Shown: in pieces, positions 1 to 64,000 of the stretch | Layout of the letters: each line of letters opens with the position of its first letter | Position numbering within the stretch: position 1 is the first letter of the stretch | IMG/VR virus record: IMGVR_UViG_3300029267_002377 | Span: 32,001 to 96,000 of that record | Length of the DNA: 64,000 bases | Reading direction: 5' to 3' (one strand) | From: a virus | The notes under the pieces: model-generated | The model's input: only the letters and a program-made list of their open reading frames with translations | What the model was told of the DNA's origin: nothing | The model's database searches: none | Translations under genes and position numbers: made by a program

Positions 1-2
1 AC

Positions 3-293
3 AGAGAGCGGACGTCCATTTGGAGCTCTGGGCAGTATGTAAAAAAGGGACCGGCGGTTAGTGCAGATACTTTTGTAGTGTATACTGACAATGAGACCTG
101 GGCGGGTAGTATTCATCCCCAGCAGGCTTTGCAGAAGTATCGCAGGGAGACTGAGATCCCCGCTAAGCTAGTTGTTGTGGGGATGGTTAGCAATGGGTTT
201 TCAATTGCAGACCCCCAAGATGCTGGGATGCTCGACGTGGTGGGATTCGATACTGCTACCCCGCAGCTAATCAGTGACTTTGTGAAGGAGTAA
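3..293 (+). CDS. TROVE/Ro60 (Rsr-like) RNA-binding protein, C-terminal vWA part; 5'-truncated by window edge
   Basis: Frame is open from the window start. ADTFVVYTDNETWAG..HP..AL..YR...IPAKLVVVGM.SNGFSIADP.D.GMLDVVGFD matches the Ro60 C-terminus. Confidence 0.9.
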   Translation, partial: RERTSIWSSGQYVKKGPAVSADTFVVYTDNETWAGSIHPQQALQKYRRETEIPAKLVVVGMVSNGFSIADPQDAGMLDVVGFDTATPQLISDFVKE

Positions 294-296
294 CCA

Positions 297-605
297 ATGG
301 CAGTTTATAAAGGAACTAGAATCGAGCCACTACAGTGTGAAGTGACAGTTGACGGAGAGCCACTAGATCCCCGGCTGGACCTTTGGAACCACTCCCCAAC
401 AGGATTTGAGTGGGGTTATGGGGGTTCGGGTCCTGCTCAATTGGCACTGGCGATCCTGGCTCATCACTTGGGAGATGATGAAGAAGCAGTTCGTCTCCAT
501 CAGAGGTTCAAGTGGTTGGTTACTTCTGGTCTGGACCACGAAGGTTGGGAACTGACTTCTGGAGAAGTTGACACTGCAATCAAGTTTTTGAAAGAATCAG
601 ATTGA
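297..605 (+). CDS. DUF6166-like protein
   Basis: NHSPTGFEWGYGGSGPAQLALAIL motif. Confidence 0.75.
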   Translation: MAVYKGTRIEPLQCEVTVDGEPLDPRLDLWNHSPTGFEWGYGGSGPAQLALAILAHHLGDDEEAVRLHQRFKWLVTSGLDHEGWELTSGEVDTAIKFLKESD

Positions 606-628
606 GCAAAATTTTAAGATTGGGGCTA

Positions 629-656
629 TTGACAAACACTGATTCTATGTTATAAT
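629..656 (+). promoter_or_regulatory. sigma70-type promoter
   Basis: TTGACA-16 nt-TATAAT with extended -10 TG, followed by an AAGGAGG RBS. Confidence 0.85.
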
Positions 657-671
657 TGGTGTGAAGGAGGA

Positions 672-977
672 TTGATGGAGAAAAAGTGGGATTGGTTGGT
701 AAAGTTTTTATTGTCAGACGCAGATGCAGACCCAAATGACCTTGAGGTGTATGTTCTAGGCGAGGCTAAAGTTCAGGAAAAGCTTATTCAATGGATGCAC
801 TCGCTACATCCCAAGCACAAGGATCCGATGGTTGCGTACTACTGGAACGACGCCGAGAGAGACGACATGACTGCTCAGGGGATTTACCACGGTCGAATGG
901 CTCTTTGGGCAGCGTTGCGGTGGCCGCAGAGCATTCGCCTTGAGGAATTGAAGGAGCTGGTGTCAGTTGGAAATTAA
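672..977 (+). CDS. hypothetical protein
   Basis: ORF with strong RBS directly after the promoter. Confidence 0.7.
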   Translation: MMEKKWDWLVKFLLSDADADPNDLEVYVLGEAKVQEKLIQWMHSLHPKHKDPMVAYYWNDAERDDMTAQGIYHGRMALWAALRWPQSIRLEELKELVSVGN

Positions 978-1290
978 GACTGAAACTCAACCAGTGTACG
1001 AGGTGTGGGTGAACCGAGAGTCTGCTATTGAAGATGGGTCTGCTCACTTTTGGGTTGAGAAGTTTATTATGTATGTAGATCTGAAGGTCCGAGGGTCTGA
1101 GCTGCGGACAGGATATACTCTGTTCCCAAGGGGTCAGTGCATTGTCAAATTTGCTGTGGAGAATGAGGAACTGACCCCTGAGGACCTAGCGAAGATATTG
1201 GAACAGATGGTTCAGGCATTGACTGAGCCGTTTAGGATGTTTGTAAAAATTGAGGATAAGCAAGAGAACATGAGGAAGGAGGATTTCTAA
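967..1290 (+). CDS. hypothetical protein (ends EDF)
   Basis: Overlap-coupled ORF in the operon. Confidence 0.65.
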   Translation: MEIKTETQPVYEVWVNRESAIEDGSAHFWVEKFIMYVDLKVRGSELRTGYTLFPRGQCIVKFAVENEELTPEDLAKILEQMVQALTEPFRMFVKIEDKQENMRKEDF

Positions 1291-2519
1291 TGGGAATTGG
1301 TGGAGTACCGAGTCAAGAAGATATCGAACGAGCTGCTCAAGGAGCAGCTCGGCAGTGGGACGATGGTCAGTACACAGTTGTCGGTCTCAAATGGTTTGAT
1401 GACGAGCAGCACACCGACAATGGGCAGCCTATTTACGTCCCACAACAAGGAGAACTAGTTGCACGGGCTAGGCTTTTGGTCAAAGGAGAAGAGGATGACG
1501 GACCGCCAATAAGTGTCCGCCCGGGGCAGATCGTGGCTTTGGCAAGGGCACTGGGAGCTGAGGTAGACCGGAAGTGGCCGGACTCAATCAAGGACAGCTC
1601 TCGGTTCTTGACAGAAGTGGAAAGAGCGGTCGAAAAAGCTGACAAAGAAGTTGAAGTCACAGTCTCTGGTGGCTGGGTTTCGGATGTGCCTGGGTGGTCA
1701 TTGCCGAGAGATCAGTCGTTCCAACTGGTGTACTCAGGTTGTGAAACTAAAGATGAGGGAGGGAACCTGACCTGGCGAGACTATGGTTATGGTCGGTCTG
1801 TCATTTTCAAGTTTAAGATCATCGGCGACCTGGATGGAGATTCAACTCCATACGATGGTTGGGAGGAGCGTATCTTTGTCCCCTACCGTGTCGCTCCAGA
1901 TCCTGAAAATCCAGATATGCCGACCTTTGTCATTGACGAAGGAGACGATGGGCGCAATACAGCCCAAGTCAACTGCTACAATTTAATCCAGGCAATGTGT
2001 CCAGCTCTTCTTGAGAATGAGGGCTGGTCGGATGTAAACAATGTCGTTCCTGAGTGGGACCAGTTTGCTCGGGAGGCCAGTGTCATTCTCAAGGGGGATA
2101 CGATCTGGAGCAAGCGGGCCAATAAGGTCAAACTCCCTATCTGGATGATTAAGCAACGGTATAAGGATGGGCGGTCGGTTGAGGAAGAAGAAGCGGTCGA
2201 GGAGCAAGAAGAGGAAGTCATCGAACAAGCTCCTTCTGTCGAACACCTCTACCAAGCTATGACTGAAGAAGTCCGGAAGCGGACAAAGAAGACAGCAAAA
2301 GCTTTCGGTCCTGATGGTAAACTTAATAAAGCTGGTATTGACATTGCTCGTGAGGTCTTTGCTCCCTTGATCGAGAAAAAAGAGTTACCCGGCAATGTTT
2401 TCGCCGAGTGGTCAGATGAGCATGTTGTCATCGCTTTGGAGGCTATGGGGTACAAAGACATAGCTAAGATGGTTCAGGAGAACTATGTCGAAAAGCCAGA
2501 CGAGGGAGCCGATTTTTAG
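1290..2519 (+). CDS. hypothetical protein, possibly ssDNA-binding/recombination protein
   Basis: 409 aa, acidic, acidic-aromatic tail (EKPDEGADF), replication-module context. Function is inferred. Confidence 0.55.
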   Translation: MGIGGVPSQEDIERAAQGAARQWDDGQYTVVGLKWFDDEQHTDNGQPIYVPQQGELVARARLLVKGEEDDGPPISVRPGQIVALARALGAEVDRKWPDSIKDSSRFLTEVERAVEKADKEVEVTVSGGWVSDVPGWSLPRDQSFQLVYSGCETKDEGGNLTWRDYGYGRSVIFKFKIIGDLDGDSTPYDGWEERIFVPYRVAPDPENPDMPTFVIDEGDDGRNTAQVNCYNLIQAMCPALLENEGWSDVNNVVPEWDQFAREASVILKGDTIWSKRANKVKLPIWMIKQRYKDGRSVEEEEAVEEQEEEVIEQAPSVEHLYQAMTEEVRKRTKKTAKAFGPDGKLNKAGIDIAREVFAPLIEKKELPGNVFAEWSDEHVVIALEAMGYKDIAKMVQENYVEKPDEGADF

Positions 2520-2859
2520 GCGAAACCAAATAGATTACTCTCCTCCTTTCATTGTTGACGGGTCGGATCCAATCGGCCTGACCGAGGGTAAACGGTCCGA
2601 CCCGTCCAGTGTTTATTTTGAGTACCCCGACGATCTTTTACCCTTAACTCCTTGGAAGTTGACGGGGTGGTTGAAGGAGTGCCACAAAGAGGCGGGGTTA
2701 AAGTTTCTGGAACCATTTGGCAGACATCTAAAGCCTGCGAAGAAACTTATGGCTAAGCATGGGTACGATGATCTGATTCGAGCGGTGAAGAGAGCCAGTC
2801 AACTTTCGAGGTTCCCTTTTACTTTTCGGTTTGTAGAAAGGATTATCAATGAGCACTAG
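2485..2859 (+). CDS. hypothetical protein
   Basis: Packed ORF in the operon. Confidence 0.55.
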   Translation: MSKSQTREPIFRRNQIDYSPPFIVDGSDPIGLTEGKRSDPSSVYFEYPDDLLPLTPWKLTGWLKECHKEAGLKFLEPFGRHLKPAKKLMAKHGYDDLIRAVKRASQLSRFPFTFRFVERIINEH

Positions 2860-3217
2860 CTTCTTGATGGTTTTGGTTTATTTGTCGGTAACTGCAGCGA
2901 TAATCTGGCGGTTGGAAGTAATCTCCAATAAACTGGATCAGGCTAGGTTAGCTTATTTTGATAGCTACCAGAGAGCATCTAGCAAACGATACAAACCTTA
3001 CAAGCTAATCATCGCCGGCAACTATGGGCAGTTTAGGAACTGGGTTCAATCCCATGTTGTCAACGTCTTTGGAGAGCAGCACTTCATAAGGAGAGACCTT
3101 GATGAGGTTGAGTTTATCAAGGTGGGGGATTGGAGGGCGAATCCAAACCTTGACCGGTTGCAGGAACTTATGACCAAGGAGCAGTGGGAGCAATTTCTAA
3201 ATGACCCTGTATATTAA
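2849..3217 (+). CDS. hypothetical protein with N-terminal TM helix
   Basis: Hydrophobic N-terminus; overlaps neighbours. Confidence 0.55.
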   Translation: MSTSFLMVLVYLSVTAAIIWRLEVISNKLDQARLAYFDSYQRASSKRYKPYKLIIAGNYGQFRNWVQSHVVNVFGEQHFIRRDLDEVEFIKVGDWRANPNLDRLQELMTKEQWEQFLNDPVY

Positions 3218-4211
3218 ATACCGCCCCTCAGAATGGTCAGAAGTAGCGGCCCAAAACCACATAGTCACTCCCCTGATGAACGCCCTCAAAAGAGGCGAAG
3301 TTGCTCAAACTCTTTTGTTCACCGGACGGCATGGGACAGGCAAGACCACAGTAGCTCGGATCCTAGCCGAGAAGTTGGGAGCAAAAGGGACTGATATTGT
3401 TGAGATTGACGCGGCCTCAAACCGAGGAATAGACGACGCCCGTCGTCTAAAAGAGGAAAGCTTTTTCATCCCCATCCACGGGGAGACAAAGGTTTTCATC
3501 ATTGACGAATGTCACATGTTAACGAAAGAGGCCAACAATGCCCTACTGAAGATCCTCGAAGAACCACCGCAAGGAGTTTATTTCGTTTTGTGTACAACAG
3601 AAATCTCAAAGATCCCCGCAACTATTAAATCTAGGTGCCAGCAGCACAGTTTTAAACCTATTGGGAGTACCGCTATTGAGGAAAGACTCCAGTTGATCTG
3701 TGAGAAGGAAGGGATTGAGTTTGAAAATGATGCTCTTCATATGATTGCTCGGCAGGTACAAGGTTCAATGCGTGATGGCATCTCAGTGCTGGATCTCCTC
3801 TCCAACTTTGGGTTTGTCAGCACAACAAAGACAAAAGAAGTGCTAGGGATGGCTGATATTGCTCTGGTTAGAAAAATGATAAGCTCACTTGCAAGCGAGC
3901 AGCTGGACTTGTGTTTAAACACAGTGGCCGAGGTGACAACCAGTGGAGTTAATTTGAAAGAATTCTGTTCTCAGGTGACTCAATATTTTCACGAACTATT
4001 ACTTATACAGGCAGGACAAGGCGATCAAGCAGTAATTGCTAATGCAGAGGACGCTAAAAGGTTTAGTTATCAAGGAGTAGTTAAGGCGGTTGAGATTTGG
4101 AATGCTTCTGGTAACAACCTTCACAAATATGCCTGGCCGGAGCTAGAATTGGAACTTGCTGCTATTGAGTGCTTGGATTATGGCATATCCTCAATACAAG
4201 GAGATTTCTAG
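3201..4211 (+). CDS. dnaX: clamp loader, DNA polymerase III gamma/tau-like
   Basis: LYIKYRP, Walker A GRHGTGKTT, EIDAASNRG, IIDECHML, ALLKILEEPP, SRC motifs. Confidence 0.95.
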   Translation: MTLYIKYRPSEWSEVAAQNHIVTPLMNALKRGEVAQTLLFTGRHGTGKTTVARILAEKLGAKGTDIVEIDAASNRGIDDARRLKEESFFIPIHGETKVFIIDECHMLTKEANNALLKILEEPPQGVYFVLCTTEISKIPATIKSRCQQHSFKPIGSTAIEERLQLICEKEGIEFENDALHMIARQVQGSMRDGISVLDLLSNFGFVSTTKTKEVLGMADIALVRKMISSLASEQLDLCLNTVAEVTTSGVNLKEFCSQVTQYFHELLLIQAGQGDQAVIANAEDAKRFSYQGVVKAVEIWNASGNNLHKYAWPELELELAAIECLDYGISSIQGDF

Positions 4212-4290
4212 GTATGGCAAGGCTTGACTCGGTGGGGCTTGACGTGGCGTGGTCAGGCAGTGCACAGTAAGGCTAGGCACGGTTTGGCAG
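4211..4290 (+). repeat. GGY-NN pentamer array A (16 units)
   Basis: ggtat ggcaa ggctt gactc ggtgg ggctt gacgt ggcgt ggtca ggcag tgcac agtaa ggcta ggcac ggttt ggcag, then ggg. Confidence 0.9.
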
Positions 4291-4324
4291 GGGGTAAGAA
4301 GGCATCATTTTTATTGATGTTCGA

Positions 4325-4389
4325 GGCCGGCTGTGGTAGGGTGGGGCGGGATTTGTTATGGTGAGGTGGGGCGAGGTTGGGCCGGGCAA
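4325..4389 (+). repeat. GGY-NN pentamer array B (13 units)
   Basis: ggccg gctgt ggtag ggtgg ggcgg gattt gttat ggtga ggtgg ggcga ggttg ggccg ggcaa, then gg. Confidence 0.88.
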
Positions 4390-4418
4390 GGAACATTATC
4401 AAAGGGGGTAAATTCTAT

Positions 4419-4904
4419 GTGAGCGATTGGAGACAGAAAGTCTTAGAAAGGGACAGCTTTGAGTGTCAGTTATCAAAGTTGTTCGGAATCACTGAACTGA
4501 CTGGTGTACCTTGTTCAGAGGAGTTAGAAGTACACCATAAAACATACAAAAGGTATGGATACGAACTCCTCAAAGATGGAATAACCGTTTGTAGGCGGTG
4601 CCATGACATTCTAACTGATGGGATAAGACGAGAGCGCTATTTGGCTCGAGATATTACTCCCCAAAGAGAAAGAAAAGTCAAAGTGGTTACACCGCCCGAA
4701 AGGAAAAAGAAAAGTGAAAAAGTTGAACTTTACAATCGTAGGAATAGCACCTCTGCTGATGCACAACGGGCGGCTGGCAGACAGAGACGACCCGTACGCT
4801 CGAAAGATGGGGGAGATCACATCCAAGAGGAAAAAGACCGACGCCGACTTCGAAGAGCTGGATCGCTTAGCCTTCCTAGGCGCCCTCTACCTGGACGAAA
4901 ATGA
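4419..4904 (+). CDS. HNH endonuclease
   Basis: R..VLERD.F.CQ...C...LEVHH...D.ITVCRRCH. Likely GTG start at 4419 after AAGGGGGT; the 3' tail overlaps the next gene. Confidence 0.8.
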   Translation: MSDWRQKVLERDSFECQLSKLFGITELTGVPCSEELEVHHKTYKRYGYELLKDGITVCRRCHDILTDGIRRERYLARDITPQRERKVKVVTPPERKKKSEKVELYNRRNSTSADAQRAAGRQRRPVRSKDGGDHIQEEKDRRRLRRAGSLSLPRRPLPGRK

Positions 4905-5292
4905 TGAACCCTGTATACCTAGCTATGTATTCGAGGCTTGCATTATCGGAAAGGGTGGAGCTGCTAGGAAAGAGAGAATGGGCAAGGAATCCGCAGCGGC
5001 TTTCTGGGTTCTAGATGATGCTCCACTGAAGTATGAAGGCTCTAGGATTCCACAGGAACTACAAAAGAACAAGAAGTTTGTATTTGAGGCCCTTGTAAAT
5101 GTTGGGCAAAGCAAGGTTAAGCGGATACGACCTATTTTCAAACAGTGGTCGGCTGATATTACTGCTGAGTTCAATGAGAACCTCTTGGATGAGGAAGCCG
5201 TTAGGCGGTGGATTGAGGTTGCTGGTGAGCAGGTGGGACTAATGGACTGGCGACCTCGGTTTGGTCGGTTCACTGTTGAGTGGAAGGATTAG
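4714..5292 (+). CDS. stand-alone RAMP/Cas7-like RNA-binding protein (Vipr-like)
   Basis: N-terminal strand LNFTIVGIAPLLMHN, PCIPS motif (cf. RAMP PxIPGSS), C-terminal G-loop AGEQVGLMDWRPRFGRF; flanked on both sides by pentamer arrays. Confidence 0.75.
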   Translation: MKKLNFTIVGIAPLLMHNGRLADRDDPYARKMGEITSKRKKTDADFEELDRLAFLGALYLDENDEPCIPSYVFEACIIGKGGAARKERMGKESAAAFWVLDDAPLKYEGSRIPQELQKNKKFVFEALVNVGQSKVKRIRPIFKQWSADITAEFNENLLDEEAVRRWIEVAGEQVGLMDWRPRFGRFTVEWKD

Positions 5293-5297
5293 TGAAA

Positions 5298-5332
5298 TTG
5301 GTGAGTATGGGTTCGATTCCTATACTCGCCAA
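5298..5332 (+). ncRNA. T-loop hairpin (tRNA minihelix-like) leading arrays C/D
   Basis: TTGGTGAGTATGGG-TTCGATT-CCTATACTCGCCAA: 14-bp stem (2 G-U) with a canonical 7-nt T-loop. Confidence 0.6.
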
Positions 5333-5339
5333 ATCTCGA

Positions 5340-5419
5340 GGCTGGGTTTGGCTCGCTCCGGCAGGGTAGGACAAGATCAGGTCGGGCTAGGTCAGGTATG
5401 GCGGGCCCCGGCTAGGCAG
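5340..5419 (+). repeat. GGY-NN pentamer array C (16 units)
   Basis: ggctg ggttt ggctc gctcc ggcag ggtag gacaa gatca ggtcg ggcta ggtca ggtat ggcgg gcccc ggcta ggcag, then ggg. Confidence 0.9.
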
Positions 5420-5446
5420 GGGATTTTCAATCATCTACAAAACCAA

Positions 5447-5526
5447 GGCGTGGACCGGCCCGGTAAGGTGGGGCAGAGCTCGGCAAGACGAGGTTCGCCT
5501 GGGCATGTTCAGGCTGGCCAAGGCAA
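5447..5526 (+). repeat. GGY-NN pentamer array D (16 units)
   Basis: ggcgt ggacc ggccc ggtaa ggtgg ggcag agctc ggcaa gacga ggttc gcctg ggcat gttca ggctg gccaa ggcaa, then ggg. Confidence 0.9.
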
Positions 5527-5530
5527 GGGT

Positions 5531-6415
5531 ATGTTAACTTCAGCATCCGCCATCTCCCAATTTGTCAAACTACAGCCGTCAGGTGAACGTCTCACTGGGC
5601 TTTGTCCCTTTCACAACGACGAAGTTAGTAGTTTAGTTGTTTACCCGGGAGACCGTGGTTGGTACTGCTTCGGTTGTGGTCGTGGGGGTGGAGTTATTCA
5701 ATTCCTCATAGAAAGGGGAATGACCTACTCCCAAGCCAAGCAATGGTGCGACCTAAGAGAAGGCAAGATCCCCGAACCGCAGTTCACCCCACAGTTCAAA
5801 AAGAAAAAGAAAGCCAAACCTTCTCACCAGGTTGTAGATTACTGGCATTCGCTTCTAGGAGATCACAGAGAATATTTTCATTCAAGGTTGTTAACAGATG
5901 AAACAATTAACAAATACCGACTTGGGTGGACAGGTATACGTTTCTCAATTCCCTTCTGGTCAAGGGAACCGGGTAATAGCCAAGTTGTAGCAGTTCAAAG
6001 TAGGAGGAACAGTGGTGGAGGACCAAAGTACAGGTGGGAGTTGGGGAGTCAGCCTCATGTATTCAACTTGGGTGATGTTAAGGGATCTGGAACTATTTTG
6101 GTCTTTTTCTCAACGTTGGATGCGCTCTTGGCAAGACAGGACGGATTACGAGCGGTCGCAGCTCCTGGACAGACAGTGGGAGTTTCGTCGTGCCGTGCTG
6201 AGCTCGCCTCAAAAACGAAGGATATGCTAGGATCTAGGGATATGATTGTCATTCCTGACCGAGGAGAGGAGCAGATGGGTTATAAGCTAGCTCATCTCCT
6301 AAGTTGTGAAGTGTTTGAGTGGCCGGAAGGTCTGTTCACAGATTATTGTGAGTTTCGTTTACAGAATGAAGCGAGAATTTTTAAAAATTTATTGGGAGGG
6401 TATTATGGCGACTGA
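5531..6415 (+). CDS. DNA primase-like protein (CHC2 zinc finger + degenerate TOPRIM)
   Basis: GLCPFHND...WYCFGCGRGG zinc finger. The real start is probably ATG 5531; the upstream part of the listed ORF is translated repeat. Confidence 0.85.
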   Translation: MLTSASAISQFVKLQPSGERLTGLCPFHNDEVSSLVVYPGDRGWYCFGCGRGGGVIQFLIERGMTYSQAKQWCDLREGKIPEPQFTPQFKKKKKAKPSHQVVDYWHSLLGDHREYFHSRLLTDETINKYRLGWTGIRFSIPFWSREPGNSQVVAVQSRRNSGGGPKYRWELGSQPHVFNLGDVKGSGTILVFFSTLDALLARQDGLRAVAAPGQTVGVSSCRAELASKTKDMLGSRDMIVIPDRGEEQMGYKLAHLLSCEVFEWPEGLFTDYCEFRLQNEARIFKNLLGGYYGD

Positions 6416-6602
6416 TAGAGAGCTAATTGACTTTAAAAATTTGGCGACGAGCTCAAAAGTACTAGAGGAGCCAGATGAGGAGCAAGCCGCAATTAACGGT
6501 CAGTTTTTTGTGGAGGCTATTGATCTAGTCCCGGCGCTAGTTGATGAGGTTATAAGTTATAGAAAATTCCAACGAGTTAAGCTTTTCGACGATGAGTATT
6601 AA
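6405..6602 (+). CDS. hypothetical protein
   Basis: ATG at 6405 after a GGAGGG RBS. Confidence 0.55.
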   Translation: MATDRELIDFKNLATSSKVLEEPDEEQAAINGQFFVEAIDLVPALVDEVISYRKFQRVKLFDDEY

Positions 6603-6728
6603 AAATGGATCCAAACTGGTATGGTTGTCAAACCTGCGCAAAAAAAGAAGAGTGCGACTTAGTACCTAAGAAAACAGAGGGAAAGAAGACCTTGCTATGG
6701 CCTATGACATATTGTCCGGAGCGTGTAG

Positions 6729-8183
6729 ATGAAAGTCGCAGATTACGAGAGGGCGGTGATAGCGGGGATTCTGCTAAACCCGAGTGAGTTGCTAAATCCA
6801 ATAGCAGCTGAACTGTCAGAAGACAAGTTCGGCTATGGGCCAGGTCACGAAAGAGCAGACAGTCACAAGTTAATATATCAAGGAATACTGGACTTAAAAA
6901 TCAATAAGAAACCTATAGACCTGGCCAACCTTGAAAAACAACTAGGCGACACTCTAGAGATGGCAGGAGGTTCAGTATATTTGAGAAGCATACTGGATGT
7001 TCCTGAAAAATTGAGATTGTCAATAAATAGACCTGCGGTATTTAGTTGGGCGCAGGTAGTGGACGATGCGGGTCGACTGAGACATTTGGGAATGGTGATT
7101 GACACTTACCACCAAAAGTATCAGGATTTTGAGAATCTTGTATCAACTGTCTCCGATGTGGATGCTTTTATGAGTGACGTGGTGGGAGATATTCAAAAAG
7201 CGCAGGGGTTGCTGAGGCATGAGTATAGACCATTCCGAGAGGGTGTGGAGGAGTTTAGGCGGCACTTGGCGCATAACATCGTGGGAGAGGTTACACAGAT
7301 ACTTCCTATGGGATGGCCAGCGCTTTTTCAAATGGGGATACCTCCGAAGCAGGGCTTAATGGTGATCTCAGGGCTTGAGGGCTCGGGCAAGACTCAGTTG
7401 CTCCTACAGATTCTCCTAGGCCGAGTAATTCAGATGAAAGCCAACAACCAACCAGGTTGCGTCGCGTTCAATTCGTACGAGATGCCGGGGTGGAAGTTAG
7501 CAAAGAGGTTAGCGTGTTGCCTGGCGGGGGTAGATGGGCACCAACTGGCATTGGGACAGTATGAAGAAGACAGCGATGAAGTTCGGCGAGTTCAGGAGGC
7601 TTTGGAGTTTCTTGAGACTTTACCAATTTACTATGATGATTCTCAAATGATGACCTCAGATGCTATTCACTGGCAATCAAACGCCTTACATGCCAATTGT
7701 GGGCCACTGACAGATTTGGGAATTGATTATGCTGAGCTGGTTCCCGATAAAGCAGAAACAGAGGAGTTGAGGGTATCTAGAATCTATAAAAACGCAGCAA
7801 GGTTGGTTGCGATTGGTGCTACATCGTACATGGTGTCCCAACTCAACCGAGGGGCACAGATGACTACTTCAAAACTGGGGGGCAAGGGTAGATTGCGCTA
7901 CACCGGAGTTGCTCAGCATGTGTCTCATGCCATCGGGGAGTTGTATAATATACCCGCTATGCTTGCTGCGGGGGAGGAGTTCTCTATCCCCGATGAGTAC
8001 GATAAAGACAAGGCTTATTTTATTTTGGAAAAGAACCGAGATGGCCCAACAGGGGCGATTCCTTTGACCTGGGATGGACCTTGCACGAGATTTGCTGATG
8101 ACTCATTATCAAAGAAGTTTGGACCGTCTTCGTTGTATGAAAATCTAGACAGAGTAAGATCAATGACAGTAGGAGATTTTTAA
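6729..8183 (+). CDS. dnaB: replicative DNA helicase, DnaB-like
   Basis: N-terminal ERAVIAGILL, Walker A GLEGSGKT, SYEM, IDY, SQLNR, KNRDGPTG motifs. Confidence 0.92.
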   Translation: MKVADYERAVIAGILLNPSELLNPIAAELSEDKFGYGPGHERADSHKLIYQGILDLKINKKPIDLANLEKQLGDTLEMAGGSVYLRSILDVPEKLRLSINRPAVFSWAQVVDDAGRLRHLGMVIDTYHQKYQDFENLVSTVSDVDAFMSDVVGDIQKAQGLLRHEYRPFREGVEEFRRHLAHNIVGEVTQILPMGWPALFQMGIPPKQGLMVISGLEGSGKTQLLLQILLGRVIQMKANNQPGCVAFNSYEMPGWKLAKRLACCLAGVDGHQLALGQYEEDSDEVRRVQEALEFLETLPIYYDDSQMMTSDAIHWQSNALHANCGPLTDLGIDYAELVPDKAETEELRVSRIYKNAARLVAIGATSYMVSQLNRGAQMTTSKLGGKGRLRYTGVAQHVSHAIGELYNIPAMLAAGEEFSIPDEYDKDKAYFILEKNRDGPTGAIPLTWDGPCTRFADDSLSKKFGPSSLYENLDRVRSMTVGDF

Positions 8184-8453
8184 GTGCCGAGGATTGTGGT
8201 GACAATAGCTCTACTAATAATTGTTTTCCTTATGAGTTGTGCTCCATCTCCAGGAGGTCCAAGTTATTGTAACTCTTTATGGGCCGATTGTCCAGGAGTG
8301 GTAAACGACTACATGATCTGTAGTAGGGCAAAAGACCTGGAACAAGAAGTTCACGGAGACACAAGGTTTTTCAGTTATTACAACTGCAACATAAACCGCC
8401 GCACCCCTACACTGTCTGTTCCTGTAGAATGTGATGTTAGATTTAAGTATTGA
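8184..8453 (+). CDS. small lipoprotein
   Basis: Signal peptide with lipobox-like LMSC. Confidence 0.55.
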   Translation: MPRIVVTIALLIIVFLMSCAPSPGGPSYCNSLWADCPGVVNDYMICSRAKDLEQEVHGDTRFFSYYNCNINRRTPTLSVPVECDVRFKY

Positions 8454-8593
8454 GAAGGATTGAAAATGTACGCTAAGGTTGCTACTGAGACTCGTGTGGG
8501 CCCAGTGGTTTGGAAAGGGATGTTTGAGTTTTCTGTTAGACATATAATTGCTTCTATCTGTATACTATTTTTTGCAGGAGTCCTGAGAGACCT

Positions 8594-8881
8594 ATGGAAG
8601 AAGCCTTATTAAGCGCAGCTAAGTCTCCAGCGGGCGGTGCGTCTGTTATCGCTAAGTTAATACAGAAAAGACCTAAGGAAGCTGGAAAGGCTTTGGCGGA
8701 GGTTGGAAAAGAGGTACTTATGCTGCTATCTCGCTCTCCTAGGGACCTGGCGGATTTGTTTGAGAGCGTGAACAAAGATGCTAGGGTAATTCTGTGTGCT
8801 GAGATGCCATACGAAGCTTTAATGAATATGGCAAGATCTCCAGGTGACTGGAGAAGAGTTCAGAAGTCATTGGAGGATTGA
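8594..8881 (+). CDS. hypothetical protein
   Basis: Packed ORF coupled to queD. Confidence 0.5.
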   Translation: MEEALLSAAKSPAGGASVIAKLIQKRPKEAGKALAEVGKEVLMLLSRSPRDLADLFESVNKDARVILCAEMPYEALMNMARSPGDWRRVQKSLED

Positions 8882-9444
8882 AGATGTACACCATGAGAGT
8901 GAAGAGTCATTTTGACGCCGCTCACCTTCTACCCCACTATGGAGGCAAGTGCAGACGGCTACACGGGCACCGGTGGGAGGTGGAGGTAGTGTTGGAATCA
9001 AATAAACTAAATAAAGACGGCTTTGTAGTTGACTTTGCGATTGTTAAAGATCTCATTGAGCAAGTGATACCCGATCACAAACCATTAAACGCTGGACAGT
9101 ATATTTTTAGTCTTCTTTCCATGTTTCCTGAATATGAGGCAGAACTGACAATGGTGGCCAGCGTATTAGGGAACTGGCTTTCAGATCCAACTGCTGAGAG
9201 GATTGCAGAGGCGATATATATGGGGATGCAAAAGGAGGTAGATCTCCAGGAACTTAATGTTAATCTAACTGAGGTGACCGTTTGGGAATCTCCTAACTGC
9301 TCAGTAACATATAGACCAGATTCCCTTCCTATATTTTGTGACTCAGGGGATTACTATTCTAAATTTGGACACATTCCTATAGTGTTTGAAAAGGATCGTG
9401 TTATAGTGGAACCTGTGAAAGGAGATAAAATTGAGAATCCATGA
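8878..9444 (+). CDS. queD: 6-carboxytetrahydropterin synthase
   Basis: FDAAH..KC.RLHGH, DH..LN, PTAE.IA, VWES motifs. Confidence 0.93.
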   Translation: MKMYTMRVKSHFDAAHLLPHYGGKCRRLHGHRWEVEVVLESNKLNKDGFVVDFAIVKDLIEQVIPDHKPLNAGQYIFSLLSMFPEYEAELTMVASVLGNWLSDPTAERIAEAIYMGMQKEVDLQELNVNLTEVTVWESPNCSVTYRPDSLPIFCDSGDYYSKFGHIPIVFEKDRVIVEPVKGDKIENP

Positions 9445-10009
9445 GATCTTTCAAAGTATCCAAGGTGAAGGCGCTAACACAGGTTTGCCCATGACCTTCA
9501 TCCGTACCTACGGCTGTAATCTAAGTTGCCGGTGGTGCGACACCCCGCAGGATGGTTATACTGAGATGGAGATTAACGATATTGTTGCTCATATCCGGGA
9601 CGATTGGGTTTGTATCACAGGAGGAGAACCTACCATTCATTCAGAACTTTTCTTGCTCAGTGAGGCTCTATGTAACGCAGGTTATATGGTTTCACTAGAG
9701 ACAAACGGCACAAATCCAATTCCGTTTGGTTTTCACTGGGTTTGTGTGTCTCCCAAAAGCCAATGGCCAGAGCAAGAAGTTTTTGACGCTGCAGATGAGG
9801 TAAAGTTGCTTGTTGGGGCTGATTTCTATGATGCAAAGACAATAGTCCGAGACTTTGCCGGGGGTTGGATTAAGGAGCAAAAGGTCGTCTCTGTTCAACC
9901 TGTGTGGGATGAAAATTATGAGCAGAACCTGGAAGATGCGATTAAGATCGCTCAGTTCTATGGGGTGCGGTTGAGTGTGCAGGTCCATAAGTATATTCAG
10001 GTGAAATAA
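9431..10009 (+). CDS. queE: 7-carboxy-7-deazaguanine synthase (radical SAM)
   Basis: EIFQSIQGEG, GCNLSCRWCDT (CX3CX2C), ITGGEP, ETNGT, SPK, LSVQVHK. Confidence 0.95.
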   Translation: MRIHEIFQSIQGEGANTGLPMTFIRTYGCNLSCRWCDTPQDGYTEMEINDIVAHIRDDWVCITGGEPTIHSELFLLSEALCNAGYMVSLETNGTNPIPFGFHWVCVSPKSQWPEQEVFDAADEVKLLVGADFYDAKTIVRDFAGGWIKEQKVVSVQPVWDENYEQNLEDAIKIAQFYGVRLSVQVHKYIQVK

Positions 10010-10590
10010 TGAAATATGACGAGACTTTAGTAGAGTTAGCAGTCTACAACCTAATAAAGGGCTTGGGAATTAACCTTAAAGATCCTGATATAGATTCTAT
10101 TTTCAAAGACAATTTCCAAGGCACTCCGAAACGAGTGGCTAGAGCCTTTCGGGAACTTTGTCGAGGACTCTATGAGCGAGACAAAATAGAGGAAATTCTA
10201 TCAACTACCTTCCCTTGTGATTATGATGAGATGGTAGTGGTTACGGATATTGAGGCGGTGGGAGTTTGTCCCCATCACCTGATGCCTGTGAGGTATAAAA
10301 TCCACGTGGGGTACATTCCCAGCAAGAACGGAATGGTTTTGGGGTTGTCAAAGATTCCTCGGCTTGTGTGTCTACTGGCTGCTCGTCCAGTTCTGCAAGA
10401 GCAATTGACTAAAGACATCGCAGACATTTTCGAGGCAAATTTAGAGCCTTTGGGAGTGATGGTTGTAGTTAATGGCGTGCGTTCTTGCATACAACGTCAG
10501 GTAGACGGGCTAAGGATAACATCAGTTACTAGGGGGGTATTTGAGGATGCTTTGGCTAAGACTGAGTTTTTAAATCTAACAGGTAAATGA
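10009..10590 (+). CDS. folE: GTP cyclohydrolase I
   Basis: TPKRVA, CPHHLMP, GLSKIPR, LQEQLT motifs. Confidence 0.9.
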   Translation: MKYDETLVELAVYNLIKGLGINLKDPDIDSIFKDNFQGTPKRVARAFRELCRGLYERDKIEEILSTTFPCDYDEMVVVTDIEAVGVCPHHLMPVRYKIHVGYIPSKNGMVLGLSKIPRLVCLLAARPVLQEQLTKDIADIFEANLEPLGVMVVVNGVRSCIQRQVDGLRITSVTRGVFEDALAKTEFLNLTGK

Positions 10591-11633
10591 GAGATATGTC
10601 CAGGAAGATAATACGCGAGTTAGCGGGGCACCAAAAAGAAAAATTAGTGAGTTTAATGTTCGATTACCACCGCTCCCACGGGTTCCCTTACCCAGAAATG
10701 AGAGATTATGAAATTTGGAAAGATTTCTTTGTTCTGCAGAATATGGATGCAAAAATAACAGAGCATTATGAACCCCTTTTTGATTGCACCAGCAGGTCTA
10801 TTGAGATTAGAAGTGAAGGCATGAGGGCGGCGACCTATTTTCACTCACATATTTGGGACAGCTATGCTATTGGAATGAGATCACCTATGGGTTCCTACGT
10901 GGATGATGGTCTGCTACAAAGGGCCATTGAGCTGGCCATTGAGATTGATGGAGATATAGGTGACTTGTATGTGAGAAATAAATTAGGGTTGGTAAGGGGC
11001 GCCCAAAGGTGCAGCAATTTCCGTCCATCCGCTGCAAAAGCAATCTACAAAAGATATGTACCTCTGGATGCGGAGTGTGTGCTTGACCCTAGCTCTGGAT
11101 ATGGTGGTCGTCTGTTGGGTTTTTTGTCCTTGGAAATGGGTGCCAAATACGTGGGTGTGGACCCGTCATTGCCGAGTTGTGAGGGTAACGAGAAAATGGC
11201 GGAATTCTTTGGTAGAAGCAATAAGGTTGAAATGGTGAATTCGCCGTTTGAGGATGTGGATTTGGGTGGCCGTAAATTTGATTTCGCTTTTACCAGCCCA
11301 CCTTACTTTAAGAAGGAGATTTACTCAGAAGAGGATACCCAAAGTTGTCATCGGTACCCAGATTATCAATCGTGGTTGGATGGTTTCCTACTACCTATGG
11401 TAACCAAGGTATTTGAGCATTTAAAGCCAGGGTGTCTTTTTGCACTGAATATCAACGATGTCAATATCAAATCGAAGCACTATCCCCTGGTGCAAGACAC
11501 AATCAAGCTGTTTACGGCTGTGGGGTTTACCGAGTTCGAGAGGTTGGAGATGTGCTTCAGTACCTTGGGCAAAAACCTTGAGAAAACAAAATCGGAGCCT
11601 ATTCTTGTTTTCTGTAAACCTTCTTACATATAG
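10587..11633 (+). CDS. DNA amino-methyltransferase (m6A/m4C)
   Basis: SAM-binding LDPSSGYGGR and catalytic FTSPPYF. Confidence 0.85.
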   Translation: MRDMSRKIIRELAGHQKEKLVSLMFDYHRSHGFPYPEMRDYEIWKDFFVLQNMDAKITEHYEPLFDCTSRSIEIRSEGMRAATYFHSHIWDSYAIGMRSPMGSYVDDGLLQRAIELAIEIDGDIGDLYVRNKLGLVRGAQRCSNFRPSAAKAIYKRYVPLDAECVLDPSSGYGGRLLGFLSLEMGAKYVGVDPSLPSCEGNEKMAEFFGRSNKVEMVNSPFEDVDLGGRKFDFAFTSPPYFKKEIYSEEDTQSCHRYPDYQSWLDGFLLPMVTKVFEHLKPGCLFALNINDVNIKSKHYPLVQDTIKLFTAVGFTEFERLEMCFSTLGKNLEKTKSEPILVFCKPSYI

Positions 11634-11833
11634 GGTCCTTTGCCTCTGCTTATAGTTGCGTTAGCTATCGCCTCATCTCGGGTTTCTTTCTCAAACCTAT
11701 CTACGTTAAACTCGCTGATCTGTTCGCGCAGAGCCTCCTCGGGAGAAAGTATGGGTCGTTCTTTTAACAATGCCTCTAGCTCTTCTTGGGACAATTTTCG
11801 TTTTGTTATTGGGGAACATTTCCTACGGGACAT
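11624..11833 (-). CDS. small hypothetical protein on the opposite strand
   Basis: ATG at 11833 with AGGAGGT RBS and its own promoter. Confidence 0.7.
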   Translation of the reverse strand: MSRRKCSPITKRKLSQEELEALLKERPILSPEEALREQISEFNVDRFEKETRDEAIANATISRGKGPYM

Positions 11834-11851
11834 TTTGCACCTCCTGACTAT

Positions 11852-11880
11852 ATTATAACACAAATTATGGGATTTGTCAA
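11852..11880 (-). promoter_or_regulatory. sigma70-type promoter
   Basis: Minus strand TTGACA-17 nt-TATAAT with extended -10 TG. Confidence 0.85.
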
Positions 11881-12813
11881 GTGGTAAACCTTAAAGATTT
11901 CCCTGCGTACGCGGAAGACGGCTATAGGCAACTTATGAACTACTATACCCCCGTTGAGAGGGTGGATGGTTATTACTACAAACGAGACGATTATTTTTCC
12001 CTGGGAGGGTTGTTAGGTGGTAAAGTACGTCAATGTTTATCTCTAGTGCATCACAATTTGCCAGACATACGATCAAGGTGCAGTGGAGGATTAGCAACCT
12101 CTGCCGGTTTGCCTTCTCCACAATCTTGCATAATGGCGGGTGTGGCGAGATATTTTGGTTTGCAATCCGCCGTAGCGGTATTTCGGTATGACAATACTGT
12201 TGTAGATTTTAATCGCATAAACGTGTCGTTGGCGCAGAAGCTGGGAGCTACCATTTATGGAGTTGATTGCCCACGGAAATCATCAGTGGACAAGGCAGGT
12301 AGAGAACTAGCCCGTTCTCTAAATTATTACCACGTTGATTTTGGTATGGCCGGTACTTTTGTAATGGATGTGGTCGCCAATCAGTGTAACAATATACCAG
12401 ATGATGTTGAAAGCATTGTTATTGTCGCCGGTAGTGGGTTTTCGGCGTTGGGTGTGGCGTTGGGTGCTAAGAAATTTGACAAAAACATTTCCACAATATA
12501 CGTTGTGTGCTTAAGTAACTACTTTAACAAGAACAAACGCCAGTGGTACGATGTCTTAGATGGTAATGTTAAGTTTAAAGGTGATTTGGTTGAAATAAAA
12601 TCTCCTATACCCTACCATAGGCTGTATAACCCCGGCAATGATTTCCGCTTTGACTTGACCTACGAAAGCAAGGCACACCAATGGATGTTGAACTATATAA
12701 AACCGAATGGTAAAACACTCTTTTGGGTGGTAGGTAAGCGGGAATACAATATAAACTATGTTGAGCCGATAAATTGGCACGAGTTGCCCCCTAGAAAAGG
12801 TCTACTGTTTTGA
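11881..12813 (+). CDS. PLP-dependent enzyme, fold type II (ACC deaminase/D-cysteine desulfhydrase-like)
   Basis: YYKRDD...GGKVRQ (PLP lysine), VAGSGFSALG phosphate loop, DLTYESKA. Confidence 0.8.
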   Translation: MVNLKDFPAYAEDGYRQLMNYYTPVERVDGYYYKRDDYFSLGGLLGGKVRQCLSLVHHNLPDIRSRCSGGLATSAGLPSPQSCIMAGVARYFGLQSAVAVFRYDNTVVDFNRINVSLAQKLGATIYGVDCPRKSSVDKAGRELARSLNYYHVDFGMAGTFVMDVVANQCNNIPDDVESIVIVAGSGFSALGVALGAKKFDKNISTIYVVCLSNYFNKNKRQWYDVLDGNVKFKGDLVEIKSPIPYHRLYNPGNDFRFDLTYESKAHQWMLNYIKPNGKTLFWVVGKREYNINYVEPINWHELPPRKGLLF

Positions 12814-14978
12814 ATTATCAAAAATTTTTAGAATCGAAGATACTCCTACACAAATCCGCTGGAATTGAAATACTAGATAGTGATGTTCACTCAATACTGT
12901 TCCCTTTCCAAAGGGATCTCACCAAATGGGCCGTGAGAAAGGGCCGGGCCGCTATTTTTGCGGATACTGGTCTTGGTAAAACTTTAATGCAACTAGAATG
13001 GGCCAGACTCATTGGTAAAGATACTTTGATTATTGCTCCCCTGACTGTAGCTAGGCAGACTGTCAAGGAAGGTAGAAAATTAGGTTTGAATGTGACCTAT
13101 GTTAGATCGGAGGATGAGCTAAATGGTAAATTGAACATCACAAATTACGAGATGGTAGAGAAGTTTGATCCGGGTTTATTTGGGGCGGTTGTTTTAGACG
13201 AGTCAAGTATTTTGAAATCTCTCACTGGGAAAACACGTCAAAAAGTAACCGAGATGTTCGCCCAGACCCCATATAAGCTTTGCTGTACAGCTACTCCAGC
13301 TCCCAATGATATTGCCGAGATAGCCAATCATTCTGAGTTTTTAGGAATTATGACTCGTGTGGATATGATGGCCGCGTTTTTTGTCCATGATGATAAGGGT
13401 TGGCGATTAAAGGGTCATGCGGTGGAGCCATTTTATCGTTGGATGGCCAGTTGGGGTATGAGTGTTAAGAAGCCTTCTGATCTGGGATATGATGATGATG
13501 GATTCGTTTTGCCCCCACTGGAAATCAAACCAATTTTCGTTGAATCGAATTATTGTCCCCCGGGCCAGCTTTTTTTCACGGGGCTAAGGGGGATTCAGGA
13601 TCGTCTGGCAGTTCGCAGAGAAACGATTGACGCTAGAGCTGGGACCGTTGCCGATTTGATAAATGGATGTAATGAACAATGGATTGTTTGGTGTGGACTA
13701 AATGATGAGAGCAAAAGAGTATCTGGTTTGATCTCTGATTCAATCGAAGTATCAGGAAGTGATGATATTGAGACTAAAATTAAAGCCATAGAGGGGTTTC
13801 AAGATGGTAAATATAGAGTACTAGTAACCAAACCCAAAATTGCTGGATTTGGAATGAATTTTCAAAACTCTCACAAGATGGCGTTTATGGGATTATCGGA
13901 TTCTTGGGAGAGCTATTATCAGTGTATACGTCGCCAATATCGTTTTATGCAAAAACACCCTGTTGACGTTTATATTGTTTTGTCAGATGTGGAGGAGGCA
14001 ATATGGCAAAATATAAAGAGTAAGGAAAATCAGGCGGACCGTATGAGCGAGAAATTGATTAACTATGTTAAGGAATTCGAGAAAGCAGAGATTGGGAGGC
14101 TACAATTGAATGGCCATTACATAGAGGATACGACAAGTGGTAACGGGTGGAAAATGATGCTTGGGGATAGCGTAGAAGGTATGGGAGAGATTGAGGATGG
14201 GTCGGTTGACTTGTCTGTCTTCTCCCCACCGTTTCTTTCTCTTTATACGTATTCCCCAACGGAGAGAGACGTTGGCAATTGTTCATCGGATGAGGAGTTT
14301 TTTCAACATTTCTCCTATATTATTGAACATTTGTTAAGAGTAACAAAACCTGGGAGGCTATGCGCAGTTCACTGTGCTGATGTCGCAGCAACCTTAGTTA
14401 AGGATGGGTTTATCGGTGTGAAGGATTTTTCAGGTAACCTAATTGATGCCTATCTGGATAAAGGATGGATATATCATGGTCGTGTAACGATTGATAAAAA
14501 CCCCCAAGCAGTGGCTGTTAGAACTCATGCAAAGGGATTAATGTTTAAACAGCTAGAGAAAGATAGCTCTTGGTTATCCCCAGCCTTAGCTGATTATATT
14601 TTGGTTTTTCGCAAGCCCGGTGAGAACCAAATTCCGATCAAATCGGATATTGACCGCGAGACGTGGATTGAGTGGGCACACCCAATCTGGTACAATATCC
14701 GCGAATCGGATACCTTACAATACAGGAGTGCAAAAGAACACAGGGATGATCGCCATATTTGTCCCCTCCAATTAGAAACTATTGAGCGTTGTATCCGTTT
14801 GTGGTCAAACCCAGGGGAATTGATTTGTTCGCCTTTTGCAGGGATTGGCAGTGAGGGTTACGTGGCACTTAAATTTGGGCGTAGGTTTGTTGGGATTGAG
14901 TTAAAAAAGAGTTATTACGATCAGGCAGTTGGTAATCTTAGAGATGTTGTTCATAAGGTAGGGAACAGGTTATTTTGA
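12810..14978 (+). CDS. SF2 (SNF2-like) helicase fused to N4/N6 DNA methyltransferase
   Basis: DTGLGKT, LDES, TATP helicase motifs; C-terminal FSPPF...SPFAGIGSEG methylase motifs. Confidence 0.9.
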   Translation: MNYQKFLESKILLHKSAGIEILDSDVHSILFPFQRDLTKWAVRKGRAAIFADTGLGKTLMQLEWARLIGKDTLIIAPLTVARQTVKEGRKLGLNVTYVRSEDELNGKLNITNYEMVEKFDPGLFGAVVLDESSILKSLTGKTRQKVTEMFAQTPYKLCCTATPAPNDIAEIANHSEFLGIMTRVDMMAAFFVHDDKGWRLKGHAVEPFYRWMASWGMSVKKPSDLGYDDDGFVLPPLEIKPIFVESNYCPPGQLFFTGLRGIQDRLAVRRETIDARAGTVADLINGCNEQWIVWCGLNDESKRVSGLISDSIEVSGSDDIETKIKAIEGFQDGKYRVLVTKPKIAGFGMNFQNSHKMAFMGLSDSWESYYQCIRRQYRFMQKHPVDVYIVLSDVEEAIWQNIKSKENQADRMSEKLINYVKEFEKAEIGRLQLNGHYIEDTTSGNGWKMMLGDSVEGMGEIEDGSVDLSVFSPPFLSLYTYSPTERDVGNCSSDEEFFQHFSYIIEHLLRVTKPGRLCAVHCADVAATLVKDGFIGVKDFSGNLIDAYLDKGWIYHGRVTIDKNPQAVAVRTHAKGLMFKQLEKDSSWLSPALADYILVFRKPGENQIPIKSDIDRETWIEWAHPIWYNIRESDTLQYRSAKEHRDDRHICPLQLETIERCIRLWSNPGELICSPFAGIGSEGYVALKFGRRFVGIELKKSYYDQAVGNLRDVVHKVGNRLF

Positions 14979-16690
14979 TACATATTAACAAGCTTCCGGA
15001 TTGGTGGCCATCAGTTGTGGGGCTGGATATCGAAGTTGAGGTGGGAGGGGGCTTTCCTAACCCTTTTGAAAATAAAATCGCTACTATTCAGGTGGGCTGT
15101 CCTGACGGGGATGTTTACCTACTAACTGAAGATTTTGAGAGACTTAACACACTCCTGTATAATACCAGTATTTTAAAGGTAATCCATAACGCTGGCTTTG
15201 ATGCAAAATGGATAAAACGACAGTTAGGTATAAATGTATCCCCAATCTGGGATACCTTTCTAATGGAACGGATTCTAACCGCTGGGACGTTATTGAGATG
15301 CGATTTAGCTTCTACAATCTGGAGGAGAACAGAGATTCTAATTGAAAAGCCAGAGGTAAAGTTCCGGCTAGGCCAGCAGTTATCTGAGAGGCAGTTGGGT
15401 TATGTTGAAGATGATGTGAAGCACTTAGTTGGGATATATGAAGTACAGAAAAAAGGGGTTAAGAAGGAAGATTTAAGCAAAATCTGTGGGTTAGAGCATG
15501 ATTTACTTCCTGTTTTAATTGATATGGAGTTGCATGGTGTTCAACTGGATGTGAATGCTTGGGAGGAAGTAGTTCAAGGTGAGTTAGGGCTTGCTAACGA
15601 GGCTGCACAGACTATGTGCAAGGGTCTCAATTTGCCAGCTCATATGGACAGCTTATTCAGCGGGTTTGTTCCGCCTATCAACTTAGATTCCTGGCAGCAA
15701 GTGTTGGGAGTAATGGAGCGGTCTGGTATACGTTTGCCAAACGCTCGAGATGCTACATTGGAAGAGTACCTTAAAAAACATCCTAATTGTATCCCCGTTA
15801 GAGCCTGGAGGAGTTATAAGGAACATAAGAAACTTGCTTCTTGGGATTATCCTAAATACATTAACAGAGTGACAAGCCGGGTTCACACTAGCTACAATCA
15901 GGTTGGCGCTGATACAGGTCGGCTATCAAGCAGAAATCCCAACTTGCAGAATGTACCTCGAAAATCAAGGGTACGCAGGATTTTCATTCCTAGCAAGGGA
16001 TATGTGTTTGTTTGTGCAGATTACAGCCAGCAAGAGATGCGGGTTATGGCTGAGGTTTCTGGAGATAAAGCCCTTAGACAAGTTTGTAGGGAAAGCGATC
16101 CACATTTGGCGAATGCCCGGGTCATTTTCAACGATCCAGGTTTGGAGGAACTGGTAGGTGAAAAACGAACTGTAGTCAAGAACACAGGATTTGCAATGAA
16201 TTATGGTGCAGGGCCTGAGACGTTTGCTCAAAGTTCTGGTATTAGTATCGGTGATGCAAAAGTAATCTTACATATATTGAGATCAAGGTATCCGGATGTT
16301 TTCAAATGGGGAGACAGTCAGATCAAGCTCCTGCACAGAAATGGCTATGTCCAGACGATCTGGGGTCGTAAAAGGTGGTTCCCAGAGGCAACAGAGCTTA
16401 ATTCTAAAGAGATAGGAAAGTACAGCACACTTGCCCGTAATACCCCTATTCAATCATCCTCGGCTGATATGATGAAAAGAGCGATGGTTAGAATCGCAAA
16501 AGCGTTAAAAGACTGTGATGCTCATTTAGTTTTATCAATCCATGATGAGGTTGTAGTTGAGGCCAGGGAGGAGCAGGCACAGGAAGTTGCTCGAATTGTT
16601 GAAAATGAGATGGAATCGGCAGCAGGGGAAATGGTTAAATCAATTCCTTGCCCTGCAGAAGCAAAAGTTGCCCCATGTTGGGTAAAATAG
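14975..16690 (+). CDS. polA: family A DNA polymerase with 3'-5' exonuclease
   Basis: GLDIE, HNAGFD, TGRLSS..PNLQN, ADYSQQEMR, K...F...YG, IHDE. Confidence 0.95.
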   Translation: MIHINKLPDWWPSVVGLDIEVEVGGGFPNPFENKIATIQVGCPDGDVYLLTEDFERLNTLLYNTSILKVIHNAGFDAKWIKRQLGINVSPIWDTFLMERILTAGTLLRCDLASTIWRRTEILIEKPEVKFRLGQQLSERQLGYVEDDVKHLVGIYEVQKKGVKKEDLSKICGLEHDLLPVLIDMELHGVQLDVNAWEEVVQGELGLANEAAQTMCKGLNLPAHMDSLFSGFVPPINLDSWQQVLGVMERSGIRLPNARDATLEEYLKKHPNCIPVRAWRSYKEHKKLASWDYPKYINRVTSRVHTSYNQVGADTGRLSSRNPNLQNVPRKSRVRRIFIPSKGYVFVCADYSQQEMRVMAEVSGDKALRQVCRESDPHLANARVIFNDPGLEELVGEKRTVVKNTGFAMNYGAGPETFAQSSGISIGDAKVILHILRSRYPDVFKWGDSQIKLLHRNGYVQTIWGRKRWFPEATELNSKEIGKYSTLARNTPIQSSSADMMKRAMVRIAKALKDCDAHLVLSIHDEVVVEAREEQAQEVARIVENEMESAAGEMVKSIPCPAEAKVAPCWVK

Positions 16691-16699
16691 GAGGTCAAA

Positions 16700-17872
16700 G
16701 TGAACCTAACTGTAAGTGCAAGTCAATTAAGAGACGTAGTTAATTTTATGGCTGGGAACGTCCCGAACCGGCCCATAGAGCCTATCCTAAAGGCAACCCG
16801 TTTGAACGCCCAAGGAGATTTGCTCACCCTGTCTGCTACAGATCATATAGTCTGGGTCCGCCAAGCCATTCCTGCCCAAGTCAAAACCCCAGGAGAGATT
16901 TATGTAGATGCTGAGCTCCTCAGCGGTATTGCAAAATCCCTGGGCGAGGGGGAGGTCAAACTATCCTCCAAGAAGAGATTAACTATCACTCAGTCAGGGA
17001 AGCGACGGTCCCTACCACCAATGGATGGAGAGGGGTTTCCAGAAGAACCGTGCCCGGAGTTCAAGGTAGGTTGGGATCAGTCAGTGCAGTCATTTATTTA
17101 CCGAGCAGAGCAGGTTGGGTTTGCTGTTTCTCAAGATATGTCTCGGCCCATTCTCATGGGAATCAATATGGACATGAAGAATCAGCTTATGGTTGGCGCT
17201 GATGGCTTCCGTATGGCTATTTACAAAACCGACTTTGGGGACGCCGATCTAAAACCTACTTTTTCAATGAGGTTTCTTCAGGAGGTTAAGCGGTCGGGGA
17301 TGGGAGGGACAATCTTAATTTCTGTATCCGAAACCTGGATCCGAGGATTGAGTGAGGACGGGCTAATTGCAGTGTGGGCCAAAGGGCTGTCTGGAGCCTA
17401 CCCCACAGAGGCAGCTCAAATCACCAAAGCTATGTTAGAAAAGGATGGCATAGAGTTAGAGATTGAGAAGGCGCCGCTTGTGCAATCATTAAGCTTGGCC
17501 TGCCTCTACTCAGACCGAGCTAGGAACTCTAGTGAAGATGCAATCCTCTACCTGGTAGCTGACAAGGGAAAGGTCCGACTGGAGATGACAGTTCCTAGTA
17601 TCGCGGAGCTTAAGGACAATATTCCGGGAGAAGCTGGTGGAGACCTGATGGTTAAGTTGGAGCCTCACTACTTCCTAGGGATTGTCAATCATGTGGATGC
17701 AGACACAGTTAAAATCCGCTACTTTGATGCAGGCAAGCCTATTCTAATTACAGACCCAAACAGTGTTGGCTGGGCCGCTGTGCTGACTCAGATGATTGTC
17801 CGAGAGCCTTCGAGCCCAGTTCAGCAAGTTGTAGACAAGTATACTGAGGAGGATAATGAAGGAGATTTCTAA
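16700..17872 (+). CDS. dnaN: sliding clamp (Pol III beta-like)
   Basis: PIL..., LSATD, FP, FAVS.D.SRPILMG, ADGFRMA motifs; 390 aa. Confidence 0.88.
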   Translation: MNLTVSASQLRDVVNFMAGNVPNRPIEPILKATRLNAQGDLLTLSATDHIVWVRQAIPAQVKTPGEIYVDAELLSGIAKSLGEGEVKLSSKKRLTITQSGKRRSLPPMDGEGFPEEPCPEFKVGWDQSVQSFIYRAEQVGFAVSQDMSRPILMGINMDMKNQLMVGADGFRMAIYKTDFGDADLKPTFSMRFLQEVKRSGMGGTILISVSETWIRGLSEDGLIAVWAKGLSGAYPTEAAQITKAMLEKDGIELEIEKAPLVQSLSLACLYSDRARNSSEDAILYLVADKGKVRLEMTVPSIAELKDNIPGEAGGDLMVKLEPHYFLGIVNHVDADTVKIRYFDAGKPILITDPNSVGWAAVLTQMIVREPSSPVQQVVDKYTEEDNEGDF

Positions 17873-18641
17873 AGTTCCGCCCCATATCGCCCCGTGTGAT
17901 TTGTGGGATCTAAAGGCTCAAAAAGAAACTCCGGATTATCGGTTCCTCGGTGAGTTTATCAAAACTCACGCAGAAGGGGAGAAACTGCATGGAACTGCCT
18001 TGGCTTACGCTCTCTATCTCGGTGAATTCTATTGGGCAAAGAGCCCTCCAGAGGTTGGAAAGCCTTTCAAGTATGACTACGACAAGTGGGCGATGTCGTG
18101 GTCTGGCAAACCAGATATCCGTCCCTACGTTCGGGTTGGCGAGCTCCTTTATCAAATGCGGTACGGGCTACTCCCTATCCCAGATCAGGTTATATTGCGA
18201 GATGCAGATGGAGAGGAAGTTACAGCAGTCGATAAGGAGACTCAGGAGGAATCTCTTGTTGTAGTAGAACCAGACGTATTTTCAACCGGTGTGAATTATA
18301 CCAAACTACTTTTATCTAAGAGAAAGGCGCAGGATCCAGATACTGGGCTAACAGACGAGGATTGGGGATTACTGTTAAACCCAGATGTGACTGTTGAGCA
18401 GTACCGTCAGCACTTATTGCAAGGCCCGGGGTATGGATGGGATACAGATCCTGGAAGGTTTCGAGCCAGGCAAGAAGGACCCATGATTCTTGTCAGCGAG
18501 GGAGGAAGGGAAGTTGAGTATATAGGTATGGATGGGCTTAATACTCAAGGTTTAGAAGATAGAGACCCGCTTTTGTTGAAAGCCCACTCAAAGTTGTGTA
18601 GATCTTTAGGAATGAGGGATGAATACGCAGGAGATTTCTGA
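17856..18641 (+). CDS. hypothetical protein (ends GDF)
   Basis: Packed ORF. Confidence 0.65.
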   Translation: MKEISKVPPHIAPCDLWDLKAQKETPDYRFLGEFIKTHAEGEKLHGTALAYALYLGEFYWAKSPPEVGKPFKYDYDKWAMSWSGKPDIRPYVRVGELLYQMRYGLLPIPDQVILRDADGEEVTAVDKETQEESLVVVEPDVFSTGVNYTKLLLSKRKAQDPDTGLTDEDWGLLLNPDVTVEQYRQHLLQGPGYGWDTDPGRFRARQEGPMILVSEGGREVEYIGMDGLNTQGLEDRDPLLLKAHSKLCRSLGMRDEYAGDF

Positions 18642-18978
18642 GTTAGGTTCCGACCTAGAGCGCGCCTTCGAGACGCAGGTCAAAATAGCAGGTCTCCCAG
18701 AGCCAGTGCGGGAGTACCATTTTCATCCCTTTAGAGACTATAGAGCAGACTTCGCCTGGCCAGGACATTTGATTTTAGTAGAGTGTCAGGGACTGACTTG
18801 GGTGCCTGGAAAAGGTCACGCTAGGGGGTCGCAGTACGAGAAAGACGTCAAGAAGCACAACTCGGCCGTTCGCTTGGGATGGAGAGTGTTTTGGATTACA
18901 ACTTCGATGTTAAGAGTAGATCCAGCCTCATTTATGGAGATGCTGGGAGAAATGATGGGAGTGGAAACTTATGACTGA
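18619..18978 (+). CDS. PD-(D/E)XK endonuclease, DUF559/Vsr-like
   Basis: EYHFHP.R.YRADFAWP..LILVECQG...K.N.A...GWRV. Confidence 0.8.
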   Translation: MNTQEISELGSDLERAFETQVKIAGLPEPVREYHFHPFRDYRADFAWPGHLILVECQGLTWVPGKGHARGSQYEKDVKKHNSAVRLGWRVFWITTSMLRVDPASFMEMLGEMMGVETYD

Positions 18979-19113
18979 GATTCAATGGAGAGCATTCTCA
19001 CTAATTGTGAGGGCCTTGGGCATATTGCTATTCGAACTAGTAGGGAGGGATGATCCCCTTGTGGACACTTGGCAAAATGATATTGTCTCCTTTTTCGAGC
19101 AGGAGAGAGACAA

Positions 19114-19848
19114 ATGAGGTATCTGAGTCATAGCCAGATAAGTTCGTACGAAAGATGTCCTTTCCAGTGGTACGCTTCCTACGTTTTGAGGTACAGAAGA
19201 GAATCCAACGCTGATTTTGCAGAGGGCCGAGCAGTTCACGCTGCGATAGCTTCTCACTGGCAAGGGAACAAATACTGGGAGAAGACCTTACGGGCTAACT
19301 TGGATAAGGAGCTCGAGGGTATCGAATTGGAGCCCCCTCCAGGATTTGGGCAAGTTGAGAAAGCTGAATTAGTAAACTCTATTTTCACTCGAGACAGTGT
19401 TCTGATTCGCAATATGCTTGACTTATTGGAAACAAAGTTCGGAGATGGAGTTGAGACGATAGAAGTTGAAAGGAAACAGAAGAAAAATGGGTTTGTTGGG
19501 GTTATAGACTGGCGAGGCAGGCTCAATTCTGTTGAGTACATTATTGACTGGAAGACTTCGGGCAAAGCCTACAAGGAAGAACGAGTTCACGAAGATGAGC
19601 AGTTGACGGCTTACGCTGCCTTAACTGGGGTTCGGCACGTTGCGTTTGGAGTGATGAATAAAAGCGACTTGACGGTTCAATTTCTGACCAGTGCCCGGAC
19701 CAAAGATGAGTGTACTGCTTATTGGGAAAAGGTTGAGTACATTCGGAGCTTAATGGACGCCGAGGGGCCCTACGCTCCTTGTAACGAGGGGTGGTGGTGT
19801 AATTGGTGTTCTTTTCAGCGAATGTGCCCGCTATTTGGGGACTTCTAA
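19114..19848 (+). CDS. RecB/Cas4-like PD-(D/E)XK exonuclease
   Basis: LSHSQI..Y.RCP, G..VH, GVID, IIDWKTS, QL..Y, C-terminal C..C....MC (1+3 Cys staple). Confidence 0.88.
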   Translation: MRYLSHSQISSYERCPFQWYASYVLRYRRESNADFAEGRAVHAAIASHWQGNKYWEKTLRANLDKELEGIELEPPPGFGQVEKAELVNSIFTRDSVLIRNMLDLLETKFGDGVETIEVERKQKKNGFVGVIDWRGRLNSVEYIIDWKTSGKAYKEERVHEDEQLTAYAALTGVRHVAFGVMNKSDLTVQFLTSARTKDECTAYWEKVEYIRSLMDAEGPYAPCNEGWWCNWCSFQRMCPLFGDF

Positions 19849-19852
19849 ACAA

Positions 19853-19937
19853 GGCTGGGTTGGGCAGGATTTGGCCAGGTAAGGCCGAGTTGGGCCCGGC
19901 TTGGTAAGGTGGGGCGAGGCTTGGTTAGGCAGGGCAA
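19853..19937 (+). repeat. GGY-NN pentamer array E (17 units)
   Basis: ggctg ggttg ggcag gattt ggcca ggtaa ggccg agttg ggccc ggctt ggtaa ggtgg ggcga ggctt ggtta ggcag ggcaa, then gg. Confidence 0.9.
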
Positions 19938-20256
19938 GGACAGACTGAGGTTAAAACAGAACTTAGTAACAGAACGAGGATCTAAATGCGAATGCTGCGG
20001 TGAGAATGCGATTTTGGACCTGCACGAGGGCATCGTCACCAGGGCTGATGCTGGGAGAGACTGGAAGGATCTAATATTTGTTCCTTACAACTGTTTTCTC
20101 CTGTGTCGAAATTGTCACACAAATTGGGGTAAAGTCTTTCCTAGGGAGAAAGCGTGGGAAGTTTCTTGCGAGCGGTATGGAGAGGAGGCAGTGAGAGAAT
20201 GGTATAAAACTTTGCCGTGGAAAATAGGAGTGCCGAGGAGGTTTTGGGATGAATGA
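19909..20256 (+). CDS. HNH-type zinc-binding nuclease (start uncertain)
   Basis: CECCG...DLHE...N..LLCRNCH. Confidence 0.7.
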   Translation: MGRGLVRQGKDRLRLKQNLVTERGSKCECCGENAILDLHEGIVTRADAGRDWKDLIFVPYNCFLLCRNCHTNWGKVFPREKAWEVSCERYGEEAVREWYKTLPWKIGVPRRFWDE

Positions 20257-20593
20257 AGAGAAATTTCGAGATGTTTTAGAATCAACCGTTCCTGTTATAG
20301 TCTGCTTCTACACTCCTTGGTGTCACGCCTGCCATCAAATGGATCCAGTCATAGGAAAATTGGCGGAGGAGTACAGAGGTCGGGTCAGGTTTGCAGTTGT
20401 TGATGCTTCTAAATATCCCCAGGCGGTGGCTGAGTATTATGTCAGGGCAGTCCCAACTTACATTGTTTTTGTTGACGGGAACCCTGAGGAGCGCCGAGTT
20501 GGAATCGTTTACGAGCCAGTTTTTAGGGAGTGGATAGAGAAGTGGGCACCTCTTACCAAACAAAATTCTATCAGGGAGGACCCACAAGCTTAG
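20249..20593 (+). CDS. thioredoxin
   Basis: FYTPWCHAC active site; VPT motif. Confidence 0.9.
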   Translation: MNEEKFRDVLESTVPVIVCFYTPWCHACHQMDPVIGKLAEEYRGRVRFAVVDASKYPQAVAEYYVRAVPTYIVFVDGNPEERRVGIVYEPVFREWIEKWAPLTKQNSIREDPQA

Positions 20594-20882
20594 CCGCCTC
20601 CACGATCCAAAGCTTGGGAGTTCCTAAATGGGCTTTAAATTATTTATGTCCTTATTGGGGGACATTAAAATGTTTAGAGTGTGGGGAGGATTTTCGTTTG
20701 GTGAGAGAGTGTAACTCGGAGTGTTGGGATTGTGAAAGTAATTATTTGTGCCCCTGTTGGCGGTGTGACCGGTTATGTGATTCTTGTCCTGATTTGTCAA
20801 GTTGTGAGCATATTAAGCTCAAATCTCAGCGGAGAGCGAATTTAGAGTGGTTGGCTGAGCTCCTAGGAGACGATGGGTTTTG

Positions 20883-20911
20883 TTGAAAAAATTCTCAGAA
20901 TGTGATATAAT
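20883..20911 (+). promoter_or_regulatory. sigma70-type promoter
   Basis: TTGAAA-17 nt-TATAAT with extended -10 TG. Confidence 0.75.
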
Positions 20912-20926
20912 TAAGGGTGAAGACAC

Positions 20927-21316
20927 ATGGATTGGAATACAGATTATAGATATGGAATATACATAGATTATACTTGGTGGCCCCACACTACTGATGGTAA
21001 TAGTGACTATTATCCTCGTTACGTTAAGGAAGTGTATCCTCCAATAGAGGAATTGCCGCGGTCTATAAACATCACTACTGTTCTCGATCAGATAGAAAGG
21101 AGGGATAAAATGATCTCAAAAAGTGTATTCAACGAAGCTCTGGCAGAAGCTGGAGTAGCAAAGAATGTTCGTCGGAAAGTTGAAAAGCTTTCCTCGAATG
21201 ACTTTGAGTTTTTGATTGCTACTCTGCTAGTCAAGGCCTTTGACCCCGAGATGCTCAAGGTTTTTGAAGAGCCCGTGCAAAAGGTCAAGGTCGTTGAAGA
21301 AGAACTTCCGTTTTAG
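20927..21316 (+). CDS. hypothetical protein (internal start at 21110 possible; ends EEELPF)
   Basis: ORF after the promoter; second RBS GGAGGG before ATG 21110. Confidence 0.55.
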   Translation: MDWNTDYRYGIYIDYTWWPHTTDGNSDYYPRYVKEVYPPIEELPRSINITTVLDQIERRDKMISKSVFNEALAEAGVAKNVRRKVEKLSSNDFEFLIATLLVKAFDPEMLKVFEEPVQKVKVVEEELPF

Positions 21317-21354
21317 GCTTATCAGGCACAAGGATCGAAACCCACATCGTTAGG

Positions 21355-21474
21355 AGCAGTGCGGCGGCGTGGCGCTTATGACACGCACTGGCGAACACTT
21401 TATGCTTCGCGCTGAGTCAATGGTCACAGGTCGGACGTGAGCCGAAGCCAGGTGAAAGACTGGCCCGCACTGCT
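21355..21474 (+). ncRNA. tRNA-like structured RNA
   Basis: 10-bp closing stem AGCAGTGCGG/CCGCACTGCT, D-arm-like GCGTG/CACGC, T-arm-like GCCAG-GTGAAAGA-CTGGC, internal hairpins; intergenic. Confidence 0.6.
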
Positions 21475-21480
21475 GGAATT

Positions 21481-21693
21481 ATGAGAATTATTTTAGTTTT
21501 AATGTTGTTTCTGTGTGGCTGTAGTCCACAGGAACCAAAGTGCTACAACCTAACAATTAGTTGCCCTAGCTATAGGCAGACCTACTCAGTCAAGAGTCAT
21601 TGGGTTAGCTATACCCCAACAAAGACGCTGAACTGGGTCGAGTGTGATGGGGACTATGGGAGTGTGTCTATAGCTGGTTGTCAGTATTGGTGA
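21481..21693 (+). CDS. small lipoprotein
   Basis: Signal peptide with lipobox LCGC. Confidence 0.55.
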   Translation: MRIILVLMLFLCGCSPQEPKCYNLTISCPSYRQTYSVKSHWVSYTPTKTLNWVECDGDYGSVSIAGCQYW

Positions 21694-21821
21694 GAATTTT
21701 TAAAAATTTCTGGGAGAAAGTTATGGGGGACAAAGAAGGAAAGAAAAAGGTGAAAAAGCCTGAGAAAAAGAAAGTGAAGTTGGCTCCTCCCACTAAGTGG
21801 GGACCTTGGGGGCTGTGCTGA

Positions 21822-22463
21822 TTGGTCACTTGCAAAGAGTGTGAGGCACAAATCGGGGAGGGCCCTGGGTCACAGTTTAAGGCGATTACACATAGGCACC
21901 TCAAATATGCTCACGATATGACTGTGGATGAGTATACTGCAAAGTGGCCGGACGCTCCGCTACGGGATACTCGACTAGTTGTGAAAGATGAGCTTCCACC
22001 AGAAGTAGATGAAGATTGTCAAGCTTTGATTGGCCACCTGAGACCGGTGCAGCAAGAGTATATCGCCGCTAGGCTCCAGTGCAAAACCAAAGATGCGGCT
22101 GCCAGGATGGTCGGGTTGTCTCCTACGACGATCTACAACTGGAAAGAGCGCCACATTATTGAGGCACTGATTAACCGGATCCAGACAGATCACGTGTTTA
22201 AGGCGATGCACATGGTCTTGGAAGCCGCTCCTGAGGCGATACGAAACATTCGAGATTTACAATTCTCACCAGATGACCGAGTGGCTTTAAGTGCCTCAAA
22301 AGACCTAGCAGACCGAGCAGGAATCCAAGCGAGTAAGTCTGAGACGACGATTGATATTGCAATCTATAGGGAAATGCCCACTGAGCAACTAGACCAAGAA
22401 ATTACCCGGATGATAGAGAAGGAGCAAGCGCTAGAGGCACAGTACAAAGAGGTGGAAGGATGA
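21822..22463 (+). CDS. putative terminase small subunit (C2H2 zinc module + HTH)
   Basis: AAARMVGLSPTTIYNWK HTH, ALSASKDLADRAG oligomerisation-like segment; start of the packaging region. Confidence 0.6.
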   Translation: MVTCKECEAQIGEGPGSQFKAITHRHLKYAHDMTVDEYTAKWPDAPLRDTRLVVKDELPPEVDEDCQALIGHLRPVQQEYIAARLQCKTKDAAARMVGLSPTTIYNWKERHIIEALINRIQTDHVFKAMHMVLEAAPEAIRNIRDLQFSPDDRVALSASKDLADRAGIQASKSETTIDIAIYREMPTEQLDQEITRMIEKEQALEAQYKEVEG

Positions 22464-22643
22464 ATAGGCAACTGGTTATTGTCGAGGGACCCGACCGGGG
22501 AGATGTGATTAGTGACTTTTTAGGTATTATAAATCCCCTCCTTCAAGACAACTGGTGGATCGTTGGGGGGACATTGATCGAGTTTGTAGCGCCGCGGAAG
22601 GGCGGTTACAGGTACGCCTGGACAGTAGAGCTGGAGCAAGAGG

Positions 22644-23603
22644 TTGTTACCTAATCAGATAGTTGGTGAGATTGAAAACGAACTCAACCTAGAGAAGTGG
22701 TTCCAAAAGGGTGGACCCGGCTCTGGTCACTGGGGTCATAGGGGTCGGAAGGGGAAACGAGGGGGTAGTGCTCCTTCTAGAGGGTTGGCTAAGTTGTCTG
22801 CTCCAGTTGGGAACGCTGGTGTTGAGGGTAATAGGGGAGTTGACAAGTTGCTCACTGACACCTTATTTCCTGGGGAGGAGGTAGTTACCAAACCAAAACC
22901 AGGGGATTGGGAATACGCTACTACCAATGAAAGAGCCAAACTCAAAGCCCAAGTGGCAAGAGACCTTTCTGAGGTATCTGGGGTTACAGAACAAGAAGCA
23001 GCTGACTTTGTGAGGCAGTGGGCGCACTCCTCTAACGACAACGATATGCGCTCTTTGGCTGTGCAGCAAGATGCGGCGAAGGAGTTTGGCCTTAAGACAT
23101 CGGAGTTTACTCAAGGTAAGATTGATAACATGAAAGAATACAGACAGAAACAGCTAAAAAGACTAGAGGAGGGATATACTATAGAGCAACTTGGAGTGCG
23201 ATGGGCAAGTGTAAATCCTTTGATGGAGAGTGATAAACAGCGAGCCCTCCTGAGAAGCATGTACAACGAGACACAAGCCGAACTGAAAGCGAGGGGAATT
23301 AAGGAGGTTCGGCTGTATAGGGGAGCTAGATTGCCGGATGATGGAAAATGGCCAGATAGAATCGGTGGTGCTATACCGGTTGAGACAAATGCAGTGGAGA
23401 GTTGGTCTGTTAGCGCACGTGTTGCGAGGAATTTTGCTACTCCTCAGAGTGGTGGTGACATAGGGGTGGTATTTGTAACGGTGGTTCCAGCCAATCGCAT
23501 TCTGTCAACTCCTGCAACTGGTTTTGGCTGTCTAAGAGAGGGAGAGGTTGTTGTCTTGGGGGGAATTGATGGAGATAATGCTAGAGTGGCGGGGATAAGA
23601 TGA
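22644..23603 (+). CDS. GGPGSG-motif protein with ADP-ribosyltransferase-like domain
   Basis: Shared motif, then LYRG...ESWS...EGEVVV (R-S-ExE). Confidence 0.7.
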   Translation: MLPNQIVGEIENELNLEKWFQKGGPGSGHWGHRGRKGKRGGSAPSRGLAKLSAPVGNAGVEGNRGVDKLLTDTLFPGEEVVTKPKPGDWEYATTNERAKLKAQVARDLSEVSGVTEQEAADFVRQWAHSSNDNDMRSLAVQQDAAKEFGLKTSEFTQGKIDNMKEYRQKQLKRLEEGYTIEQLGVRWASVNPLMESDKQRALLRSMYNETQAELKARGIKEVRLYRGARLPDDGKWPDRIGGAIPVETNAVESWSVSARVARNFATPQSGGDIGVVFVTVVPANRILSTPATGFGCLREGEVVVLGGIDGDNARVAGIR

Positions 23604-24434
23604 AGGTTATTAAGATAAGTGATACAGATGAGAATGCTGATTGGATCAAAGTTTTATCTGACGATGTAAAAGTCAGTGAAATGGCCAAGAAGCTCTTAAA
23701 AGATTATGTAAAGGAATGAAAACCTTTTTATGAATAAGGATTATGCAGCGCAGCTTCTAATTAGCGCATCTCAAGTGGAGGAAGATCCAGAACTCCAACT
23801 GGCGATGTTAATGGGAGCGCGGGAACTAACTCAAGACGAGCTTAAATGGATTCCTGTTGACTTGAGGAAATGGTTTTATCCAGAGTTGGGAGTTTAGAAT
23901 GAAGATTAGACGGATATGTCAGATGTGCTGGCACAATAAGTATGAATTTGACCCTAGCAAACCAGAAAGACCAGAAGACAAGTTTTGTCCTACTTGTAGA
24001 CGAAGAATGGGGTTAGGGCCTTCACAACCTGGGGTGGGAGCTTCGGATGGGCTAGACGTCGTGGGGAGACCGGTTCCAACGGGCCCCAAGAGGTCCATTT
24101 CTGAGATCGCGCATAGCAACCCGCCTGAGATTGATTGGAGCCAACTGCAGTGACAGTTCACTGTCCACTACACGGCAAACAAAGAGCAGAAGATCGCTCT
24201 GGTCAATGCGAAGCCTGTCAATATTCGAGAAACTTGAACGTCAATATAAAGAAGATTTTAATAAGGAGGGCAAAGAAGTGACAGGGGATCCAATCGCTGA
24301 GTGGTCTAGAGAATTTCCGTCGAAGTGGTTAGAGGCGGCTGGGTTTATACAGTTCTTAATAGTACAGGGGATTGAAATCGAGCCCCCAGATTACATGGAG
24401 CTCTTTAAGTATTTGGTTGAGAAAGGTTGAGCTG

Positions 24435-24719
24435 ATGTACGATAGTGCAGAGGGCACAAAAGCCCTAAAAGAGATGGGTCCTGCGCTAAAACACCACTAT
24501 GAGAACAACCGGCACCACCCAGAGCACTGGACAGCTGGGGTTAACAAGATGTCTCTATTTGATTTGATTGAGATGTTGGCTGATTGGGCGGTAGCAGTGC
24601 AGAGACATGCAGATGGAGATCTAGAAGAGAGCCTAAAGATCAATAAGGAACGGTTCGAGATCTCAGATCAGCTTTATGAGATCCTAAAGAACACAGCAGA
24701 GGATATGGGGTGGATTTAG
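24435..24719 (+). CDS. DUF5662-like protein, N-terminally short
   Basis: HHYENNRHHPEHW...EMLADW motif. Confidence 0.6.
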   Translation: MYDSAEGTKALKEMGPALKHHYENNRHHPEHWTAGVNKMSLFDLIEMLADWAVAVQRHADGDLEESLKINKERFEISDQLYEILKNTAEDMGWI

Positions 24720-25015
24720 ATCGGTTGCTGTACAAAATCCTTCCACCGGAGTGGTATCTAAAACTACACGGAATTAAACTGTATTCTGAACCTCCTACAG
24801 CGGCTACAGTAACGTATACGCTACACGGAGAAGAGAAAGCAGCTCAAGTTAAATTTGGAAGTGCATACGCCGTAGTGAAAATGTTCCCGTTGTGGTTGAA
24901 ACACGGGTTCCTTGAGAAGGGACCCGGAGATCGGTACTATATTCCTCCACATGACATTCTAAAGGTAGAGTGGTGGGACCCTATTTTGGAAGATTATTTC
25001 GCTGTTTATTGAGGG

Positions 25016-25276
25016 ATGAAGATGGACTGGATTCGAGTTGAAGATAAATTACCCAGAAAAACAGACAAAGTGCTAACATACACTAAGAACCGGGGTATAC
25101 TAATAGCTTCCTTTGAGGCAAACGGGAAGCGGTATGATGACAACTACATAGTATACGACATAACTCACTGGATGCCCCTACCAGACCCACCAGGGATTAC
25201 TGTAAAGATATGTGTTACAGGGGTATCGGAAGGTCTAACTAAGCGAATTGAAGAGATGGTGAGGGAGGGGTTATGA
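25016..25276 (+). CDS. DUF551-like protein
   Basis: WIRVEDKLP...ITHWMPLPDPP. Confidence 0.75.
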   Translation: MKMDWIRVEDKLPRKTDKVLTYTKNRGILIASFEANGKRYDDNYIVYDITHWMPLPDPPGITVKICVTGVSEGLTKRIEEMVREGL

Positions 25277-25403
25277 GGTACTTCTGGAACTTAGTCACAG
25301 GAGACTTAGTGGCAACTAGGGATAGACATACAATCGCAATCCTTAAAATGGAAGGCTACATTGAGGTCTCATATGAAAGGTACAAGGAGATTGCGAGGGC
25401 AAG

Positions 25404-25970
25404 GTGAGCAATAAAGCTTTCTTGATGAGCTATGTGCATAACAAACTAATGGAAGAGCCACAATGGGGGCCTACTCTGGCAGGTGCAGAGTATGAACCGA
25501 AGTGGATGGATTTTGTAGCACAAGGTTATGGGGCGAATAACCCCCTTCCGTCTATCTACGATACGTATGTGTACTCCTGGTTACATACTGGTTTATGCTT
25601 AGGGGCTATTCTGTATATAAAGATCTATGTAGGCCGAATACCAAAGGGCAACAAATACATAGAAGCAAACAACAAAGCACTAAACAACCTACCGTACTCA
25701 TTTAAAGCTACGTTTATTCCAATGAAAGGCAGAGGACATAATACAGACGGCGAGCTGGTGTGGACTGAGCCAATAGTGCTAGGACAAACACTGCACACAG
25801 GTAAGGTAGTAGAGGAAGAGCTACCTCCTGGCCAAGCTCCCCTGGAGGTAGGTGCTACAGAATCACACAGAACACTCATGCACCTACTAGAGGAGAAGAG
25901 ACTAGCTAGGTGGGCATATGGGGATAAGTACATAAAGCTGGTCTATGTAAGGGATGTGGAGTGGAAGTAG
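25404..25970 (+). CDS. hypothetical protein
   Basis: 188-aa ORF in the co-directional run. Confidence 0.55.
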   Translation: MSNKAFLMSYVHNKLMEEPQWGPTLAGAEYEPKWMDFVAQGYGANNPLPSIYDTYVYSWLHTGLCLGAILYIKIYVGRIPKGNKYIEANNKALNNLPYSFKATFIPMKGRGHNTDGELVWTEPIVLGQTLHTGKVVEEELPPGQAPLEVGATESHRTLMHLLEEKRLARWAYGDKYIKLVYVRDVEWK

Positions 25971-26681
25971 CGATTGCTTTGACAGCTCTCATAGTGAGTG
26001 CGTGGGTGGCGGTGTGTAGCTGGTTGGACAAAGCTGTGGAATCTACTGAAGTTCTACTTCGGCGGAAAGGTGAGGCATTAAGTAGATATCCTCCAAGCAC
26101 AATGTACGCAGCTAGAGAGGAGGCTAAGGTGAGGATGGAGAAGTATAGGGAGGAGATGAGGTTGAGCCGTGATAGTTATAAGAAGACAGAAAGGAGGCTT
26201 AAAAAGCTCAAAGGGTTGAGGAGATACTGCTGTGGGAGGTAACAGAAGGTCACCCACCACCCCTCTGGCCCCCGCCCCGGATAACTCTGGTGTTATGTAT
26301 GGGCGCTGAGGCGTAGAACAAACATATACATGTTCAGACTATGTATGTTATGTCAACAAATATGCAGTTTATGGGGCGTTTAGGCCAGGTAGGTGTAAAG
26401 ATTGTAAAGGATGACAGTGGGTAGGCAGGAGTTGGAAAAAATTAAAACCAAACGCGAAGGCGCTGCGGGCAATGTCACCTAACTTTTTTATAAAACCCAT
26501 CCCCAGAATAGGACCTTACATAAATTATGACTAACGAACTACACCCAACACACTCGGATGATTGGTGCTTAACCTGCAGTAAGCCGCCCACTTACTTAGT
26601 CCGTCACGAACCCTACCCACCTGTTCCTACAACTGCAAAGGACAATGTGGTTGTAGAAAAGGACTTCTTAAGCGAGGATAG

Positions 26682-26984
26682 ATGAACTACATTATAGGCC
26701 ACCTAGTTGGAGATGTTTTATTCCAAAACAAATGGTTAGCCACCATAAAGCGACAGCACATCTGGGGTATGTGTTTGCACTGTTTCATTGTAACGACGTT
26801 TGTCTTCCTGTTTACAAGTTGGAACCTACTCCAGCTTTCGTTGGCTTTTGCTTCTCACTTCATCATTGATTGGTTTCAGTTTAAGAAGCTTTGGCCCAAG
26901 TTTATTGACCAGTATGAGGGCGTTGGTCCCACGGACGATCAAATCTTCCACATCTTATCTCTATACTTAATAAACTTACTATGA
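26682..26984 (+). CDS. DUF3307-like membrane protein
   Basis: GHLVGD.LFQ...K, LH, SHFIID, DQIFH. Confidence 0.75.
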   Translation: MNYIIGHLVGDVLFQNKWLATIKRQHIWGMCLHCFIVTTFVFLFTSWNLLQLSLAFASHFIIDWFQFKKLWPKFIDQYEGVGPTDDQIFHILSLYLINLL

Positions 26985-27236
26985 AGACATACACTGTCAT
27001 CGGCTCAACTGACAATTACGAAATAAAAGCGTCTAACGAGAAGGAAGCTTGGAGACAAGCTATAGTTAAGAACTTAAAGCCACCTTTCATTAGAGAGAAG
27101 AAGTGATCTACTACAAGTGTAAGAAATGCAAAGGCTGGTTTACCAAGCCATACGGGTGGTTTACTAGAGTCGCTAAACCTAAAGTCTGGACGACCGTCAT
27201 TGAATTTACTTGCCCATCTTGTGTAAAGGAGAAAAA

Positions 27237-28169
27237 ATGAACGAAGTAAGATCTATCAAGTCCGCATACGCTAGCCACTTACTAGCCAAAAAGAACGTCG
27301 TGGCTGTAGGAGTTGGCTACAAGAGAGTCGGAGGAGAGCGGACCGACGACCTAGCTGTCATCGTCTCCGTAGTCCAGAAACAAACAAACCCCGTAGAACC
27401 TGTCCCCAAGTACCTCAATGGAATCAAAACAGACGTCCAGGAAGTTGGTGTCTTGAGAGCGATGCGAACGAGCAAGCACCGCCCCGCTCCTGGTGGAGTG
27501 TCTATTGGTCACGTCGACATCACGGCTGGAACACTTGGTTGCCTCACCTCCGAAGGGTATATTTTGAGCAACAACCACGTCTTGGCCAACTCGAACGCGG
27601 GAGAACCAGGAGACTACATCGTCCAGCCCGGTCCCCACGACGGCGGAACGGTTGATGACCTCATCGCTACGCTTTACCGGTTTGTTCCGGTTGAGTTCAG
27701 TTGTCCCATTTTGGATGGAATCATCGGTGCCGGGAACTTGATTGCCCGAGCCATGAAGTCTCGCTACCGCCTCCGAGGAGTCAACAACTCGGAGAACCTC
27801 GTAGACGCCGCCCTAGCCACTCCACTGTCATCTGACCTCGTCACCCCCGAGATCCTCGAAATCGGCGAACCCGCTGGAGTAGCCGAAGCCGAACTCGGCA
27901 TGAGTATTCAGAAGAGTGGCCGCACAACTGGCCTTACCCACGGAACTATCGAGCAAATTGACGTGACGGCCAACGTTTTGTACGGCTATCAAATGGCCAC
28001 TTTCACCGATCAAGTTATGGCTGGCTACATGTGCGAGGGCGGAGACAGCGGTTCGGCTGTTCTAACCGGCGACCGCGAAGTGGTTGGTTTGTTGTTTGCT
28101 GGATCTGAGTCGACTACCCTATTCAACCGGATCGCCAACGTCACGGACCTGTTAGGAGTCACCATTTGA
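27237..28169 (+). CDS. trypsin-like serine protease
   Basis: GTLGC, LSNNHV (His), VDAALA (Asp), GGDSGS (Ser); ATG 27237 after AAGGAG. Confidence 0.88.
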   Translation: MNEVRSIKSAYASHLLAKKNVVAVGVGYKRVGGERTDDLAVIVSVVQKQTNPVEPVPKYLNGIKTDVQEVGVLRAMRTSKHRPAPGGVSIGHVDITAGTLGCLTSEGYILSNNHVLANSNAGEPGDYIVQPGPHDGGTVDDLIATLYRFVPVEFSCPILDGIIGAGNLIARAMKSRYRLRGVNNSENLVDAALATPLSSDLVTPEILEIGEPAGVAEAELGMSIQKSGRTTGLTHGTIEQIDVTANVLYGYQMATFTDQVMAGYMCEGGDSGSAVLTGDREVVGLLFAGSESTTLFNRIANVTDLLGVTI

Positions 28170-28921
28170 CAGACATTGCTATCCAGATCATAGACAACTA
28201 CATAGAACTCGGTGGCCCCGGATCTGGGAATTGGGGACACGCAGGCAGAAAAGGAAAAAGAGGTGGGTCCCTCCCGCGCTCTAGAGCTATGTCTAGACGA
28301 ACAGGCAAGGACTGGAGAAAGCGTCAAGCAGCAGCTAAGAGGATTGCTGCCAAGGGTCACACTCCCCCAACGGATTCGGCTATGCATGAAGACCGTTTGC
28401 ACTCCTCTTTAACTGAAAAAGACAAAGGAGTGATAAGGCGTGCTGTAGCCAATCTCCCCCAGGAGCACCTAGACAAGGTCTATGGGATTGAGAAACGCCA
28501 TATCCCTGGAGCAGAGGGACGGTGCAGAGGGAACTACATCGAGCTAAATAGTGAGACTTATGGAGCTCATAATAGGCGGATTTGGCATAAGGCCACTGTG
28601 GTGCATGAGATTGGTCACGTGGTTCAAAATCATAACTCACAGTATGGAGACCGGCGTTACGTTGAAGATTTTGGAAAGTTCTATAGGGAGAAGAAAGGTC
28701 GAGTCGGAATACACCCCAGTGCACTACGGGCGGAAGCGACAAAGGCAGGAGGTCCGAGGAAGGGATTTCCTTCCCGATACTCTCAGAAAGATCACAAGGA
28801 GTTATTTGCCGAAAGCTACCAAATGTATACAAGCGCCCCGAAGACCTTACAGAAGCGAGCTCCGGAGATTTATGAGTACATGCGAGATGACGTGTTTGGT
28901 GGGGTGGAGTACATAAAATGA
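28166..28921 (+). CDS. GGPGSG-motif protein with zincin metallopeptidase domain
   Basis: HEIGH...SRYS...ELFAE (lethal-factor/MPTase-like). Confidence 0.78.
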   Translation: MTDIAIQIIDNYIELGGPGSGNWGHAGRKGKRGGSLPRSRAMSRRTGKDWRKRQAAAKRIAAKGHTPPTDSAMHEDRLHSSLTEKDKGVIRRAVANLPQEHLDKVYGIEKRHIPGAEGRCRGNYIELNSETYGAHNRRIWHKATVVHEIGHVVQNHNSQYGDRRYVEDFGKFYREKKGRVGIHPSALRAEATKAGGPRKGFPSRYSQKDHKELFAESYQMYTSAPKTLQKRAPEIYEYMRDDVFGGVEYIK

Positions 28922-29178
28922 ATATCCTTAGCGGTGTAACAGGTAAGCAGGTTGGGACTATGGATCGGCTGGGTCGAGTTACTACTTCAGATCGAGGACT
29001 CAAAGGTATTATGGCTGCAGTTAATAAAGATCGGTCTGTGGTTATACCCAGCCGCTCAGACGTCGTAGGTGAGGATAAAATAATAGATTTCGTGGAGATA
29101 GTATCAGATACAGATCCGGATTTTGTCAACGCGCTCATTATCTATCTCCTCCGAGAAGGCTATGAGGTTGTAGTATGA
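28918..29178 (+). CDS. small hypothetical protein coupled to the peptidase gene
   Basis: Overlapping start/stop with the upstream gene. Confidence 0.6.
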   Translation: MNILSGVTGKQVGTMDRLGRVTTSDRGLKGIMAAVNKDRSVVIPSRSDVVGEDKIIDFVEIVSDTDPDFVNALIIYLLREGYEVVV

Positions 29179-29290
29179 AAGAAGTTACTAAAGGCAAAAA
29201 CTGGCCCGTCCGGATTGAAGTCACCAAAGACGGATCCGGGAAAGTAATCAAACAGAAATCTATTCAAATTCCTAAACTAAGGCGTCTTAG

Positions 29291-29845
29291 GTGATTGAGA
29301 TTCTGGTAGCTTTAATCTTATACACTAGTATCCCACTCCGCATGCCAGATATGGTTGGCTTGGCCACTCCCTACGGTCCTCCAGCTTTTTGTCAGGGTGA
29401 TAGAATGCGCAGCGGCCAGGAGTTGGATCTAGCCGCTCCGACTATGGCAGTCAATGATTGTAGGAAGAACAGTACTGGGCAGTGTGTGTACGACTGGGAC
29501 ATCAGTTACTGGCCGCAGTGGGCGAATAAGAGAGCAATCGTATTCATTCCAGAGTGTGAGAAGTTACTTATTGTAGATATTAAAGACACAGGTCGTCTAC
29601 GGTCTGCTGGTCAGAGACGGTTGGGTATCCGAGATGGAGTGAAGCACTACTGGGGGCTGCCCCTGCCAGAGGAGGAGTACGAGTTGGCCACTAGAGTGCT
29701 GGACGAGCCCGTCTTGGAGCCGAATACAACTTGGTTGGAGGATGAAGTTTATTGGGTAGTAGCTGACTTTCCTGTTGAGTTTTATGAGAGAGAGGTTTTA
29801 TGTGGTTTGCTATGGCCCAAAGTGGCTATTTGGGTTGAGGAGTAA
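29291..29845 (+). CDS. secreted protein, RlpA-like double-psi beta-barrel
   Basis: N-terminal hydrophobic segment; GLATPY..F.G..MRSG...D....T.A...VDIKDTG pattern. Confidence 0.5.
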   Translation: MIEILVALILYTSIPLRMPDMVGLATPYGPPAFCQGDRMRSGQELDLAAPTMAVNDCRKNSTGQCVYDWDISYWPQWANKRAIVFIPECEKLLIVDIKDTGRLRSAGQRRLGIRDGVKHYWGLPLPEEEYELATRVLDEPVLEPNTTWLEDEVYWVVADFPVEFYEREVLCGLLWPKVAIWVEE

Positions 29846-29848
29846 GAT

Positions 29849-30013
29849 ATGGATAAAGTAAAAATATACAATAAGTTGGGCCAACTCGTCGGGTGGTACA
29901 TCAACGGGGTGGTGCAAGTCTACTCCCCCGACCTCCAGAAGGCGAAAAAGGGATGTCCAGAAGGCGCAGACCTTGTAGAATTTCTGAAGAGTCGGGGGTT
30001 TCGTTTTGAGTAG
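29849..30013 (+). CDS. 54-aa hypothetical protein, copy 1 (not in ORF track)
   Basis: GAGGAG RBS; MDKVKIYNKLGQLVGW...LVEFLKSRGFRFE; paralog at 31586. Confidence 0.7.
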   Translation: MDKVKIYNKLGQLVGWYINGVVQVYSPDLQKAKKGCPEGADLVEFLKSRGFRFE

Positions 30014-31358
30014 AGACCTCTTTGCCGAAGTAGGCGCCATACTAACTGAGATGGGCGGCCCCGGTTCTGGCCACCATGGTCACAAAGGCCGCAAAGGTAA
30101 GCGCGGTGGATCGGCCCCTTCTAAAGCTGGTGGGATTTCTAGCCCTCAACCGGTAGGTGGTGCTTGGTCTTCTTGGCACGCATTCGAGGTGGATGTTATT
30201 CAGGGGAATATAGACCCTGATTTCTCGATACAGGCTGAGGTGGATAACACTTTGTACGAGGTTAAGCTTGAAAGCTGGTGGGAAGGATGCATGGAGTCTC
30301 GAGGGTTGGGTAAAACTTCTTGGGGATCTATAGATAGGAGGTTTGAGGAGTTAATGGCAGCGGAAGCTGGTTGGGATAGGGTTGATATATCGGGTTTTAT
30401 AGATAATACCCACATAGCTCCATATGGTGCCACATACATCGGAAGAAAAGTCCTGCGGGTAAAAAGCGACTTTATCATTTCTCAAGTCGAATCCCAACTC
30501 GTTCTCAGCCCCGAAGGTGGATGGGTAGAGAAAGGCGGACCAGGAAGTGGCCATTGGGGTCACGCTGGTCGAAAAGGAAAGAGGGGAGGGAGTTTGCCGG
30601 GGGCAGTCGGCGTTCTTGGCGCTGCGGTTGTAAGCCAGTTGGAGAAGGATGGTTACGATCCGGGTATACTGGTGTCTATAGGTCGAGATGCCCGCGACCG
30701 GGGTTTTACCTCCCTTCTGGGGGATCTGCATGATGAGGTACCCGAGAATGAGTACATGAAGTATGCAGATGCCTACGCAGAAGCAAGGTTATTCACCAGC
30801 GGGGGATTTAGTGGTCAAAGCGACCCAGGATTTAGGCATGTGTCTCTCAAACGTTTCGAGAGGGACTTAGCAAATCCAGAGCGTCGGTGGATACCAAAGC
30901 AATTGGCAGCAGCAGCTATAATCAAAAGTATGGTAGAGCAAGATTTAAGAAGTACTCCTCGTTTATACCGCGGTTCAGATTGGGAGGGCTCTCTATCTGT
31001 GGGAGACAAGGTAGATTTTGGGACCTTGGGGCGTGAGTTTTCGAGCCTTAGTCCCGCTGGTGGGGCTTTTGGGGCTCGTAAATATACGTTTATTTTGGAT
31101 AACCCACAGAGAGGAGCAAACCTTAAGAATTTTTCTAATCACCCCGAGGAGAAACCTTGGTTGATAAAAGGAAACTATAAGGTATCTTCTATCAAAGGTA
31201 AAAATATTACTATAGTACCGGGTGGGGTATCTAAGAGTGATTTTATCATTTCTCAAATCGAATCCCAACTCGTTCTCAGTCCCGAAGGTGGGTGGGTGGA
31301 AGACGTGCTTGTTTCCGAACAACGGGTGGCAACATCTCTATCGAGCTTATTTGAGTGA
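30006..31358 (+). CDS. protein with two GGPGSG motifs and an ART-like domain
   Basis: Motifs at about 30054 and 30534; LYRG...FSS...HPEEK. Confidence 0.65.
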   Translation: MSRDLFAEVGAILTEMGGPGSGHHGHKGRKGKRGGSAPSKAGGISSPQPVGGAWSSWHAFEVDVIQGNIDPDFSIQAEVDNTLYEVKLESWWEGCMESRGLGKTSWGSIDRRFEELMAAEAGWDRVDISGFIDNTHIAPYGATYIGRKVLRVKSDFIISQVESQLVLSPEGGWVEKGGPGSGHWGHAGRKGKRGGSLPGAVGVLGAAVVSQLEKDGYDPGILVSIGRDARDRGFTSLLGDLHDEVPENEYMKYADAYAEARLFTSGGFSGQSDPGFRHVSLKRFERDLANPERRWIPKQLAAAAIIKSMVEQDLRSTPRLYRGSDWEGSLSVGDKVDFGTLGREFSSLSPAGGAFGARKYTFILDNPQRGANLKNFSNHPEEKPWLIKGNYKVSSIKGKNITIVPGGVSKSDFIISQIESQLVLSPEGGWVEDVLVSEQRVATSLSSLFE

Positions 31359-31573
31359 GGGAGACTTGTATTATGCTTACTAGTGAACTAATCGATCATC
31401 TAGAAGAGATTCGAAAGCAGCATGGAGACTTACCTATCTATATATTTACTGATGGGACGGGCCCATCAACTTGCATGGATCTCGAGCGAGTAGATGTAGG
31501 TGAGGCTTGGTTCGCGAACAGTCCCGAGACGGTACGAAGTGCAGTGATTCTAAGTTTGTATGGAGTGGATTAG
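31355..31573 (+). CDS. hypothetical protein, paralog of 47060-47284
   Basis: Shared N-terminus M.TSELI..LEEIR..HGDL. Confidence 0.6.
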   Translation: MRETCIMLTSELIDHLEEIRKQHGDLPIYIFTDGTGPSTCMDLERVDVGEAWFANSPETVRSAVILSLYGVD

Positions 31574-31585
31574 AAAGGTAGCAGT

Positions 31586-31741
31586 ATGGGCAAAGTAAAA
31601 ATCTATAACAAGCTGGGCCAGCTCACTGGCTGGCTTGTAGTACAAGTCTACTCCCCCGACCTCAAGAAGGCGAAAAAGGGATGTCCAGAAGGCGCAGACC
31701 TTGTAGAATTTCTGAAGAGTCGGGGGTTTCGTTTTGACTAG
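31586..31741 (+). CDS. 51-aa hypothetical protein, copy 2 (not in ORF track)
   Basis: Near-identical to 29849-30013. Confidence 0.7.
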   Translation: MGKVKIYNKLGQLTGWLVVQVYSPDLKKAKKGCPEGADLVEFLKSRGFRFD

Positions 31742-33503
31742 GGCTCCCGACTGGCTAGATTCTCTCCCACCAAACTGGGAGGAAAAATACGACCGAAGAC
31801 TTGTCGCAATGATTAGGGAACGGATGAACCGGGACAAATCCTTGGCCGTTCCTAAGAAGTATGCGAAGTACGTCGAGAGCATCCAAGAGTACGCCCGGGA
31901 AGTTCTCAAAGTTGAGTGGTGGGACAAACAAGTGGCGGTTGCTTTGTCATTCCAGATGAACAAATATACAATCGTCCCAGCATCGTTCGGTGTGGGCAAA
32001 ACGTTCATTGTGGGTGGGCTTATCAACTGGTGGTTCGATGTTTTTGATCCTTCGATTGCACTGACAACCGCTCCCACCTGGCCCCAAGTCGAGAAGCTTC
32101 TGTGGGGCGAAATCCGAGATCAGCGCCCAGAGGGATCTGTCGGAAAAACTTACTCTACGGAAATTAAGCACTCTGCTAAACACTACGCCCTAGGATTGTC
32201 AACCGACCGAGAGAACCGGTTTCAGGGGTTCCATGAGGAGAGGATATGTGTGGCACTCGACGAAGGTCCTGGTATCCGAGCGCCGATTTGGGACGCCGCA
32301 GTTGACAACATCCCAGTTGGACCTGATAACCGAGTTATTGCTATTGGAAACCCCCTAGAGAGATCTGGACCATTTTACGACGCTGCGAACGATCCTACCT
32401 GGCATTGTATACACATTGGTGCACTCGATCACCCCAATATACTGGCAGAACTACAAGGAGAGGATCCTCCCTTCCCAAAAGCTGTCCGGTTGGAGTGGGT
32501 GCAAGAACGAATAAGGAAGTGGTGTGCGAGAGTCTTTGACCCGCTACCAGAGCAAAAGGTAGAACTTTTTCAATTTCCTCCGGACTCGGACCAGTGGTGG
32601 AAGCCCAATCCCCTCGCAGAGTCCAAGGTCTTAGGCTGGTTCCCAAGCGAGGGGGAAGATCAAATCATTCCCATGTCTGCCGTGGACGCCGCAGTCAAAC
32701 GAGTTGAGAAACCAGGCCAGCCTGTTCGGTTCGGAATAGATGTTGCCTTCGGTGGGGGAGATGAGTCAGTGATTGCTGGGATTTTCGGACACCACGCCGA
32801 AATACTATGGACTTTTGAGGGAGCAGATGTGATGACTGTGGCTGGCCAGGCGGTTCGTCTGATTAGAAAACATCACCCTCAGGAGGTTCGGGTAGATATT
32901 ATTGGAGTAGGGTCTGGTGTACACGACAGGCTGAAGGAACTTAGTGAGCTTGGAGATCTTCCGGAAGGAGTCAAGATTCTCGAAGTCCATGTCCAGAAAC
33001 CACCTATCAATGAGAAAGACTACACGGAGGAGTTTTGGTCTTTGAGAGATCAGCTCTGGTGGATGATGCGTTTGGGTATTACGGAAATGGACTTGCCAGA
33101 TGATGAAGTTTTGCAGTCACAGATGATTGCACCAAGGTGGGGGGTGACTTCCCGGGGTAAAATTATTGTCGAGCAGAAGGACAAGATGAAGGACCGGGGA
33201 ACTAAGTCGCCAGACCGAGCAGAGGCGGTCATGTTAGCCTGGCCCGATGTGGGATTTTTCGATGGGAAGCGGTGGAGAAAATTAAAATTCTTAAGCCCGG
33301 GCATGATTGTTTCTGCTGACCGAGGAGACAGGTTTGAGCTGCGGTATTTACTTCAGCCACCCTTTACAGTTCGAGGCCCAGCTTCTGGGAGAACTTATCA
33401 CATTTTAGATAAAAAGCCATTCCCAGTGAACGAGGAAGATTTTCAACCCATGAAGGAGATGCGTTATCATACAGTTGACGGCTTCTACCCAATGTTCCGC
33501 TGA
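31734..33503 (+). CDS. terL: terminase large subunit
   Basis: Walker A ASFGVGKT, Walker B ALDEG, IGNP, nuclease GIDVA.GG.D, SPDRAEA. Confidence 0.92.
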   Translation: MTRAPDWLDSLPPNWEEKYDRRLVAMIRERMNRDKSLAVPKKYAKYVESIQEYAREVLKVEWWDKQVAVALSFQMNKYTIVPASFGVGKTFIVGGLINWWFDVFDPSIALTTAPTWPQVEKLLWGEIRDQRPEGSVGKTYSTEIKHSAKHYALGLSTDRENRFQGFHEERICVALDEGPGIRAPIWDAAVDNIPVGPDNRVIAIGNPLERSGPFYDAANDPTWHCIHIGALDHPNILAELQGEDPPFPKAVRLEWVQERIRKWCARVFDPLPEQKVELFQFPPDSDQWWKPNPLAESKVLGWFPSEGEDQIIPMSAVDAAVKRVEKPGQPVRFGIDVAFGGGDESVIAGIFGHHAEILWTFEGADVMTVAGQAVRLIRKHHPQEVRVDIIGVGSGVHDRLKELSELGDLPEGVKILEVHVQKPPINEKDYTEEFWSLRDQLWWMMRLGITEMDLPDDEVLQSQMIAPRWGVTSRGKIIVEQKDKMKDRGTKSPDRAEAVMLAWPDVGFFDGKRWRKLKFLSPGMIVSADRGDRFELRYLLQPPFTVRGPASGRTYHILDKKPFPVNEEDFQPMKEMRYHTVDGFYPMFR

Positions 33504-34602
33504 TATTATCAATTTAATAGACGAGTCCCTTGGTGAGTACAAGGAGATGGGTGGGCCCGGTTCTGGACACTGGGGCCACAAAGGGCGGAAAGGGAGGCGC
33601 GGTGGTTCCGCTCCCAGCAAGGCTGGAACTGTGGCCAAATCCCCATATTTGAATTCTGTGCTCGAGGGGAGGGTCGACACGTATGTCCCACCCAGCAGCC
33701 GAACGGATCCTATTGCCAATGAGATTATCAAAGAGCAGGGGTTCGATGGCAAACCGGATGTGGTGACTGCTTCTGAGCTAAATGAGTTTGTGAATTCTGG
33801 GGAGAGGGAGCTTTACCGTGGAGTATCTAGGGGGGAGTATGCCGAGGAGTTGATGTATGGAGATTCGTTTGAGACGGGGACCGGTATGCATGGCGCAGGG
33901 TTATATACAGTTTACGGCGAGAATGCAGATAGTACTGCAATGTACTTTGGAGCTAAGCAAGGAGAAAACGCAACTATAATTCGGATGTCTCTGAAAAAAG
34001 ATGCTAACGTTATAAGTGAGTCTGCGCTTAAGGAGGAGATGGAAGGATGGCTAGCAAGCCGGGAGAGCGTAAAAGTAGATCCTGATACTCTGAGGACCCA
34101 AGCCTTTGCTGCTGCGAATCGTGGCGATAATAAGACTGCGAATAATCTTATGCAGGCCTCTTACATAGCAGAACAGCATGGAGATGTCGTAGGACACATA
34201 GCGACAGGAGATCGGGGGCGGTTTGCTGCTGCTAGCGGTTATGATGCAATAGATGTATCGGAGCAGGGCTACATGGTGGTTTTAAATAGATCTGCACTGC
34301 GAATAGCAGAGAACCCAATGAGTGCAACAGCACCTAAACGAGGTTCCATAAAGTCTCCTCGAGTACTGCCGTCGCAACAGGTGGATGTGAGCAAAATTGT
34401 CCCAAGTGCTGTTTTGCCGAAGCATCGAGTTAGCTGGCTGAGAAATCAAATAGAGAGTAAGCGTCAGCAGGCAATCGCAGCGGCAGAGAAGGTAGCAACA
34501 TCCAAATCGCCGGGGACAGTTAAGAAATGGCATACGCGGAGGAAATACTTAGAGCAGGATATGCACCATCTTATTGCTGTTCTGGAGGGACGCGTTGAGT
34601 AG
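33475..34602 (+). CDS. GGPGSG-motif protein with ART-like domain
   Basis: LYRG...GTGMHGAGLY...GYDAI...MVVLN; paralogous to 38402. Confidence 0.6.
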   Translation: MTASTQCSADIINLIDESLGEYKEMGGPGSGHWGHKGRKGRRGGSAPSKAGTVAKSPYLNSVLEGRVDTYVPPSSRTDPIANEIIKEQGFDGKPDVVTASELNEFVNSGERELYRGVSRGEYAEELMYGDSFETGTGMHGAGLYTVYGENADSTAMYFGAKQGENATIIRMSLKKDANVISESALKEEMEGWLASRESVKVDPDTLRTQAFAAANRGDNKTANNLMQASYIAEQHGDVVGHIATGDRGRFAAASGYDAIDVSEQGYMVVLNRSALRIAENPMSATAPKRGSIKSPRVLPSQQVDVSKIVPSAVLPKHRVSWLRNQIESKRQQAIAAAEKVATSKSPGTVKKWHTRRKYLEQDMHHLIAVLEGRVE

Positions 34603-34653
34603 GGGGAATTTTTAAAAATTTCTAGCACCTGATGCTTATTAAGGTGTAATTAT

Positions 34654-35547
34654 ATGGCAAAAGATATGGGCGTGGAAGGAATAGATTACATAGTTTGTAG
34701 GGTATGCGGTGCCAAGGCAAGGCGTTTAGATAACCGCCATCTACCGTTTAAGCATGGGATATCTTCGGTAGAGTATCTGGAGAGGTTTCCTGAAGCACCG
34801 CTAATGTGCAGTGAGACGAGGAGGAAATATTCCAAGACCACTAAGGAGGCGTGGAGTCGGGGAGACCACAGTAGTGGTGAAACAACTCGGAAAAAATCTA
34901 GAGCAGCAACTGCAGCGTGGAAGGATCCTGATAGACATCATGAGATGTCGGGTAAGATAAAGGAATCTTGGGATAGGGGCGATCACGAGGGAGCATGGAC
35001 GGAGGAACTCCGAGTACGGCAATCTAGGAAGATAAGGCAGTGGTGTGAGAATAACCCGGATGAGGTACAGGCTAATATGCGGAGAGCCCGAGAGGCTAAA
35101 GTTCTACTTGGAAACCGGGCGGTGTATACCGACGAAGTCCGTGCAAGGATGTCTGAGAGCGTAAAAGAGGCTTGGCGGAGAGGCGACTACGATGGAGTTT
35201 TTGACTCCCCTACTTCTATAGAGATTGATGTATCTCGGGCTCTGGATGAGAAGGGGATTAGGCACATATCTCAGTATAGGCCGAAGGGGTATTATAGGAT
35301 CTACGATGAGTTCGTGCCTCCCAGGACACTAATTGAGGTTCAAGGGTCCTACTGGCATACTCTCCCTGACATGCAGGAGCGAGATATAGAAAAGGCTAGG
35401 TGGGCGCATCAGAATGGATACTTTGTGGTTGCAATCTGGGATTTTCAACTGGAGGAGTACGGAGCAGATTTTTTAGTTGAGAATTGGATTCTGCCGCTAA
35501 GTTCTACCAAGGGTGTGGGGGCTCCTCATATGGAGAGGTTATTCTAA
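34654..35547 (+). CDS. free-standing putative homing endonuclease (C2H2 module, NUMOD3-like repeats, Vsr/DUF559 nuclease)
   Basis: Repeated K.AW/K.SW helices; TSIE...YD...LIEVQGSYWH..D..K...GY.VV.IW. Confidence 0.75.
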   Translation: MAKDMGVEGIDYIVCRVCGAKARRLDNRHLPFKHGISSVEYLERFPEAPLMCSETRRKYSKTTKEAWSRGDHSSGETTRKKSRAATAAWKDPDRHHEMSGKIKESWDRGDHEGAWTEELRVRQSRKIRQWCENNPDEVQANMRRAREAKVLLGNRAVYTDEVRARMSESVKEAWRRGDYDGVFDSPTSIEIDVSRALDEKGIRHISQYRPKGYYRIYDEFVPPRTLIEVQGSYWHTLPDMQERDIEKARWAHQNGYFVVAIWDFQLEEYGADFLVENWILPLSSTKGVGAPHMERLF

Positions 35548-37013
35548 TGGCAGCAGAACCGAAGAGAAGATCAGTAGCATATCTGGATGTAAACACAAGA
35601 CCATTTTTACAGCCGTCTCGTGTGCCTTCTATGTTCTCAAGCACGCAGTGGCGGTATCTGGCATCAGAGCCTGTAAACCTTTCGTACCAGACACATCTTG
35701 TGAGATCCTTGAAACTTGAGTATAAGTTTACTCCAAAGAAGGGGGTGGACCCAAAGAGCGATGAAGTATTAGAGATAACTGAGTATTATGAGGAACTTTT
35801 CGAGCATGTTAGGTTCGATCTCCTAAAGGTTATGTGGGAGAAAGATAGCTACGATCTACCTTTTGGGGGTTCTTTAGAGATTATGTGGTGGCCAGATGGT
35901 GCGTTTGGTGGGAAGTTCCCTGCTGGTTACCCTGCTGGAATAGTGCACGTGGATGCTGGTACGATGTATATCAATCAAGGCAACCCAAACTATCCATACG
36001 TCCAGATGGATCCGAATGACAATCAGCGGCCAATCGCGTTTAAACGTCGAGAAATTGCTCGACTTATGTACCTTCCGCAGACGAGCATAAAGCTCTTTGG
36101 GTATCAAAAAAGCCCTGTAGAACAAAATTATCAAGTGATAGAAGCGTTGGCAAGGCTTTATACTTATGATTTGAAAAGTTTATCGGATACCCCCATTGCA
36201 GGAATCTTGGATTTAATGGATTTCTCGGAAGCGGACGTGACAGAGTGGAAAAAAGGTTTCGAAGAAATGATGATGGGTGTGAATCCCATTAAGATTCCTT
36301 TGCTGTATGAACACGAGACTCCTGCCAAATTTGTTCCTTTTGGTCAACCTGAGCTGAATGTTAGCGAAAAATGGAAGCATTACGCGGAGAAATGTGGAAC
36401 ACCATATGGTTTGACCATAGGTAGCCTTGGCCTGGCGGAGCACGATAGGACGCTTGCTGGAGCTCGTGTACAGAGGTTAACTACCCAACGCACTGGCGTG
36501 GGTGGGTTCGCCTACGACGAGAAGCGGGCGATCAACCGGCAGTTCTTCCCGCCAGATTGCCCAATCATGTTCGATTGGGACGTTCCTGAGATTGAGGACG
36601 TAGTCAAACGGCGCCAGGCTGAGGGTTTGCGAATTGCTTACCTGGGTCAGATGGTAGGAGCTGGGGCACTGGCAGCAGAGGATATGCTAGAGCAGGCAGT
36701 TGAAGACGGAATATTTTCAATCCCTGTTAAACCGGGAGCAATACAAGAAGGAATCCAGGGTCTGCCCAAACCTCCTGCCCAAAAGGAAGTTCCACCTAAG
36801 GCTCAAAAACCAAAAGGAGAATATCCTGAGTATCCTCCCGCAGTGAAAGCTGCCCATATAGTCGAGGAAACCCTCCTGTTGAAGCAAGACGTAGGAGATG
36901 ACCTTGAACAAACCAAAGCTTTTAAAATGATGCAAGATGTCCTAGCGGATCAGTTGTATGGAAAGGCAGTAAAGGGAAGCATCGAGAACATTTTCAATCA
37001 GCTAAAGGAGTAG
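35547..37013 (+). CDS. portal protein
   Basis: Position after terL, size, HVDAGTM..YVQ...F...E..R...GYQKSPVE pattern; ATG 35547. Confidence 0.8.
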   Translation: MAAEPKRRSVAYLDVNTRPFLQPSRVPSMFSSTQWRYLASEPVNLSYQTHLVRSLKLEYKFTPKKGVDPKSDEVLEITEYYEELFEHVRFDLLKVMWEKDSYDLPFGGSLEIMWWPDGAFGGKFPAGYPAGIVHVDAGTMYINQGNPNYPYVQMDPNDNQRPIAFKRREIARLMYLPQTSIKLFGYQKSPVEQNYQVIEALARLYTYDLKSLSDTPIAGILDLMDFSEADVTEWKKGFEEMMMGVNPIKIPLLYEHETPAKFVPFGQPELNVSEKWKHYAEKCGTPYGLTIGSLGLAEHDRTLAGARVQRLTTQRTGVGGFAYDEKRAINRQFFPPDCPIMFDWDVPEIEDVVKRRQAEGLRIAYLGQMVGAGALAAEDMLEQAVEDGIFSIPVKPGAIQEGIQGLPKPPAQKEVPPKAQKPKGEYPEYPPAVKAAHIVEETLLLKQDVGDDLEQTKAFKMMQDVLADQLYGKAVKGSIENIFNQLKE

Positions 37014-37016
37014 TTT

Positions 37017-38414
37017 TTGGCCAATAAGCGCTGGACCCAAGACGAGACAAATCTACTAATCTCTATGGGAGACAACATCGAAGCATCTGGGCAGTCCTGG
37101 AGAGAAGTGGGGGAGATGTTTGGTGTCTCTGAGAGCTCTGCTCGGCAGAAGTATATTCGAGAGAGAGAAAAAAGAGGCAGGAAAGATCGGCAAACTGTCA
37201 AAAGAGATGAACGGGTTAACACTATGGTTGTTGAGGCACAGTTTGCTGGAATCAAAACTCTCGATGAGATGCTTGAAGTTTGCCAGGTAGATTTAAATGT
37301 CTGGAAGGTTGACCGGTACCTTGTAAACAAGTGGCCCGTTGGTGCTAAGGCAGCCAAAAAGGATCTTACTTGGGATGAGGGGCGTCTAACTGGTTCTGTA
37401 TACGAGGACGGACTTGTTATTGCTCCCCTGTTCCAAGTCAAAGTTTGGTTATCACGTATTGAGCCGGAACCGATCTTCCCAGTCCTCCAGCCGGTTGAGT
37501 GCAAGATTTTCAAACTTCCACAGGCATATAAGGCACGAAAAGGGGAACTGCGCAGAACGCTTATATTTTCAGATCCCCATTTTGGATTTATTCGTGATAT
37601 TACAACAGGTGAGCTTACTCCTCTCCATAACCGTGCAGTTCTAGATGTTATCCTCCAAGTAGCTCAAATAGCTGAAGTGGACCGTGTGGATGTTTTGGGG
37701 GATATGTTAGATTTGGCTGAGTGGTCTACAAAATATACAAAATCTCCAGAGTTCTGCGAAACGACTCAGCCTTCTGTACTGGAAGCTCACTGGTGGTTGT
37801 CTCAATTTCGGCAATGTTGTGAGGAGATGACTGTTTACGAAGGGAACCACGGTAAAAGGTTGCAAGATGCCATTGTCACTCACTTGAGAGCCGCTTATGA
37901 CCTCCGGCCCGCCGATGAGATGGAGATGCCACCAGCTATGAGTGTGCCCCGTCTACTAGGGTTGGACAGTTTAGAGATAGAATGGGTTGGAGATTACCCG
38001 AGTGGGGAGGTATGGTTAAATGAGTTTTTACGCTTGACCCACGGCGAGATAGCGAGAATTCCCGGAAATACTGCCAAAGCAGTTATTGAGAGTGGAGACA
38101 CGAATGAGATTTTCGGCCACACTCACAAGGTGGAGTGGGGAAGCAGAACGATACACCGCGCTAAGGAGATAAAGCAGGTTGTTGGGTTCTCACCTGGGTG
38201 TGCCTGCTGGATAGATGGCCGGGTACCTGGGTTTAGTTCAGGTCCACAGTGGCAGAATGGGTGCGCTATAGTTGATTATGAAGTCGGGGGAGAATTATTC
38301 TGGGTTTCCCCTGTTCTGATTTGTGAGGATAGGGCGATTTTCAATAAAGAACTAATTGTGGCAAGGGATCAGGTAAGTAATTTGGGGAGTAGTTATCCTG
38401 ATTGGAAATGGTAA
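37017..38414 (+). CDS. calcineurin-like metallophosphoesterase with N-terminal HTH
   Basis: SDPH, GDMLD, GNH, HG, GHTH motifs. Confidence 0.85.
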   Translation: MANKRWTQDETNLLISMGDNIEASGQSWREVGEMFGVSESSARQKYIREREKRGRKDRQTVKRDERVNTMVVEAQFAGIKTLDEMLEVCQVDLNVWKVDRYLVNKWPVGAKAAKKDLTWDEGRLTGSVYEDGLVIAPLFQVKVWLSRIEPEPIFPVLQPVECKIFKLPQAYKARKGELRRTLIFSDPHFGFIRDITTGELTPLHNRAVLDVILQVAQIAEVDRVDVLGDMLDLAEWSTKYTKSPEFCETTQPSVLEAHWWLSQFRQCCEEMTVYEGNHGKRLQDAIVTHLRAAYDLRPADEMEMPPAMSVPRLLGLDSLEIEWVGDYPSGEVWLNEFLRLTHGEIARIPGNTAKAVIESGDTNEIFGHTHKVEWGSRTIHRAKEIKQVVGFSPGCACWIDGRVPGFSSGPQWQNGCAIVDYEVGGELFWVSPVLICEDRAIFNKELIVARDQVSNLGSSYPDWKW

Positions 38415-39262
38415 TGGCTGACTTGTCTGCAGGTATTGTCAATCTAATAGAATCTTCTCTTGGTGATTTTCGGGCGATGGGAGGCCCTGGCTCAGGTCAT
38501 TGGGGACATCGAGGACGAAAGGGCAAAAGAGGTGGGTCGGCTCCCTCTAGAGCTGGAAGACTTACGCCGTTGGCGGATCTGGTTTCTCCTACCGGTTTTA
38601 CGGATATTGGTGGAATGATAGGTCGTTTAGGAGAGGAAGGCACAAAGGAGGAGATCACAGGAAGACTGTTCGCCGAGATTGGTTATAATTCACTGCCGAG
38701 TGTGGTAACGGAGAAGGAGCTAGACAGCGTTATCGGTTCTGGTGGACTGGAGATGTTTAGGGCGGAGGGAGGAGCCCGAGCGGCAGAGTACGCCGAACAG
38801 TTTAGGTCAGGTAGATTGCATACTGGGAGTGGATTTTATGCCAGCGGGGTTCATGCTGCACATGGTAGGGATGCCGAAAGCCATGCTAAACATTTTGCGA
38901 AAAGCGAGGGCGGAGTTGTCACTAGGATGGCTCTTAGTAAAGGGGCTAAAGTTGTTACAGAGGCAGAAGTTCATAGATTACACGACCAGTTTAGCAAGTT
39001 GAGAGATACCGAACTTAATAAGTTATCTGTTCGTCTTGCTAAGGACCCAACAAACAAGGATTTGGTAAGGGATATAACAGAATATTCTCGGATTTCAAAT
39101 GATGTAGCGGAGTTTGCGCGACACGATATGGCTCGGCTCCCGGCGTTGTTGGGTTATGATGCTATTCAAGGTTTAGATGGGCAAGGGTTGCCTGAGACGA
39201 TTATATTGAACAGGGGCAAGGTATATGTATCTGATACAAGTACAACGGTGCCGCGAGAGTAG
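38402..39262 (+). CDS. GGPGSG-motif protein with ART-like domain
   Basis: MFRA...GSGFYASG...LGYDAI...IILNR; paralogous to 33475. Confidence 0.6.
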   Translation: MEMVMADLSAGIVNLIESSLGDFRAMGGPGSGHWGHRGRKGKRGGSAPSRAGRLTPLADLVSPTGFTDIGGMIGRLGEEGTKEEITGRLFAEIGYNSLPSVVTEKELDSVIGSGGLEMFRAEGGARAAEYAEQFRSGRLHTGSGFYASGVHAAHGRDAESHAKHFAKSEGGVVTRMALSKGAKVVTEAEVHRLHDQFSKLRDTELNKLSVRLAKDPTNKDLVRDITEYSRISNDVAEFARHDMARLPALLGYDAIQGLDGQGLPETIILNRGKVYVSDTSTTVPRE

Positions 39263-39274
39263 GAGACTTTTTGA

Positions 39275-39877
39275 GTGGCTGACGAAGAACTGTGGGACCG
39301 AATAGATGAGATCCTAGACGACTCAGAAGAGTTTTGGTCAATAGACGTTTCTGACGAACTCATTGCAGCGTTAACTCTGGCTTACTTAGACGGGCTAGAA
39401 GGGGCAGCAGAGTACATCGGAGAGCTGGCTGGGGTAGCAATTGAGTTGGCTTTTGACCTGGTAGATCCTGTTGCTCTGGAATTTATTCAAGACAGAGCAG
39501 CAGAGATGGTTCGAAACGTCAACAGAGGAACCAAACACTACCTCCGCACTATGATCTACAACGGTCTCCAAGAAGGGATCCCCGAACAAGACCTGATAGA
39601 CGGAATTTTTAAAAATTTATTCGAGCAGAGCGAGTTTAGTGAGCAAAGGATCCGCTCGATCACTCGGTTTGAAATTGCTCGTGCCCAGTCTTCTGCTTGG
39701 GAAAAGCAGATGGACGAAGTCGGCCTTGAAACAAAGCGATGGGTGACCATTGGAGCGGACGCATGTGAGGTCTGTAAGGCTAATGAGGCGATGGGTCCCC
39801 AGCCGGTTAACTCGAAGACCTTTGATAACGTTTTTGGAGAAAAGTGTGGTGGGCCGCCAGCTCACCCGAACGTCTGA
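39275..39877 (+). CDS. MuF/SPP1 gp7-like head morphogenesis protein (in-frame TGA inside the HPNxCRC motif)
   Basis: RI..ITRFE.ARA, KRWVT..DAC.VC..N, PPAHPN; continues in frame as *RCHL into 39887-40666. Confidence 0.85.
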   Translation: MADEELWDRIDEILDDSEEFWSIDVSDELIAALTLAYLDGLEGAAEYIGELAGVAIELAFDLVDPVALEFIQDRAAEMVRNVNRGTKHYLRTMIYNGLQEGIPEQDLIDGIFKNLFEQSEFSEQRIRSITRFEIARAQSSAWEKQMDEVGLETKRWVTIGADACEVCKANEAMGPQPVNSKTFDNVFGEKCGGPPAHPNV

Positions 39878-39886
39878 AGGTGCCAC

Positions 39887-40666
39887 TTGGCAGCGACTCC
39901 GTCGGAGATCGCAGGGTTAGGAAAAGAGATTGAATTCTACGTAGGCAAGTCAGAGGTTGAGAAAGGCGGGCCTGGAAGTGGTCATTGGGGTCACAAAGGG
40001 CGCAAGGGCAGGAGAGGGGGAAGTGCTCCCAGTAAGGCGCCCGCTGTTGTGGGAAAGGTTAGTACTGTTGATTGGACTGATGACAACTATAGGAGTAAGT
40101 TTGAGGAGGCTACTGGTGGGCACCGTGTGGGTTCGCGTGTTACAAAGAACCAAGCTACTGAGATAGCATACAGTCTGCAAGGGATGCCTCAACCCGATAC
40201 TGAGGTTACTTTTATCACAACAAAAACCCAAGAAGAATTCGATCGCGTATATGGAGGTTCGGCTAGGGGTTGCGCTGGATTTTACAGGGTGTACACAGAT
40301 GAAATTGTTTTTGGGCCGCAAACATCTGCTAACCTAGACACACCTCAGGGGTTTGCCAGTTATGGCACAGTTTGGCATGAGTGGGGACATGCGCTGGATT
40401 ACACACTGAGTGAAACGAAGGGAGTGGCTAAGTCATCCAAGGTGATTCGGGCAAAAGATAATCCGTACGACCGAGCCTGGCTTTTTGATCGGTTTCCTAC
40501 GAACTATGCAAAGAAAACAGAGCGGGAATTCTTTGCAGAGAGTATAGAATGTGTGAAAAGGTACTCGAATAAAAGGGAAGTGGGTTTCTATAAGCATTAT
40601 TTTCCGGAATCACATGAGATGGTGGGAGCTGTCCTTGGTGATAGAATGCCGGAGGAGTGGAAGTGA
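39887..40666 (+). CDS. GGPGSG motif + zincin metallopeptidase; probable C-terminal extension of MuF
   Basis: HEWGH...TNYA...EFFAES; same frame as MuF; no clear RBS before the TTG. Confidence 0.75.
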   Translation: MAATPSEIAGLGKEIEFYVGKSEVEKGGPGSGHWGHKGRKGRRGGSAPSKAPAVVGKVSTVDWTDDNYRSKFEEATGGHRVGSRVTKNQATEIAYSLQGMPQPDTEVTFITTKTQEEFDRVYGGSARGCAGFYRVYTDEIVFGPQTSANLDTPQGFASYGTVWHEWGHALDYTLSETKGVAKSSKVIRAKDNPYDRAWLFDRFPTNYAKKTEREFFAESIECVKRYSNKREVGFYKHYFPESHEMVGAVLGDRMPEEWK

Positions 40667-40908
40667 AGGTATATAGACTAGATGGTGAATATGCTGCAAC
40701 TGTGGATATCGCCCCAGATCAGGTTGTGGTAACTGGTCCTTTTGAGGAGGATGTAACTGAGATTATCAATACATCCCGCGAGGTTACTTCTGAGGTTTTG
40801 GAGTCTGAGGAGGGGCTAGGGGATAATATGTTGTGGTTGGAGGGGGGCTCTCTGGAGAACGCTGAGGAGTTTTTGCAGAATCCTGGCAGGTGGGGGTATA
40901 AGGTGTGA
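40657..40908 (+). CDS. small acidic hypothetical protein coupled to the peptidase gene
   Basis: GGAGGAG RBS; overlapping stop/start. Confidence 0.65.
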   Translation: MEVKVYRLDGEYAATVDIAPDQVVVTGPFEEDVTEIINTSREVTSEVLESEEGLGDNMLWLEGGSLENAEEFLQNPGRWGYKV

Positions 40909-40910
40909 TT

Positions 40911-40938
40911 TTGATTTCTCCCTCTTCTATGTTACAAT
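40911..40938 (+). promoter_or_regulatory. putative promoter of head genes
   Basis: TTGATT-16 nt-TACAAT with extended TG; resembles 53880-53907. Confidence 0.5.
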
Positions 40939-41079
40939 AAAGAGGAAAATGATATAATTCTTGAGGCCAAGGCAGTAAGCCAACTGGAGCCCAACTGGAA
41001 AGGTCAGAAGACCTGGAAAGTTGGGTTTTGTTTTGTGTTAATGACATTTTAATATATTGTCTCAATAAGGAATATAATT

Positions 41080-43221
41080 ATGCCAGATATTAGTCTCTAC
41101 TTTACCAAAGCTTCTTTGCACGACGACGGCACCATGCACTGGGCTGCTACTGTTTCAGATACAGGAGAAGACAACCACAAAGAGCGAGTGGACCGAGCTT
41201 TTTTCGACAATGCTGTTGCTCATGCCGAAGAAATGGATATGATGCCGTATGCTTGTGTTTCGCATTATGACTTCGCCGGTAAGGGAATTCCTGACGAAGA
41301 TTGGATAGCTGGGCCTTCCACTGTGATTTACCCGGATGGCGAGAAGTTCAAAGCAAAAGGTACTTTCTGGCCGACTGAACTGGGTAAGGCGGCCTTTACC
41401 GCAGTTCAGGAGGATATTAAAAACGATGTTCCGCATGATGAGAGAGTCCGTATTTCGATGGGCTTCTATGATAGAACCAAGGAAGAGGAAAAGTCAGAGG
41501 CTACCGAGAAAGGCTCTCGGCGTGTTTATAGAGATGGGATTATCAAACATTTTGCATTAACTCGAGTTCCTGTTCTACCGCGGACAGAGATCGAGGCCTG
41601 GAAGGAGAAAAGTATGGTTACAAAGAAAGAAGACGCTGCTTCGATCGTTGGCGATGAGTGGGCTGAGAAGTTAGAGCAATATTCCAGTCAAGTCGGCAAG
41701 TCTGAGGCAGGAGAGGAGGGGCTAGTCTTTAAGGGTGAGGATGTTGAGAAGGCAAAGCGCAAGAAGGTGGATAAAGACTTTGAGTACGAAAAGGAGGAAC
41801 CTGGCAAGGAGACAATGGCCGAGGAAATGTGGACAGAGACTCCGGAGGAAGCCGAGGTTCCCGGACTAGATCAAGAAGCTAAGAAAGAGAATGAGGAAGA
41901 GCTTAAGAAACGAAAGAAACAGAAGTCCGAAGTGGAAAAGGCCCGGGGAGAGGGACAAGGAGTAGGTGGTCCAAAGCAAGGCGACGGTGGACCTGCTGAA
42001 TGCGTTTGCCCAGAGTGCGGAGCCACAGCTCCTCACGAAGCAGGAACTCCTTGTACGAGTGTCACCTGCCCTGAGTGCGGTGCTAAGATGAGTGGAGTTG
42101 AAAAAGCTGAACTCATCGAGCTGATGATAAAGGAAGAGGATGGGGAGGTTGTCCTTTATTCAAGTAAGGGGGACAAAGTCCTAGGTAGGTTTCCTTATGG
42201 TAAGGGCAAAAAATATAAAGATAAAAAGGCCGCCCGAGCAGCTGCACACAAACAAGAGGGAGTGGTCCAAGCCATTAAGGCTGGGAAATTCCGAGGCAAA
42301 AAGTCCGAAGCTGAGGACGGGGCGCCTAGTTTGGATGAAGCTGTGGTTGAGGAGGCTGAGGAACAATCTGAGGCAGTTGAGAAAGCAGGCCGCAAGGTTT
42401 CAGACGCTCGTCTAAAGGCTTTCGAGGATATGCAACGGCGTCTGAGTGAGCTGGGCGGGATGGTTACTTCACTGAACGAGGATATGGAAACTTGGTACAA
42501 AGACGCTCAGTACACCCCAGAAGCAGTTGTCGGTACAAGCACGGAAATGCAACCACTTCCTGAGAACCCAGCTATTTCGATTTTAGAAGAAACTCCAGCC
42601 ACTGGAGGAGAAGTTATGGCAGCAGATTTTGATGATAACATGACAAGGTTCGCAGAAGGCGTCTACAACGCAGTTACTGAAGGTGATTTGTCAGTGGCAC
42701 AAGACGCGTTAAATCAGATCGCAGAAGCAATTAAATCGGAGATTACATCTATGGCAGAAGTCGGCGGTTCGGAAGCCGAGCCTGAGGAACGTGTTAAGGC
42801 TGAAGGAGTAGAGCCACCTGCCACCACACCTCTAGATGTTTTCAATATAAAGGTCAAAAGTGTGCTCGGGAGCGAGGAGCTAGACCGGAGGGGCAAGTTA
42901 CAAGCCTGTCAGGAAGCGCTCGGAGATTTGGGGAATTGGATGCAGCAATCAGTCATCCAAGAGACCCCACCTTCAATGGGCGACATCCGGGAGGTTATTG
43001 TAGCTGCAGTAAATGAGGGCACAAGGCCGCTAGTGCAAGAGAATGCAACCTTGAAGGCGGAACTGGAGGATCTGAGAAACCAAATCAGCAAACCGGTAGC
43101 TGAGGCGGCGCCAATCAGGAAATCTATGTACCGCTCGAGTGGTCCTGCTCCAGAACCGAAGGAAAGCTACTCTGCCAAAGAGATCGCACGGATGACCACA
43201 CCACCTGGTGTAATATACTAG
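41080..43221 (+). CDS. prohead protease/scaffold fusion
   Basis: N-terminal SD.GED..KE, SH, ISMGF, FALTRVP protease-like domain; long acidic coiled-coil; directly before the capsid gene. Confidence 0.75.
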   Translation: MPDISLYFTKASLHDDGTMHWAATVSDTGEDNHKERVDRAFFDNAVAHAEEMDMMPYACVSHYDFAGKGIPDEDWIAGPSTVIYPDGEKFKAKGTFWPTELGKAAFTAVQEDIKNDVPHDERVRISMGFYDRTKEEEKSEATEKGSRRVYRDGIIKHFALTRVPVLPRTEIEAWKEKSMVTKKEDAASIVGDEWAEKLEQYSSQVGKSEAGEEGLVFKGEDVEKAKRKKVDKDFEYEKEEPGKETMAEEMWTETPEEAEVPGLDQEAKKENEEELKKRKKQKSEVEKARGEGQGVGGPKQGDGGPAECVCPECGATAPHEAGTPCTSVTCPECGAKMSGVEKAELIELMIKEEDGEVVLYSSKGDKVLGRFPYGKGKKYKDKKAARAAAHKQEGVVQAIKAGKFRGKKSEAEDGAPSLDEAVVEEAEEQSEAVEKAGRKVSDARLKAFEDMQRRLSELGGMVTSLNEDMETWYKDAQYTPEAVVGTSTEMQPLPENPAISILEETPATGGEVMAADFDDNMTRFAEGVYNAVTEGDLSVAQDALNQIAEAIKSEITSMAEVGGSEAEPEERVKAEGVEPPATTPLDVFNIKVKSVLGSEELDRRGKLQACQEALGDLGNWMQQSVIQETPPSMGDIREVIVAAVNEGTRPLVQENATLKAELEDLRNQISKPVAEAAPIRKSMYRSSGPAPEPKESYSAKEIARMTTPPGVIY

Positions 43222-43258
43222 GTGGAAACACTTTAAAAACTAAATAAGGAGGTGCAAC

Positions 43259-44856
43259 GTGGAACTCTTGGTTCCTACGATTACCGATATCGTGACCAAG
43301 AGTGCCGCCGACATCGCAGGTCGTCGTGAACCTGCCGAAGGTCCGAACATCGAGGACATTGTTGCTAGGGCCGTGTTACAGGTGCGAGAGGCTAAGGGCG
43401 GCGAGGACTTGACCATGACCGAGATGCAGCAGGTTGCTCAGTCTGTTTATGAGAACCTGAACCAGCCGGAGCCGGAAGGCGATCCCGCTGTGGAAGTCAT
43501 CAAGGGAATGGTTGAGAAGACCCAAACCGACCCAAATATCCTGCCTCAGCCCTATACGCAGCCCGCAGACTTCTCTAACCAGTATCCTCAGCCTCTAGAT
43601 CCGACTGAGGTTTTGGACATGTGTGAGGAGATCACAGTCTGGAAGACGTTGCCTGAAGTGGTGACCGATTACAACTCAGATAGCTGGCGAGAGATGACCA
43701 GCCTGAGCTTCGACACCACGGGGGAGGCGTCCCATGGCTTCTTCACTAAAGGAGCTTGTCCGGACGAGACCACGCATGAGGGTGAGACGACTACAATTGC
43801 CCGCAAGTACATCGGCAGTTATGAGTCTATCACCTACGAGGACTTACGTCACTCGATAGCAGTCGCACGCGCGCAGGGATTGGGGATCAGCCGACTTTCT
43901 CTAGACTCTGGAATCGAAACAGTGATCGGAGTCAAAGAGAAGATGATGAAACTCCAGGAAGTGACTGTGCTGAACAAGTGGGACCTCGCCCTGGTCAAGG
44001 GAGCAATCGCTACAGTTGCGAACGCTTTCGACGGGATCGAGACCCAAGTCACATCTGCAAACGGTGCGCGGACCAACAGCAACCCGACCGGGACCTATGA
44101 CGAGGAAGAGTTCGACAACTTCCTCGCTGCTGGGTGTGCAAGACCCACCCACATCTTCGGTCACCCCAAAGCTCTCCGAGCCATCGCTATCGGCTACCTG
44201 AGCTTGGGCGCCACCGGAGGGACACAGCCCGTCCAAATGATCCAGATCAACCAGGACCGCGGAGGCATCGTGGCTGGCTTCACGCTAGCTCCGAGAATCC
44301 AGACGTTCGTAGGAGAGTTGATCCTGGTTCCGGACTTCCGGTTCACTGCCACGACGACGGGGGCAGATATATTTAGCTCGACGGTGTATCCATTAAGAGT
44401 TTATCATAATGGAGAACCTATTGTGTATAAGAGTACACAAACACCATTAAGTTATGTAGATCTGCCAAGAGGCTGTACAGCTTTTGCCTTTGAAATCTAC
44501 GCGGTGACTGCACTAGTGATAAACGCTTTGTCACTTAACTCCGTGAATTCGGCGAAACTCCCACTGGGACAACGCCGAGCCAAGCCAGAAGGGAAACTTT
44601 TTGGTGGGTGTAGAGACTAGGAGTGCGCCTGAACCGAGAGGTATGGCAATAATTCTCCCACGAGCGCGGGGCGTTCAGAAATGAGCGAAGACATAGTCCG
44701 AGCTTACTGGTAACAGTAAGAAATAGAGGGTTAAACACCTTTATGATAACAAAGATATTTAGAAAGCATATGTGTGCGCAAGCCGCCTACACGGCAAGCT
44801 TTGCAGGTCACCTTGGCACCGGCTGCAGCATCGTCGGGGGCACTTCATTCACCTAG
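43259..44856 (+). CDS. major capsid protein, spliced (exons 43259-44520 and 44763-44856; 451 aa)
   Basis: AGGAGGT RBS, ALVKG...AFDGI motif, head-module position. Splicing restores ...TALVI-KHMCAQAAY...TSFT*. Confidence 0.85.
44521..44762 (+). mobile_element. group I self-splicing intron without ORF (242 nt)
   Basis: P1 AGTGAT/GTCACT with U-G at the splice site; P10 GCTTT/AAAGC; P GAATTCGGCGAAAC, Q AACGCCGAGC, R GTAGAGACTA, S AAGACATAGTCC; terminal G. Confidence 0.92.
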
Positions 44857-44897
44857 AGGTTAAGATTCTAATCGTCTTTAGGACGTGTCGCAATATC

Positions 44898-44928
44898 AAG
44901 GGGAGATTCAGTTAATGAATCTCCCCTT
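44898..44928. terminator. hairpin between convergent genes
   Basis: 13-bp stem AAGGGGAGATTCA/TGAATCTCCCCTT. Confidence 0.6.
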
Positions 44929-45829
44929 CTACTTTATCTTCCATGTATAGAGATAATGCTAGTTCCCATTGATCCGGGAGGCATGTCGTCTTGGAGTGAC
45001 AGTTTCTACACAATGCTATCAAGTTTTGGGGGTCATTATTTTCTTTGTCTCCATCTATGTGGTGAACGGATAATGCTTCTCCGTTCTCTTCCTCAGTCTT
45101 TCCGCACATCTGGCAGGTTTGATCTCTCTGACGGATCTGAAATTTCAATCTCTCATCGAATTCCCCACCATACTCGCTGTCTAGACAGGAACCATCTCTG
45201 TACCAGTGGTGCTCTTCTCCTGATACGACTTCTCTGGACTCGTAAAATTTTTCTTTTCTTTCTGGGTCCTGGATAAATTTTCTATGACCCGCCCGTAACT
45301 TTTGTACTTTCTCGGGCTGCTCCTCGAACACTTTCTTATGTATCCCGCTCAGTTTCTCTCTGAACTCTGGATCTTTGTATCTTTCTTCATTCCTTCTTTT
45401 AGCTGCACAACTTCTGCATCGAGGACTTGTTGGGGATAGTTTCTCTCCTTCACAATCTGGGCAGATGTAGTCCTTTGGTTTATACTTGTTGGGACGCTTG
45501 GATCGTATATACTTAGCGTGTTTCGAGTACTCGGGAGAATTTTGATATACTTCATAGCAGGTTTTGCATCTTTCTCCCTGGCACGGCTCCCCGCAGTCCT
45601 TACAGAACTTTTGGTTTCTTTTTACTCCGGTTCTGCGGGCACGTGATATAGCAGATCCAGATTTCCTGCTGGAATGTTTACTAACTGTTCGTGCATGTGG
45701 AAACTGCAGTTTGAAGGCACTCATTGTCATTTGGTGCCTAAACTTTAGATGTTTCCAAGTGATTCTGGACATTTGCTCACCACAGATTGGACATACTACA
45801 TAATCGGTTTCTTCGTTTTTCATTCTCAA
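44912..45829 (-). CDS. free-standing HNH homing endonuclease with zinc modules
   Basis: C-terminal RD..CQMCG...LSVHHIDGDKENN...NL.ALC..CH; N-terminal C2H2 and CxxC repeats. Confidence 0.88.
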   Translation of the reverse strand: MRMKNEETDYVVCPICGEQMSRITWKHLKFRHQMTMSAFKLQFPHARTVSKHSSRKSGSAISRARRTGVKRNQKFCKDCGEPCQGERCKTCYEVYQNSPEYSKHAKYIRSKRPNKYKPKDYICPDCEGEKLSPTSPRCRSCAAKRRNEERYKDPEFREKLSGIHKKVFEEQPEKVQKLRAGHRKFIQDPERKEKFYESREVVSGEEHHWYRDGSCLDSEYGGEFDERLKFQIRQRDQTCQMCGKTEEENGEALSVHHIDGDKENNDPQNLIALCRNCHSKTTCLPDQWELALSLYMEDKVEGEIH

Positions 45830-46689
45830 TCTTCCTCTGGCTTCTCAAATACCAGTACATATTCATGGGTTCTTATTAACCACCTGTTACCTTTTTCAAA
45901 GTTTCCGACTCGCATAGTTGCCTGAGTTCCAATGTGGTTGACCACAATCTCTTCTCTCAGTTTAAACCCCACCTCTTTGTGGAGTCTGGCTATATCATGG
46001 TTCATTGCCAGTAGTTCACCGTCTGTATTTCTATGAAGCCCCACAACCCAGCATGATAGAGATCCTGGGTTCATTACTCCAAAGCAACCAGTTATGACTT
46101 GGCGAAGGGCGGCCAAGAATTCATCGTATGTCTCCAGCATGGATAGATCCTGAAGTCCCCCTTTGTACTGCTCCAGGTTCCAGTAAGGTGGGCAAGTTAT
46201 TAAGAAATCTCCAAAGTTGTGGCCAACAAGCTCTAGACAATCTCTCGCATCACCTTCTATAATGTTTAGCCCTTCTGTTAAGTTTTTTACTCTTTCCGCT
46301 TCTTCATGGCGTAATTCAATGCCTGTATACTTGAGTCCGTGTTTTGCAGCTAGTACGGCTCTAGTTCCGCCACCTGCGAAAGGGTCAAAGCATATCCCTG
46401 ATTGAGGAGCAAAACAATTAAGGATCCAGACGCATAGTTGTGGGTTAAATATACTTTCTGTGTGTTTACCGCGATACCAACTTTTGCTTTGAGGATCGGG
46501 TTTCGATAGACATCCTCTTCTTGCCTGTCCTGTGTCTCCTATCTCTTTTTTCAATCTCCTATATAAAGGATCTTGATGGTCACAAGGCCAAACAGTCAGG
46601 GGCCAGATCCCAAAGCGTTCTTTGGCTGTTTTAAATATCTGGTTGTCCCAATCATCCTCCCACAAGTATGGCATCTCATACTTAGACAT
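45826..46689 (-). CDS. DNA amino-methyltransferase
   Basis: FDPFAGGGT and TCPPYW; likely ATG 46689 after AGGGGG. Confidence 0.85.
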   Translation of the reverse strand: MSKYEMPYLWEDDWDNQIFKTAKERFGIWPLTVWPCDHQDPLYRRLKKEIGDTGQARRGCLSKPDPQSKSWYRGKHTESIFNPQLCVWILNCFAPQSGICFDPFAGGGTRAVLAAKHGLKYTGIELRHEEAERVKNLTEGLNIIEGDARDCLELVGHNFGDFLITCPPYWNLEQYKGGLQDLSMLETYDEFLAALRQVITGCFGVMNPGSLSCWVVGLHRNTDGELLAMNHDIARLHKEVGFKLREEIVVNHIGTQATMRVGNFEKGNRWLIRTHEYVLVFEKPEED

Positions 46690-47059
46690 TTTCAATCCCC
46701 CTATAAAACAACAAACCCCACCAGCCTTTGTCAGCACAACGACATCCGTTGTAAGGTGGTGGGATTTGTTTGCTAATTATTTAGATGTCGTTTACGCTGA
46801 CACCTTTACTCTATCACACCTTCGCTACCTTGTCAATCCTGATCGTTTGAGTAGTCTTTTTTCGCTTTAGCTAACGCCCAGCCCGCCTGGAACATGGTGG
46901 GGGCCAGATCTTTGCAGGAGAATTCTTTGATTTTAAATAGATCCCAGGGTGATTCCATTGTTAGTATTTCTGGGTGTTTGGGAATAAGTAGAAGTATTCT
47001 TCTGCTCAGCTCATCGGCAGTGTCTATGTAAGTTTCTACACTCATCGGGGGCCTCCTTT

Positions 47060-47284
47060 CTAAGGTTTCCGCATCTCCATATCCCAATCTGGCTCCTCAA
47101 CTTCAATCCAAGGGTTCTCCTCTAACTGGTCTGTAATAATAGTCAGCAGCTCATATTTAGGCAGGAAACAGACCAGTTTTGGAGAGTAGAGCAAGTTATG
47201 CTTGGTACCTTGTACACAAACAAGCAAATCCCCGTGTATGCTCCGGATCTCCTCTAGTTGGTAGATCAGTTCTGAGGTTTTCAT
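47060..47284 (-). CDS. hypothetical protein, paralog of 31355-31573
   Basis: Shared N-terminus. Confidence 0.55.
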   Translation of the reverse strand: MKTSELIYQLEEIRSIHGDLLVCVQGTKHNLLYSPKLVCFLPKYELLTIITDQLEENPWIEVEEPDWDMEMRKP

Positions 47285-47753
47285 TCTGCCATGCTCATGA
47301 TTAAGTAGAGCATTTGGGTTACATCCTTGAGTATTTCCTCATCTCTACCCTCAGGACTCTTGGCGATCCTTTGGTCAAAGAATGCTACAGCTTTGTCAAT
47401 TCCGAGAGCTTCCGCGTAATCACGGTAAGTTCCCAATGTACTGGGGCTCCCGTCAGATAAGGTTCTCATTGTTTTCTCCTTTCTATTTCCTCCCTCCCTG
47501 GGATCCTCCTTTGCCTCCTCCCTTCCCGCCACCTGCCGGCTTAGAACCACCTTTTGGCTTTGTCCTGGTTTCTTTCCCATTTAAATCACCTCCATTCTCG
47601 TTATTTTTTGAATCCGCACCCAACCCCAGTCCGCCCAGCTCATACACTTTGGACAGGTCATCTCTTCCTTCTCCTCTTGGACTTTCGAATAGGTTTAGTA
47701 CATTTTGGCGCGGGCCTTTTCTTCTTCCCATCGGGTCCTTGGCTTTCCGGCCA

Positions 47754-47966
47754 TCACTTCCTCCAGAGATACAGATTACGAATTTGAATAATTAGATTTA
47801 CAGCGCAAGGTAGTAGTAGAGGCCATTGGTTATTGAGTATGTTGTATAGTATCCATACTGCTGTGGCTAGCATTGAGATTACTGGAGCCCACTTATGTTT
47901 GTTTCCATATAACCAAAAGCCAATGTTAGCGATGACAGTACCAGTAACAGATAGTGCCCAGCTCAT
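47754..47966 (-). CDS. small membrane protein
   Basis: Two or three hydrophobic helices; GGAGG RBS. Confidence 0.6.
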   Translation of the reverse strand: MSWALSVTGTVIANIGFWLYGNKHKWAPVISMLATAVWILYNILNNQWPLLLPCAVNLIIQIRNLYLWRK

Positions 47967-48670
47967 TATTTCCTCCAGCTCTTCGAGGAGTTCGGTTTTC
48001 TGGTACCTTGGTATCCTCTCAATTTATGCCGCCGATTATTCTTGGTGGTTTGGGTTGTTTTGGCTATCTTCCTCAACCGGCGGTTCTTGGCTTTCTTCTT
48101 CTTCCGCCGGATGATAGACTCGATAATCCACTGAGGCGTAGGTCCACAGGGATCGTTGTAAATGCTAACCTCTGCTATTTTCATTTTCGACCTCCTCTAG
48201 TATGAACGAGATTAGCTGAACAGAATAGTTTTGAGGATCGAGAGCTAATAAAGAAGTCAGCCGCTCTTTACTGTCTCCCTCACTCATTCCGTTCTGCCTA
48301 TAAAACTGATAGAGTCCATTAGCTATTTGGATTGGGCTTTTGAGATCCATATCTTCTTTTTGTACCTTGGGCAGTTAGGGTTAACACGCATATAATAAAT
48401 TCCACTCCTGGTTCGAACAGTTAGCGGTTCATCACAGACTGAGCACCTCACGTCTGATTCTCTACTCCTGCTCGGGACGGGAGGGCTGTCTCATCAGTGA
48501 AGTCTTCTCCGCAGTCAAGGCAGCGATGATTGCCATGGTTGTCGCTTGTGAACTGAGTGCTTTCACAGTGAGGGCATCGTTTTGAGTAGTAGTTTATAAA
48601 CTTGATGATCTCTTCTCGTTGTTCTAGACTAATAGCCATGCTAATCTCCTCAAAAAATTTTTAAAAATTC

Positions 48671-49087
48671 TTATACCGGCCAAATATACTCAATCTTGGG
48701 CTCCTCACTCCACCCAAACTGCCCGTACCACTCGGGGTCCTTAGCCAGCAGAGCAGCGCGGTGGCTGGAGTGAAAATCTTCATCTCCAAGCCAAGGTGGA
48801 TTGTACAACTGGTCGGGAAACTTTCCTATTGACTTGAGTATCTTTGAGTAACAGGTATCCTTGTATCCCCGGATCTTCCACCAAATGCAGATGGTAAGTC
48901 CATAGTCTATGAGCGCGCTACCATACCCCCTCCACATCTTCACTGCAGGATGATTCTGCCAACCCACAGTTGGGTCAGTGAGAGCAGTTAGGATGGATAG
49001 TACTTCCCTTCTCTGGTTGCCAAGTCTCTTATTATCAAGGCACCTGGCTGATTCGATGAAACTCGGGTAAGGTAAAAAAGTCTGCAT
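48671..49087 (-). CDS. pyrimidine-dimer glycosylase-like protein (MSMEG_6728 family)
   Basis: MQTFLPY..F..SA..LD.KRLG.QR.E...GW.NHPAV.MW.G...SH...L..KDP..Y. Confidence 0.88.
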   Translation of the reverse strand: MQTFLPYPSFIESARCLDNKRLGNQRREVLSILTALTDPTVGWQNHPAVKMWRGYGSALIDYGLTICIWWKIRGYKDTCYSKILKSIGKFPDQLYNPPWLGDEDFHSSHRAALLAKDPEWYGQFGWSEEPKIEYIWPV

Positions 49088-49226
49088 AGCTAGGATTGGC
49101 TTTTATTCCTCCGGCCAGTACGCCTCACTTTTTCAACTTTTTGGCGCTTCCTAAGCCGATCTCCCCTTCCAGATTCGTTCTGTGTGCTTCTTCGAACTCG
49201 TTGTTTTGACATTGTAACCTACTAAA

Positions 49227-49304
49227 CGCCAGAAGCAGGATTCGAACCTGCACGCCCGTATTCAGGCACACTCTCGTGCTCGTCTACCGTTCCGACATTC
49301 TGAC
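49227..49304 (-). ncRNA. class II tRNA-like RNA lacking a normal anticodon loop
   Basis: Acceptor GTCAGAA/TTCTGGC, D arm TCG-GAACGGTAGA-CGA, variable arm GCCTG-AATA-CGGGC, T arm GCAGG-TTCGAAT-CCTGC; anticodon arm reduced to CAC-GAGA-GTG. Confidence 0.8.
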
Positions 49305-49654
49305 GTTGCCTGCCCACCGCGCCCCCTTCCGCTAAGGCGTGGGTCTCCACGACCCTGACCCGTCAGTCAAGCGGCACTCCCCCAGCGCTTCGAGTGCTTT
49401 CCCTAGAAGGTCGCGGCCACAGGCTGGACGGTGTTGGCAGAGGTTCGCCATTTTCTCTTTGCCCGATTGCACCCCCAGTGAATTAAGAGGCTGGCCACCT
49501 CGGGCCAAGCGGGTGGGGCCTAAGGCCTTGCCCTCTGCTTGGGTGTGTTAGTTAGGTAGGCTGGAGACGCTCAAACAATTATGGGAGGTTGCAATCTCAC
49601 AGAGGTCTAGCCTCCAGTTCTGACCCATACACTACCAGATCCTAACACAATACA

Positions 49655-49682
49655 ATTATAACATAGAATCTACATTTGTCAA
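49655..49682 (-). promoter_or_regulatory. leftward sigma70-type promoter
   Basis: TTGACA-16 nt-TATAAT, extended -10. Confidence 0.85.
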
Positions 49683-49713
49683 GAGGTCGAACCTTAAAAT
49701 TTTCAGTTGCCTC

Positions 49714-49742
49714 TTGACAAAAACTGAATTCTGTGTTATAAT
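49714..49742 (+). promoter_or_regulatory. rightward sigma70-type promoter
   Basis: TTGACA-17 nt-TATAAT, extended -10. Confidence 0.88.
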
Positions 49743-49769
49743 GTAATCAAATACAATGAAAGGAGCTGC

Positions 49770-51257
49770 ATGATGGCCGAGTTTCTGAAAGTCAATGGCA
49801 AGAAGTACAGGTTTGACCGCCAGATTTTGACTAACATCAGCCTTGAGTACCTCAATGACGAAGCTTCCAAGTGGGGTCCGTGGGAGATGGTTCGTGAGTG
49901 CATGCAAAATATCATGGATGAGGCTGACTACCAAGCAGATCAAAATGGCGGCCACCTCTCAGAGTACATGGAGATCTGGAAGGACTACAAAGTCAACGGC
50001 CAGCAGTATTGGAGAATCTGGGATGAAGGCCGAGGAGTTGACCTGGAGGACATTTTATTCCTAGGGATCTCGGGTAAGCGGGGTACCCATTACCGTGGAC
50101 AGAAGGGTGAGGGGCAATTGATGGCTTTTCTGGTGGCAGTTAGAGAGGGCATTGGGCTTTATATGACCTCTCGTGACTGGGCCATCGAGCCGGTCATTAT
50201 CAAGGACAAATATGAGGTCCTGGCCTTAAACGTCTACAAGCACCGAAGTACGCACCCCGGGACAAGGATTTTCATTGAGTGGAACACTGCTGCTGATGAA
50301 TACCTCCAGTATGCCAAGGATTACTTCCCAGATTACAAAAAACTTCGGAAGCGAACAGCTCGGGTAACGAGTAGCGGTGGTCGAAAAACAAAAAAGACTC
50401 GAAGTCCCTCGACAAAGGCAATCTTTGAACCAAAGAGTTGGCAAGGCGCTCGGCTGTTCGTTAAGGGGATCTTTGTTAGGGAGATTGACGCTGTGTTCTC
50501 CTATAACCTTGATATTCCTCTCAACCGAGACCGAAATATTGTGGATGACAATGATCTCATTCCCGAGATTACCAGAGAGTTGTCAGAGCTCAAGACCTTC
50601 AGCAAGATCCGGCAGATCATCAGGGAAGTAGTTATCCTCGATGACCGACGCAAATTGGAAGGTCGAGTTCAGCGCCTTGATCCAGAAGACCCAAAGCGGT
50701 GGGTCTCAGCCCTAAGAAAGGAGACAGGAGGGTCTCGAAAGACAGTTCTGTGGTCAAATGATATTGTAGCCGCAGAGGCGAGAAGGAGAGGATACACTGT
50801 AGTTCGAGTAGATAACCCAGTATACCAACGAGTTTTTGTAGACGGGAATATTAGGTATGACGAAGACGTTGCTGATATTCCAGATCCTTATAGGGAACGC
50901 AAGACACTCGACACAAAAGCCAATAGGAGAAAAAGGTTTCTGGAAAAAGTCCGAGATCACATGGGTTGGCCGATTTTCGTTAAAGTGTTTGTCCCTAAAG
51001 GTTCACATGCCGAAACCCGCAATGGGTTCTATGAAGATCAAACTTGCTGGTTGAGGCATGACCATTTGAGAGATTCAGACCTACTAGCAGTTTTGAGAAC
51101 ATTTGTCCATGAGTATGGGCATCAAGAATCGAGTGCACAGGATTGTACGAGGGCGTTTGAGAATTGGGCTTTCCAGTTGTGCGCAGAGCTGATGGTTGCA
51201 GACAATGGAAAAATTGCCAAGGAATACAACAAAGTCCTCAGGAAGGAAGCGCAGTGA
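49770..51257 (+). CDS. GHKL-type ATPase fused to a C-terminal HExxH metallopeptidase-like domain
   Basis: RECMQNIMD, WDEGRG, GQKGEG, GTRI (Bergerat fold motifs); HEYGH. Confidence 0.75.
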   Translation: MMAEFLKVNGKKYRFDRQILTNISLEYLNDEASKWGPWEMVRECMQNIMDEADYQADQNGGHLSEYMEIWKDYKVNGQQYWRIWDEGRGVDLEDILFLGISGKRGTHYRGQKGEGQLMAFLVAVREGIGLYMTSRDWAIEPVIIKDKYEVLALNVYKHRSTHPGTRIFIEWNTAADEYLQYAKDYFPDYKKLRKRTARVTSSGGRKTKKTRSPSTKAIFEPKSWQGARLFVKGIFVREIDAVFSYNLDIPLNRDRNIVDDNDLIPEITRELSELKTFSKIRQIIREVVILDDRRKLEGRVQRLDPEDPKRWVSALRKETGGSRKTVLWSNDIVAAEARRRGYTVVRVDNPVYQRVFVDGNIRYDEDVADIPDPYRERKTLDTKANRRKRFLEKVRDHMGWPIFVKVFVPKGSHAETRNGFYEDQTCWLRHDHLRDSDLLAVLRTFVHEYGHQESSAQDCTRAFENWAFQLCAELMVADNGKIAKEYNKVLRKEAQ

Positions 51258-51278
51258 AAGCAGACAAAGTTTCTGCTC

Positions 51279-51378
51279 GGCCGCTTTTTGGTGCACCCAA
51301 CACCCGGAACCTGGGAGCCAAAATAATAAGGCTGGTGAATTGGCATTCGCCTTCTGTTGGGTGTAGCAAAGAGCGGCC
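51279..51378 (+). ncRNA. 100-nt structured RNA candidate
   Basis: About 23-bp terminal stem enclosing three hairpins; intergenic. Confidence 0.6.
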
Positions 51379-51514
51379 AAACAATCAGACTTTCCCAAGC
51401 CGTGACGAGCACACGTCGGCGGGGGAGGGAGAGTCGGCAGTGGCTGTGAGGCTACACTGTAGAATTCCTATAAAGTGAGTTGTTTGGCCGCCGGAATAAT
51501 AAAAGGAGGGTAAA

Positions 51515-53223
51515 ATGTATAACGCACCAGGTTATGGAGATCCTTGCATACTCGGAGTTACCCAAGCAGTTCGAGACGCAGCTAATGCAGCAGAGGATGG
51601 AGTATTCACCTCGCAAGATGTTCACTCTCTGCTGGTTGAGCGGCGTGCGTATGATCCTGACGACTGGTGGGAGAGCTACATAGCTCCTAAACGAGTTCAC
51701 GTGGAAATGACTCGTGCTTGCGACAGGGGACAGATAGAGCGCATTGGTTGGGGGATCTACAAAAGAGTACCCAGTGATGTATAAATGTACCTACTGTTTT
51801 AAAGAGTGGCCAAAGAGTAAACTCAAACCAGACCCACTCCGACCCCAGACTTTGATCTGCCCCAAGTGTGAGTGGCCCTGTGCTCCTGAAGATTCTCGGA
51901 TCTTTGTTCCCGAGGGTAAGAAAGTTGTGGTTCCTGAAGATGGGTTATCAATCTCCATAGAACCAAAAGTTGACTTGTCTGAGGGGATGAAGAAGGCACT
52001 GATTGCACTCAGTCAAGGAGAGAAGGCGCACGGGGCCAGCGTCAAGGCTTTGGAGCGCCGGGGGTTGGTTGCTGAGGGAGAGCTAACAGAAGAAGGTTTC
52101 AATCAACTGAAAGGAGAATTACAATGCTAATTTATCTTTATGTGTACGAGCTGGGTGGATTGATTGCAGAAGTTCATAGAAGTAGGGCAGGTGCTGGATT
52201 CCGCAGGTATATGCAGGTTACTCCTTCTTCTTGGAGGCGGATTATGTATCTCGTTGATAAGTACAAGAGCCATATGGATCCTTACTGTATAAGATTGTCA
52301 AATGAAGTCAAAAGTCCAGACAAGCCCTGGTGTGTATTCATCAGTATAGAGGAGGATGAAAATGAAAGGTAGGTTATCGTACGAGAAATGGGCTGTTTTC
52401 AACACCGGCGGGGATTTCTACCTAGCTGAACGCAAGACAAAAGATGGTTGGGAGCGAAAAGAAATTAAAGCTCATTGTCTGGCTTGTGCCAAAGCGGAAA
52501 TTCTCGCTCAGTACGGAGGTGAGGTAGATCTTCGTGGTTGGCATCTTAGTGGTATTTGTGGATCGTTTCTCAAGTCCATGGCTATAGCAGTTAAACAGGA
52601 GGAGGAAGATGCTGAGGACAACTAATGGCAAGCAAGAATCTTTGTGGACAAGAGACAGGTGGACGGGGGATATGATCTGTGCTGTCTGCGGGGGAAAGTG
52701 GACTGGTAAGAAAGTTTGTTGCCCCGTCGCCCCACACTTGTCGTTTGACGAGTTCGTGGAGCAGTACTGGGGTAAGGAAGATGTTCCCGTAGCAATCGCC
52801 AAGGAGTTCTATGATGACTACCTACATAGTGATTGCAAAGATTTGAAAGACTACATTGAGGACACGAGAGGAGATTAAGATGGAGATCAAACTGAGAAAC
52901 TGGAAAATCACGTCATACCATGGTAACCATCGGCTTTACCGCAATGGGTGGATGATTGCCTGCAAGCAGCCTGGCCAAAGGTTGTGGGCAGATAAGATTC
53001 ATCGGTATCGTTGGGGTCGGTTATCATTCTTGATCGAGAGAGGGGGCTAAAAATGTCGAACTGCCGAGAATGTGGGAATCCAGATGGTCGCTGGCGGCCG
53101 GATGTTGGGAAGTACTTGTGCAACGAATGTTACGCTAAGTGGTTAGCCAAGACCAGGCCTTCTGGTACCTACCCAGTTCCAGACATCGTGCGAAGAGGAT
53201 ATTTTGTAGACAATACCAGTTAG
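51515..53223 (+). other. run of about seven small hypothetical genes (early-gene-like)
   Basis: Tightly packed short ORFs with GGAGG-type RBSs; several CxxC zinc ribbons. Confidence 0.6.
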
Positions 53224-53232
53224 TTGTTGGTA

Positions 53233-53569
53233 CCGACGCCTGAGCGGTTCTCAGGCTCTCAAGAAGGGAGAGGGAAAAAATGTTTATGAGTCCAATGGGA
53301 TTAGAACAGATTCAATTGAAATTGGAGAAAGGGTCTGATAAAGGTCCTGACCGGGATGTGTCTATCGGGGGTGTAGCCGGCTTGTTAGTGCATGGCACTG
53401 GCAGCCGCTACTGGGCGATTCGCCAATTCACCAACGTTCTGCCGATTGAGGTGAATTGTCATCAGAGAGGGGAAATGTTGGATATTGTATATTTTTTCCC
53501 CGGTATTTCTCTGGTCAACTTTCCGCCCCAATAGAATGGTTGCCCGACGCCTGAGCGGATCTCAGGCTC
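53233..53569 (+). repeat. 26-nt direct repeat pair (53233-53258, 53544-53569) forming hairpins
   Basis: CCGACGCCTGAGCGG(T/A)TCTCAGGCTC. Confidence 0.85.
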
Positions 53570-53847
53570 ACCACTGGGCGATCCCCTGCACCAGTGGACT
53601 CTGAAAGGATAATAAAAATGGCACAGCAATGTATGGGAACGACAGAAGAAGTGGACAGGAATACTCTCGATATGACGGCTACACGGCGAGACGGGCATCG
53701 TTTCTTGAGAAGCTTGACTTATGATGACGGTTCCTACGAAGCGCGATGCCTAAAATGCGGGCTTTTTGCTCGCATCAAGGATGCCAAGATCCTTGAATCT
53801 TGGCAGTAACCCCACCGGCAGCACGACGGGGCGACAAGGCGCACAAC

Positions 53848-53881
53848 AGCCCCGACCAGCAATGGTCGGGGCTCTTATTTT
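53848..53881 (+). terminator. intrinsic terminator
   Basis: AGCCCCGACCA-GCAA-TGGTCGGGGCT followed by a T-rich tract. Confidence 0.8.
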
Positions 53882-53907
53882 GATTATCTCCCTATCTGTG
53901 ATATAAT
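53880..53907 (+). promoter_or_regulatory. putative promoter
   Basis: TTGATT-16 nt-TATAAT, extended TG. Confidence 0.6.
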
Positions 53908-53996
53908 TGAGTGTGAGGGATGGGATTTGAGACAACCCTCCTTTCAGCTCCACTTCATTTTCAGTCTCAATCCCATCCCTTTTAAGGAGATTTTCA

Positions 53997-54218
53997 TTGG
54001 TTTACCAATACCGTTGCCAAGAGCATGGTCTATTCGATAGTTATGAGGAGTTGTTTAACCCCTCTCCAACTGCTCCCTGTCCCAAGTGTCACCGGCTTTG
54101 TCCTAAAATTATTTCTACTCCTATCATTCGCTTTGTTGGGGCAGGGTGGACTGTCAAAGACAAATCCCATGAGTTTGAGCAGCGGTTCCCTGACTTGGCT
54201 AGGATGGCGGGAGACTAG
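53997..54218 (+). CDS. FmdB-family zinc ribbon protein
   Basis: Y.YRC..H...F....CPKC....K.IS...I.F.G.GW. Confidence 0.75.
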   Translation: MVYQYRCQEHGLFDSYEELFNPSPTAPCPKCHRLCPKIISTPIIRFVGAGWTVKDKSHEFEQRFPDLARMAGD

Positions 54219-54219
54219 G

Positions 54220-54459
54220 TTGACAGAATTAAGTCCGTTGACTGCACTGTTTGTTTATCAATCGGGCGCTGTTGTTATCAGTGTAGTCTACGCATATATC
54301 TTCTATAAAGTGGTTGTTATTATTATAGAGCGGTTCGCCCCGCTGTTGGAGCGGTATCTGGATCAGATGGCCGGTATCTCCCAAACTCAGGGGGAAATTC
54401 TAGAAGTTTTGCGAAGGCTTAATGGTAAGGCAGTAAAAAAGAAAGATGAGGAAAATTGA
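54220..54459 (+). CDS. single-TM membrane protein (holin-like)
   Basis: TM helix + coiled-coil + basic tail; TTG 54220. Confidence 0.5.
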   Translation: MTELSPLTALFVYQSGAVVISVVYAYIFYKVVVIIIERFAPLLERYLDQMAGISQTQGEILEVLRRLNGKAVKKKDEEN

Positions 54460-54676
54460 CATCGCATACCTTTGGGGGAGCGGGAGGCAGGAGTACGGCC
54501 CCGTCACATACACGCTTTACATTTTCAATCCTTGGGCGGATGTCTGGGATGTAGATGCTGAGCAGATGCTCGGGTTGACAAAGAAACGGAAAGGCTGAGG
54601 GGATAATTCGGACCGAGTTCGGCTCTACGGGACACAAGAAGAAGTTGAATCTGGTGAGGTAGAATGGCAAAACTAG
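54446..54676 (+). CDS. small protein with in-frame TGA at 54596-54598 (not in ORF track)
   Basis: MRKIDIAYLWGSGRQEYGPVTY...KKRKG*GDNSDRVRLYG...WQN; read-through fills the gap to the next gene. Confidence 0.55.
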
Positions 54677-54999
54677 CAATCACAACTAATCGAATCAAGA
54701 TATGGGGGCACGGAAATATCACAACTGGAGATCCGGAGCCTATTGATCCCAATGGCCCACAAGTAAACGGAGTGCCTACTGGGTATCCAACAAAGAGAGT
54801 GGTCCTTAAGGCGTGGACACAGAATACTGCTGGTCAATGGATCGCCGTTTGGGACCAGAGTCGGCAATCATATTATCCTCTTGGTCCTGGAGATGAGCTG
54901 GATTGCCTTGTAAATAATACAAATCTTTTTCGTGTGAATGCTTCAGCAGGAAACCAAGGTCTAAGTGTGTACATGGAGTTGCAAACAGGCGAGACCTAG
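54664..54999 (+). CDS. hypothetical beta-rich (virion-like) protein
   Basis: GAGGT RBS; beta-strand-rich composition. Confidence 0.6.
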   Translation: MAKLAITTNRIKIWGHGNITTGDPEPIDPNGPQVNGVPTGYPTKRVVLKAWTQNTAGQWIAVWDQSRQSYYPLGPGDELDCLVNNTNLFRVNASAGNQGLSVYMELQTGET

Positions 55000-55021
55000 T
55001 TCTGAGGGAAGGAGAGGGGCT

Positions 55022-56101
55022 GTGATCTCCGTCGTAGTTCCAACCTACAATAGAAAAGAAAACCTAGAACTTTGCCTCGCAGCGCTGGGGATGCAAGAGT
55101 ACCGAGAGTTTGAGATTATCGTTGTAGACGACGGCTCAACTGACGGCACTTTCGAGTGGTTGCGAGGTAAAACTGATGAAAATGGAATTCCTCTTAAGTA
55201 CCTGAGTGCGGGGCCCCATCAAGGCTTCCGCGCACCCCGGGCGCGCAACTTCGGTGTAGCGAACTCCAACCCCGATTATTCTCTCGCCTTATTCATTGAC
55301 TCAGACAACCTAATGCCATCTCATATCCTCGGCACGTACGCTGACCTTCACACGCAGCATCCTGACTGTATTATCGTCGGGTTGTACCATTTCCTCCTGA
55401 GAATGGAGTATGGGATTGAAAACCTTAAGAATGACAAAGACTTCTGGTTCCGCTTGGAGTCAATGAACTACCCCAAACTCCCCATGCCTCCTGACGCCTC
55501 GTTGAAAGGCAGAAAAGATCCTCGGTACAATGATTTTCCGGATGAGGTAGAACCTGAGCTCTGGCCCGCTACTCCTGTTGGGCTAGCTGCTGCGATGGGT
55601 TGTTTTTCGGGTAACATTGCTTATCCTAAAAATATTTTTTGGGATTGTGGGGGATTTTGGGAGGAGTTAATTGGGCATGGCGGGGAGGACTGTGACCTAG
55701 CAATGACTGCGGTTGAGAAGCGCCACAAGTTTCTCCGAGTCAAAAAACTAATTGGGTACCATATGTGGCACGCTCGTTATGCTCCGGAACAACAGATGCG
55801 GGAAGAACTAAACTGTAATATTGGCAAGATTGACCAAAAACATAAGATCGGAAAATACGCTGAATACGCCGAACATGCAGCCATAGATTGTGCTGATTGG
55901 ACAGATCCTAGACACTACCACAAAGAACGTGGATCGCGCCTTGTGAGTGATGAGTCGAATACATATTGGGTAGTGATAGGAAAACACAGGCTAGGATTAT
56001 CAAACCCAGCAGCCTTAGCACGGGTTGGGTTTGATTGGGGAGACGCAGATCCTATCACGAAAGAGGCTCTTGCAGAATTCAAGGTGGAGGGTGTTTTGTG
56101 A
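55022..56101 (+). CDS. glycosyltransferase family 2
   Basis: ISVVVPTYNR, VVDDGSTD, ARNFG, FIDSD, GGED. Confidence 0.92.
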   Translation: MISVVVPTYNRKENLELCLAALGMQEYREFEIIVVDDGSTDGTFEWLRGKTDENGIPLKYLSAGPHQGFRAPRARNFGVANSNPDYSLALFIDSDNLMPSHILGTYADLHTQHPDCIIVGLYHFLLRMEYGIENLKNDKDFWFRLESMNYPKLPMPPDASLKGRKDPRYNDFPDEVEPELWPATPVGLAAAMGCFSGNIAYPKNIFWDCGGFWEELIGHGGEDCDLAMTAVEKRHKFLRVKKLIGYHMWHARYAPEQQMREELNCNIGKIDQKHKIGKYAEYAEHAAIDCADWTDPRHYHKERGSRLVSDESNTYWVVIGKHRLGLSNPAALARVGFDWGDADPITKEALAEFKVEGVL

Positions 56102-56628
56102 GGGGTCTAATTGAGGCGATTTGGCCAGATAACATTGAAAGCATTATAGACCTCGGTTGTGGAGACTTATGGCACACCGCAGGGCTTCCCGGGGTAGTTA
56201 AGCATATTGGAGTTGATTTGTGGAAAGAACAGTTAAGGTTAGCTTGGGAAAGGCGGCCTGTTACGGGCTGGATTCCTGTCTGCAAAGATGCCTTAGAATT
56301 TTTAAAAATTTCTCCAGACAACTCAGTAGACGCTGTTCTTGCAGTTGACATTATTGAGCACCTTGAGCAAGAAAGAGGACTAAAAATTCTTGACGATGCA
56401 GAAAGAGTTGCCAAGAAACTTGTGATTTGCTGGGCGCCGTTAGGGATGTTGGAAAGAGGACCAACCAACCCAGACGGAACTCCTAATCCTTACCAGGTTC
56501 ACAAGTGGGGACCACAACCAGAGGATTTTCAATCCCGAGGTTGGCATGTAGACCTTTACCCAGAGCAGCACCAAGATGGGGGAGCTATTTTCTCCTATAA
56601 GTTCTTGGGCAAGAGAAAATATGAATAA
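56098..56628 (+). CDS. class I SAM-dependent methyltransferase
   Basis: IIDLGCG, GVD, DIIEHL. Confidence 0.85.
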   Translation: MRGLIEAIWPDNIESIIDLGCGDLWHTAGLPGVVKHIGVDLWKEQLRLAWERRPVTGWIPVCKDALEFLKISPDNSVDAVLAVDIIEHLEQERGLKILDDAERVAKKLVICWAPLGMLERGPTNPDGTPNPYQVHKWGPQPEDFQSRGWHVDLYPEQHQDGGAIFSYKFLGKRKYE

Positions 56629-56934
56629 CAAAATTCCTATATGCTGCCATCCTGAGTTGATACCTACTCAGTGGAACCAACCCAAACCAGAGCCATGTGA
56701 GATGATAACGTGCGAGTGCGGGCAAAATGCTTACTGTCCAGTTTGTGGTTGTGGTTGGGGATCTGTGCCGTGTGGGTGTGATAGGGAGGAGGATGAGATG
56801 TTAACCTCATCCAGAATCCTCCCAAAGTTGGTGGAAGAAGCTGTTAGTACTCCTTATGATGAGAAGTCTTGGGATGAGGTACTAGACAACATATTTGAGG
56901 AGTATTCTGATGCTTGGGAGCAGTTGGCAGAGTT

Positions 56935-58446
56935 ATGAACAAATTCGGGTTCTTCATACAAACTCCTGGAGCGGGATTAGATTTAATCGAGCGGTACAAA
57001 CCTAAGGCAGTCCTCCTAATGGACGCCGAGAGCCAACATATCGCTCAGGTTAGAGAAGCTTCTCCAGATACGACTGTCCTTTATTGGATGCACGAGGGAG
57101 ACAGAGACTGGAGGACAACAGATCCTGAGTGGTGGGCGGGACAGATTTGGAATAAAGTCTCAGAGAATCCCCCAGATATAACAACTTACTGGAACGAGCC
57201 ACTTTGGCAAGGAGATTATCAATCTTTCCCTGAGTTTGACGCTCGTCAGGCTGAGTTTATCCGGGTGATGCGGTCTCATGGAGTCAAAGTAGGGGCATTT
57301 CGGTTTGCTGAAGGGAATTTCACTCAAGATGGGCCACGACTTGACGAATACTTTCCCGAAAGCGTAGAGGAACTAGATTGTATTTTCATTAATGAGTATT
57401 GGTTCCCACACTACTGGTCAGATGGAATGCAAGGTTGGCACTGCGCCCGATGGCCCTACTGGTTGCAGTGGCTAGAAGAAGCTGGGAAACCTAATGTAGA
57501 TGTTTATGTCACTGAGTGTGGAATCACGAGTGCTATAAATGGAGCTGGCCCTGATGAGGGTTGGATGGGTCAAACAGCAAAAGACTATGGAGTGACAGAT
57601 GAGACATACCTGCAAGGATTGAGGGAGTATCACGAACTTTGTTGTCAAGATTCACGGGTCATGGCGGTTCTCCCCTTCATCTGGTATCCCTGGCCGGGCC
57701 AGTGGGGGACGTTTAGACATGATAACCGGCCAGAAATATACGGCCCAATAATGGAGATGGATGCTCCTGGGCCACCCAATGGAGGCGATATGTTAACAGT
57801 TTACGACTTAGATGGAAACGCTCTTACTGGAGCAGCAGCTGCGGAGGAGATGGCTAAGTACGGGGTAGCGATTTCTCCTCCCTCTGGGTTGCAAGATGGT
57901 GACCACTATTATCAAATTACTACGTTGTGGGTTAAAACTGGGCATGCTAGTTTTGTCTCAACGGTAAAAGACATCAGCGGTAACCCTGTCGTCAATCCTC
58001 AAGAGACGCTAGATTTAACAAAATCTCACCGAGCTTTCTGGTGGACAGATGCACCTGAGTTGGATCCTCAGTATACAACAGACAGAGAAGATCGAGCAGA
58101 TGTGGGTGGGTTGGATCAGAACGGTGCAGGTGGGAGTGGTATGGGGACAGGGGCCTACACCGACTATTATCAAGATCCTTGGACGGGCCCTCATCGGGCG
58201 TGGATTCGGGATCCCAACCTCCCATCAGATGAGCTTGTGGGCATTCGTATGATTGGAATGACGAACCATGACCATGTGGATGCGTTGTGGGAAGAGAAGA
58301 TCTACCAAGGCGGGGAACCCCCAGTACCCCCAACCCCAGGAACGATTGGTCAGATTATCGCCAATATGCGACTGGAACTGACTCAGATCGAAACGATTCT
58401 ATCCGAGTACGATGAGCTAGCGGAACAACTTGCAGACATGATATAG
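56935..58446 (+). CDS. clan GH-A TIM-barrel glycoside hydrolase with C-terminal domain (possible endolysin)
   Basis: WNEP acid/base and VTECG nucleophile motifs; followed by a 2-TM holin-like gene. Confidence 0.65.
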   Translation: MNKFGFFIQTPGAGLDLIERYKPKAVLLMDAESQHIAQVREASPDTTVLYWMHEGDRDWRTTDPEWWAGQIWNKVSENPPDITTYWNEPLWQGDYQSFPEFDARQAEFIRVMRSHGVKVGAFRFAEGNFTQDGPRLDEYFPESVEELDCIFINEYWFPHYWSDGMQGWHCARWPYWLQWLEEAGKPNVDVYVTECGITSAINGAGPDEGWMGQTAKDYGVTDETYLQGLREYHELCCQDSRVMAVLPFIWYPWPGQWGTFRHDNRPEIYGPIMEMDAPGPPNGGDMLTVYDLDGNALTGAAAAEEMAKYGVAISPPSGLQDGDHYYQITTLWVKTGHASFVSTVKDISGNPVVNPQETLDLTKSHRAFWWTDAPELDPQYTTDREDRADVGGLDQNGAGGSGMGTGAYTDYYQDPWTGPHRAWIRDPNLPSDELVGIRMIGMTNHDHVDALWEEKIYQGGEPPVPPTPGTIGQIIANMRLELTQIETILSEYDELAEQLADMI

Positions 58447-58457
58447 AGGAGGAAAAC

Positions 58458-58646
58458 ATGAGTGGCAATTTGAAAGAACTGCTCAAAGAGGTGGTGATTC
58501 CGGGTATAATTACAGTGAGTCTGGTTGGGGCAGTTATCTACCTGGCGGTAACTGGTCAAGACATTCCCGAGCTGCTTTCTGCATTTGCTGGTACGGGCAT
58601 AGGCTACTTCCTCAATTACGCCACCACATCTCGGTCGAGAAAGTAA
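58458..58646 (+). CDS. 2-TM holin-like protein
   Basis: Two hydrophobic helices, basic tail, GAGGAGG RBS. Confidence 0.55.
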   Translation: MSGNLKELLKEVVIPGIITVSLVGAVIYLAVTGQDIPELLSAFAGTGIGYFLNYATTSRSRK

Positions 58647-59320
58647 TGGAAGAACTCGTCAGCGTTGTCGTCCTTTGCTATGGCAAGTGGTATCTAACCT
58701 CCGCTTTCCTCGACTCCTTCTTCTCATGGTTGGATTACCCGAGTGAGTTGATAATCCTCGATAACGGATCCCCAGATGGCGGAGAGACTTGGGAAGAACT
58801 ACAGAGAGTCTCTGAGGGCTGGAATCATGTCTGGCTCAAGGATTTTCAAATTCTCCAATCTGAGGAGAATTTGGGGGTGCCTGGTGGGTGGAACTTTGGA
58901 ATTCGCCACTCAAGGGGCGACTACATCTGCTTGATAAACAATGATATGGTCATCCAGGGCCCCGTTTTGACTCCCATGCTGGTTACTCTAAAGGAGAATC
59001 CCAACTGTGGGTGTACTGGTATGCAGCACATGGTTTGGGCTGGAATTCCCTTTATCGAAGGAAGTCTGTGGATGTTTTCGAGGGGGGTTTGGGAAGAGGT
59101 AGGAGAGTTTGATGAGAGCTACTGGCCCGGCACTTGCGAAGACGTTGACTGGCAAATTCGAATGAGGGAGAAGGGATGGGTTGAAAAACCTACTTTTGGG
59201 TTGAAAGTGTTCCACCACAAGCACCAGTCACGCGAAGGCGTGCTAGGTCCGTTAGAGGTTCACAGGAACAAGTTGTACCTTTGTGGCAAGTTTAACCTTG
59301 ATGTATCAATTATAGACTAA
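58646..59320 (+). CDS. glycosyltransferase family 2
   Basis: VSVVVL, ILDNGSPD, WNFGI, INND, EDVD. Confidence 0.9.
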   Translation: MEELVSVVVLCYGKWYLTSAFLDSFFSWLDYPSELIILDNGSPDGGETWEELQRVSEGWNHVWLKDFQILQSEENLGVPGGWNFGIRHSRGDYICLINNDMVIQGPVLTPMLVTLKENPNCGCTGMQHMVWAGIPFIEGSLWMFSRGVWEEVGEFDESYWPGTCEDVDWQIRMREKGWVEKPTFGLKVFHHKHQSREGVLGPLEVHRNKLYLCGKFNLDVSIID

Positions 59321-59321
59321 T

Positions 59322-60761
59322 ATGGAACTACTAGACCTATATCACACGTGCGCGGAAGAGAAACGGCAGGGCAAGAAAATTGTCCTTTGTCACGGTGTTT
59401 TCGATGTAGTACATGCGGGGCATATTCAGCACCTAAAAGAAGCAAAAAGCTGCGGCGATATACTGGTTGTTACTTTAACACCAGATGAGTTTGTACGAAA
59501 GGGTCCCAGCCGCCCGGTTTTCAACCAACAAACGAGAGCTTCTGTCGTAGAGGCGATTAGGTATGTAGATTTAGTCGCCGTAAATGAATCCCCAGATGCT
59601 ATGGATGTTTTGGAAGCGATTCGGCCAGACGTCTATTGTAAAGGAGAGGAAGTTTTAGATTGCCCTTCCAACCATATTATCAAAGAAAAAGAGTTTGTAG
59701 AAGGTTACGGGGGACGAGTTGCCCTTCTGAGGATGATAGGTGACTTTTCATCTTCGAAAGTAATCAACCAAACATCTCTTGGCCCAGACCTTGAGAGACT
59801 TATTGCCAAAGTAAAGAATCTCGTTAGTTATCGCGACATTGAAAATTATTTTACAGAACTTAGAGATCTCAAGGTTTTGGTTGTTGGAGAATACATTCGA
59901 GATGAGTATGTGCTCTGTAGGGCATTAAATCGCTCCTCAAAAGATGTTATGGTTCCGATGCAGCATCTAAGTGAGGACACGTACGCAGGAGGGGCAGCAG
60001 TAGTTGCACGTAATTTAGCTCAGTTTTGTGAAAATGTTTCTTTGGTTACTTGCGGCGATAACCTTGCCTTACAGGGAATCACCACACACCTATGCTCGCA
60101 CCCAACCATCCGCAAACGGCGGCTGATAGAAAAGGGGACAAGTAGCAAGGTCGCAGAAGAGATACATCTCGATGAAGACTACCCAGAGACCATTCGCAGA
60201 GACTTAGAAAACTCCGTTGGTGCACTTCTTGGTTCTGTAGATGCTGTTATAGTTTGCGATTATGGTCATGGGCTGTTTACAAAAGATCTAATTGGTTACA
60301 TTATCGGAGAATCTCCCTTCTTGGCAGTCAACGTTCAAACCAATTCAGCCAACTATGGTTATAACCTAGTTACCAAATGGTATGATGTAGACTATGCTGT
60401 TATTGATGAGAAAGAGCTTAGATTGGCTTGCGGCGATAAGAAAGGAGCTATTGGGGATTTAGCAGCCAACCTAGACGTGGCAAATATTTTAGCAGTTACT
60501 CTCGGGCACGAGGGATCTGTCACCTACCAAGGAGGAGGATTCGTTGAGTATTTTCCTCCAGTGGCATCCTCTGTTGTAGACACAGTAGGAGCAGGGGATG
60601 CGTTTTTATCAATCACTGCTCCTTTGGTCGCTTTAGGACTTCCGCTGACTGTAGTTGGGCTCCTAGGCAACGCCTATGGGGCAATGAAGGTGTCAATATT
60701 TGGAAACAAGCCGGTTGACCCAATTGAATTTAAGAAGTTTATCAAAGGATTACTGGCATGA
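59322..60761 (+). CDS. nucleotidyltransferase + PfkB sugar kinase fusion (HldE/RfaE-like, transferase first)
   Basis: HGVFDVVHAGH; DYGHG; DTVGAGDAF. Confidence 0.9.
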   Translation: MELLDLYHTCAEEKRQGKKIVLCHGVFDVVHAGHIQHLKEAKSCGDILVVTLTPDEFVRKGPSRPVFNQQTRASVVEAIRYVDLVAVNESPDAMDVLEAIRPDVYCKGEEVLDCPSNHIIKEKEFVEGYGGRVALLRMIGDFSSSKVINQTSLGPDLERLIAKVKNLVSYRDIENYFTELRDLKVLVVGEYIRDEYVLCRALNRSSKDVMVPMQHLSEDTYAGGAAVVARNLAQFCENVSLVTCGDNLALQGITTHLCSHPTIRKRRLIEKGTSSKVAEEIHLDEDYPETIRRDLENSVGALLGSVDAVIVCDYGHGLFTKDLIGYIIGESPFLAVNVQTNSANYGYNLVTKWYDVDYAVIDEKELRLACGDKKGAIGDLAANLDVANILAVTLGHEGSVTYQGGGFVEYFPPVASSVVDTVGAGDAFLSITAPLVALGLPLTVVGLLGNAYGAMKVSIFGNKPVDPIEFKKFIKGLLA

Positions 60762-61714
60762 GAGTTCTGGTTGTTGGTGGGGCAGGGTATGTGGGGCATG
60801 TTTTGGTTCCTACATTAGTCAAGCGTGGCCACGATGTCGTAGTAGCTGATTGGTTACTGTTCGATGAGTGGCCAGAGGGCAGTATTGAAAACATCCAAGT
60901 TGACATTCGGGAGCCGACTGAGGGGTTTACCAAAGCTCTCAGAGATGCAGATTGCATAGTCCACTTAGCAGCTATCAGTAATGACCCCTGCTCAGAGCTA
61001 GATGCTGATCTAACTTGGACAACCAATGTAGGTGGAACACTCAACGTCGTCAGAGGCTGTGGCTGCCAGCGGCTAATTTACGCTAGTTCATCCTCTGTCT
61101 ACGGTATATGTGAAGAGAAAGCTACAGAAAATAGTCCATTGAAACCACTAACGAGGTACTCCGCCTCCAAAGTTTGGGCGGAGCGGGTTGTAGAGCCCGA
61201 GATTCCAGATGTGGTTGTTGTAAGGCCAGCAACTCTGATGGGATACTCTCCTCGGATGCGGTTTGATCTCATGGTTAACGGGTTTACAGGACAGGCAGCA
61301 GAAGACGGTCAGATAGAGCTTTGGGGCGGGCAACAGTACCGCTCTCTTCTTCACATTCAAGACATGGTCAATTTCTATTGTACACTTGTTGAGTGGCCTG
61401 GGCTGATAGTACATCCAGAAGCCAATATTTTCAATGTCTCAGCTGTTAGCATGACCACAGGAGAAATTGCTCAACTGGTTAGTGATTGCACCGGGGCCGA
61501 GATCAACTTGATCGAAGAGTGCAGAGACAACAGATCCTACCAAGTTCGTGGGGATAGGGCGGAAGAGTATTTTCAATGGAAACCTCAGTATACCGTTGAA
61601 GACGCTATTATGGAAATCTTAGAGGCCATCCACGAAAGCAAAACGAGTCAAAATGACCCAAGAACCATCAATGTCAAGTGGATGAGAAAGAAGGGCTATG
61701 GATCCTCTTATTAA
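60758..61714 (+). CDS. NAD-dependent epimerase/dehydratase
   Basis: GGAGYVG, HLAA, SSSSVYG, YSASK. Confidence 0.92.
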   Translation: MRVLVVGGAGYVGHVLVPTLVKRGHDVVVADWLLFDEWPEGSIENIQVDIREPTEGFTKALRDADCIVHLAAISNDPCSELDADLTWTTNVGGTLNVVRGCGCQRLIYASSSSVYGICEEKATENSPLKPLTRYSASKVWAERVVEPEIPDVVVVRPATLMGYSPRMRFDLMVNGFTGQAAEDGQIELWGGQQYRSLLHIQDMVNFYCTLVEWPGLIVHPEANIFNVSAVSMTTGEIAQLVSDCTGAEINLIEECRDNRSYQVRGDRAEEYFQWKPQYTVEDAIMEILEAIHESKTSQNDPRTINVKWMRKKGYGSSY

Positions 61715-62573
61715 AGATATGTTGCGTATAAGGCGGTTTGAGGAGGAAGTCTCAAACCGCTATATGTCTGAGCTGCTGATGCGTTGTCCGATCCACCTCT
61801 GCAACGGGCAAGAGGCAGTAGCTGTCGGTGTCTGTTCTTACCTTAAACAAACAGACTGGGTATTTCCTTCTCATAGAAATCATCATTGGTACCTGGCCAA
61901 GGGCGGAGATATACGAGCCTTGGCCGCTGAGCTGTACAGCAAAAAAACTGGCTGCTCAGGCGGCATGGGTGGTTCAATGCACGTCGTAGATACGGAAGTT
62001 GGGGTCAGTCTTTCCTCATCAATCGTCGCCTCCAACATTCCAGTAGCTGTCGGTGCCGCCTGGGCCTTCAAAATGAAAGGAACAGGACAAATCGCGGTCG
62101 CTCCCTTTGGAGATGGGGCTCTCGATGAAGGGGTTTTTTGGGAGTCTTTAAACTTTGCGGCATTGAAAAAGCTTCCTGTTCTATTTGTGCTGGAAGACAA
62201 TGGGTATGCCACACACTCTCCTACTGAGAGCAGGTTCTGCGGGTCTGTCAAGCATAAGGTTGAGAGTTTTGGTGCAGTATATGGATTTGTGAAAGGCAAC
62301 GATCCGTTTAAGGTAAAAGAGAAGATAGAATTCTTAGTCCGGTCGGTTCGAGATAATCATCCAGCGCTTCTTCACTGCAAAGTTTGTAGGTGGATGGAGC
62401 ATGTAGGACCGGGGGAGGATTTTCATTTAGGATATAGGGACGATGTAGCTATTCGATTGGATCAAGAATTGGATTTGTTGCGGGGAGTAAAAGATACTAC
62501 GGTGAACGAAGAAGTTAAAGATGCCTTTGAGTTTGCTAGGGTTTCGGAGTTCCCAGAGAGCTGTTTCGTATGA
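61698..62573 (+). CDS. TPP-dependent dehydrogenase E1 alpha-like subunit
   Basis: HL..GQEA, GGSMH, GDGA...EDN TPP motif. Confidence 0.92.
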   Translation: MDPLIKDMLRIRRFEEEVSNRYMSELLMRCPIHLCNGQEAVAVGVCSYLKQTDWVFPSHRNHHWYLAKGGDIRALAAELYSKKTGCSGGMGGSMHVVDTEVGVSLSSSIVASNIPVAVGAAWAFKMKGTGQIAVAPFGDGALDEGVFWESLNFAALKKLPVLFVLEDNGYATHSPTESRFCGSVKHKVESFGAVYGFVKGNDPFKVKEKIEFLVRSVRDNHPALLHCKVCRWMEHVGPGEDFHLGYRDDVAIRLDQELDLLRGVKDTTVNEEVKDAFEFARVSEFPESCFV

Positions 62574-63490
62574 AAACGTACAAAGAAGCAATTCACGAGG
62601 CGCTGAAGATTGCACAAGAAGTTAACCCAACAGTTTTTGTTATGGGTGAGGGGGTTGATGATCCCAAAGGAGTGTTTGAGACTACCAAAGATCTTCCAAG
62701 GGCTTATGATATGCCACTCTGTGAAGAAGGATTCACTGGGTTTGCAATTGGAGCCGCTCTAATGGACATGCGACCCGTAATTGTACACGCACGCGTGGAT
62801 TTTATGCTGGTTGGAATGAACCAGCTAGTCAACATGGCCGCTAAAATCCACCACAGTTCGGGTGGCAAACAGCATGTGCCAATAGTGATCCGAGCTATTA
62901 TCGGAAAAGGCTGGGGGCAGGGCTCTCAACATTCTCAATCTCTTCTCTCAACGTTTGCCCACATTCCTGGACTAAAAGTAATTGCTCCCAGCAATGCTTA
63001 CGATGCAAAAGGCATGCTCCTGCACGCGATATTTGAGGAGCAGGATCCAGTTATTTTTATTGAGCACCGTAGACTCTATGATCTGGAGGATGAAGTTCCA
63101 GATGGGTATTACACAGAGTTTCCTGGAGTTAAGGTCGTTCGTTCAGGAGCTACAAAAACTATAGTTGGGATGTCTTACACAACCCCCCTAGCAATACACG
63201 AAAATCATGTGGCAGAGATTGTGGATGTCTCATCTCTGAGGTCTCTTTATGGTAAGGAACTTATTCTTAACTCTCTTAAGAGAACTGGATACATTGAGAT
63301 TTGGGAGCCGGATTGGATTGCTTGTGGTATATCTGCTGAAATCGCCGCCTGGGTAGCAGAGGAGTATTTAGGTGTGAGAAGAAAAGGATTTGCTGATTGT
63401 CCTTCTCCTACTTCCTGGAAATTGGAAGAGGATTTCTATGGAACAAAAGGTCTTCCTGGAGAGTGTATCCCTGGTGAAGGACCATTTTAA
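62570..63490 (+). CDS. TPP-dependent dehydrogenase E1 beta-like subunit
   Basis: MGEGV, PLCE, G.QHSQ, PVIFIEHR. Confidence 0.9.
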   Translation: MKTYKEAIHEALKIAQEVNPTVFVMGEGVDDPKGVFETTKDLPRAYDMPLCEEGFTGFAIGAALMDMRPVIVHARVDFMLVGMNQLVNMAAKIHHSSGGKQHVPIVIRAIIGKGWGQGSQHSQSLLSTFAHIPGLKVIAPSNAYDAKGMLLHAIFEEQDPVIFIEHRRLYDLEDEVPDGYYTEFPGVKVVRSGATKTIVGMSYTTPLAIHENHVAEIVDVSSLRSLYGKELILNSLKRTGYIEIWEPDWIACGISAEIAAWVAEEYLGVRRKGFADCPSPTSWKLEEDFYGTKGLPGECIPGEGPF

Positions 63491-64000
63491 TGCTAGAAAG
63501 TTGGGTAATTGTTTCGACTATACGGTTGAACAGCGCGATAAAAATAGCAGAAGAAGTACTAAAAACAGAATGCAACCTCGCAATAGGAGTTAACGGAGAC
63601 AAAAGTATTTTCAAAGGATTACAAGAAATCCAAAGAAAGCACCCTCAACAGTTCTTACTGAGGCTGGGAAATTGGCGGCAATCTGTTGAGGTTACTAACG
63701 AGTTATACGGCATTCTAAGAACCCGCAATCCGAGCAAAAATATCCTTGCGTTTCCCCTGCCGGACGACATGAGATTGAATGCCGGTTGGTATGAGGGGTT
63801 TGCAAAGGGGTATAATGACGCCGGTCAGCCCGGTGTGGCTGTTTTGGCGGGGAATGATGGGCGTACCAATTGTAACGTAGCCGGGTTTGCTGGGCTCACC
63901 GCTGAGTATTGTGACATCCACCAAAATGGGTGGCTTCTGTGCCCTGAGTATCTTCATTGGTATTTGGATTTTGAGATAACCAGGGTAGCGTTGAGGCTCG
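63490..64000 (+). CDS. glycosyltransferase-like protein, 3'-truncated by window edge
   Basis: Open from ATG 63490 to the end; PDD and YLHWYLDFE motifs. Confidence 0.5.
   Translation, partial: MLESWVIVSTIRLNSAIKIAEEVLKTECNLAIGVNGDKSIFKGLQEIQRKHPQQFLLRLGNWRQSVEVTNELYGILRTRNPSKNILAFPLPDDMRLNAGWYEGFAKGYNDAGQPGVAVLAGNDGRTNCNVAGFAGLTAEYCDIHQNGWLLCPEYLHWYLDFEITRVALRL

Follow-up and report, generated by a model that had tools for sequence, protein, structure and literature searches.

Some of the enzymes with which phages disarm their hosts are carried in the phage head and injected. When a phage is uncultured, we know of no means of identifying this head-borne set of proteins. In the 108,853 bp genome of one uncultured phage, a 20-residue glycine-rich peptide heads eight modules, and the question is what this peptide does there.

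The window analysed here is a stretch of 64,000 nucleotides (positions 32,001 to 96,000 of the virus record). A six-frame regular-expression scan for GGPGSG(H/N)(W/H)GHxGRKG(K/R)RGGS gives seven copies, all on the plus strand, with their first glycine at 22710, 28211, 30054, 30534, 33550, 38480 and 39965. A degenerate DNA pattern concurs; it occurs seven times in the window and never in 100 dinucleotide-preserving shuffles (mean 0.00, maximum 0). The copies lie in six open reading frames, here called P1 (22644-23603, 319 aa), P2 (28166-28921, 251 aa), P3 (30006-31358, 450 aa, two copies), P4 (33475-34602, 375 aa), P5 (38402-39262, 286 aa from the TTG at 38402) and P6 (39887-40666, 259 aa). A profile search across the whole virus record finds eight matches. 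The eighth (G000:C1:6163-6297) is beyond the window, in a 162-aa ORF between the head-tail adaptor and Neck1 genes.

The first-pass annotation had counted seven copies in six ORFs at these positions and had placed them among packaging genes, and both scans and gene content bear this out. According to PHROGs, the small terminase subunit (TerS) is at 21822, the large subunit (TerL) at 31734 and a MuF-like gene at 39275, and a putative portal at 35484 has a weak PHROG match (E 0.0098). There is no sign of a temperate lifestyle in the parts of the genome examined.

A short leader had been noted earlier ahead of each copy; in the window these leaders are acidic and amphipathic and about 15-26 residues long. 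AlphaFold2 models the leader as a helix (pLDDT about 70-75), and the tag is predicted to be disordered, with pLDDT below 50 even with a 147-row alignment. In the protein alignment of the seven copies 17 columns are invariant. The 78-nt DNA alignment has 30 invariant columns, none of them at a third codon position, and serine is written with both TCN and AGY codons. Because no third position is invariant, selection acts on the tag peptide; the earlier statement that codons differ and that conservation is at the protein level is thus correct. The leader of P1 is conserved in its orthologs P0163, P0165, P0166, P0169, P0170 and P0174. Purifying selection maintains the header in standalone genes too, so its role goes beyond joining modules.

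The modules behind the tag are diverse. In P1 the leader (22644-22709) and the tag (22710-22769) are followed by a predicted DRAT-like ADP-ribosyltransferase (ART) of the R-S-ExE type. P1 has 32 homologs, and a 25-row alignment of the family shows no variation at R226, S253-W254, E299 and E301 and at least 90% conservation at S255, i.e. the catalytic motifs Arg, Ser-x-Ser and Glu-x-Glu are present in order. The Pfam family DRAT (PF07357) is matched at E<=0.01 by 14 of 25 family members, with a best E of 2.3e-5, and by P1 itself not at all.

P3 consists of a first header (tag 30054-30113), module A, to which no fold is assigned, a second header (tag 30534-30593), module B and a copy of the second leader with no tag after it. 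This C-terminal copy (31233-31300) is 90% identical to 30462-30529 over 68 nt, and a 105-nt repeat at 96% identity flanks the P3 cassette. No sequence homologs were found for module B. It is predicted to be an ADPrib_exo_Tox-like ART, with an ESM Atlas feature score of 0.93-0.94 and TM-scores by query of 0.56-0.62 to PF03496/PF01129 clusters, many of which are minor-capsid or MuF fusions. Two R-S-E-type ART-like modules had been proposed; P1, through its alignment motifs, and module B of P3, through the ESM Atlas, agree with this.

Two further ART-like modules of another type had been proposed as paralogs. P4 (tag 33550-33609) and P5 (tag 38480-38539) are indeed paralogous, with 33% identity over 293 columns (BLASTP E 7e-43); support for the ART fold is moderate. 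P4 has a module of 200 residues and a C-terminal helical hairpin, and its AlphaFold2 model has a mean pLDDT of 70.7, with a confident core (80-285) and residues 1-66 below 50. The top VIA-align match is the cyanophage A4 pre-ejectosome (9k3a_B, Z 9.1). ART toxins align over residues 108-290 (9qe9_B Z 7.8, 6d0h_A 7.2, 3q9o_A 7.1, 7k7b_A 7.1), at values that chance arrangements also reach (Z 7.1-7.8). The best Foldseek match (E 4.6e-3) is to a non-ART structure, the hhalign probability of P4/P5 against the P1 family is 1.6%, and no conserved catalytic Glu appears across 12 sequences. P4 has 11 homologs, its own sequence included. The start of P4 is uncertain, with no good Shine-Dalgarno sequence ahead of the TTG at 33475, and P5 probably starts at the ATG at 38414, overlapping the upstream stop.

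The two zincin peptidases that had been called are supported, by different routes. P2 (tag 28211-28270), whose start overlaps the stop of a trypsin-like protease gene (27210-28169), is an ATLF-type HExxH zincin with the motifs HEIGH and ELFAES and a match to PF07737 (E 1.1e-6, 29.0 bits against a cut-off of 27.4). P6 (tag 39965-40024) has no Pfam match; its putative ATLF-like assignment comes from HEWGH ... EFFAES and from the ESM Atlas (features 0.96, with 179-185 of 256 features common with ATLF-carrying clusters). P6 aligns with P2 at a BLASTP E of 3e-13, the header being part of the alignment. Small ORFs overlap the ends of P2 (28918-29178), P3 (31355-31573) and P6 (40657-40908); they have no informative family match, and the two that follow the zincins are dissimilar. 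The tagged modules thus comprise three of ART type with good or moderate support, one weaker ART-like paralog, two zincins and two without a known fold or family.

Only P6 is in frame with a MuF gene. The MuF-like head morphogenesis gene (39275..39877, plus strand, 200 aa) is assigned by PHROG 2468 (7.9e-13) and PHROG 2662 (4.1e-13), matches TIGR01641 weakly (E 0.012) and has no Pfam match, PF04233 included. It ends in HPNV-TGA, compared with H-x-x-C-R-C in relatives. The TGA (39875..39877) is in frame and is followed by RCHL and then 25 further residues to the P6 tag; its letters are identical in contigs of four runs, which may be the source sample. Independent initiation of P6 is also possible, because AAGGTG stands 5 nt before the TTG at 39887. 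Six of the seven tagged proteins have no MuF domain, which fits the earlier view that the effectors are mostly detached from MuF. Elsewhere both P1-like and P4-like modules are fused to MuF (P0188 and P0152 are the MuF-fused counterparts of P1/P4).

An HMM of the tag across phage genomes had been suggested as a check. The family is real but not peculiar to this phage: the profile search yields 2,750 cluster representatives at E<=1e-3, of which 567 remain at E<=1e-10. The best matches are phage polyvalent proteins of 600-3,154 aa with 3-10 copies each, and in the top matches the tags are spaced by a median of 227 residues. Between the tags of the best relatives lie ART, zincin, 2H, NUDIX, ParB, portal, MuF and protease modules. 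A Pfam match was obtained for 17 of the 28 top tag proteins scanned, the families including ART-PolyVal, ADPrib_exo_Tox, MPTase-PolyVal, 2H/LigT, ParB_N, Zeta_toxin, PolyA_pol and Peptidase_S78_2. IMG/VR loci show Portal-NUDIX or Portal-2H, then the tag, then ART, Ntox50, Gln_amidase, GNAT or DRAT modules. In 143 proteins, as few as 7-14 residues may stand ahead of the first tag (25th percentile 24), and in 140 of them the last tag is followed by 119 residues or more. The tag is thus placed as a module header, which precedes modules and does not trail them. Its carriers range from Clostridia prophages to archaeal MAG contigs, with the 20 residues nearly invariant. Our peptide is the version, local to this phage, of an inter-module header that is very widespread among phage polyvalent proteins; thousands of phage proteins have it, and it is apparently undescribed so far.

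The residues before the tag behave differently from the tag itself. Identity at the position just before GG is 0.85 within a protein and 0.22 between proteins, and positions -5 and further upstream show no within-protein excess of identity, which makes the N-terminal edge of the tag sharp. Classes such as xxK, xxR, RxL and xE(K/R) are seen. These residues vary with the type of head. In two T4-like loci, L009 (Portal_T4, Gp23, Peptidase_S77) and L040 (Portal_T4), all 12 tags are preceded by hydrophobic-hydrophobic-Glu, which would suit cleavage behind the Glu. Glu is also the residue after which prohead proteases of the T4 family cleave when they strip N-terminal targeting propeptides of 10-20 residues off internal proteins, according to passages in PMC5694885 and PMC3012670. 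In loci with a DUF2213-type head maturation protease the pre-tag residues are RxD (7/7), xxD (9/9) or (R/K/S)xL (13/13). The phage-specific pre-tag residues thus look like maturation-protease sites, and this suggests a cleavable header rather than a mere address tag.

We infer from the sequences that the tagged proteins are packaged, cleaved and injected, and our preferred reading, to which we give about even chances, is that the tag belongs to a cleavable header on capsid cargo. The six ORFs of the window and the seventh beyond it would be a disassembled polyvalent protein, mostly with one module per gene. The enzyme modules would be made alongside the head proteins and loaded into the procapsid. 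The header would have three parts: a lineage-specific leader, here the acidic amphipathic helix; two or three phage-specific residues that form the recognition site of the head-maturation protease of the phage; and the universal tag GGxGSGxxGHxGRxGxxGGS, followed by a Gly/Ser/Ala-rich spacer. The leader would bring the module into the procapsid, as the T4 capsid targeting sequence does. The protease would cut just before GG, or within one residue of it, removing the leader or, in fused forms, parting neighbouring modules, and the flexible tag would be left as the N-terminus of the mature cargo. A tentative and rather doubtful extension is that this N-terminus is then read by something in the head that all tailed bacterial and archaeal viruses share, either the packaged DNA or the portal channel, which would hold the cargo and later lead it out with the genome.

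Several observations limit the cleavage reading or stand against it. No single residue precedes GG in the window: the seven copies have K, L, M, K, M, M and K there, and the eighth copy has R. Glu at -2 is found in five of seven copies, or six of eight. Position 6 of the tag (N/H) is equally uniform within proteins (0.85) and covaries with the -1 residue, R at -1 pairing with H at position 6 in 33 of 34 proteins, so the signal could be due in part to tag subfamilies having a common origin. A protease site also leaves the near-invariance of the 20 residues C-terminal to it unexplained. As this phage's maturation protease, a 713-aa ORF at 41080 was considered, and it matches no protease family in family-model scans; the trypsin-like protease adjoining P2 is absent from the 69 tag-bearing loci examined.

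Alternatively, the tag could be an uncleaved address or retention signal whose target is the packaged DNA or some conserved component of the head (portal, capsid interior), each module being loaded and retained unprocessed. A disordered linear motif suits a binding peptide, standalone genes retain the tag, and DNA is a partner that bacterial and archaeal tailed viruses all have, as this view requires. The version in this phage is strongly basic (GRKGKRGGS), and the core G-R-P-G presumably resembles the GRP core of AT-hooks. However, the basic form is special to this clade, and the general consensus, GRPG(E/K/Q)(V/R)GGS, has little net charge, so charge-based DNA binding cannot be the conserved function of the tag. 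Of the proposal that it is a DNA-binding or head-loading signal, what stands is that it heads variable modules in a virion-gene context. Modules fused to portal or MuF are already anchored and yet tagged, and the phage-specific pre-tag residues are left unexplained. We regard an uncleaved tag as unlikely.

It is more improbable still that the tag is an exit or post-entry signal, a flexible Gly-rich N-terminus with which unfolded cargo begins to thread through portal and tail channel, or which is read in the infected cell. The tag is always N-terminal to a module with a flexible spacer after it, it is predicted to be disordered, and channel geometry is, to our knowledge, common to all tailed viruses. 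The invariant Ser, His and Arg are unnecessary for threading, however, and hosts ranging from Clostridia to archaeal MAG contigs make a host reader unlikely.

We think it very improbable that the header serves mainly as homology for module swapping, with no role in the protein. The extreme diversity of modules behind the tag and the recent repeats adjoining the P3 headers favour such cassette exchange, and passages on the pre-toxin domain concept offer a precedent (PMC3482391). But the DNA copies of the tag are only 60-79% identical, which is too little for homologous recombination at the tags, and conservation is at the peptide level. Finally, we give very little credence to a self-cleaving motif, in which, for instance, a Gly-Ser bond would undergo an N-to-O acyl shift with assistance from the invariant His and Arg. 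A partner-free mechanism would account for universal invariance, and the peptide has invariant Ser, His, Arg and Ser and two Gly-Ser bonds. However, the deep alignment yields no predicted fold, the autoproteolytic sites known to us lie within folded domains, and we know of no precedent for such a 20-residue self-cleaving peptide.

The cleavable-header reading can be set beside known systems. Encapsulin cargo-loading peptides are short, contain Gly and address diverse enzymes inside an HK97-fold shell, as the tag may do; they differ in being mostly C-terminal, uncleaved and bound to a defined shell pocket. Pre-toxin motifs go by the names VENN, DPxGL and others. Passages of Zhang et al. 2012 (PMC3482391) describe short conserved junctions, possibly processing sites, at the start of variable toxin modules, in secreted bacterial toxins (T5SS, T6SS, Rhs). 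The tag, in contrast, is tied to virus heads and is repeated up to 10 times per protein.

Phage-type polyvalent proteins have 2-15 effector domains per polypeptide, with predicted delivery alongside the DNA and proposed zincin-mediated processing (passages of Iyer et al. 2017, PMC5512222). These passages describe the same module repertoire (ART, zincin peptidase, 2H, ParB, NUDIX and others) and the same location with portal, MuF and terminase genes, and they make no mention of a conserved inter-module header in the main text searched. The best relatives of the tag carry Pfam PolyVal families, none of which matches a window protein. Here, unlike there, the modules are mostly separate genes with one module each (two in P3), and the pre-tag residues point to a head maturation protease, not to the zincin processing of PMC5512222. 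In MuF polymorphic toxins a MuF head protein carries a variable C-terminal toxin, and a cognate immunity gene lies downstream (Jamet et al. 2017, PMC5576092; passages of Zhang et al. 2012, PMC3482391). The MuF-fused relatives of P1 and P4 resemble these, and P6, separated from MuF by a single TGA, may do so, whereas six of the seven tagged proteins here are unfused; the text of PMC5576092, as searched, mentions no conserved linker. The T4 capsid targeting sequence of internal proteins and Alt is likewise a short N-terminal leader found on proteins with nothing else in common, and the prohead protease takes it off once they are loaded; no universal Gly-rich tag stands behind it in the passages of PMC3012670 and PMC5694885. 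Here the sequence pattern may point to such removal. The T4-like phages with tags end their leader in hydrophobic-hydrophobic-Glu, but there are also tags within long fused proteins and in phages with other protease families.

The tag has no match among the Pfam-A, NCBIfam and PHROGs models scanned, and no paper on it was found, so it may deserve a family definition. Being near-invariant in thousands of phage proteins, the header would allow head cargo to be recognised from sequence alone, and it would be a handle for reporter loading, protease mapping and cargo engineering. The cleavable-header reading predicts that, phage by phage, the pre-tag residues will agree with the specificity of the head protease. 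If the tentative extension holds and a head part common to these viruses reads the tag, one short peptide would predict the injected proteome of uncultured phages, and chosen proteins could be loaded into capsids.

The tag, a Gly-rich peptide of 20 residues, is genuine: it occurs far more often than chance allows, and it is widespread. The window has seven copies of GGPGSG(H/N)(W/H)GHxGRKG(K/R)RGGS exactly where the first-pass annotation had placed them, all on the + strand and in six ORFs: P1 (22644-23603), P2 (28166-28921), P3 (30006-31358, with two headers and two modules, A and B), P4 (33475-34602), P5 (38402-39262) and P6 (39887-40666). A degenerate DNA pattern for the tag gives the same seven matches in the window and none in 100 shuffles, and the peptide alignment of the seven tags has 17 invariant columns. 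Codons do differ between the copies, as had been claimed: 30 of the 78 DNA columns are invariant, none of them a third codon position, and Ser is encoded by both TCN and AGY codons. The copies are therefore old and the peptide is under selection. A profile search of the whole genome found an eighth copy, outside the window, in an ORF of 162 aa flanked by a head-tail adaptor gene and a Neck1/tail-completion gene.

Each tag follows a leader of 15-26 residues, acidic and amphipathic as described earlier; leader, pre-tag residues and tag together are referred to as the header. The leader is a helix in the AlphaFold2 models, and its sequence is similar across the eight headers. Orthologs of P1 from other samples keep the P1 leader, which shows that leaders are translated and under selection. 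Translation from the Met that immediately precedes the tag in P3, P4 and P5 was rejected, since no usable SD spacing is present and the leaders are conserved in paralogs and orthologs. In P3, the leader before the second tag (30462-30529) is repeated at the C-terminal end (31233-31300, +; 68 nt, 90% identical) with no tag behind it; this duplication may have arisen by recent recombination at a header.

The virus record of 108,853 bp, of which the window is bases 32001-96000, has direct terminal repeats, its completeness is rated 100%, and the tagged ORFs belong to its head-gene region. PHROGs identify a small terminase (21822), a large terminase (31734) and a MuF-like head morphogenesis gene (39275), while a portal (35484) and a capsid (43259) are weak matches; a metallophosphoesterase (37017) is found in the Pfam/PHROGs scans. 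A trypsin-like protease (27210-28169, +; Pfam Trypsin_2 1e-7, PHROG 20754 3.2e-61) is also encoded there; its stop codon and the start codon of the tagged zincin P2 overlap as TTGA. Further downstream, a complete group I intron (44392-44720, +; Rfam RF00028, 63.8 bits, E 7.3e-14, model 1-253) is located towards the 3' end of the putative major capsid gene (43259-44620). The final ~75 residues of the capsid ORF are probably intron-derived, and no second exon was located. The capsid gene is followed by a minus-strand block (44912-46737) with a 305-aa zinc-finger/HNH-like ORF and a 303-aa ORF; around it, at 44000-50000, the GC skew is negative, breaking an otherwise + strand genome.

Several further ORFs accompany the tagged genes. 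One, of 54 and 51 aa (MDKVKIYNKLGQL...), is present twice on the + strand, immediately upstream of P3 (29849-30013) and of TerL (31586-31741); the two copies share 96% identity over their last 105 nt and 78% over their first 49 nt, and they have no family match. The P3 gene and the ORF at 31355-31573 therefore form a cassette between direct repeats. That ORF and two others (28918-29178 and 40657-40908; all +, 72, 86 and 83 aa) overlap the stops of P3, P2 and P6, respectively, and could encode proteins that partner the enzymes as immunity factors or chaperones. The ORFs after the zincins P2 and P6 have no similarity to each other, and among the three only 31355-31573 matches a PHROG, of unknown function. 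Before the capsid gene, an ORF of 713 aa (41080-43221, +) contains at residues ~284-341 a conserved segment, EVEKARGEGQGVGG...QGDGG, ahead of a zinc ribbon (CxxC...CxxC). Three IMG/VR tag loci (L049, L019, L024) have the segment too, with a true tag directly behind it in L049, and the KSEVEK that precedes it in the 713-aa ORF also ends the P6 leader. A search of IMG/VR with the N-terminal part of the 713-aa ORF, which may be the head protease, gave no homologs.

The enzyme assignments of the first-pass annotation are supported for P1 and P2 and probably hold for P6. P1, called R-S-E-type ART-like, has 32 homologs, and an alignment of 25 rows is invariant at R226, S253-W254, E299 and E301, with S255 in at least 90%. 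Pfam DRAT is matched by 14 of the 25 family members and not by P1 itself; the homolog P0188 is a MuF fusion. Of the two zincins, P2 passes the Pfam ATLF threshold, and P6 contains HEWGH and scores 0.96 against ATLF clusters in the Atlas. Module A of P3 has no match. Module B resembles ADPrib_exo_Tox/ART clusters in language-model features (0.93-0.94) and in its Atlas model (TM by query 0.56-0.62), and many of these clusters are minor-capsid or MuF fusions; a homolog search by sequence found none. P4 and P5 are paralogs as proposed (33% identity, E 7e-43), but their ART-like nature is only tentative. The P4 AlphaFold2 model (mean pLDDT 70.7) scores highest against a cyanophage A4 pre-ejectosome chain (Z 9.1). 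Several ART toxins come next, at Z 7.1-7.8, a level where chance matches occur, and a comparison of profiles gives no significant similarity to the P1 family. A P4-like module lies behind a MuF-type HPNC motif in another protein (P0152). Family scans gave no match for the module of the eighth protein, and PDB sequence searches with P1, P4 and the N-terminus of the 713-aa ORF yielded nothing above chance level.

One reading frame is common to P5, the MuF-like gene (39275-39877) and P6. The MuF-like gene ends in HPNV-TGA-RC where its relatives (P0188, L051, P0079) have H-x-x-C-R-C, and the P6 tag begins 29 residues past the TGA. In P0079, MuF and tag are fused in the same order, and 16 residues separate the MuF end motif from the tag. 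Metagenome runs from sediment and seawater contain contigs identical to 38402-40666, and no RNA data are listed among the runs with matching contigs; the TGA is present in contigs of four runs, which are not independent and may be the source samples. AAGGTG, five bases upstream of the TTG at 39887, allows separate initiation of P6. The junction could be a recent fission, a programmed read-through or a boundary between two separate products. An alternative genetic code was rejected: table 11 leaves ORFs of at least 700 aa open, and P6 itself stops at a TGA.

As the first-pass annotation had suggested, the tag was searched for with a profile, here built from the seven headers and run against 1.84 billion cluster representatives. 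It finds 2,750 proteins at E<=1e-3, of which 567 also pass E<=1e-10 and 60 pass E<=1e-30; the best 150 of the 2,750 are mostly long (425-3,154 aa), with up to 10 copies each. The consensus of 471 copies is (K/R/L)-GG-P-GSG-(N/H)-(F/H/W)-GH-x-GR-P-G-x-(V/R)-GGS-x-P, with the Gly, Ser, His and Arg positions ~100% conserved and a median spacing of 227 residues. A Pfam scan of the top 28 tag proteins gave a family match in 17 and none in 11. The matches include ART-PolyVal, ADPrib_exo_Tox, MPTase-PolyVal and 2H/LigT phosphoesterases, and further ParB_N, Zeta_toxin, PolyA_pol, inteins and an XkdF-type prohead protease. The long multi-tag proteins are the polyvalent proteins of Iyer et al. 2017 (PMC5512222). 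Neither the searchable text of that paper nor that of the MuF-toxin paper (PMC5576092) mentions a linker; alignments in their supplements, if any, could show the tag. No Pfam, NCBIfam or PHROG model covers the tag in any scan, and literature searches by motif strings and by topic found no relevant paper.

At least one strict tag is present in 48 of the 69 IMG/VR loci fetched with the tag. The IMG/VR loci have 130 tags in 100 tagged ORFs, all co-oriented; the tag there comes after portal-NUDIX or portal-2H fusions and before ART, DRAT, Ntox50, Gln_amidase and GNAT modules. As 14 of the 48 strict-tag loci have 3 to 6 separately tagged ORFs, the disassembled layout of the window is not unique. 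Two T4-like tag-bearing phages carry inteins in large head-region genes, Intein_splicing with LAGLIDADG_3 in ORF 43-3276 of L009 and with HNH_3 inside the T4-like portal of L040. A pattern scan of GTDB (one genome per prokaryotic species) gave at least 129 loci. Among the matches listed, 60 of 129 have a true tag on translation, the remainder being chance matches, mostly in GC-rich genomes; the true-tag loci listed belong to Clostridia, Chloroflexota, Acidobacteriota, Omnitrophota, Elusimicrobiota and Proteobacteria, and to archaeal MAG contigs, where binning errors are possible. Hosts are named for L102 (Clostridiales bacterium CCNA10, a complete genome) and L094 (Candidatus Desulfosporosinus nitrosoreducens, a draft assembly from an enrichment), among others. 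A tblastn search with a multi-tag protein and P3 against 50,697 GenBank phage records gave no tag matches, which is uninformative on cultured phages because the low-complexity filter of BLAST probably masks the tag.

In 143 proteins the tag always precedes a module. The stretch before the first tag may be only 7-14 residues long, while at least 119 residues follow the last tag in 140 of the 143. Conservation upstream of the tag is gone 4-5 residues out, giving a sharp N-terminal edge, and the identity of the residue before GG is 0.85 within a protein versus 0.22 between proteins. In twelve multi-tag loci the pre-tag residues follow the head type. Both T4-like loci, L009 (Portal_T4, Gp23, Peptidase_S77) and L040 (Portal_T4), have hydrophobic-hydrophobic-Glu before 12/12 tags. 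Seven multi-tag loci have a DUF2213 protein, two scanned examples of which match PHROGs named head maturation protease; the one in L013 is itself tagged and matches only PHROGs of unknown function. In DUF2213 loci the pre-tag residues are RxD (7/7), xxD (9/9) or (R/K/S)xL (13/13). According to passages in PMC5694885 and PMC3012670, T4-family proteases cleave after Glu, and targeting propeptides of 10-20 residues are removed from internal proteins. The tag has no predicted structure (pLDDT <50 even with a 147-row alignment), which fits a linear motif, and standalone genes keep the header, which is therefore more than a joint between modules. Upstream position, sharp edge, head-type tracking, disorder and retention in standalone genes together favour a cleavable header, where the leader would serve loading, the phage-specific residues before the tag would be the cut site and the universal tag would become the new N-terminus.

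Some observations speak against this reading. The window's copies vary at the residue preceding GG (K, L, M, K, M, M, K; the eighth copy has R), and Glu is found at -2 in 5/7 window copies, or 6/8 including the eighth. Within proteins, tag position 6 varies as little as the -1 residue, and the two covary, so descent of tag subfamilies may explain part of the pre-tag pattern. Nor does a cut site alone explain the near-invariance of the twenty following residues across distant viruses. Self-association of the header, modelled with three 60-residue copies, gave a complex prediction score of 0.01 against a mark of 0.42, which is evidence neither way.

As for the reader of the tag, the trypsin-like protease could act in the window's phage; as a universal reader it was rejected, being present in 0/69 IMG/VR tag loci (phmmer). 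Family scans and a PDB sequence search of this genome's candidates gave no match to a head protease. MuF is an unlikely receptor because a tag precedes the MuF domain itself in L013; a regex for the MuF end motif, a crude proxy, matches in 4/48 tagged loci, and Pfam Phage_Mu_F in 7/12 loci. DNA binding through a basic tag, as first suggested, is excluded as a general role, since the basic GRKGKRGGS form is special to the window's clade and the general consensus is GRPG(E/K/Q)(V/R)GGS.

Judged from sequence and models, the proposed role is plausible. The tag itself is a new element, apparently not described before, of a system whose kind is already known.

Follow-up and report, generated by a model that had tools for sequence, protein, structure and literature searches.

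An old in-frame UGA at a conserved cysteine column of a phage MuF gene is best read as a recoded, possibly selenocysteine, codon

Does the stop codon inside this phage head gene end a protein, or is it read as an amino acid? The window, a 64,000-nucleotide stretch of a viral genome, holds on its plus strand an ORF of 200 amino acids related to the MuF head proteins (39275–39877), and the frame of this ORF is shared by the next 262 codons, which run to a TGA at 40664–40666. Between the two stands an in-frame TGA at codon 201 (39875–39877), which is seen directly in the sequence: positions 39863–39889 read CAC CCG AAC GTC TGA AGG TGC CAC TTG (H P N V * R C H L). Codons 1–200 (39275–39874) encode the MuF core, with a GTG start after AGGAG and a CEVC motif at 39764–39775, and the TGA occupies the first Cys column of the motif HPxxC[RH]C. 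The codons behind it (39878–39946; RCHL...EIEFYVG) encode a MuF tail and include the second Cys codon of the motif at 39881–39883. The initial annotation had described a TGA within HPNV-TGA-RCHL followed by a long open frame, and both are confirmed here. An open frame past a stop is not in itself unusual in this genome, since two more pairs of ORFs share a frame (around 16688 and 37011); these are ordinary neighbours, each with its own strong ribosome sites.

TGA terminates 20 of the 44 long plus-strand ORFs, and only a short open stretch follows each of them. Thus, TGA works as a normal stop codon at other sites of the genome, as had been noted at the outset, and genome-wide recoding of TGA is ruled out. 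Similarly, a frameshift, intron or intein at the TGA is ruled out, as the aligned sequences correspond colinearly, codon by codon. No suppressor or Sec tRNA was found in the phage by ARAGORN, and the best match to tRNA-Sec reached 22 bits against a cut-off of 47. A local scan identified a tRNA-like element that ARAGORN had missed (49227–49304, minus strand; 31.9 bits on the Rfam tRNA model, cut-off 29). The acceptor, D and T arms of this element are good, but the place of the anticodon arm is taken by a pair of short hairpins, of which one has a GAGA loop. With no usable anticodon arm, it is ruled out as a Sec or suppressor tRNA.

The gene lies within the head module of a complete virus record of 108,853 bp with direct terminal repeats (DTR). 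This genome encodes its own polymerase and helicases, and its DNA polymerase and TerL are only 25–33% identical to those of known phages. The MuF gene follows TerL (31734–33503) and precedes the putative major capsid gene (43259–44620, plus strand). A group I intron was found at the 3' end of the capsid gene (44392–44720, plus strand; Rfam RF00028, 63.8 bits, E 7e-14), and the ORF-derived C-terminus of the capsid protein is therefore probably wrong. A search for a similar MuF in cultured phages found none, and a pattern scan of genome contigs for a prophage copy or a clue to the host returned 13 chance matches and no MuF.

Assignment of the gene to the MuF family proceeds through its relatives. 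The 200-aa piece matches PHROG 2468 and 2662, families of head-morphogenesis and portal-MuF proteins, at E about 1e-13. The PF04233 model (Phage_Mu_F) did not match the 200-aa form or the 226-aa read-through form even at E 5, and found nothing in a six-frame search of the genome. A phmmer search with the MuF piece yielded 1501 matches, and 72 of the 82 relatives that were aligned match PF04233. When a profile of these 82 homologues was run against the genome it returned a single match, at 39281–39907 (E 2.4e-63), with one TGA inside. Thus, this is the only MuF of the phage, and the homology continues through the stop. On this transitive homology, drawn from sequence comparison, the gene is a member of the MuF family that is too divergent for Pfam's model.

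The stop falls on a near-invariant position of that family. At the TGA column, 77 of 81 homologues carry Cys, two carry Glu and one carries Asp, in agreement with the early suggestion that the TGA sits where the first Cys of a MuF ending is expected. The next Cys (residue 203) is conserved in 80 of 81 homologues and the upstream Cys 167 in all 81. While the family consensus is PPAHPNCRC, the clade of the window has one extra residue and the form HPxxC[RH]C. The C-terminal motif of the family is present in the window as CEVC (residues 164–167) and HPNV-UGA-RC (197–203), the sole departure being the UGA at the first Cys, and the codons straight after the TGA (R-C-H-L) are those of the family consensus. 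Stand-alone MuF proteins end about 25 residues past the CxC with ...EL.VW.G[DE], where the ...EIEFYVG of the window aligns. The upstream CxxC and the C-terminal CxC look like a site that could hold four ligands. The Glu and Asp found at the TGA column fit a metal ligand and count against a residue that is obligatorily Sec or Cys. Selenocysteine has a precedent as a metal ligand in formate dehydrogenases and [NiFeSe] hydrogenases.

In addition to the alignment, structure prediction indicates that the domain extends past the stop. The AF2 model of the 226-residue read-through form has a mean pLDDT of 85.7, with residues 190–210 at 92–93, and places a strand (204–206) and a helix (209–214) behind the TGA. 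A product of 200 amino acids would therefore be missing one conserved Cys and some of the fold. When the MuF model was compared with the PDB by Foldseek, no matching fold turned up.

We then asked of the available relatives how old the stop is. Identical copies of the 200-aa product are known from 7 JGI contigs and 4 ENA/Logan contigs, and its presence on 11 contigs from three sources excludes an assembly error as the origin of the TGA. The same TGA in the same frame is also present in L007, a second metagenome contig that is 96% identical in amino acid sequence and differs by about 10% in DNA. Over the first 200 codons, 58 differ between the window and L007, with 50 synonymous and 8 non-synonymous changes; over codons 202–253 there are 20 synonymous and 3 non-synonymous changes. 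The synonymous excess before and after the TGA indicates the same purifying selection on both sides of it. Codons 198–213 are unchanged between the two sequences, a run that is not significant, as an unchanged run of 20 codons is also found at 141–160.

Beyond this pair, ten 90%-identity protein clusters that are 59–96% identical to the window end at exactly the TGA column; the stop was read as TGA in the window and L007, and the other eight lineages (ENA/Logan) are known from their protein ends alone. The endings are HPNV (window and P0015), HPHL (P0167), HPNL (P0168 and P0171), HPNF (P0169), HPNI (P0170), HPRH (P0017), HPRY (P0174) and HPNY (P0176). Because the residue ahead of the stop varies among V, L, F, I, H and Y, the region has diverged and the stop has stayed put. 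Other members of the same clade read on, with Cys in P0172 and P0173 (HPNYCRCHL...) and Glu in P0003 and P0175 (HPN[VL]ERCHL...), and the outgroups all have Cys at this column. P0003 is a stop-free fusion of MuF, tag and cargo, and the expectation of a Cys in this closest fused relative did not hold, since its residue at the TGA column is Glu. The possibility that all close relatives have Cys was likewise reversed: ten clusters keep the stop, and sister lineages have Cys or Glu. Scans of IMG/VR with the protein, the alignment and a DNA pattern of the window type returned no relatives. The UGA is real, old and under selection; it lies at a Cys column, and coding continues past it.

A TGA at this position is not confined to the clade of the window. 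A scan of IMG/VR for PxHPN-TGA-RC found nine stretches, two of which are true MuF genes (L039, 2331–2333, plus strand; L040, 1990–1992, minus strand), and the stricter pattern PPxHPN-TGA-RC found nothing in IMG/VR. L039 and L040 are unrelated MuFs with TGA at the first Cys of HPNCRC, and in both the PF04233 match spans the TGA; in L039, the 10 codons behind the TGA make up a normal MuF end. Additionally, P0165, a distant 50%-cluster representative, ends at the TGA column too. As a control, we scanned for TGA at the second Cys, and this yielded L046 (IMGVR_UViG_3300037190_000890, minus strand near 681–704), a MuF with a single in-frame TGA (HPNCR-TGA-TWIP), at least 226 open codons behind it and a 10-bp hairpin that begins 1 nt past the TGA. 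Since the TGA of L046 is at the second Cys, sporadic nonsense mutation of TGY to TGA is possible for MuF cases known from a single contig. Ranked among the TGA sites of its own locus, the downstream fold lies at 0.19 in L039, 0.10 in L040 and 0.024 in L046. Taken with the rank of 0.017 for the window, which is genome-wide, these values are suggestive, and the hairpins are unlike one another.

In the window, the candidate bacterial SECIS or read-through stimulator is a hairpin at 39893–39912 whose stem of 8 bp has a single A bulged out and is capped by a GUC loop. It begins 15 nt downstream of the TGA, and the G of the loop lies 23 nt after the TGA; the hairpin thus folds as the initial annotation described it, SECIS-like, with GU first in the loop. 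Against shuffles of its own sequence the hairpin is unremarkable (z = -1.2). Among the 3716 TGA triplets of the genome, 1.7% are followed by 45 nt with an equally stable fold; behind 0.8% of them lies a hairpin of 8 bp or more whose loop is of the GU type and 16–37 nt away. The hairpin matched no Rfam family. Its sequence is identical in the window and L007, the only two DNAs compared, and so provides no covariation evidence.

Taken together, these features are best read as recoding of the UGA, most likely as selenocysteine, a reading to which we would give even chances on the sequence evidence. Sec is the best single reading because of the pairing of Cys with TGA, the position of the hairpin and the GU in its loop. 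The usual criterion by which selenoproteins are identified is a pairing of TGA with Cys in homologues (PMC9312934). Under this reading, positions 39275–40666 would form one gene of 463 codons, comprising a MuF core of the SPP1 gp7 / Mu F type, its tail, a Gly/Lys-rich tag and a swappable zincin-like cargo. Most ribosomes would stop at codon 201 and release a tail-less MuF of 200 amino acids, while a fraction would decode the UGA, most likely as Sec through the SelB of the host acting at the hairpin. Decoding would give the full MuF-tag-cargo protein of 463 amino acids with its zincin, which would be built into the head in few copies. What is inferred here is which residue is inserted, what the hairpin does and in what ratio the two products arise. 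The earlier proposal that Sec insertion or programmed read-through produces a long, toxin-bearing MuF is supported by the conservation of the stop, by L007 and by the fold past the TGA.

The arrangement has much in common with bacterial selenoprotein genes that are decoded through SelB and a SECIS element, of which E. coli fdhF is the prototype. As in those genes, there is an in-frame UGA at a Cys column with Cys homologues, the coding sequence on both sides is conserved between the window and L007, and a hairpin with GU in its apical loop lies close behind. In contrast to bacterial selenoproteins, the protein here belongs to a lytic-type phage and is a virion assembly protein, not a redox enzyme, and some homologues have Glu or Asp at the UGA site. 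Compared with bacterial SECIS elements the hairpin is short, with 8 bp and a 3-nt loop.

Directly behind the MuF tail is the tag (39947–40024), KSEVEK plus GGPGSGHWGHKGRKGRRGGS (GGPGSGHWGH). This is one of eight copies of GGPGSG[HN]xGHxGRKGxRGGS in the genome, of which seven are in the window (22710, 28211, 30054, 30534, 33550, 38480 and 39965) and one lies outside it, at genome position 6211. Each copy has a leader of roughly 17–30 amino acids ahead of it and a different domain behind. Two of the cargo leaders (30480–30533 and 22650–22709) end in ...LVLSPEGGWVEK-tag and ...LNLEKWFQK-tag, and both resemble the MuF tail (39890–39964, ...EIEFYVGKSEVEK-tag) as well as the ends of stand-alone MuFs (...ELTVWEGE). 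These cargo leaders might dock on a MuF core that lacks its tail. Immediately ahead of MuF, a gene with a leader and tag at its start (38402–39262, plus strand) is another tagged cargo; it overlaps the end of a metallophosphoesterase gene (37017–38414) and had no match in Pfam or PHROG.

The cargo domain behind the MuF tag (40025–40666, ending at the TGA at 40664–40666) is zincin-like, with HEWGH at 40376–40390. It had no direct match in Pfam, and a relative with 31% identity (P0004) carries a precomputed match to PF07737. Directly past the tag, L007 has an unrelated cargo of the ADP-ribosyltransferase type (PF03496). This swap right behind the tag indicates that the tag-coding DNA may be a recombination joint. 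The ORF list also contains a small acidic ORF of 83 amino acids (40657–40908, plus strand) that overlaps the stop of the cargo and is a candidate cognate inhibitor of it.

Two known groups of head proteins come close to this gene. With MuF, SPP1 gp7 and Mu F (PF04233) it shares the homology of the core, the CxxC...HPxxCxC end, the position between terminase and capsid and the single copy, and it differs from them in having UGA as the first Cys codon and a tag and cargo behind the domain. In the MuF polymorphic toxins of temperate phages (Jamet et al. 2017, PMC5576092), a MuF N-terminus likewise precedes a toxin-like C-terminal domain that varies. As in those toxins, close relatives have exchanged their cargo (a zincin here, the ADP-ribosyltransferase type in L007) and a small ORF follows. 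However, a fusion of MuF to a variable C-terminal toxin-like domain holds here only if the UGA is decoded, and there are eight tag-bearing cargo modules rather than one. Unlike the temperate phages of that study, the present phage has a DTR genome of 109 kb and replication genes of its own. Stop codons and cysteines receive no mention in the MuF-toxin paper (PMC5576092).

Selenium need not be involved if termination at the UGA is leaky by design. A near-cognate tRNA (Trp or Cys) would read the UGA at a low rate, perhaps aided by the hairpin, so that short MuF and long MuF-cargo are made in a fixed proportion; the A1 read-through protein of Q-beta is a parallel. In both systems, the few ribosomes that read the UGA would produce a virion protein of low copy number that is extended at its C-terminus. 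We regard this as unlikely, yet it draws on the same conservation evidence as selenocysteine, dispenses with special host machinery and agrees with a hairpin that is small and only moderately unusual; a design with two products also suits a toxin-bearing head protein of low copy number. What leaky termination leaves without a reason is the placement of the stop exactly on a near-invariant Cys, both in this clade and in MuFs unrelated to it. The fold would probably suffer from a Trp at a ligand position, and a stop located where the domain gives way to the cargo would have been better placed. The UGA of Q-beta is the natural end of a complete coat protein, whereas the UGA here is inside the domain and on a conserved Cys.

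A conserved split gene is likewise improbable in our judgment. The core would then be finished at 200 amino acids and the cargo translated separately, by coupling or re-initiation at the TTG at 39887–39889, which encodes the L of RCHL; the cargo may dock on the core through its leader, which is like a MuF tail. This TTG lies 4 codons past the stop, behind a GAAGGTG that overlaps the TGA. Gene callers start a product of 259 amino acids (P0002/P0013) at TTG 39887, and P0180, from a lineage of 59% identity, begins at the TTG column. Additionally, the part behind the stop is built of leader, tag and cargo, like the seven tagged proteins encoded elsewhere in the genome, and adjacent genes share a frame by chance in one third of cases. 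However, the called starts vary by lineage, being at column 205 in three and at an ATG 16 codons past the stop in P0006 and P0178, and GAAGGTG is a weak SD-like sequence compared with the strong AAGGAGGT of many genes in this phage. The three codons that separate the stop from the TTG (R-C-H) have kept to the family consensus, and a core ending at the stop would lose the conserved Cys, the strand and the helix that are confidently modelled. A split gene also fails to explain L039, which has just 10 codons behind its TGA.

Returning to selenocysteine, a more elaborate version of this reading makes the UGA both a Sec codon and a gate, such that selenium supply or SelB activity would set which effectors are loaded into the head. 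Here, termination would leave a core that accepts, in trans, the MuF-tail-like leaders of the seven other tagged cargos, and Sec insertion would produce the covalent MuF-cargo. We consider the gate a long shot. Finally, although a single base change turns TGY into TGA, a sequencing or assembly error or a recently inactivated pseudogene is highly improbable given the TGA in an independent contig with about 10% DNA divergence, the product on 11 contigs from three sources, the stop in ten lineages down to 59% identity, the purifying selection on both halves and the lack of a second MuF in the genome.

If the UGA encodes Sec, the gene would represent a bacteriophage selenoprotein family that is structural rather than redox. 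The virus selenoproteins found in the literature that was searched come from two poxviruses only, GPx1 of molluscum contagiosum virus and GPx4 of fowlpox virus, the latter with its SECIS element in the coding region (PMC8310308). What the phage gene would share with these is a virus-encoded UGA-Sec gene; the poxvirus proteins are captured host redox enzymes of eukaryotic viruses, whereas the protein here is a phage structural protein and the mechanism would be bacterial. In the bacterial selenoprotein papers found by literature search, there was no phage selenoprotein or phage selenoprotein family. With a Sec codon at this site, phage infectivity and the delivery of effectors would be linked to the selenium machinery of the host, which would provide a new marker for host prediction. 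It would also mean that gene callers systematically split such MuF genes, so that their relatives appear in databases as a 200-aa fragment and an orphan cargo. Even if the UGA is read through without selenium or divides two genes, keeping a stop at one codon down to 59% identity is an uncommon way to express a head protein that bears a toxin.

A different use of TGA was observed in MuF genes of eight further IMG/VR phage contigs (L042, L043, L045 and L051–L055) that the control scan for TGA at the second Cys returned, with a low GC content of 26–34%. These genes are full of in-frame TGA codons at positions where relatives have Gly. In these eight contigs TGA probably encodes Gly (code 25), as in phages of Gracilibacteria or Absconditabacteria.
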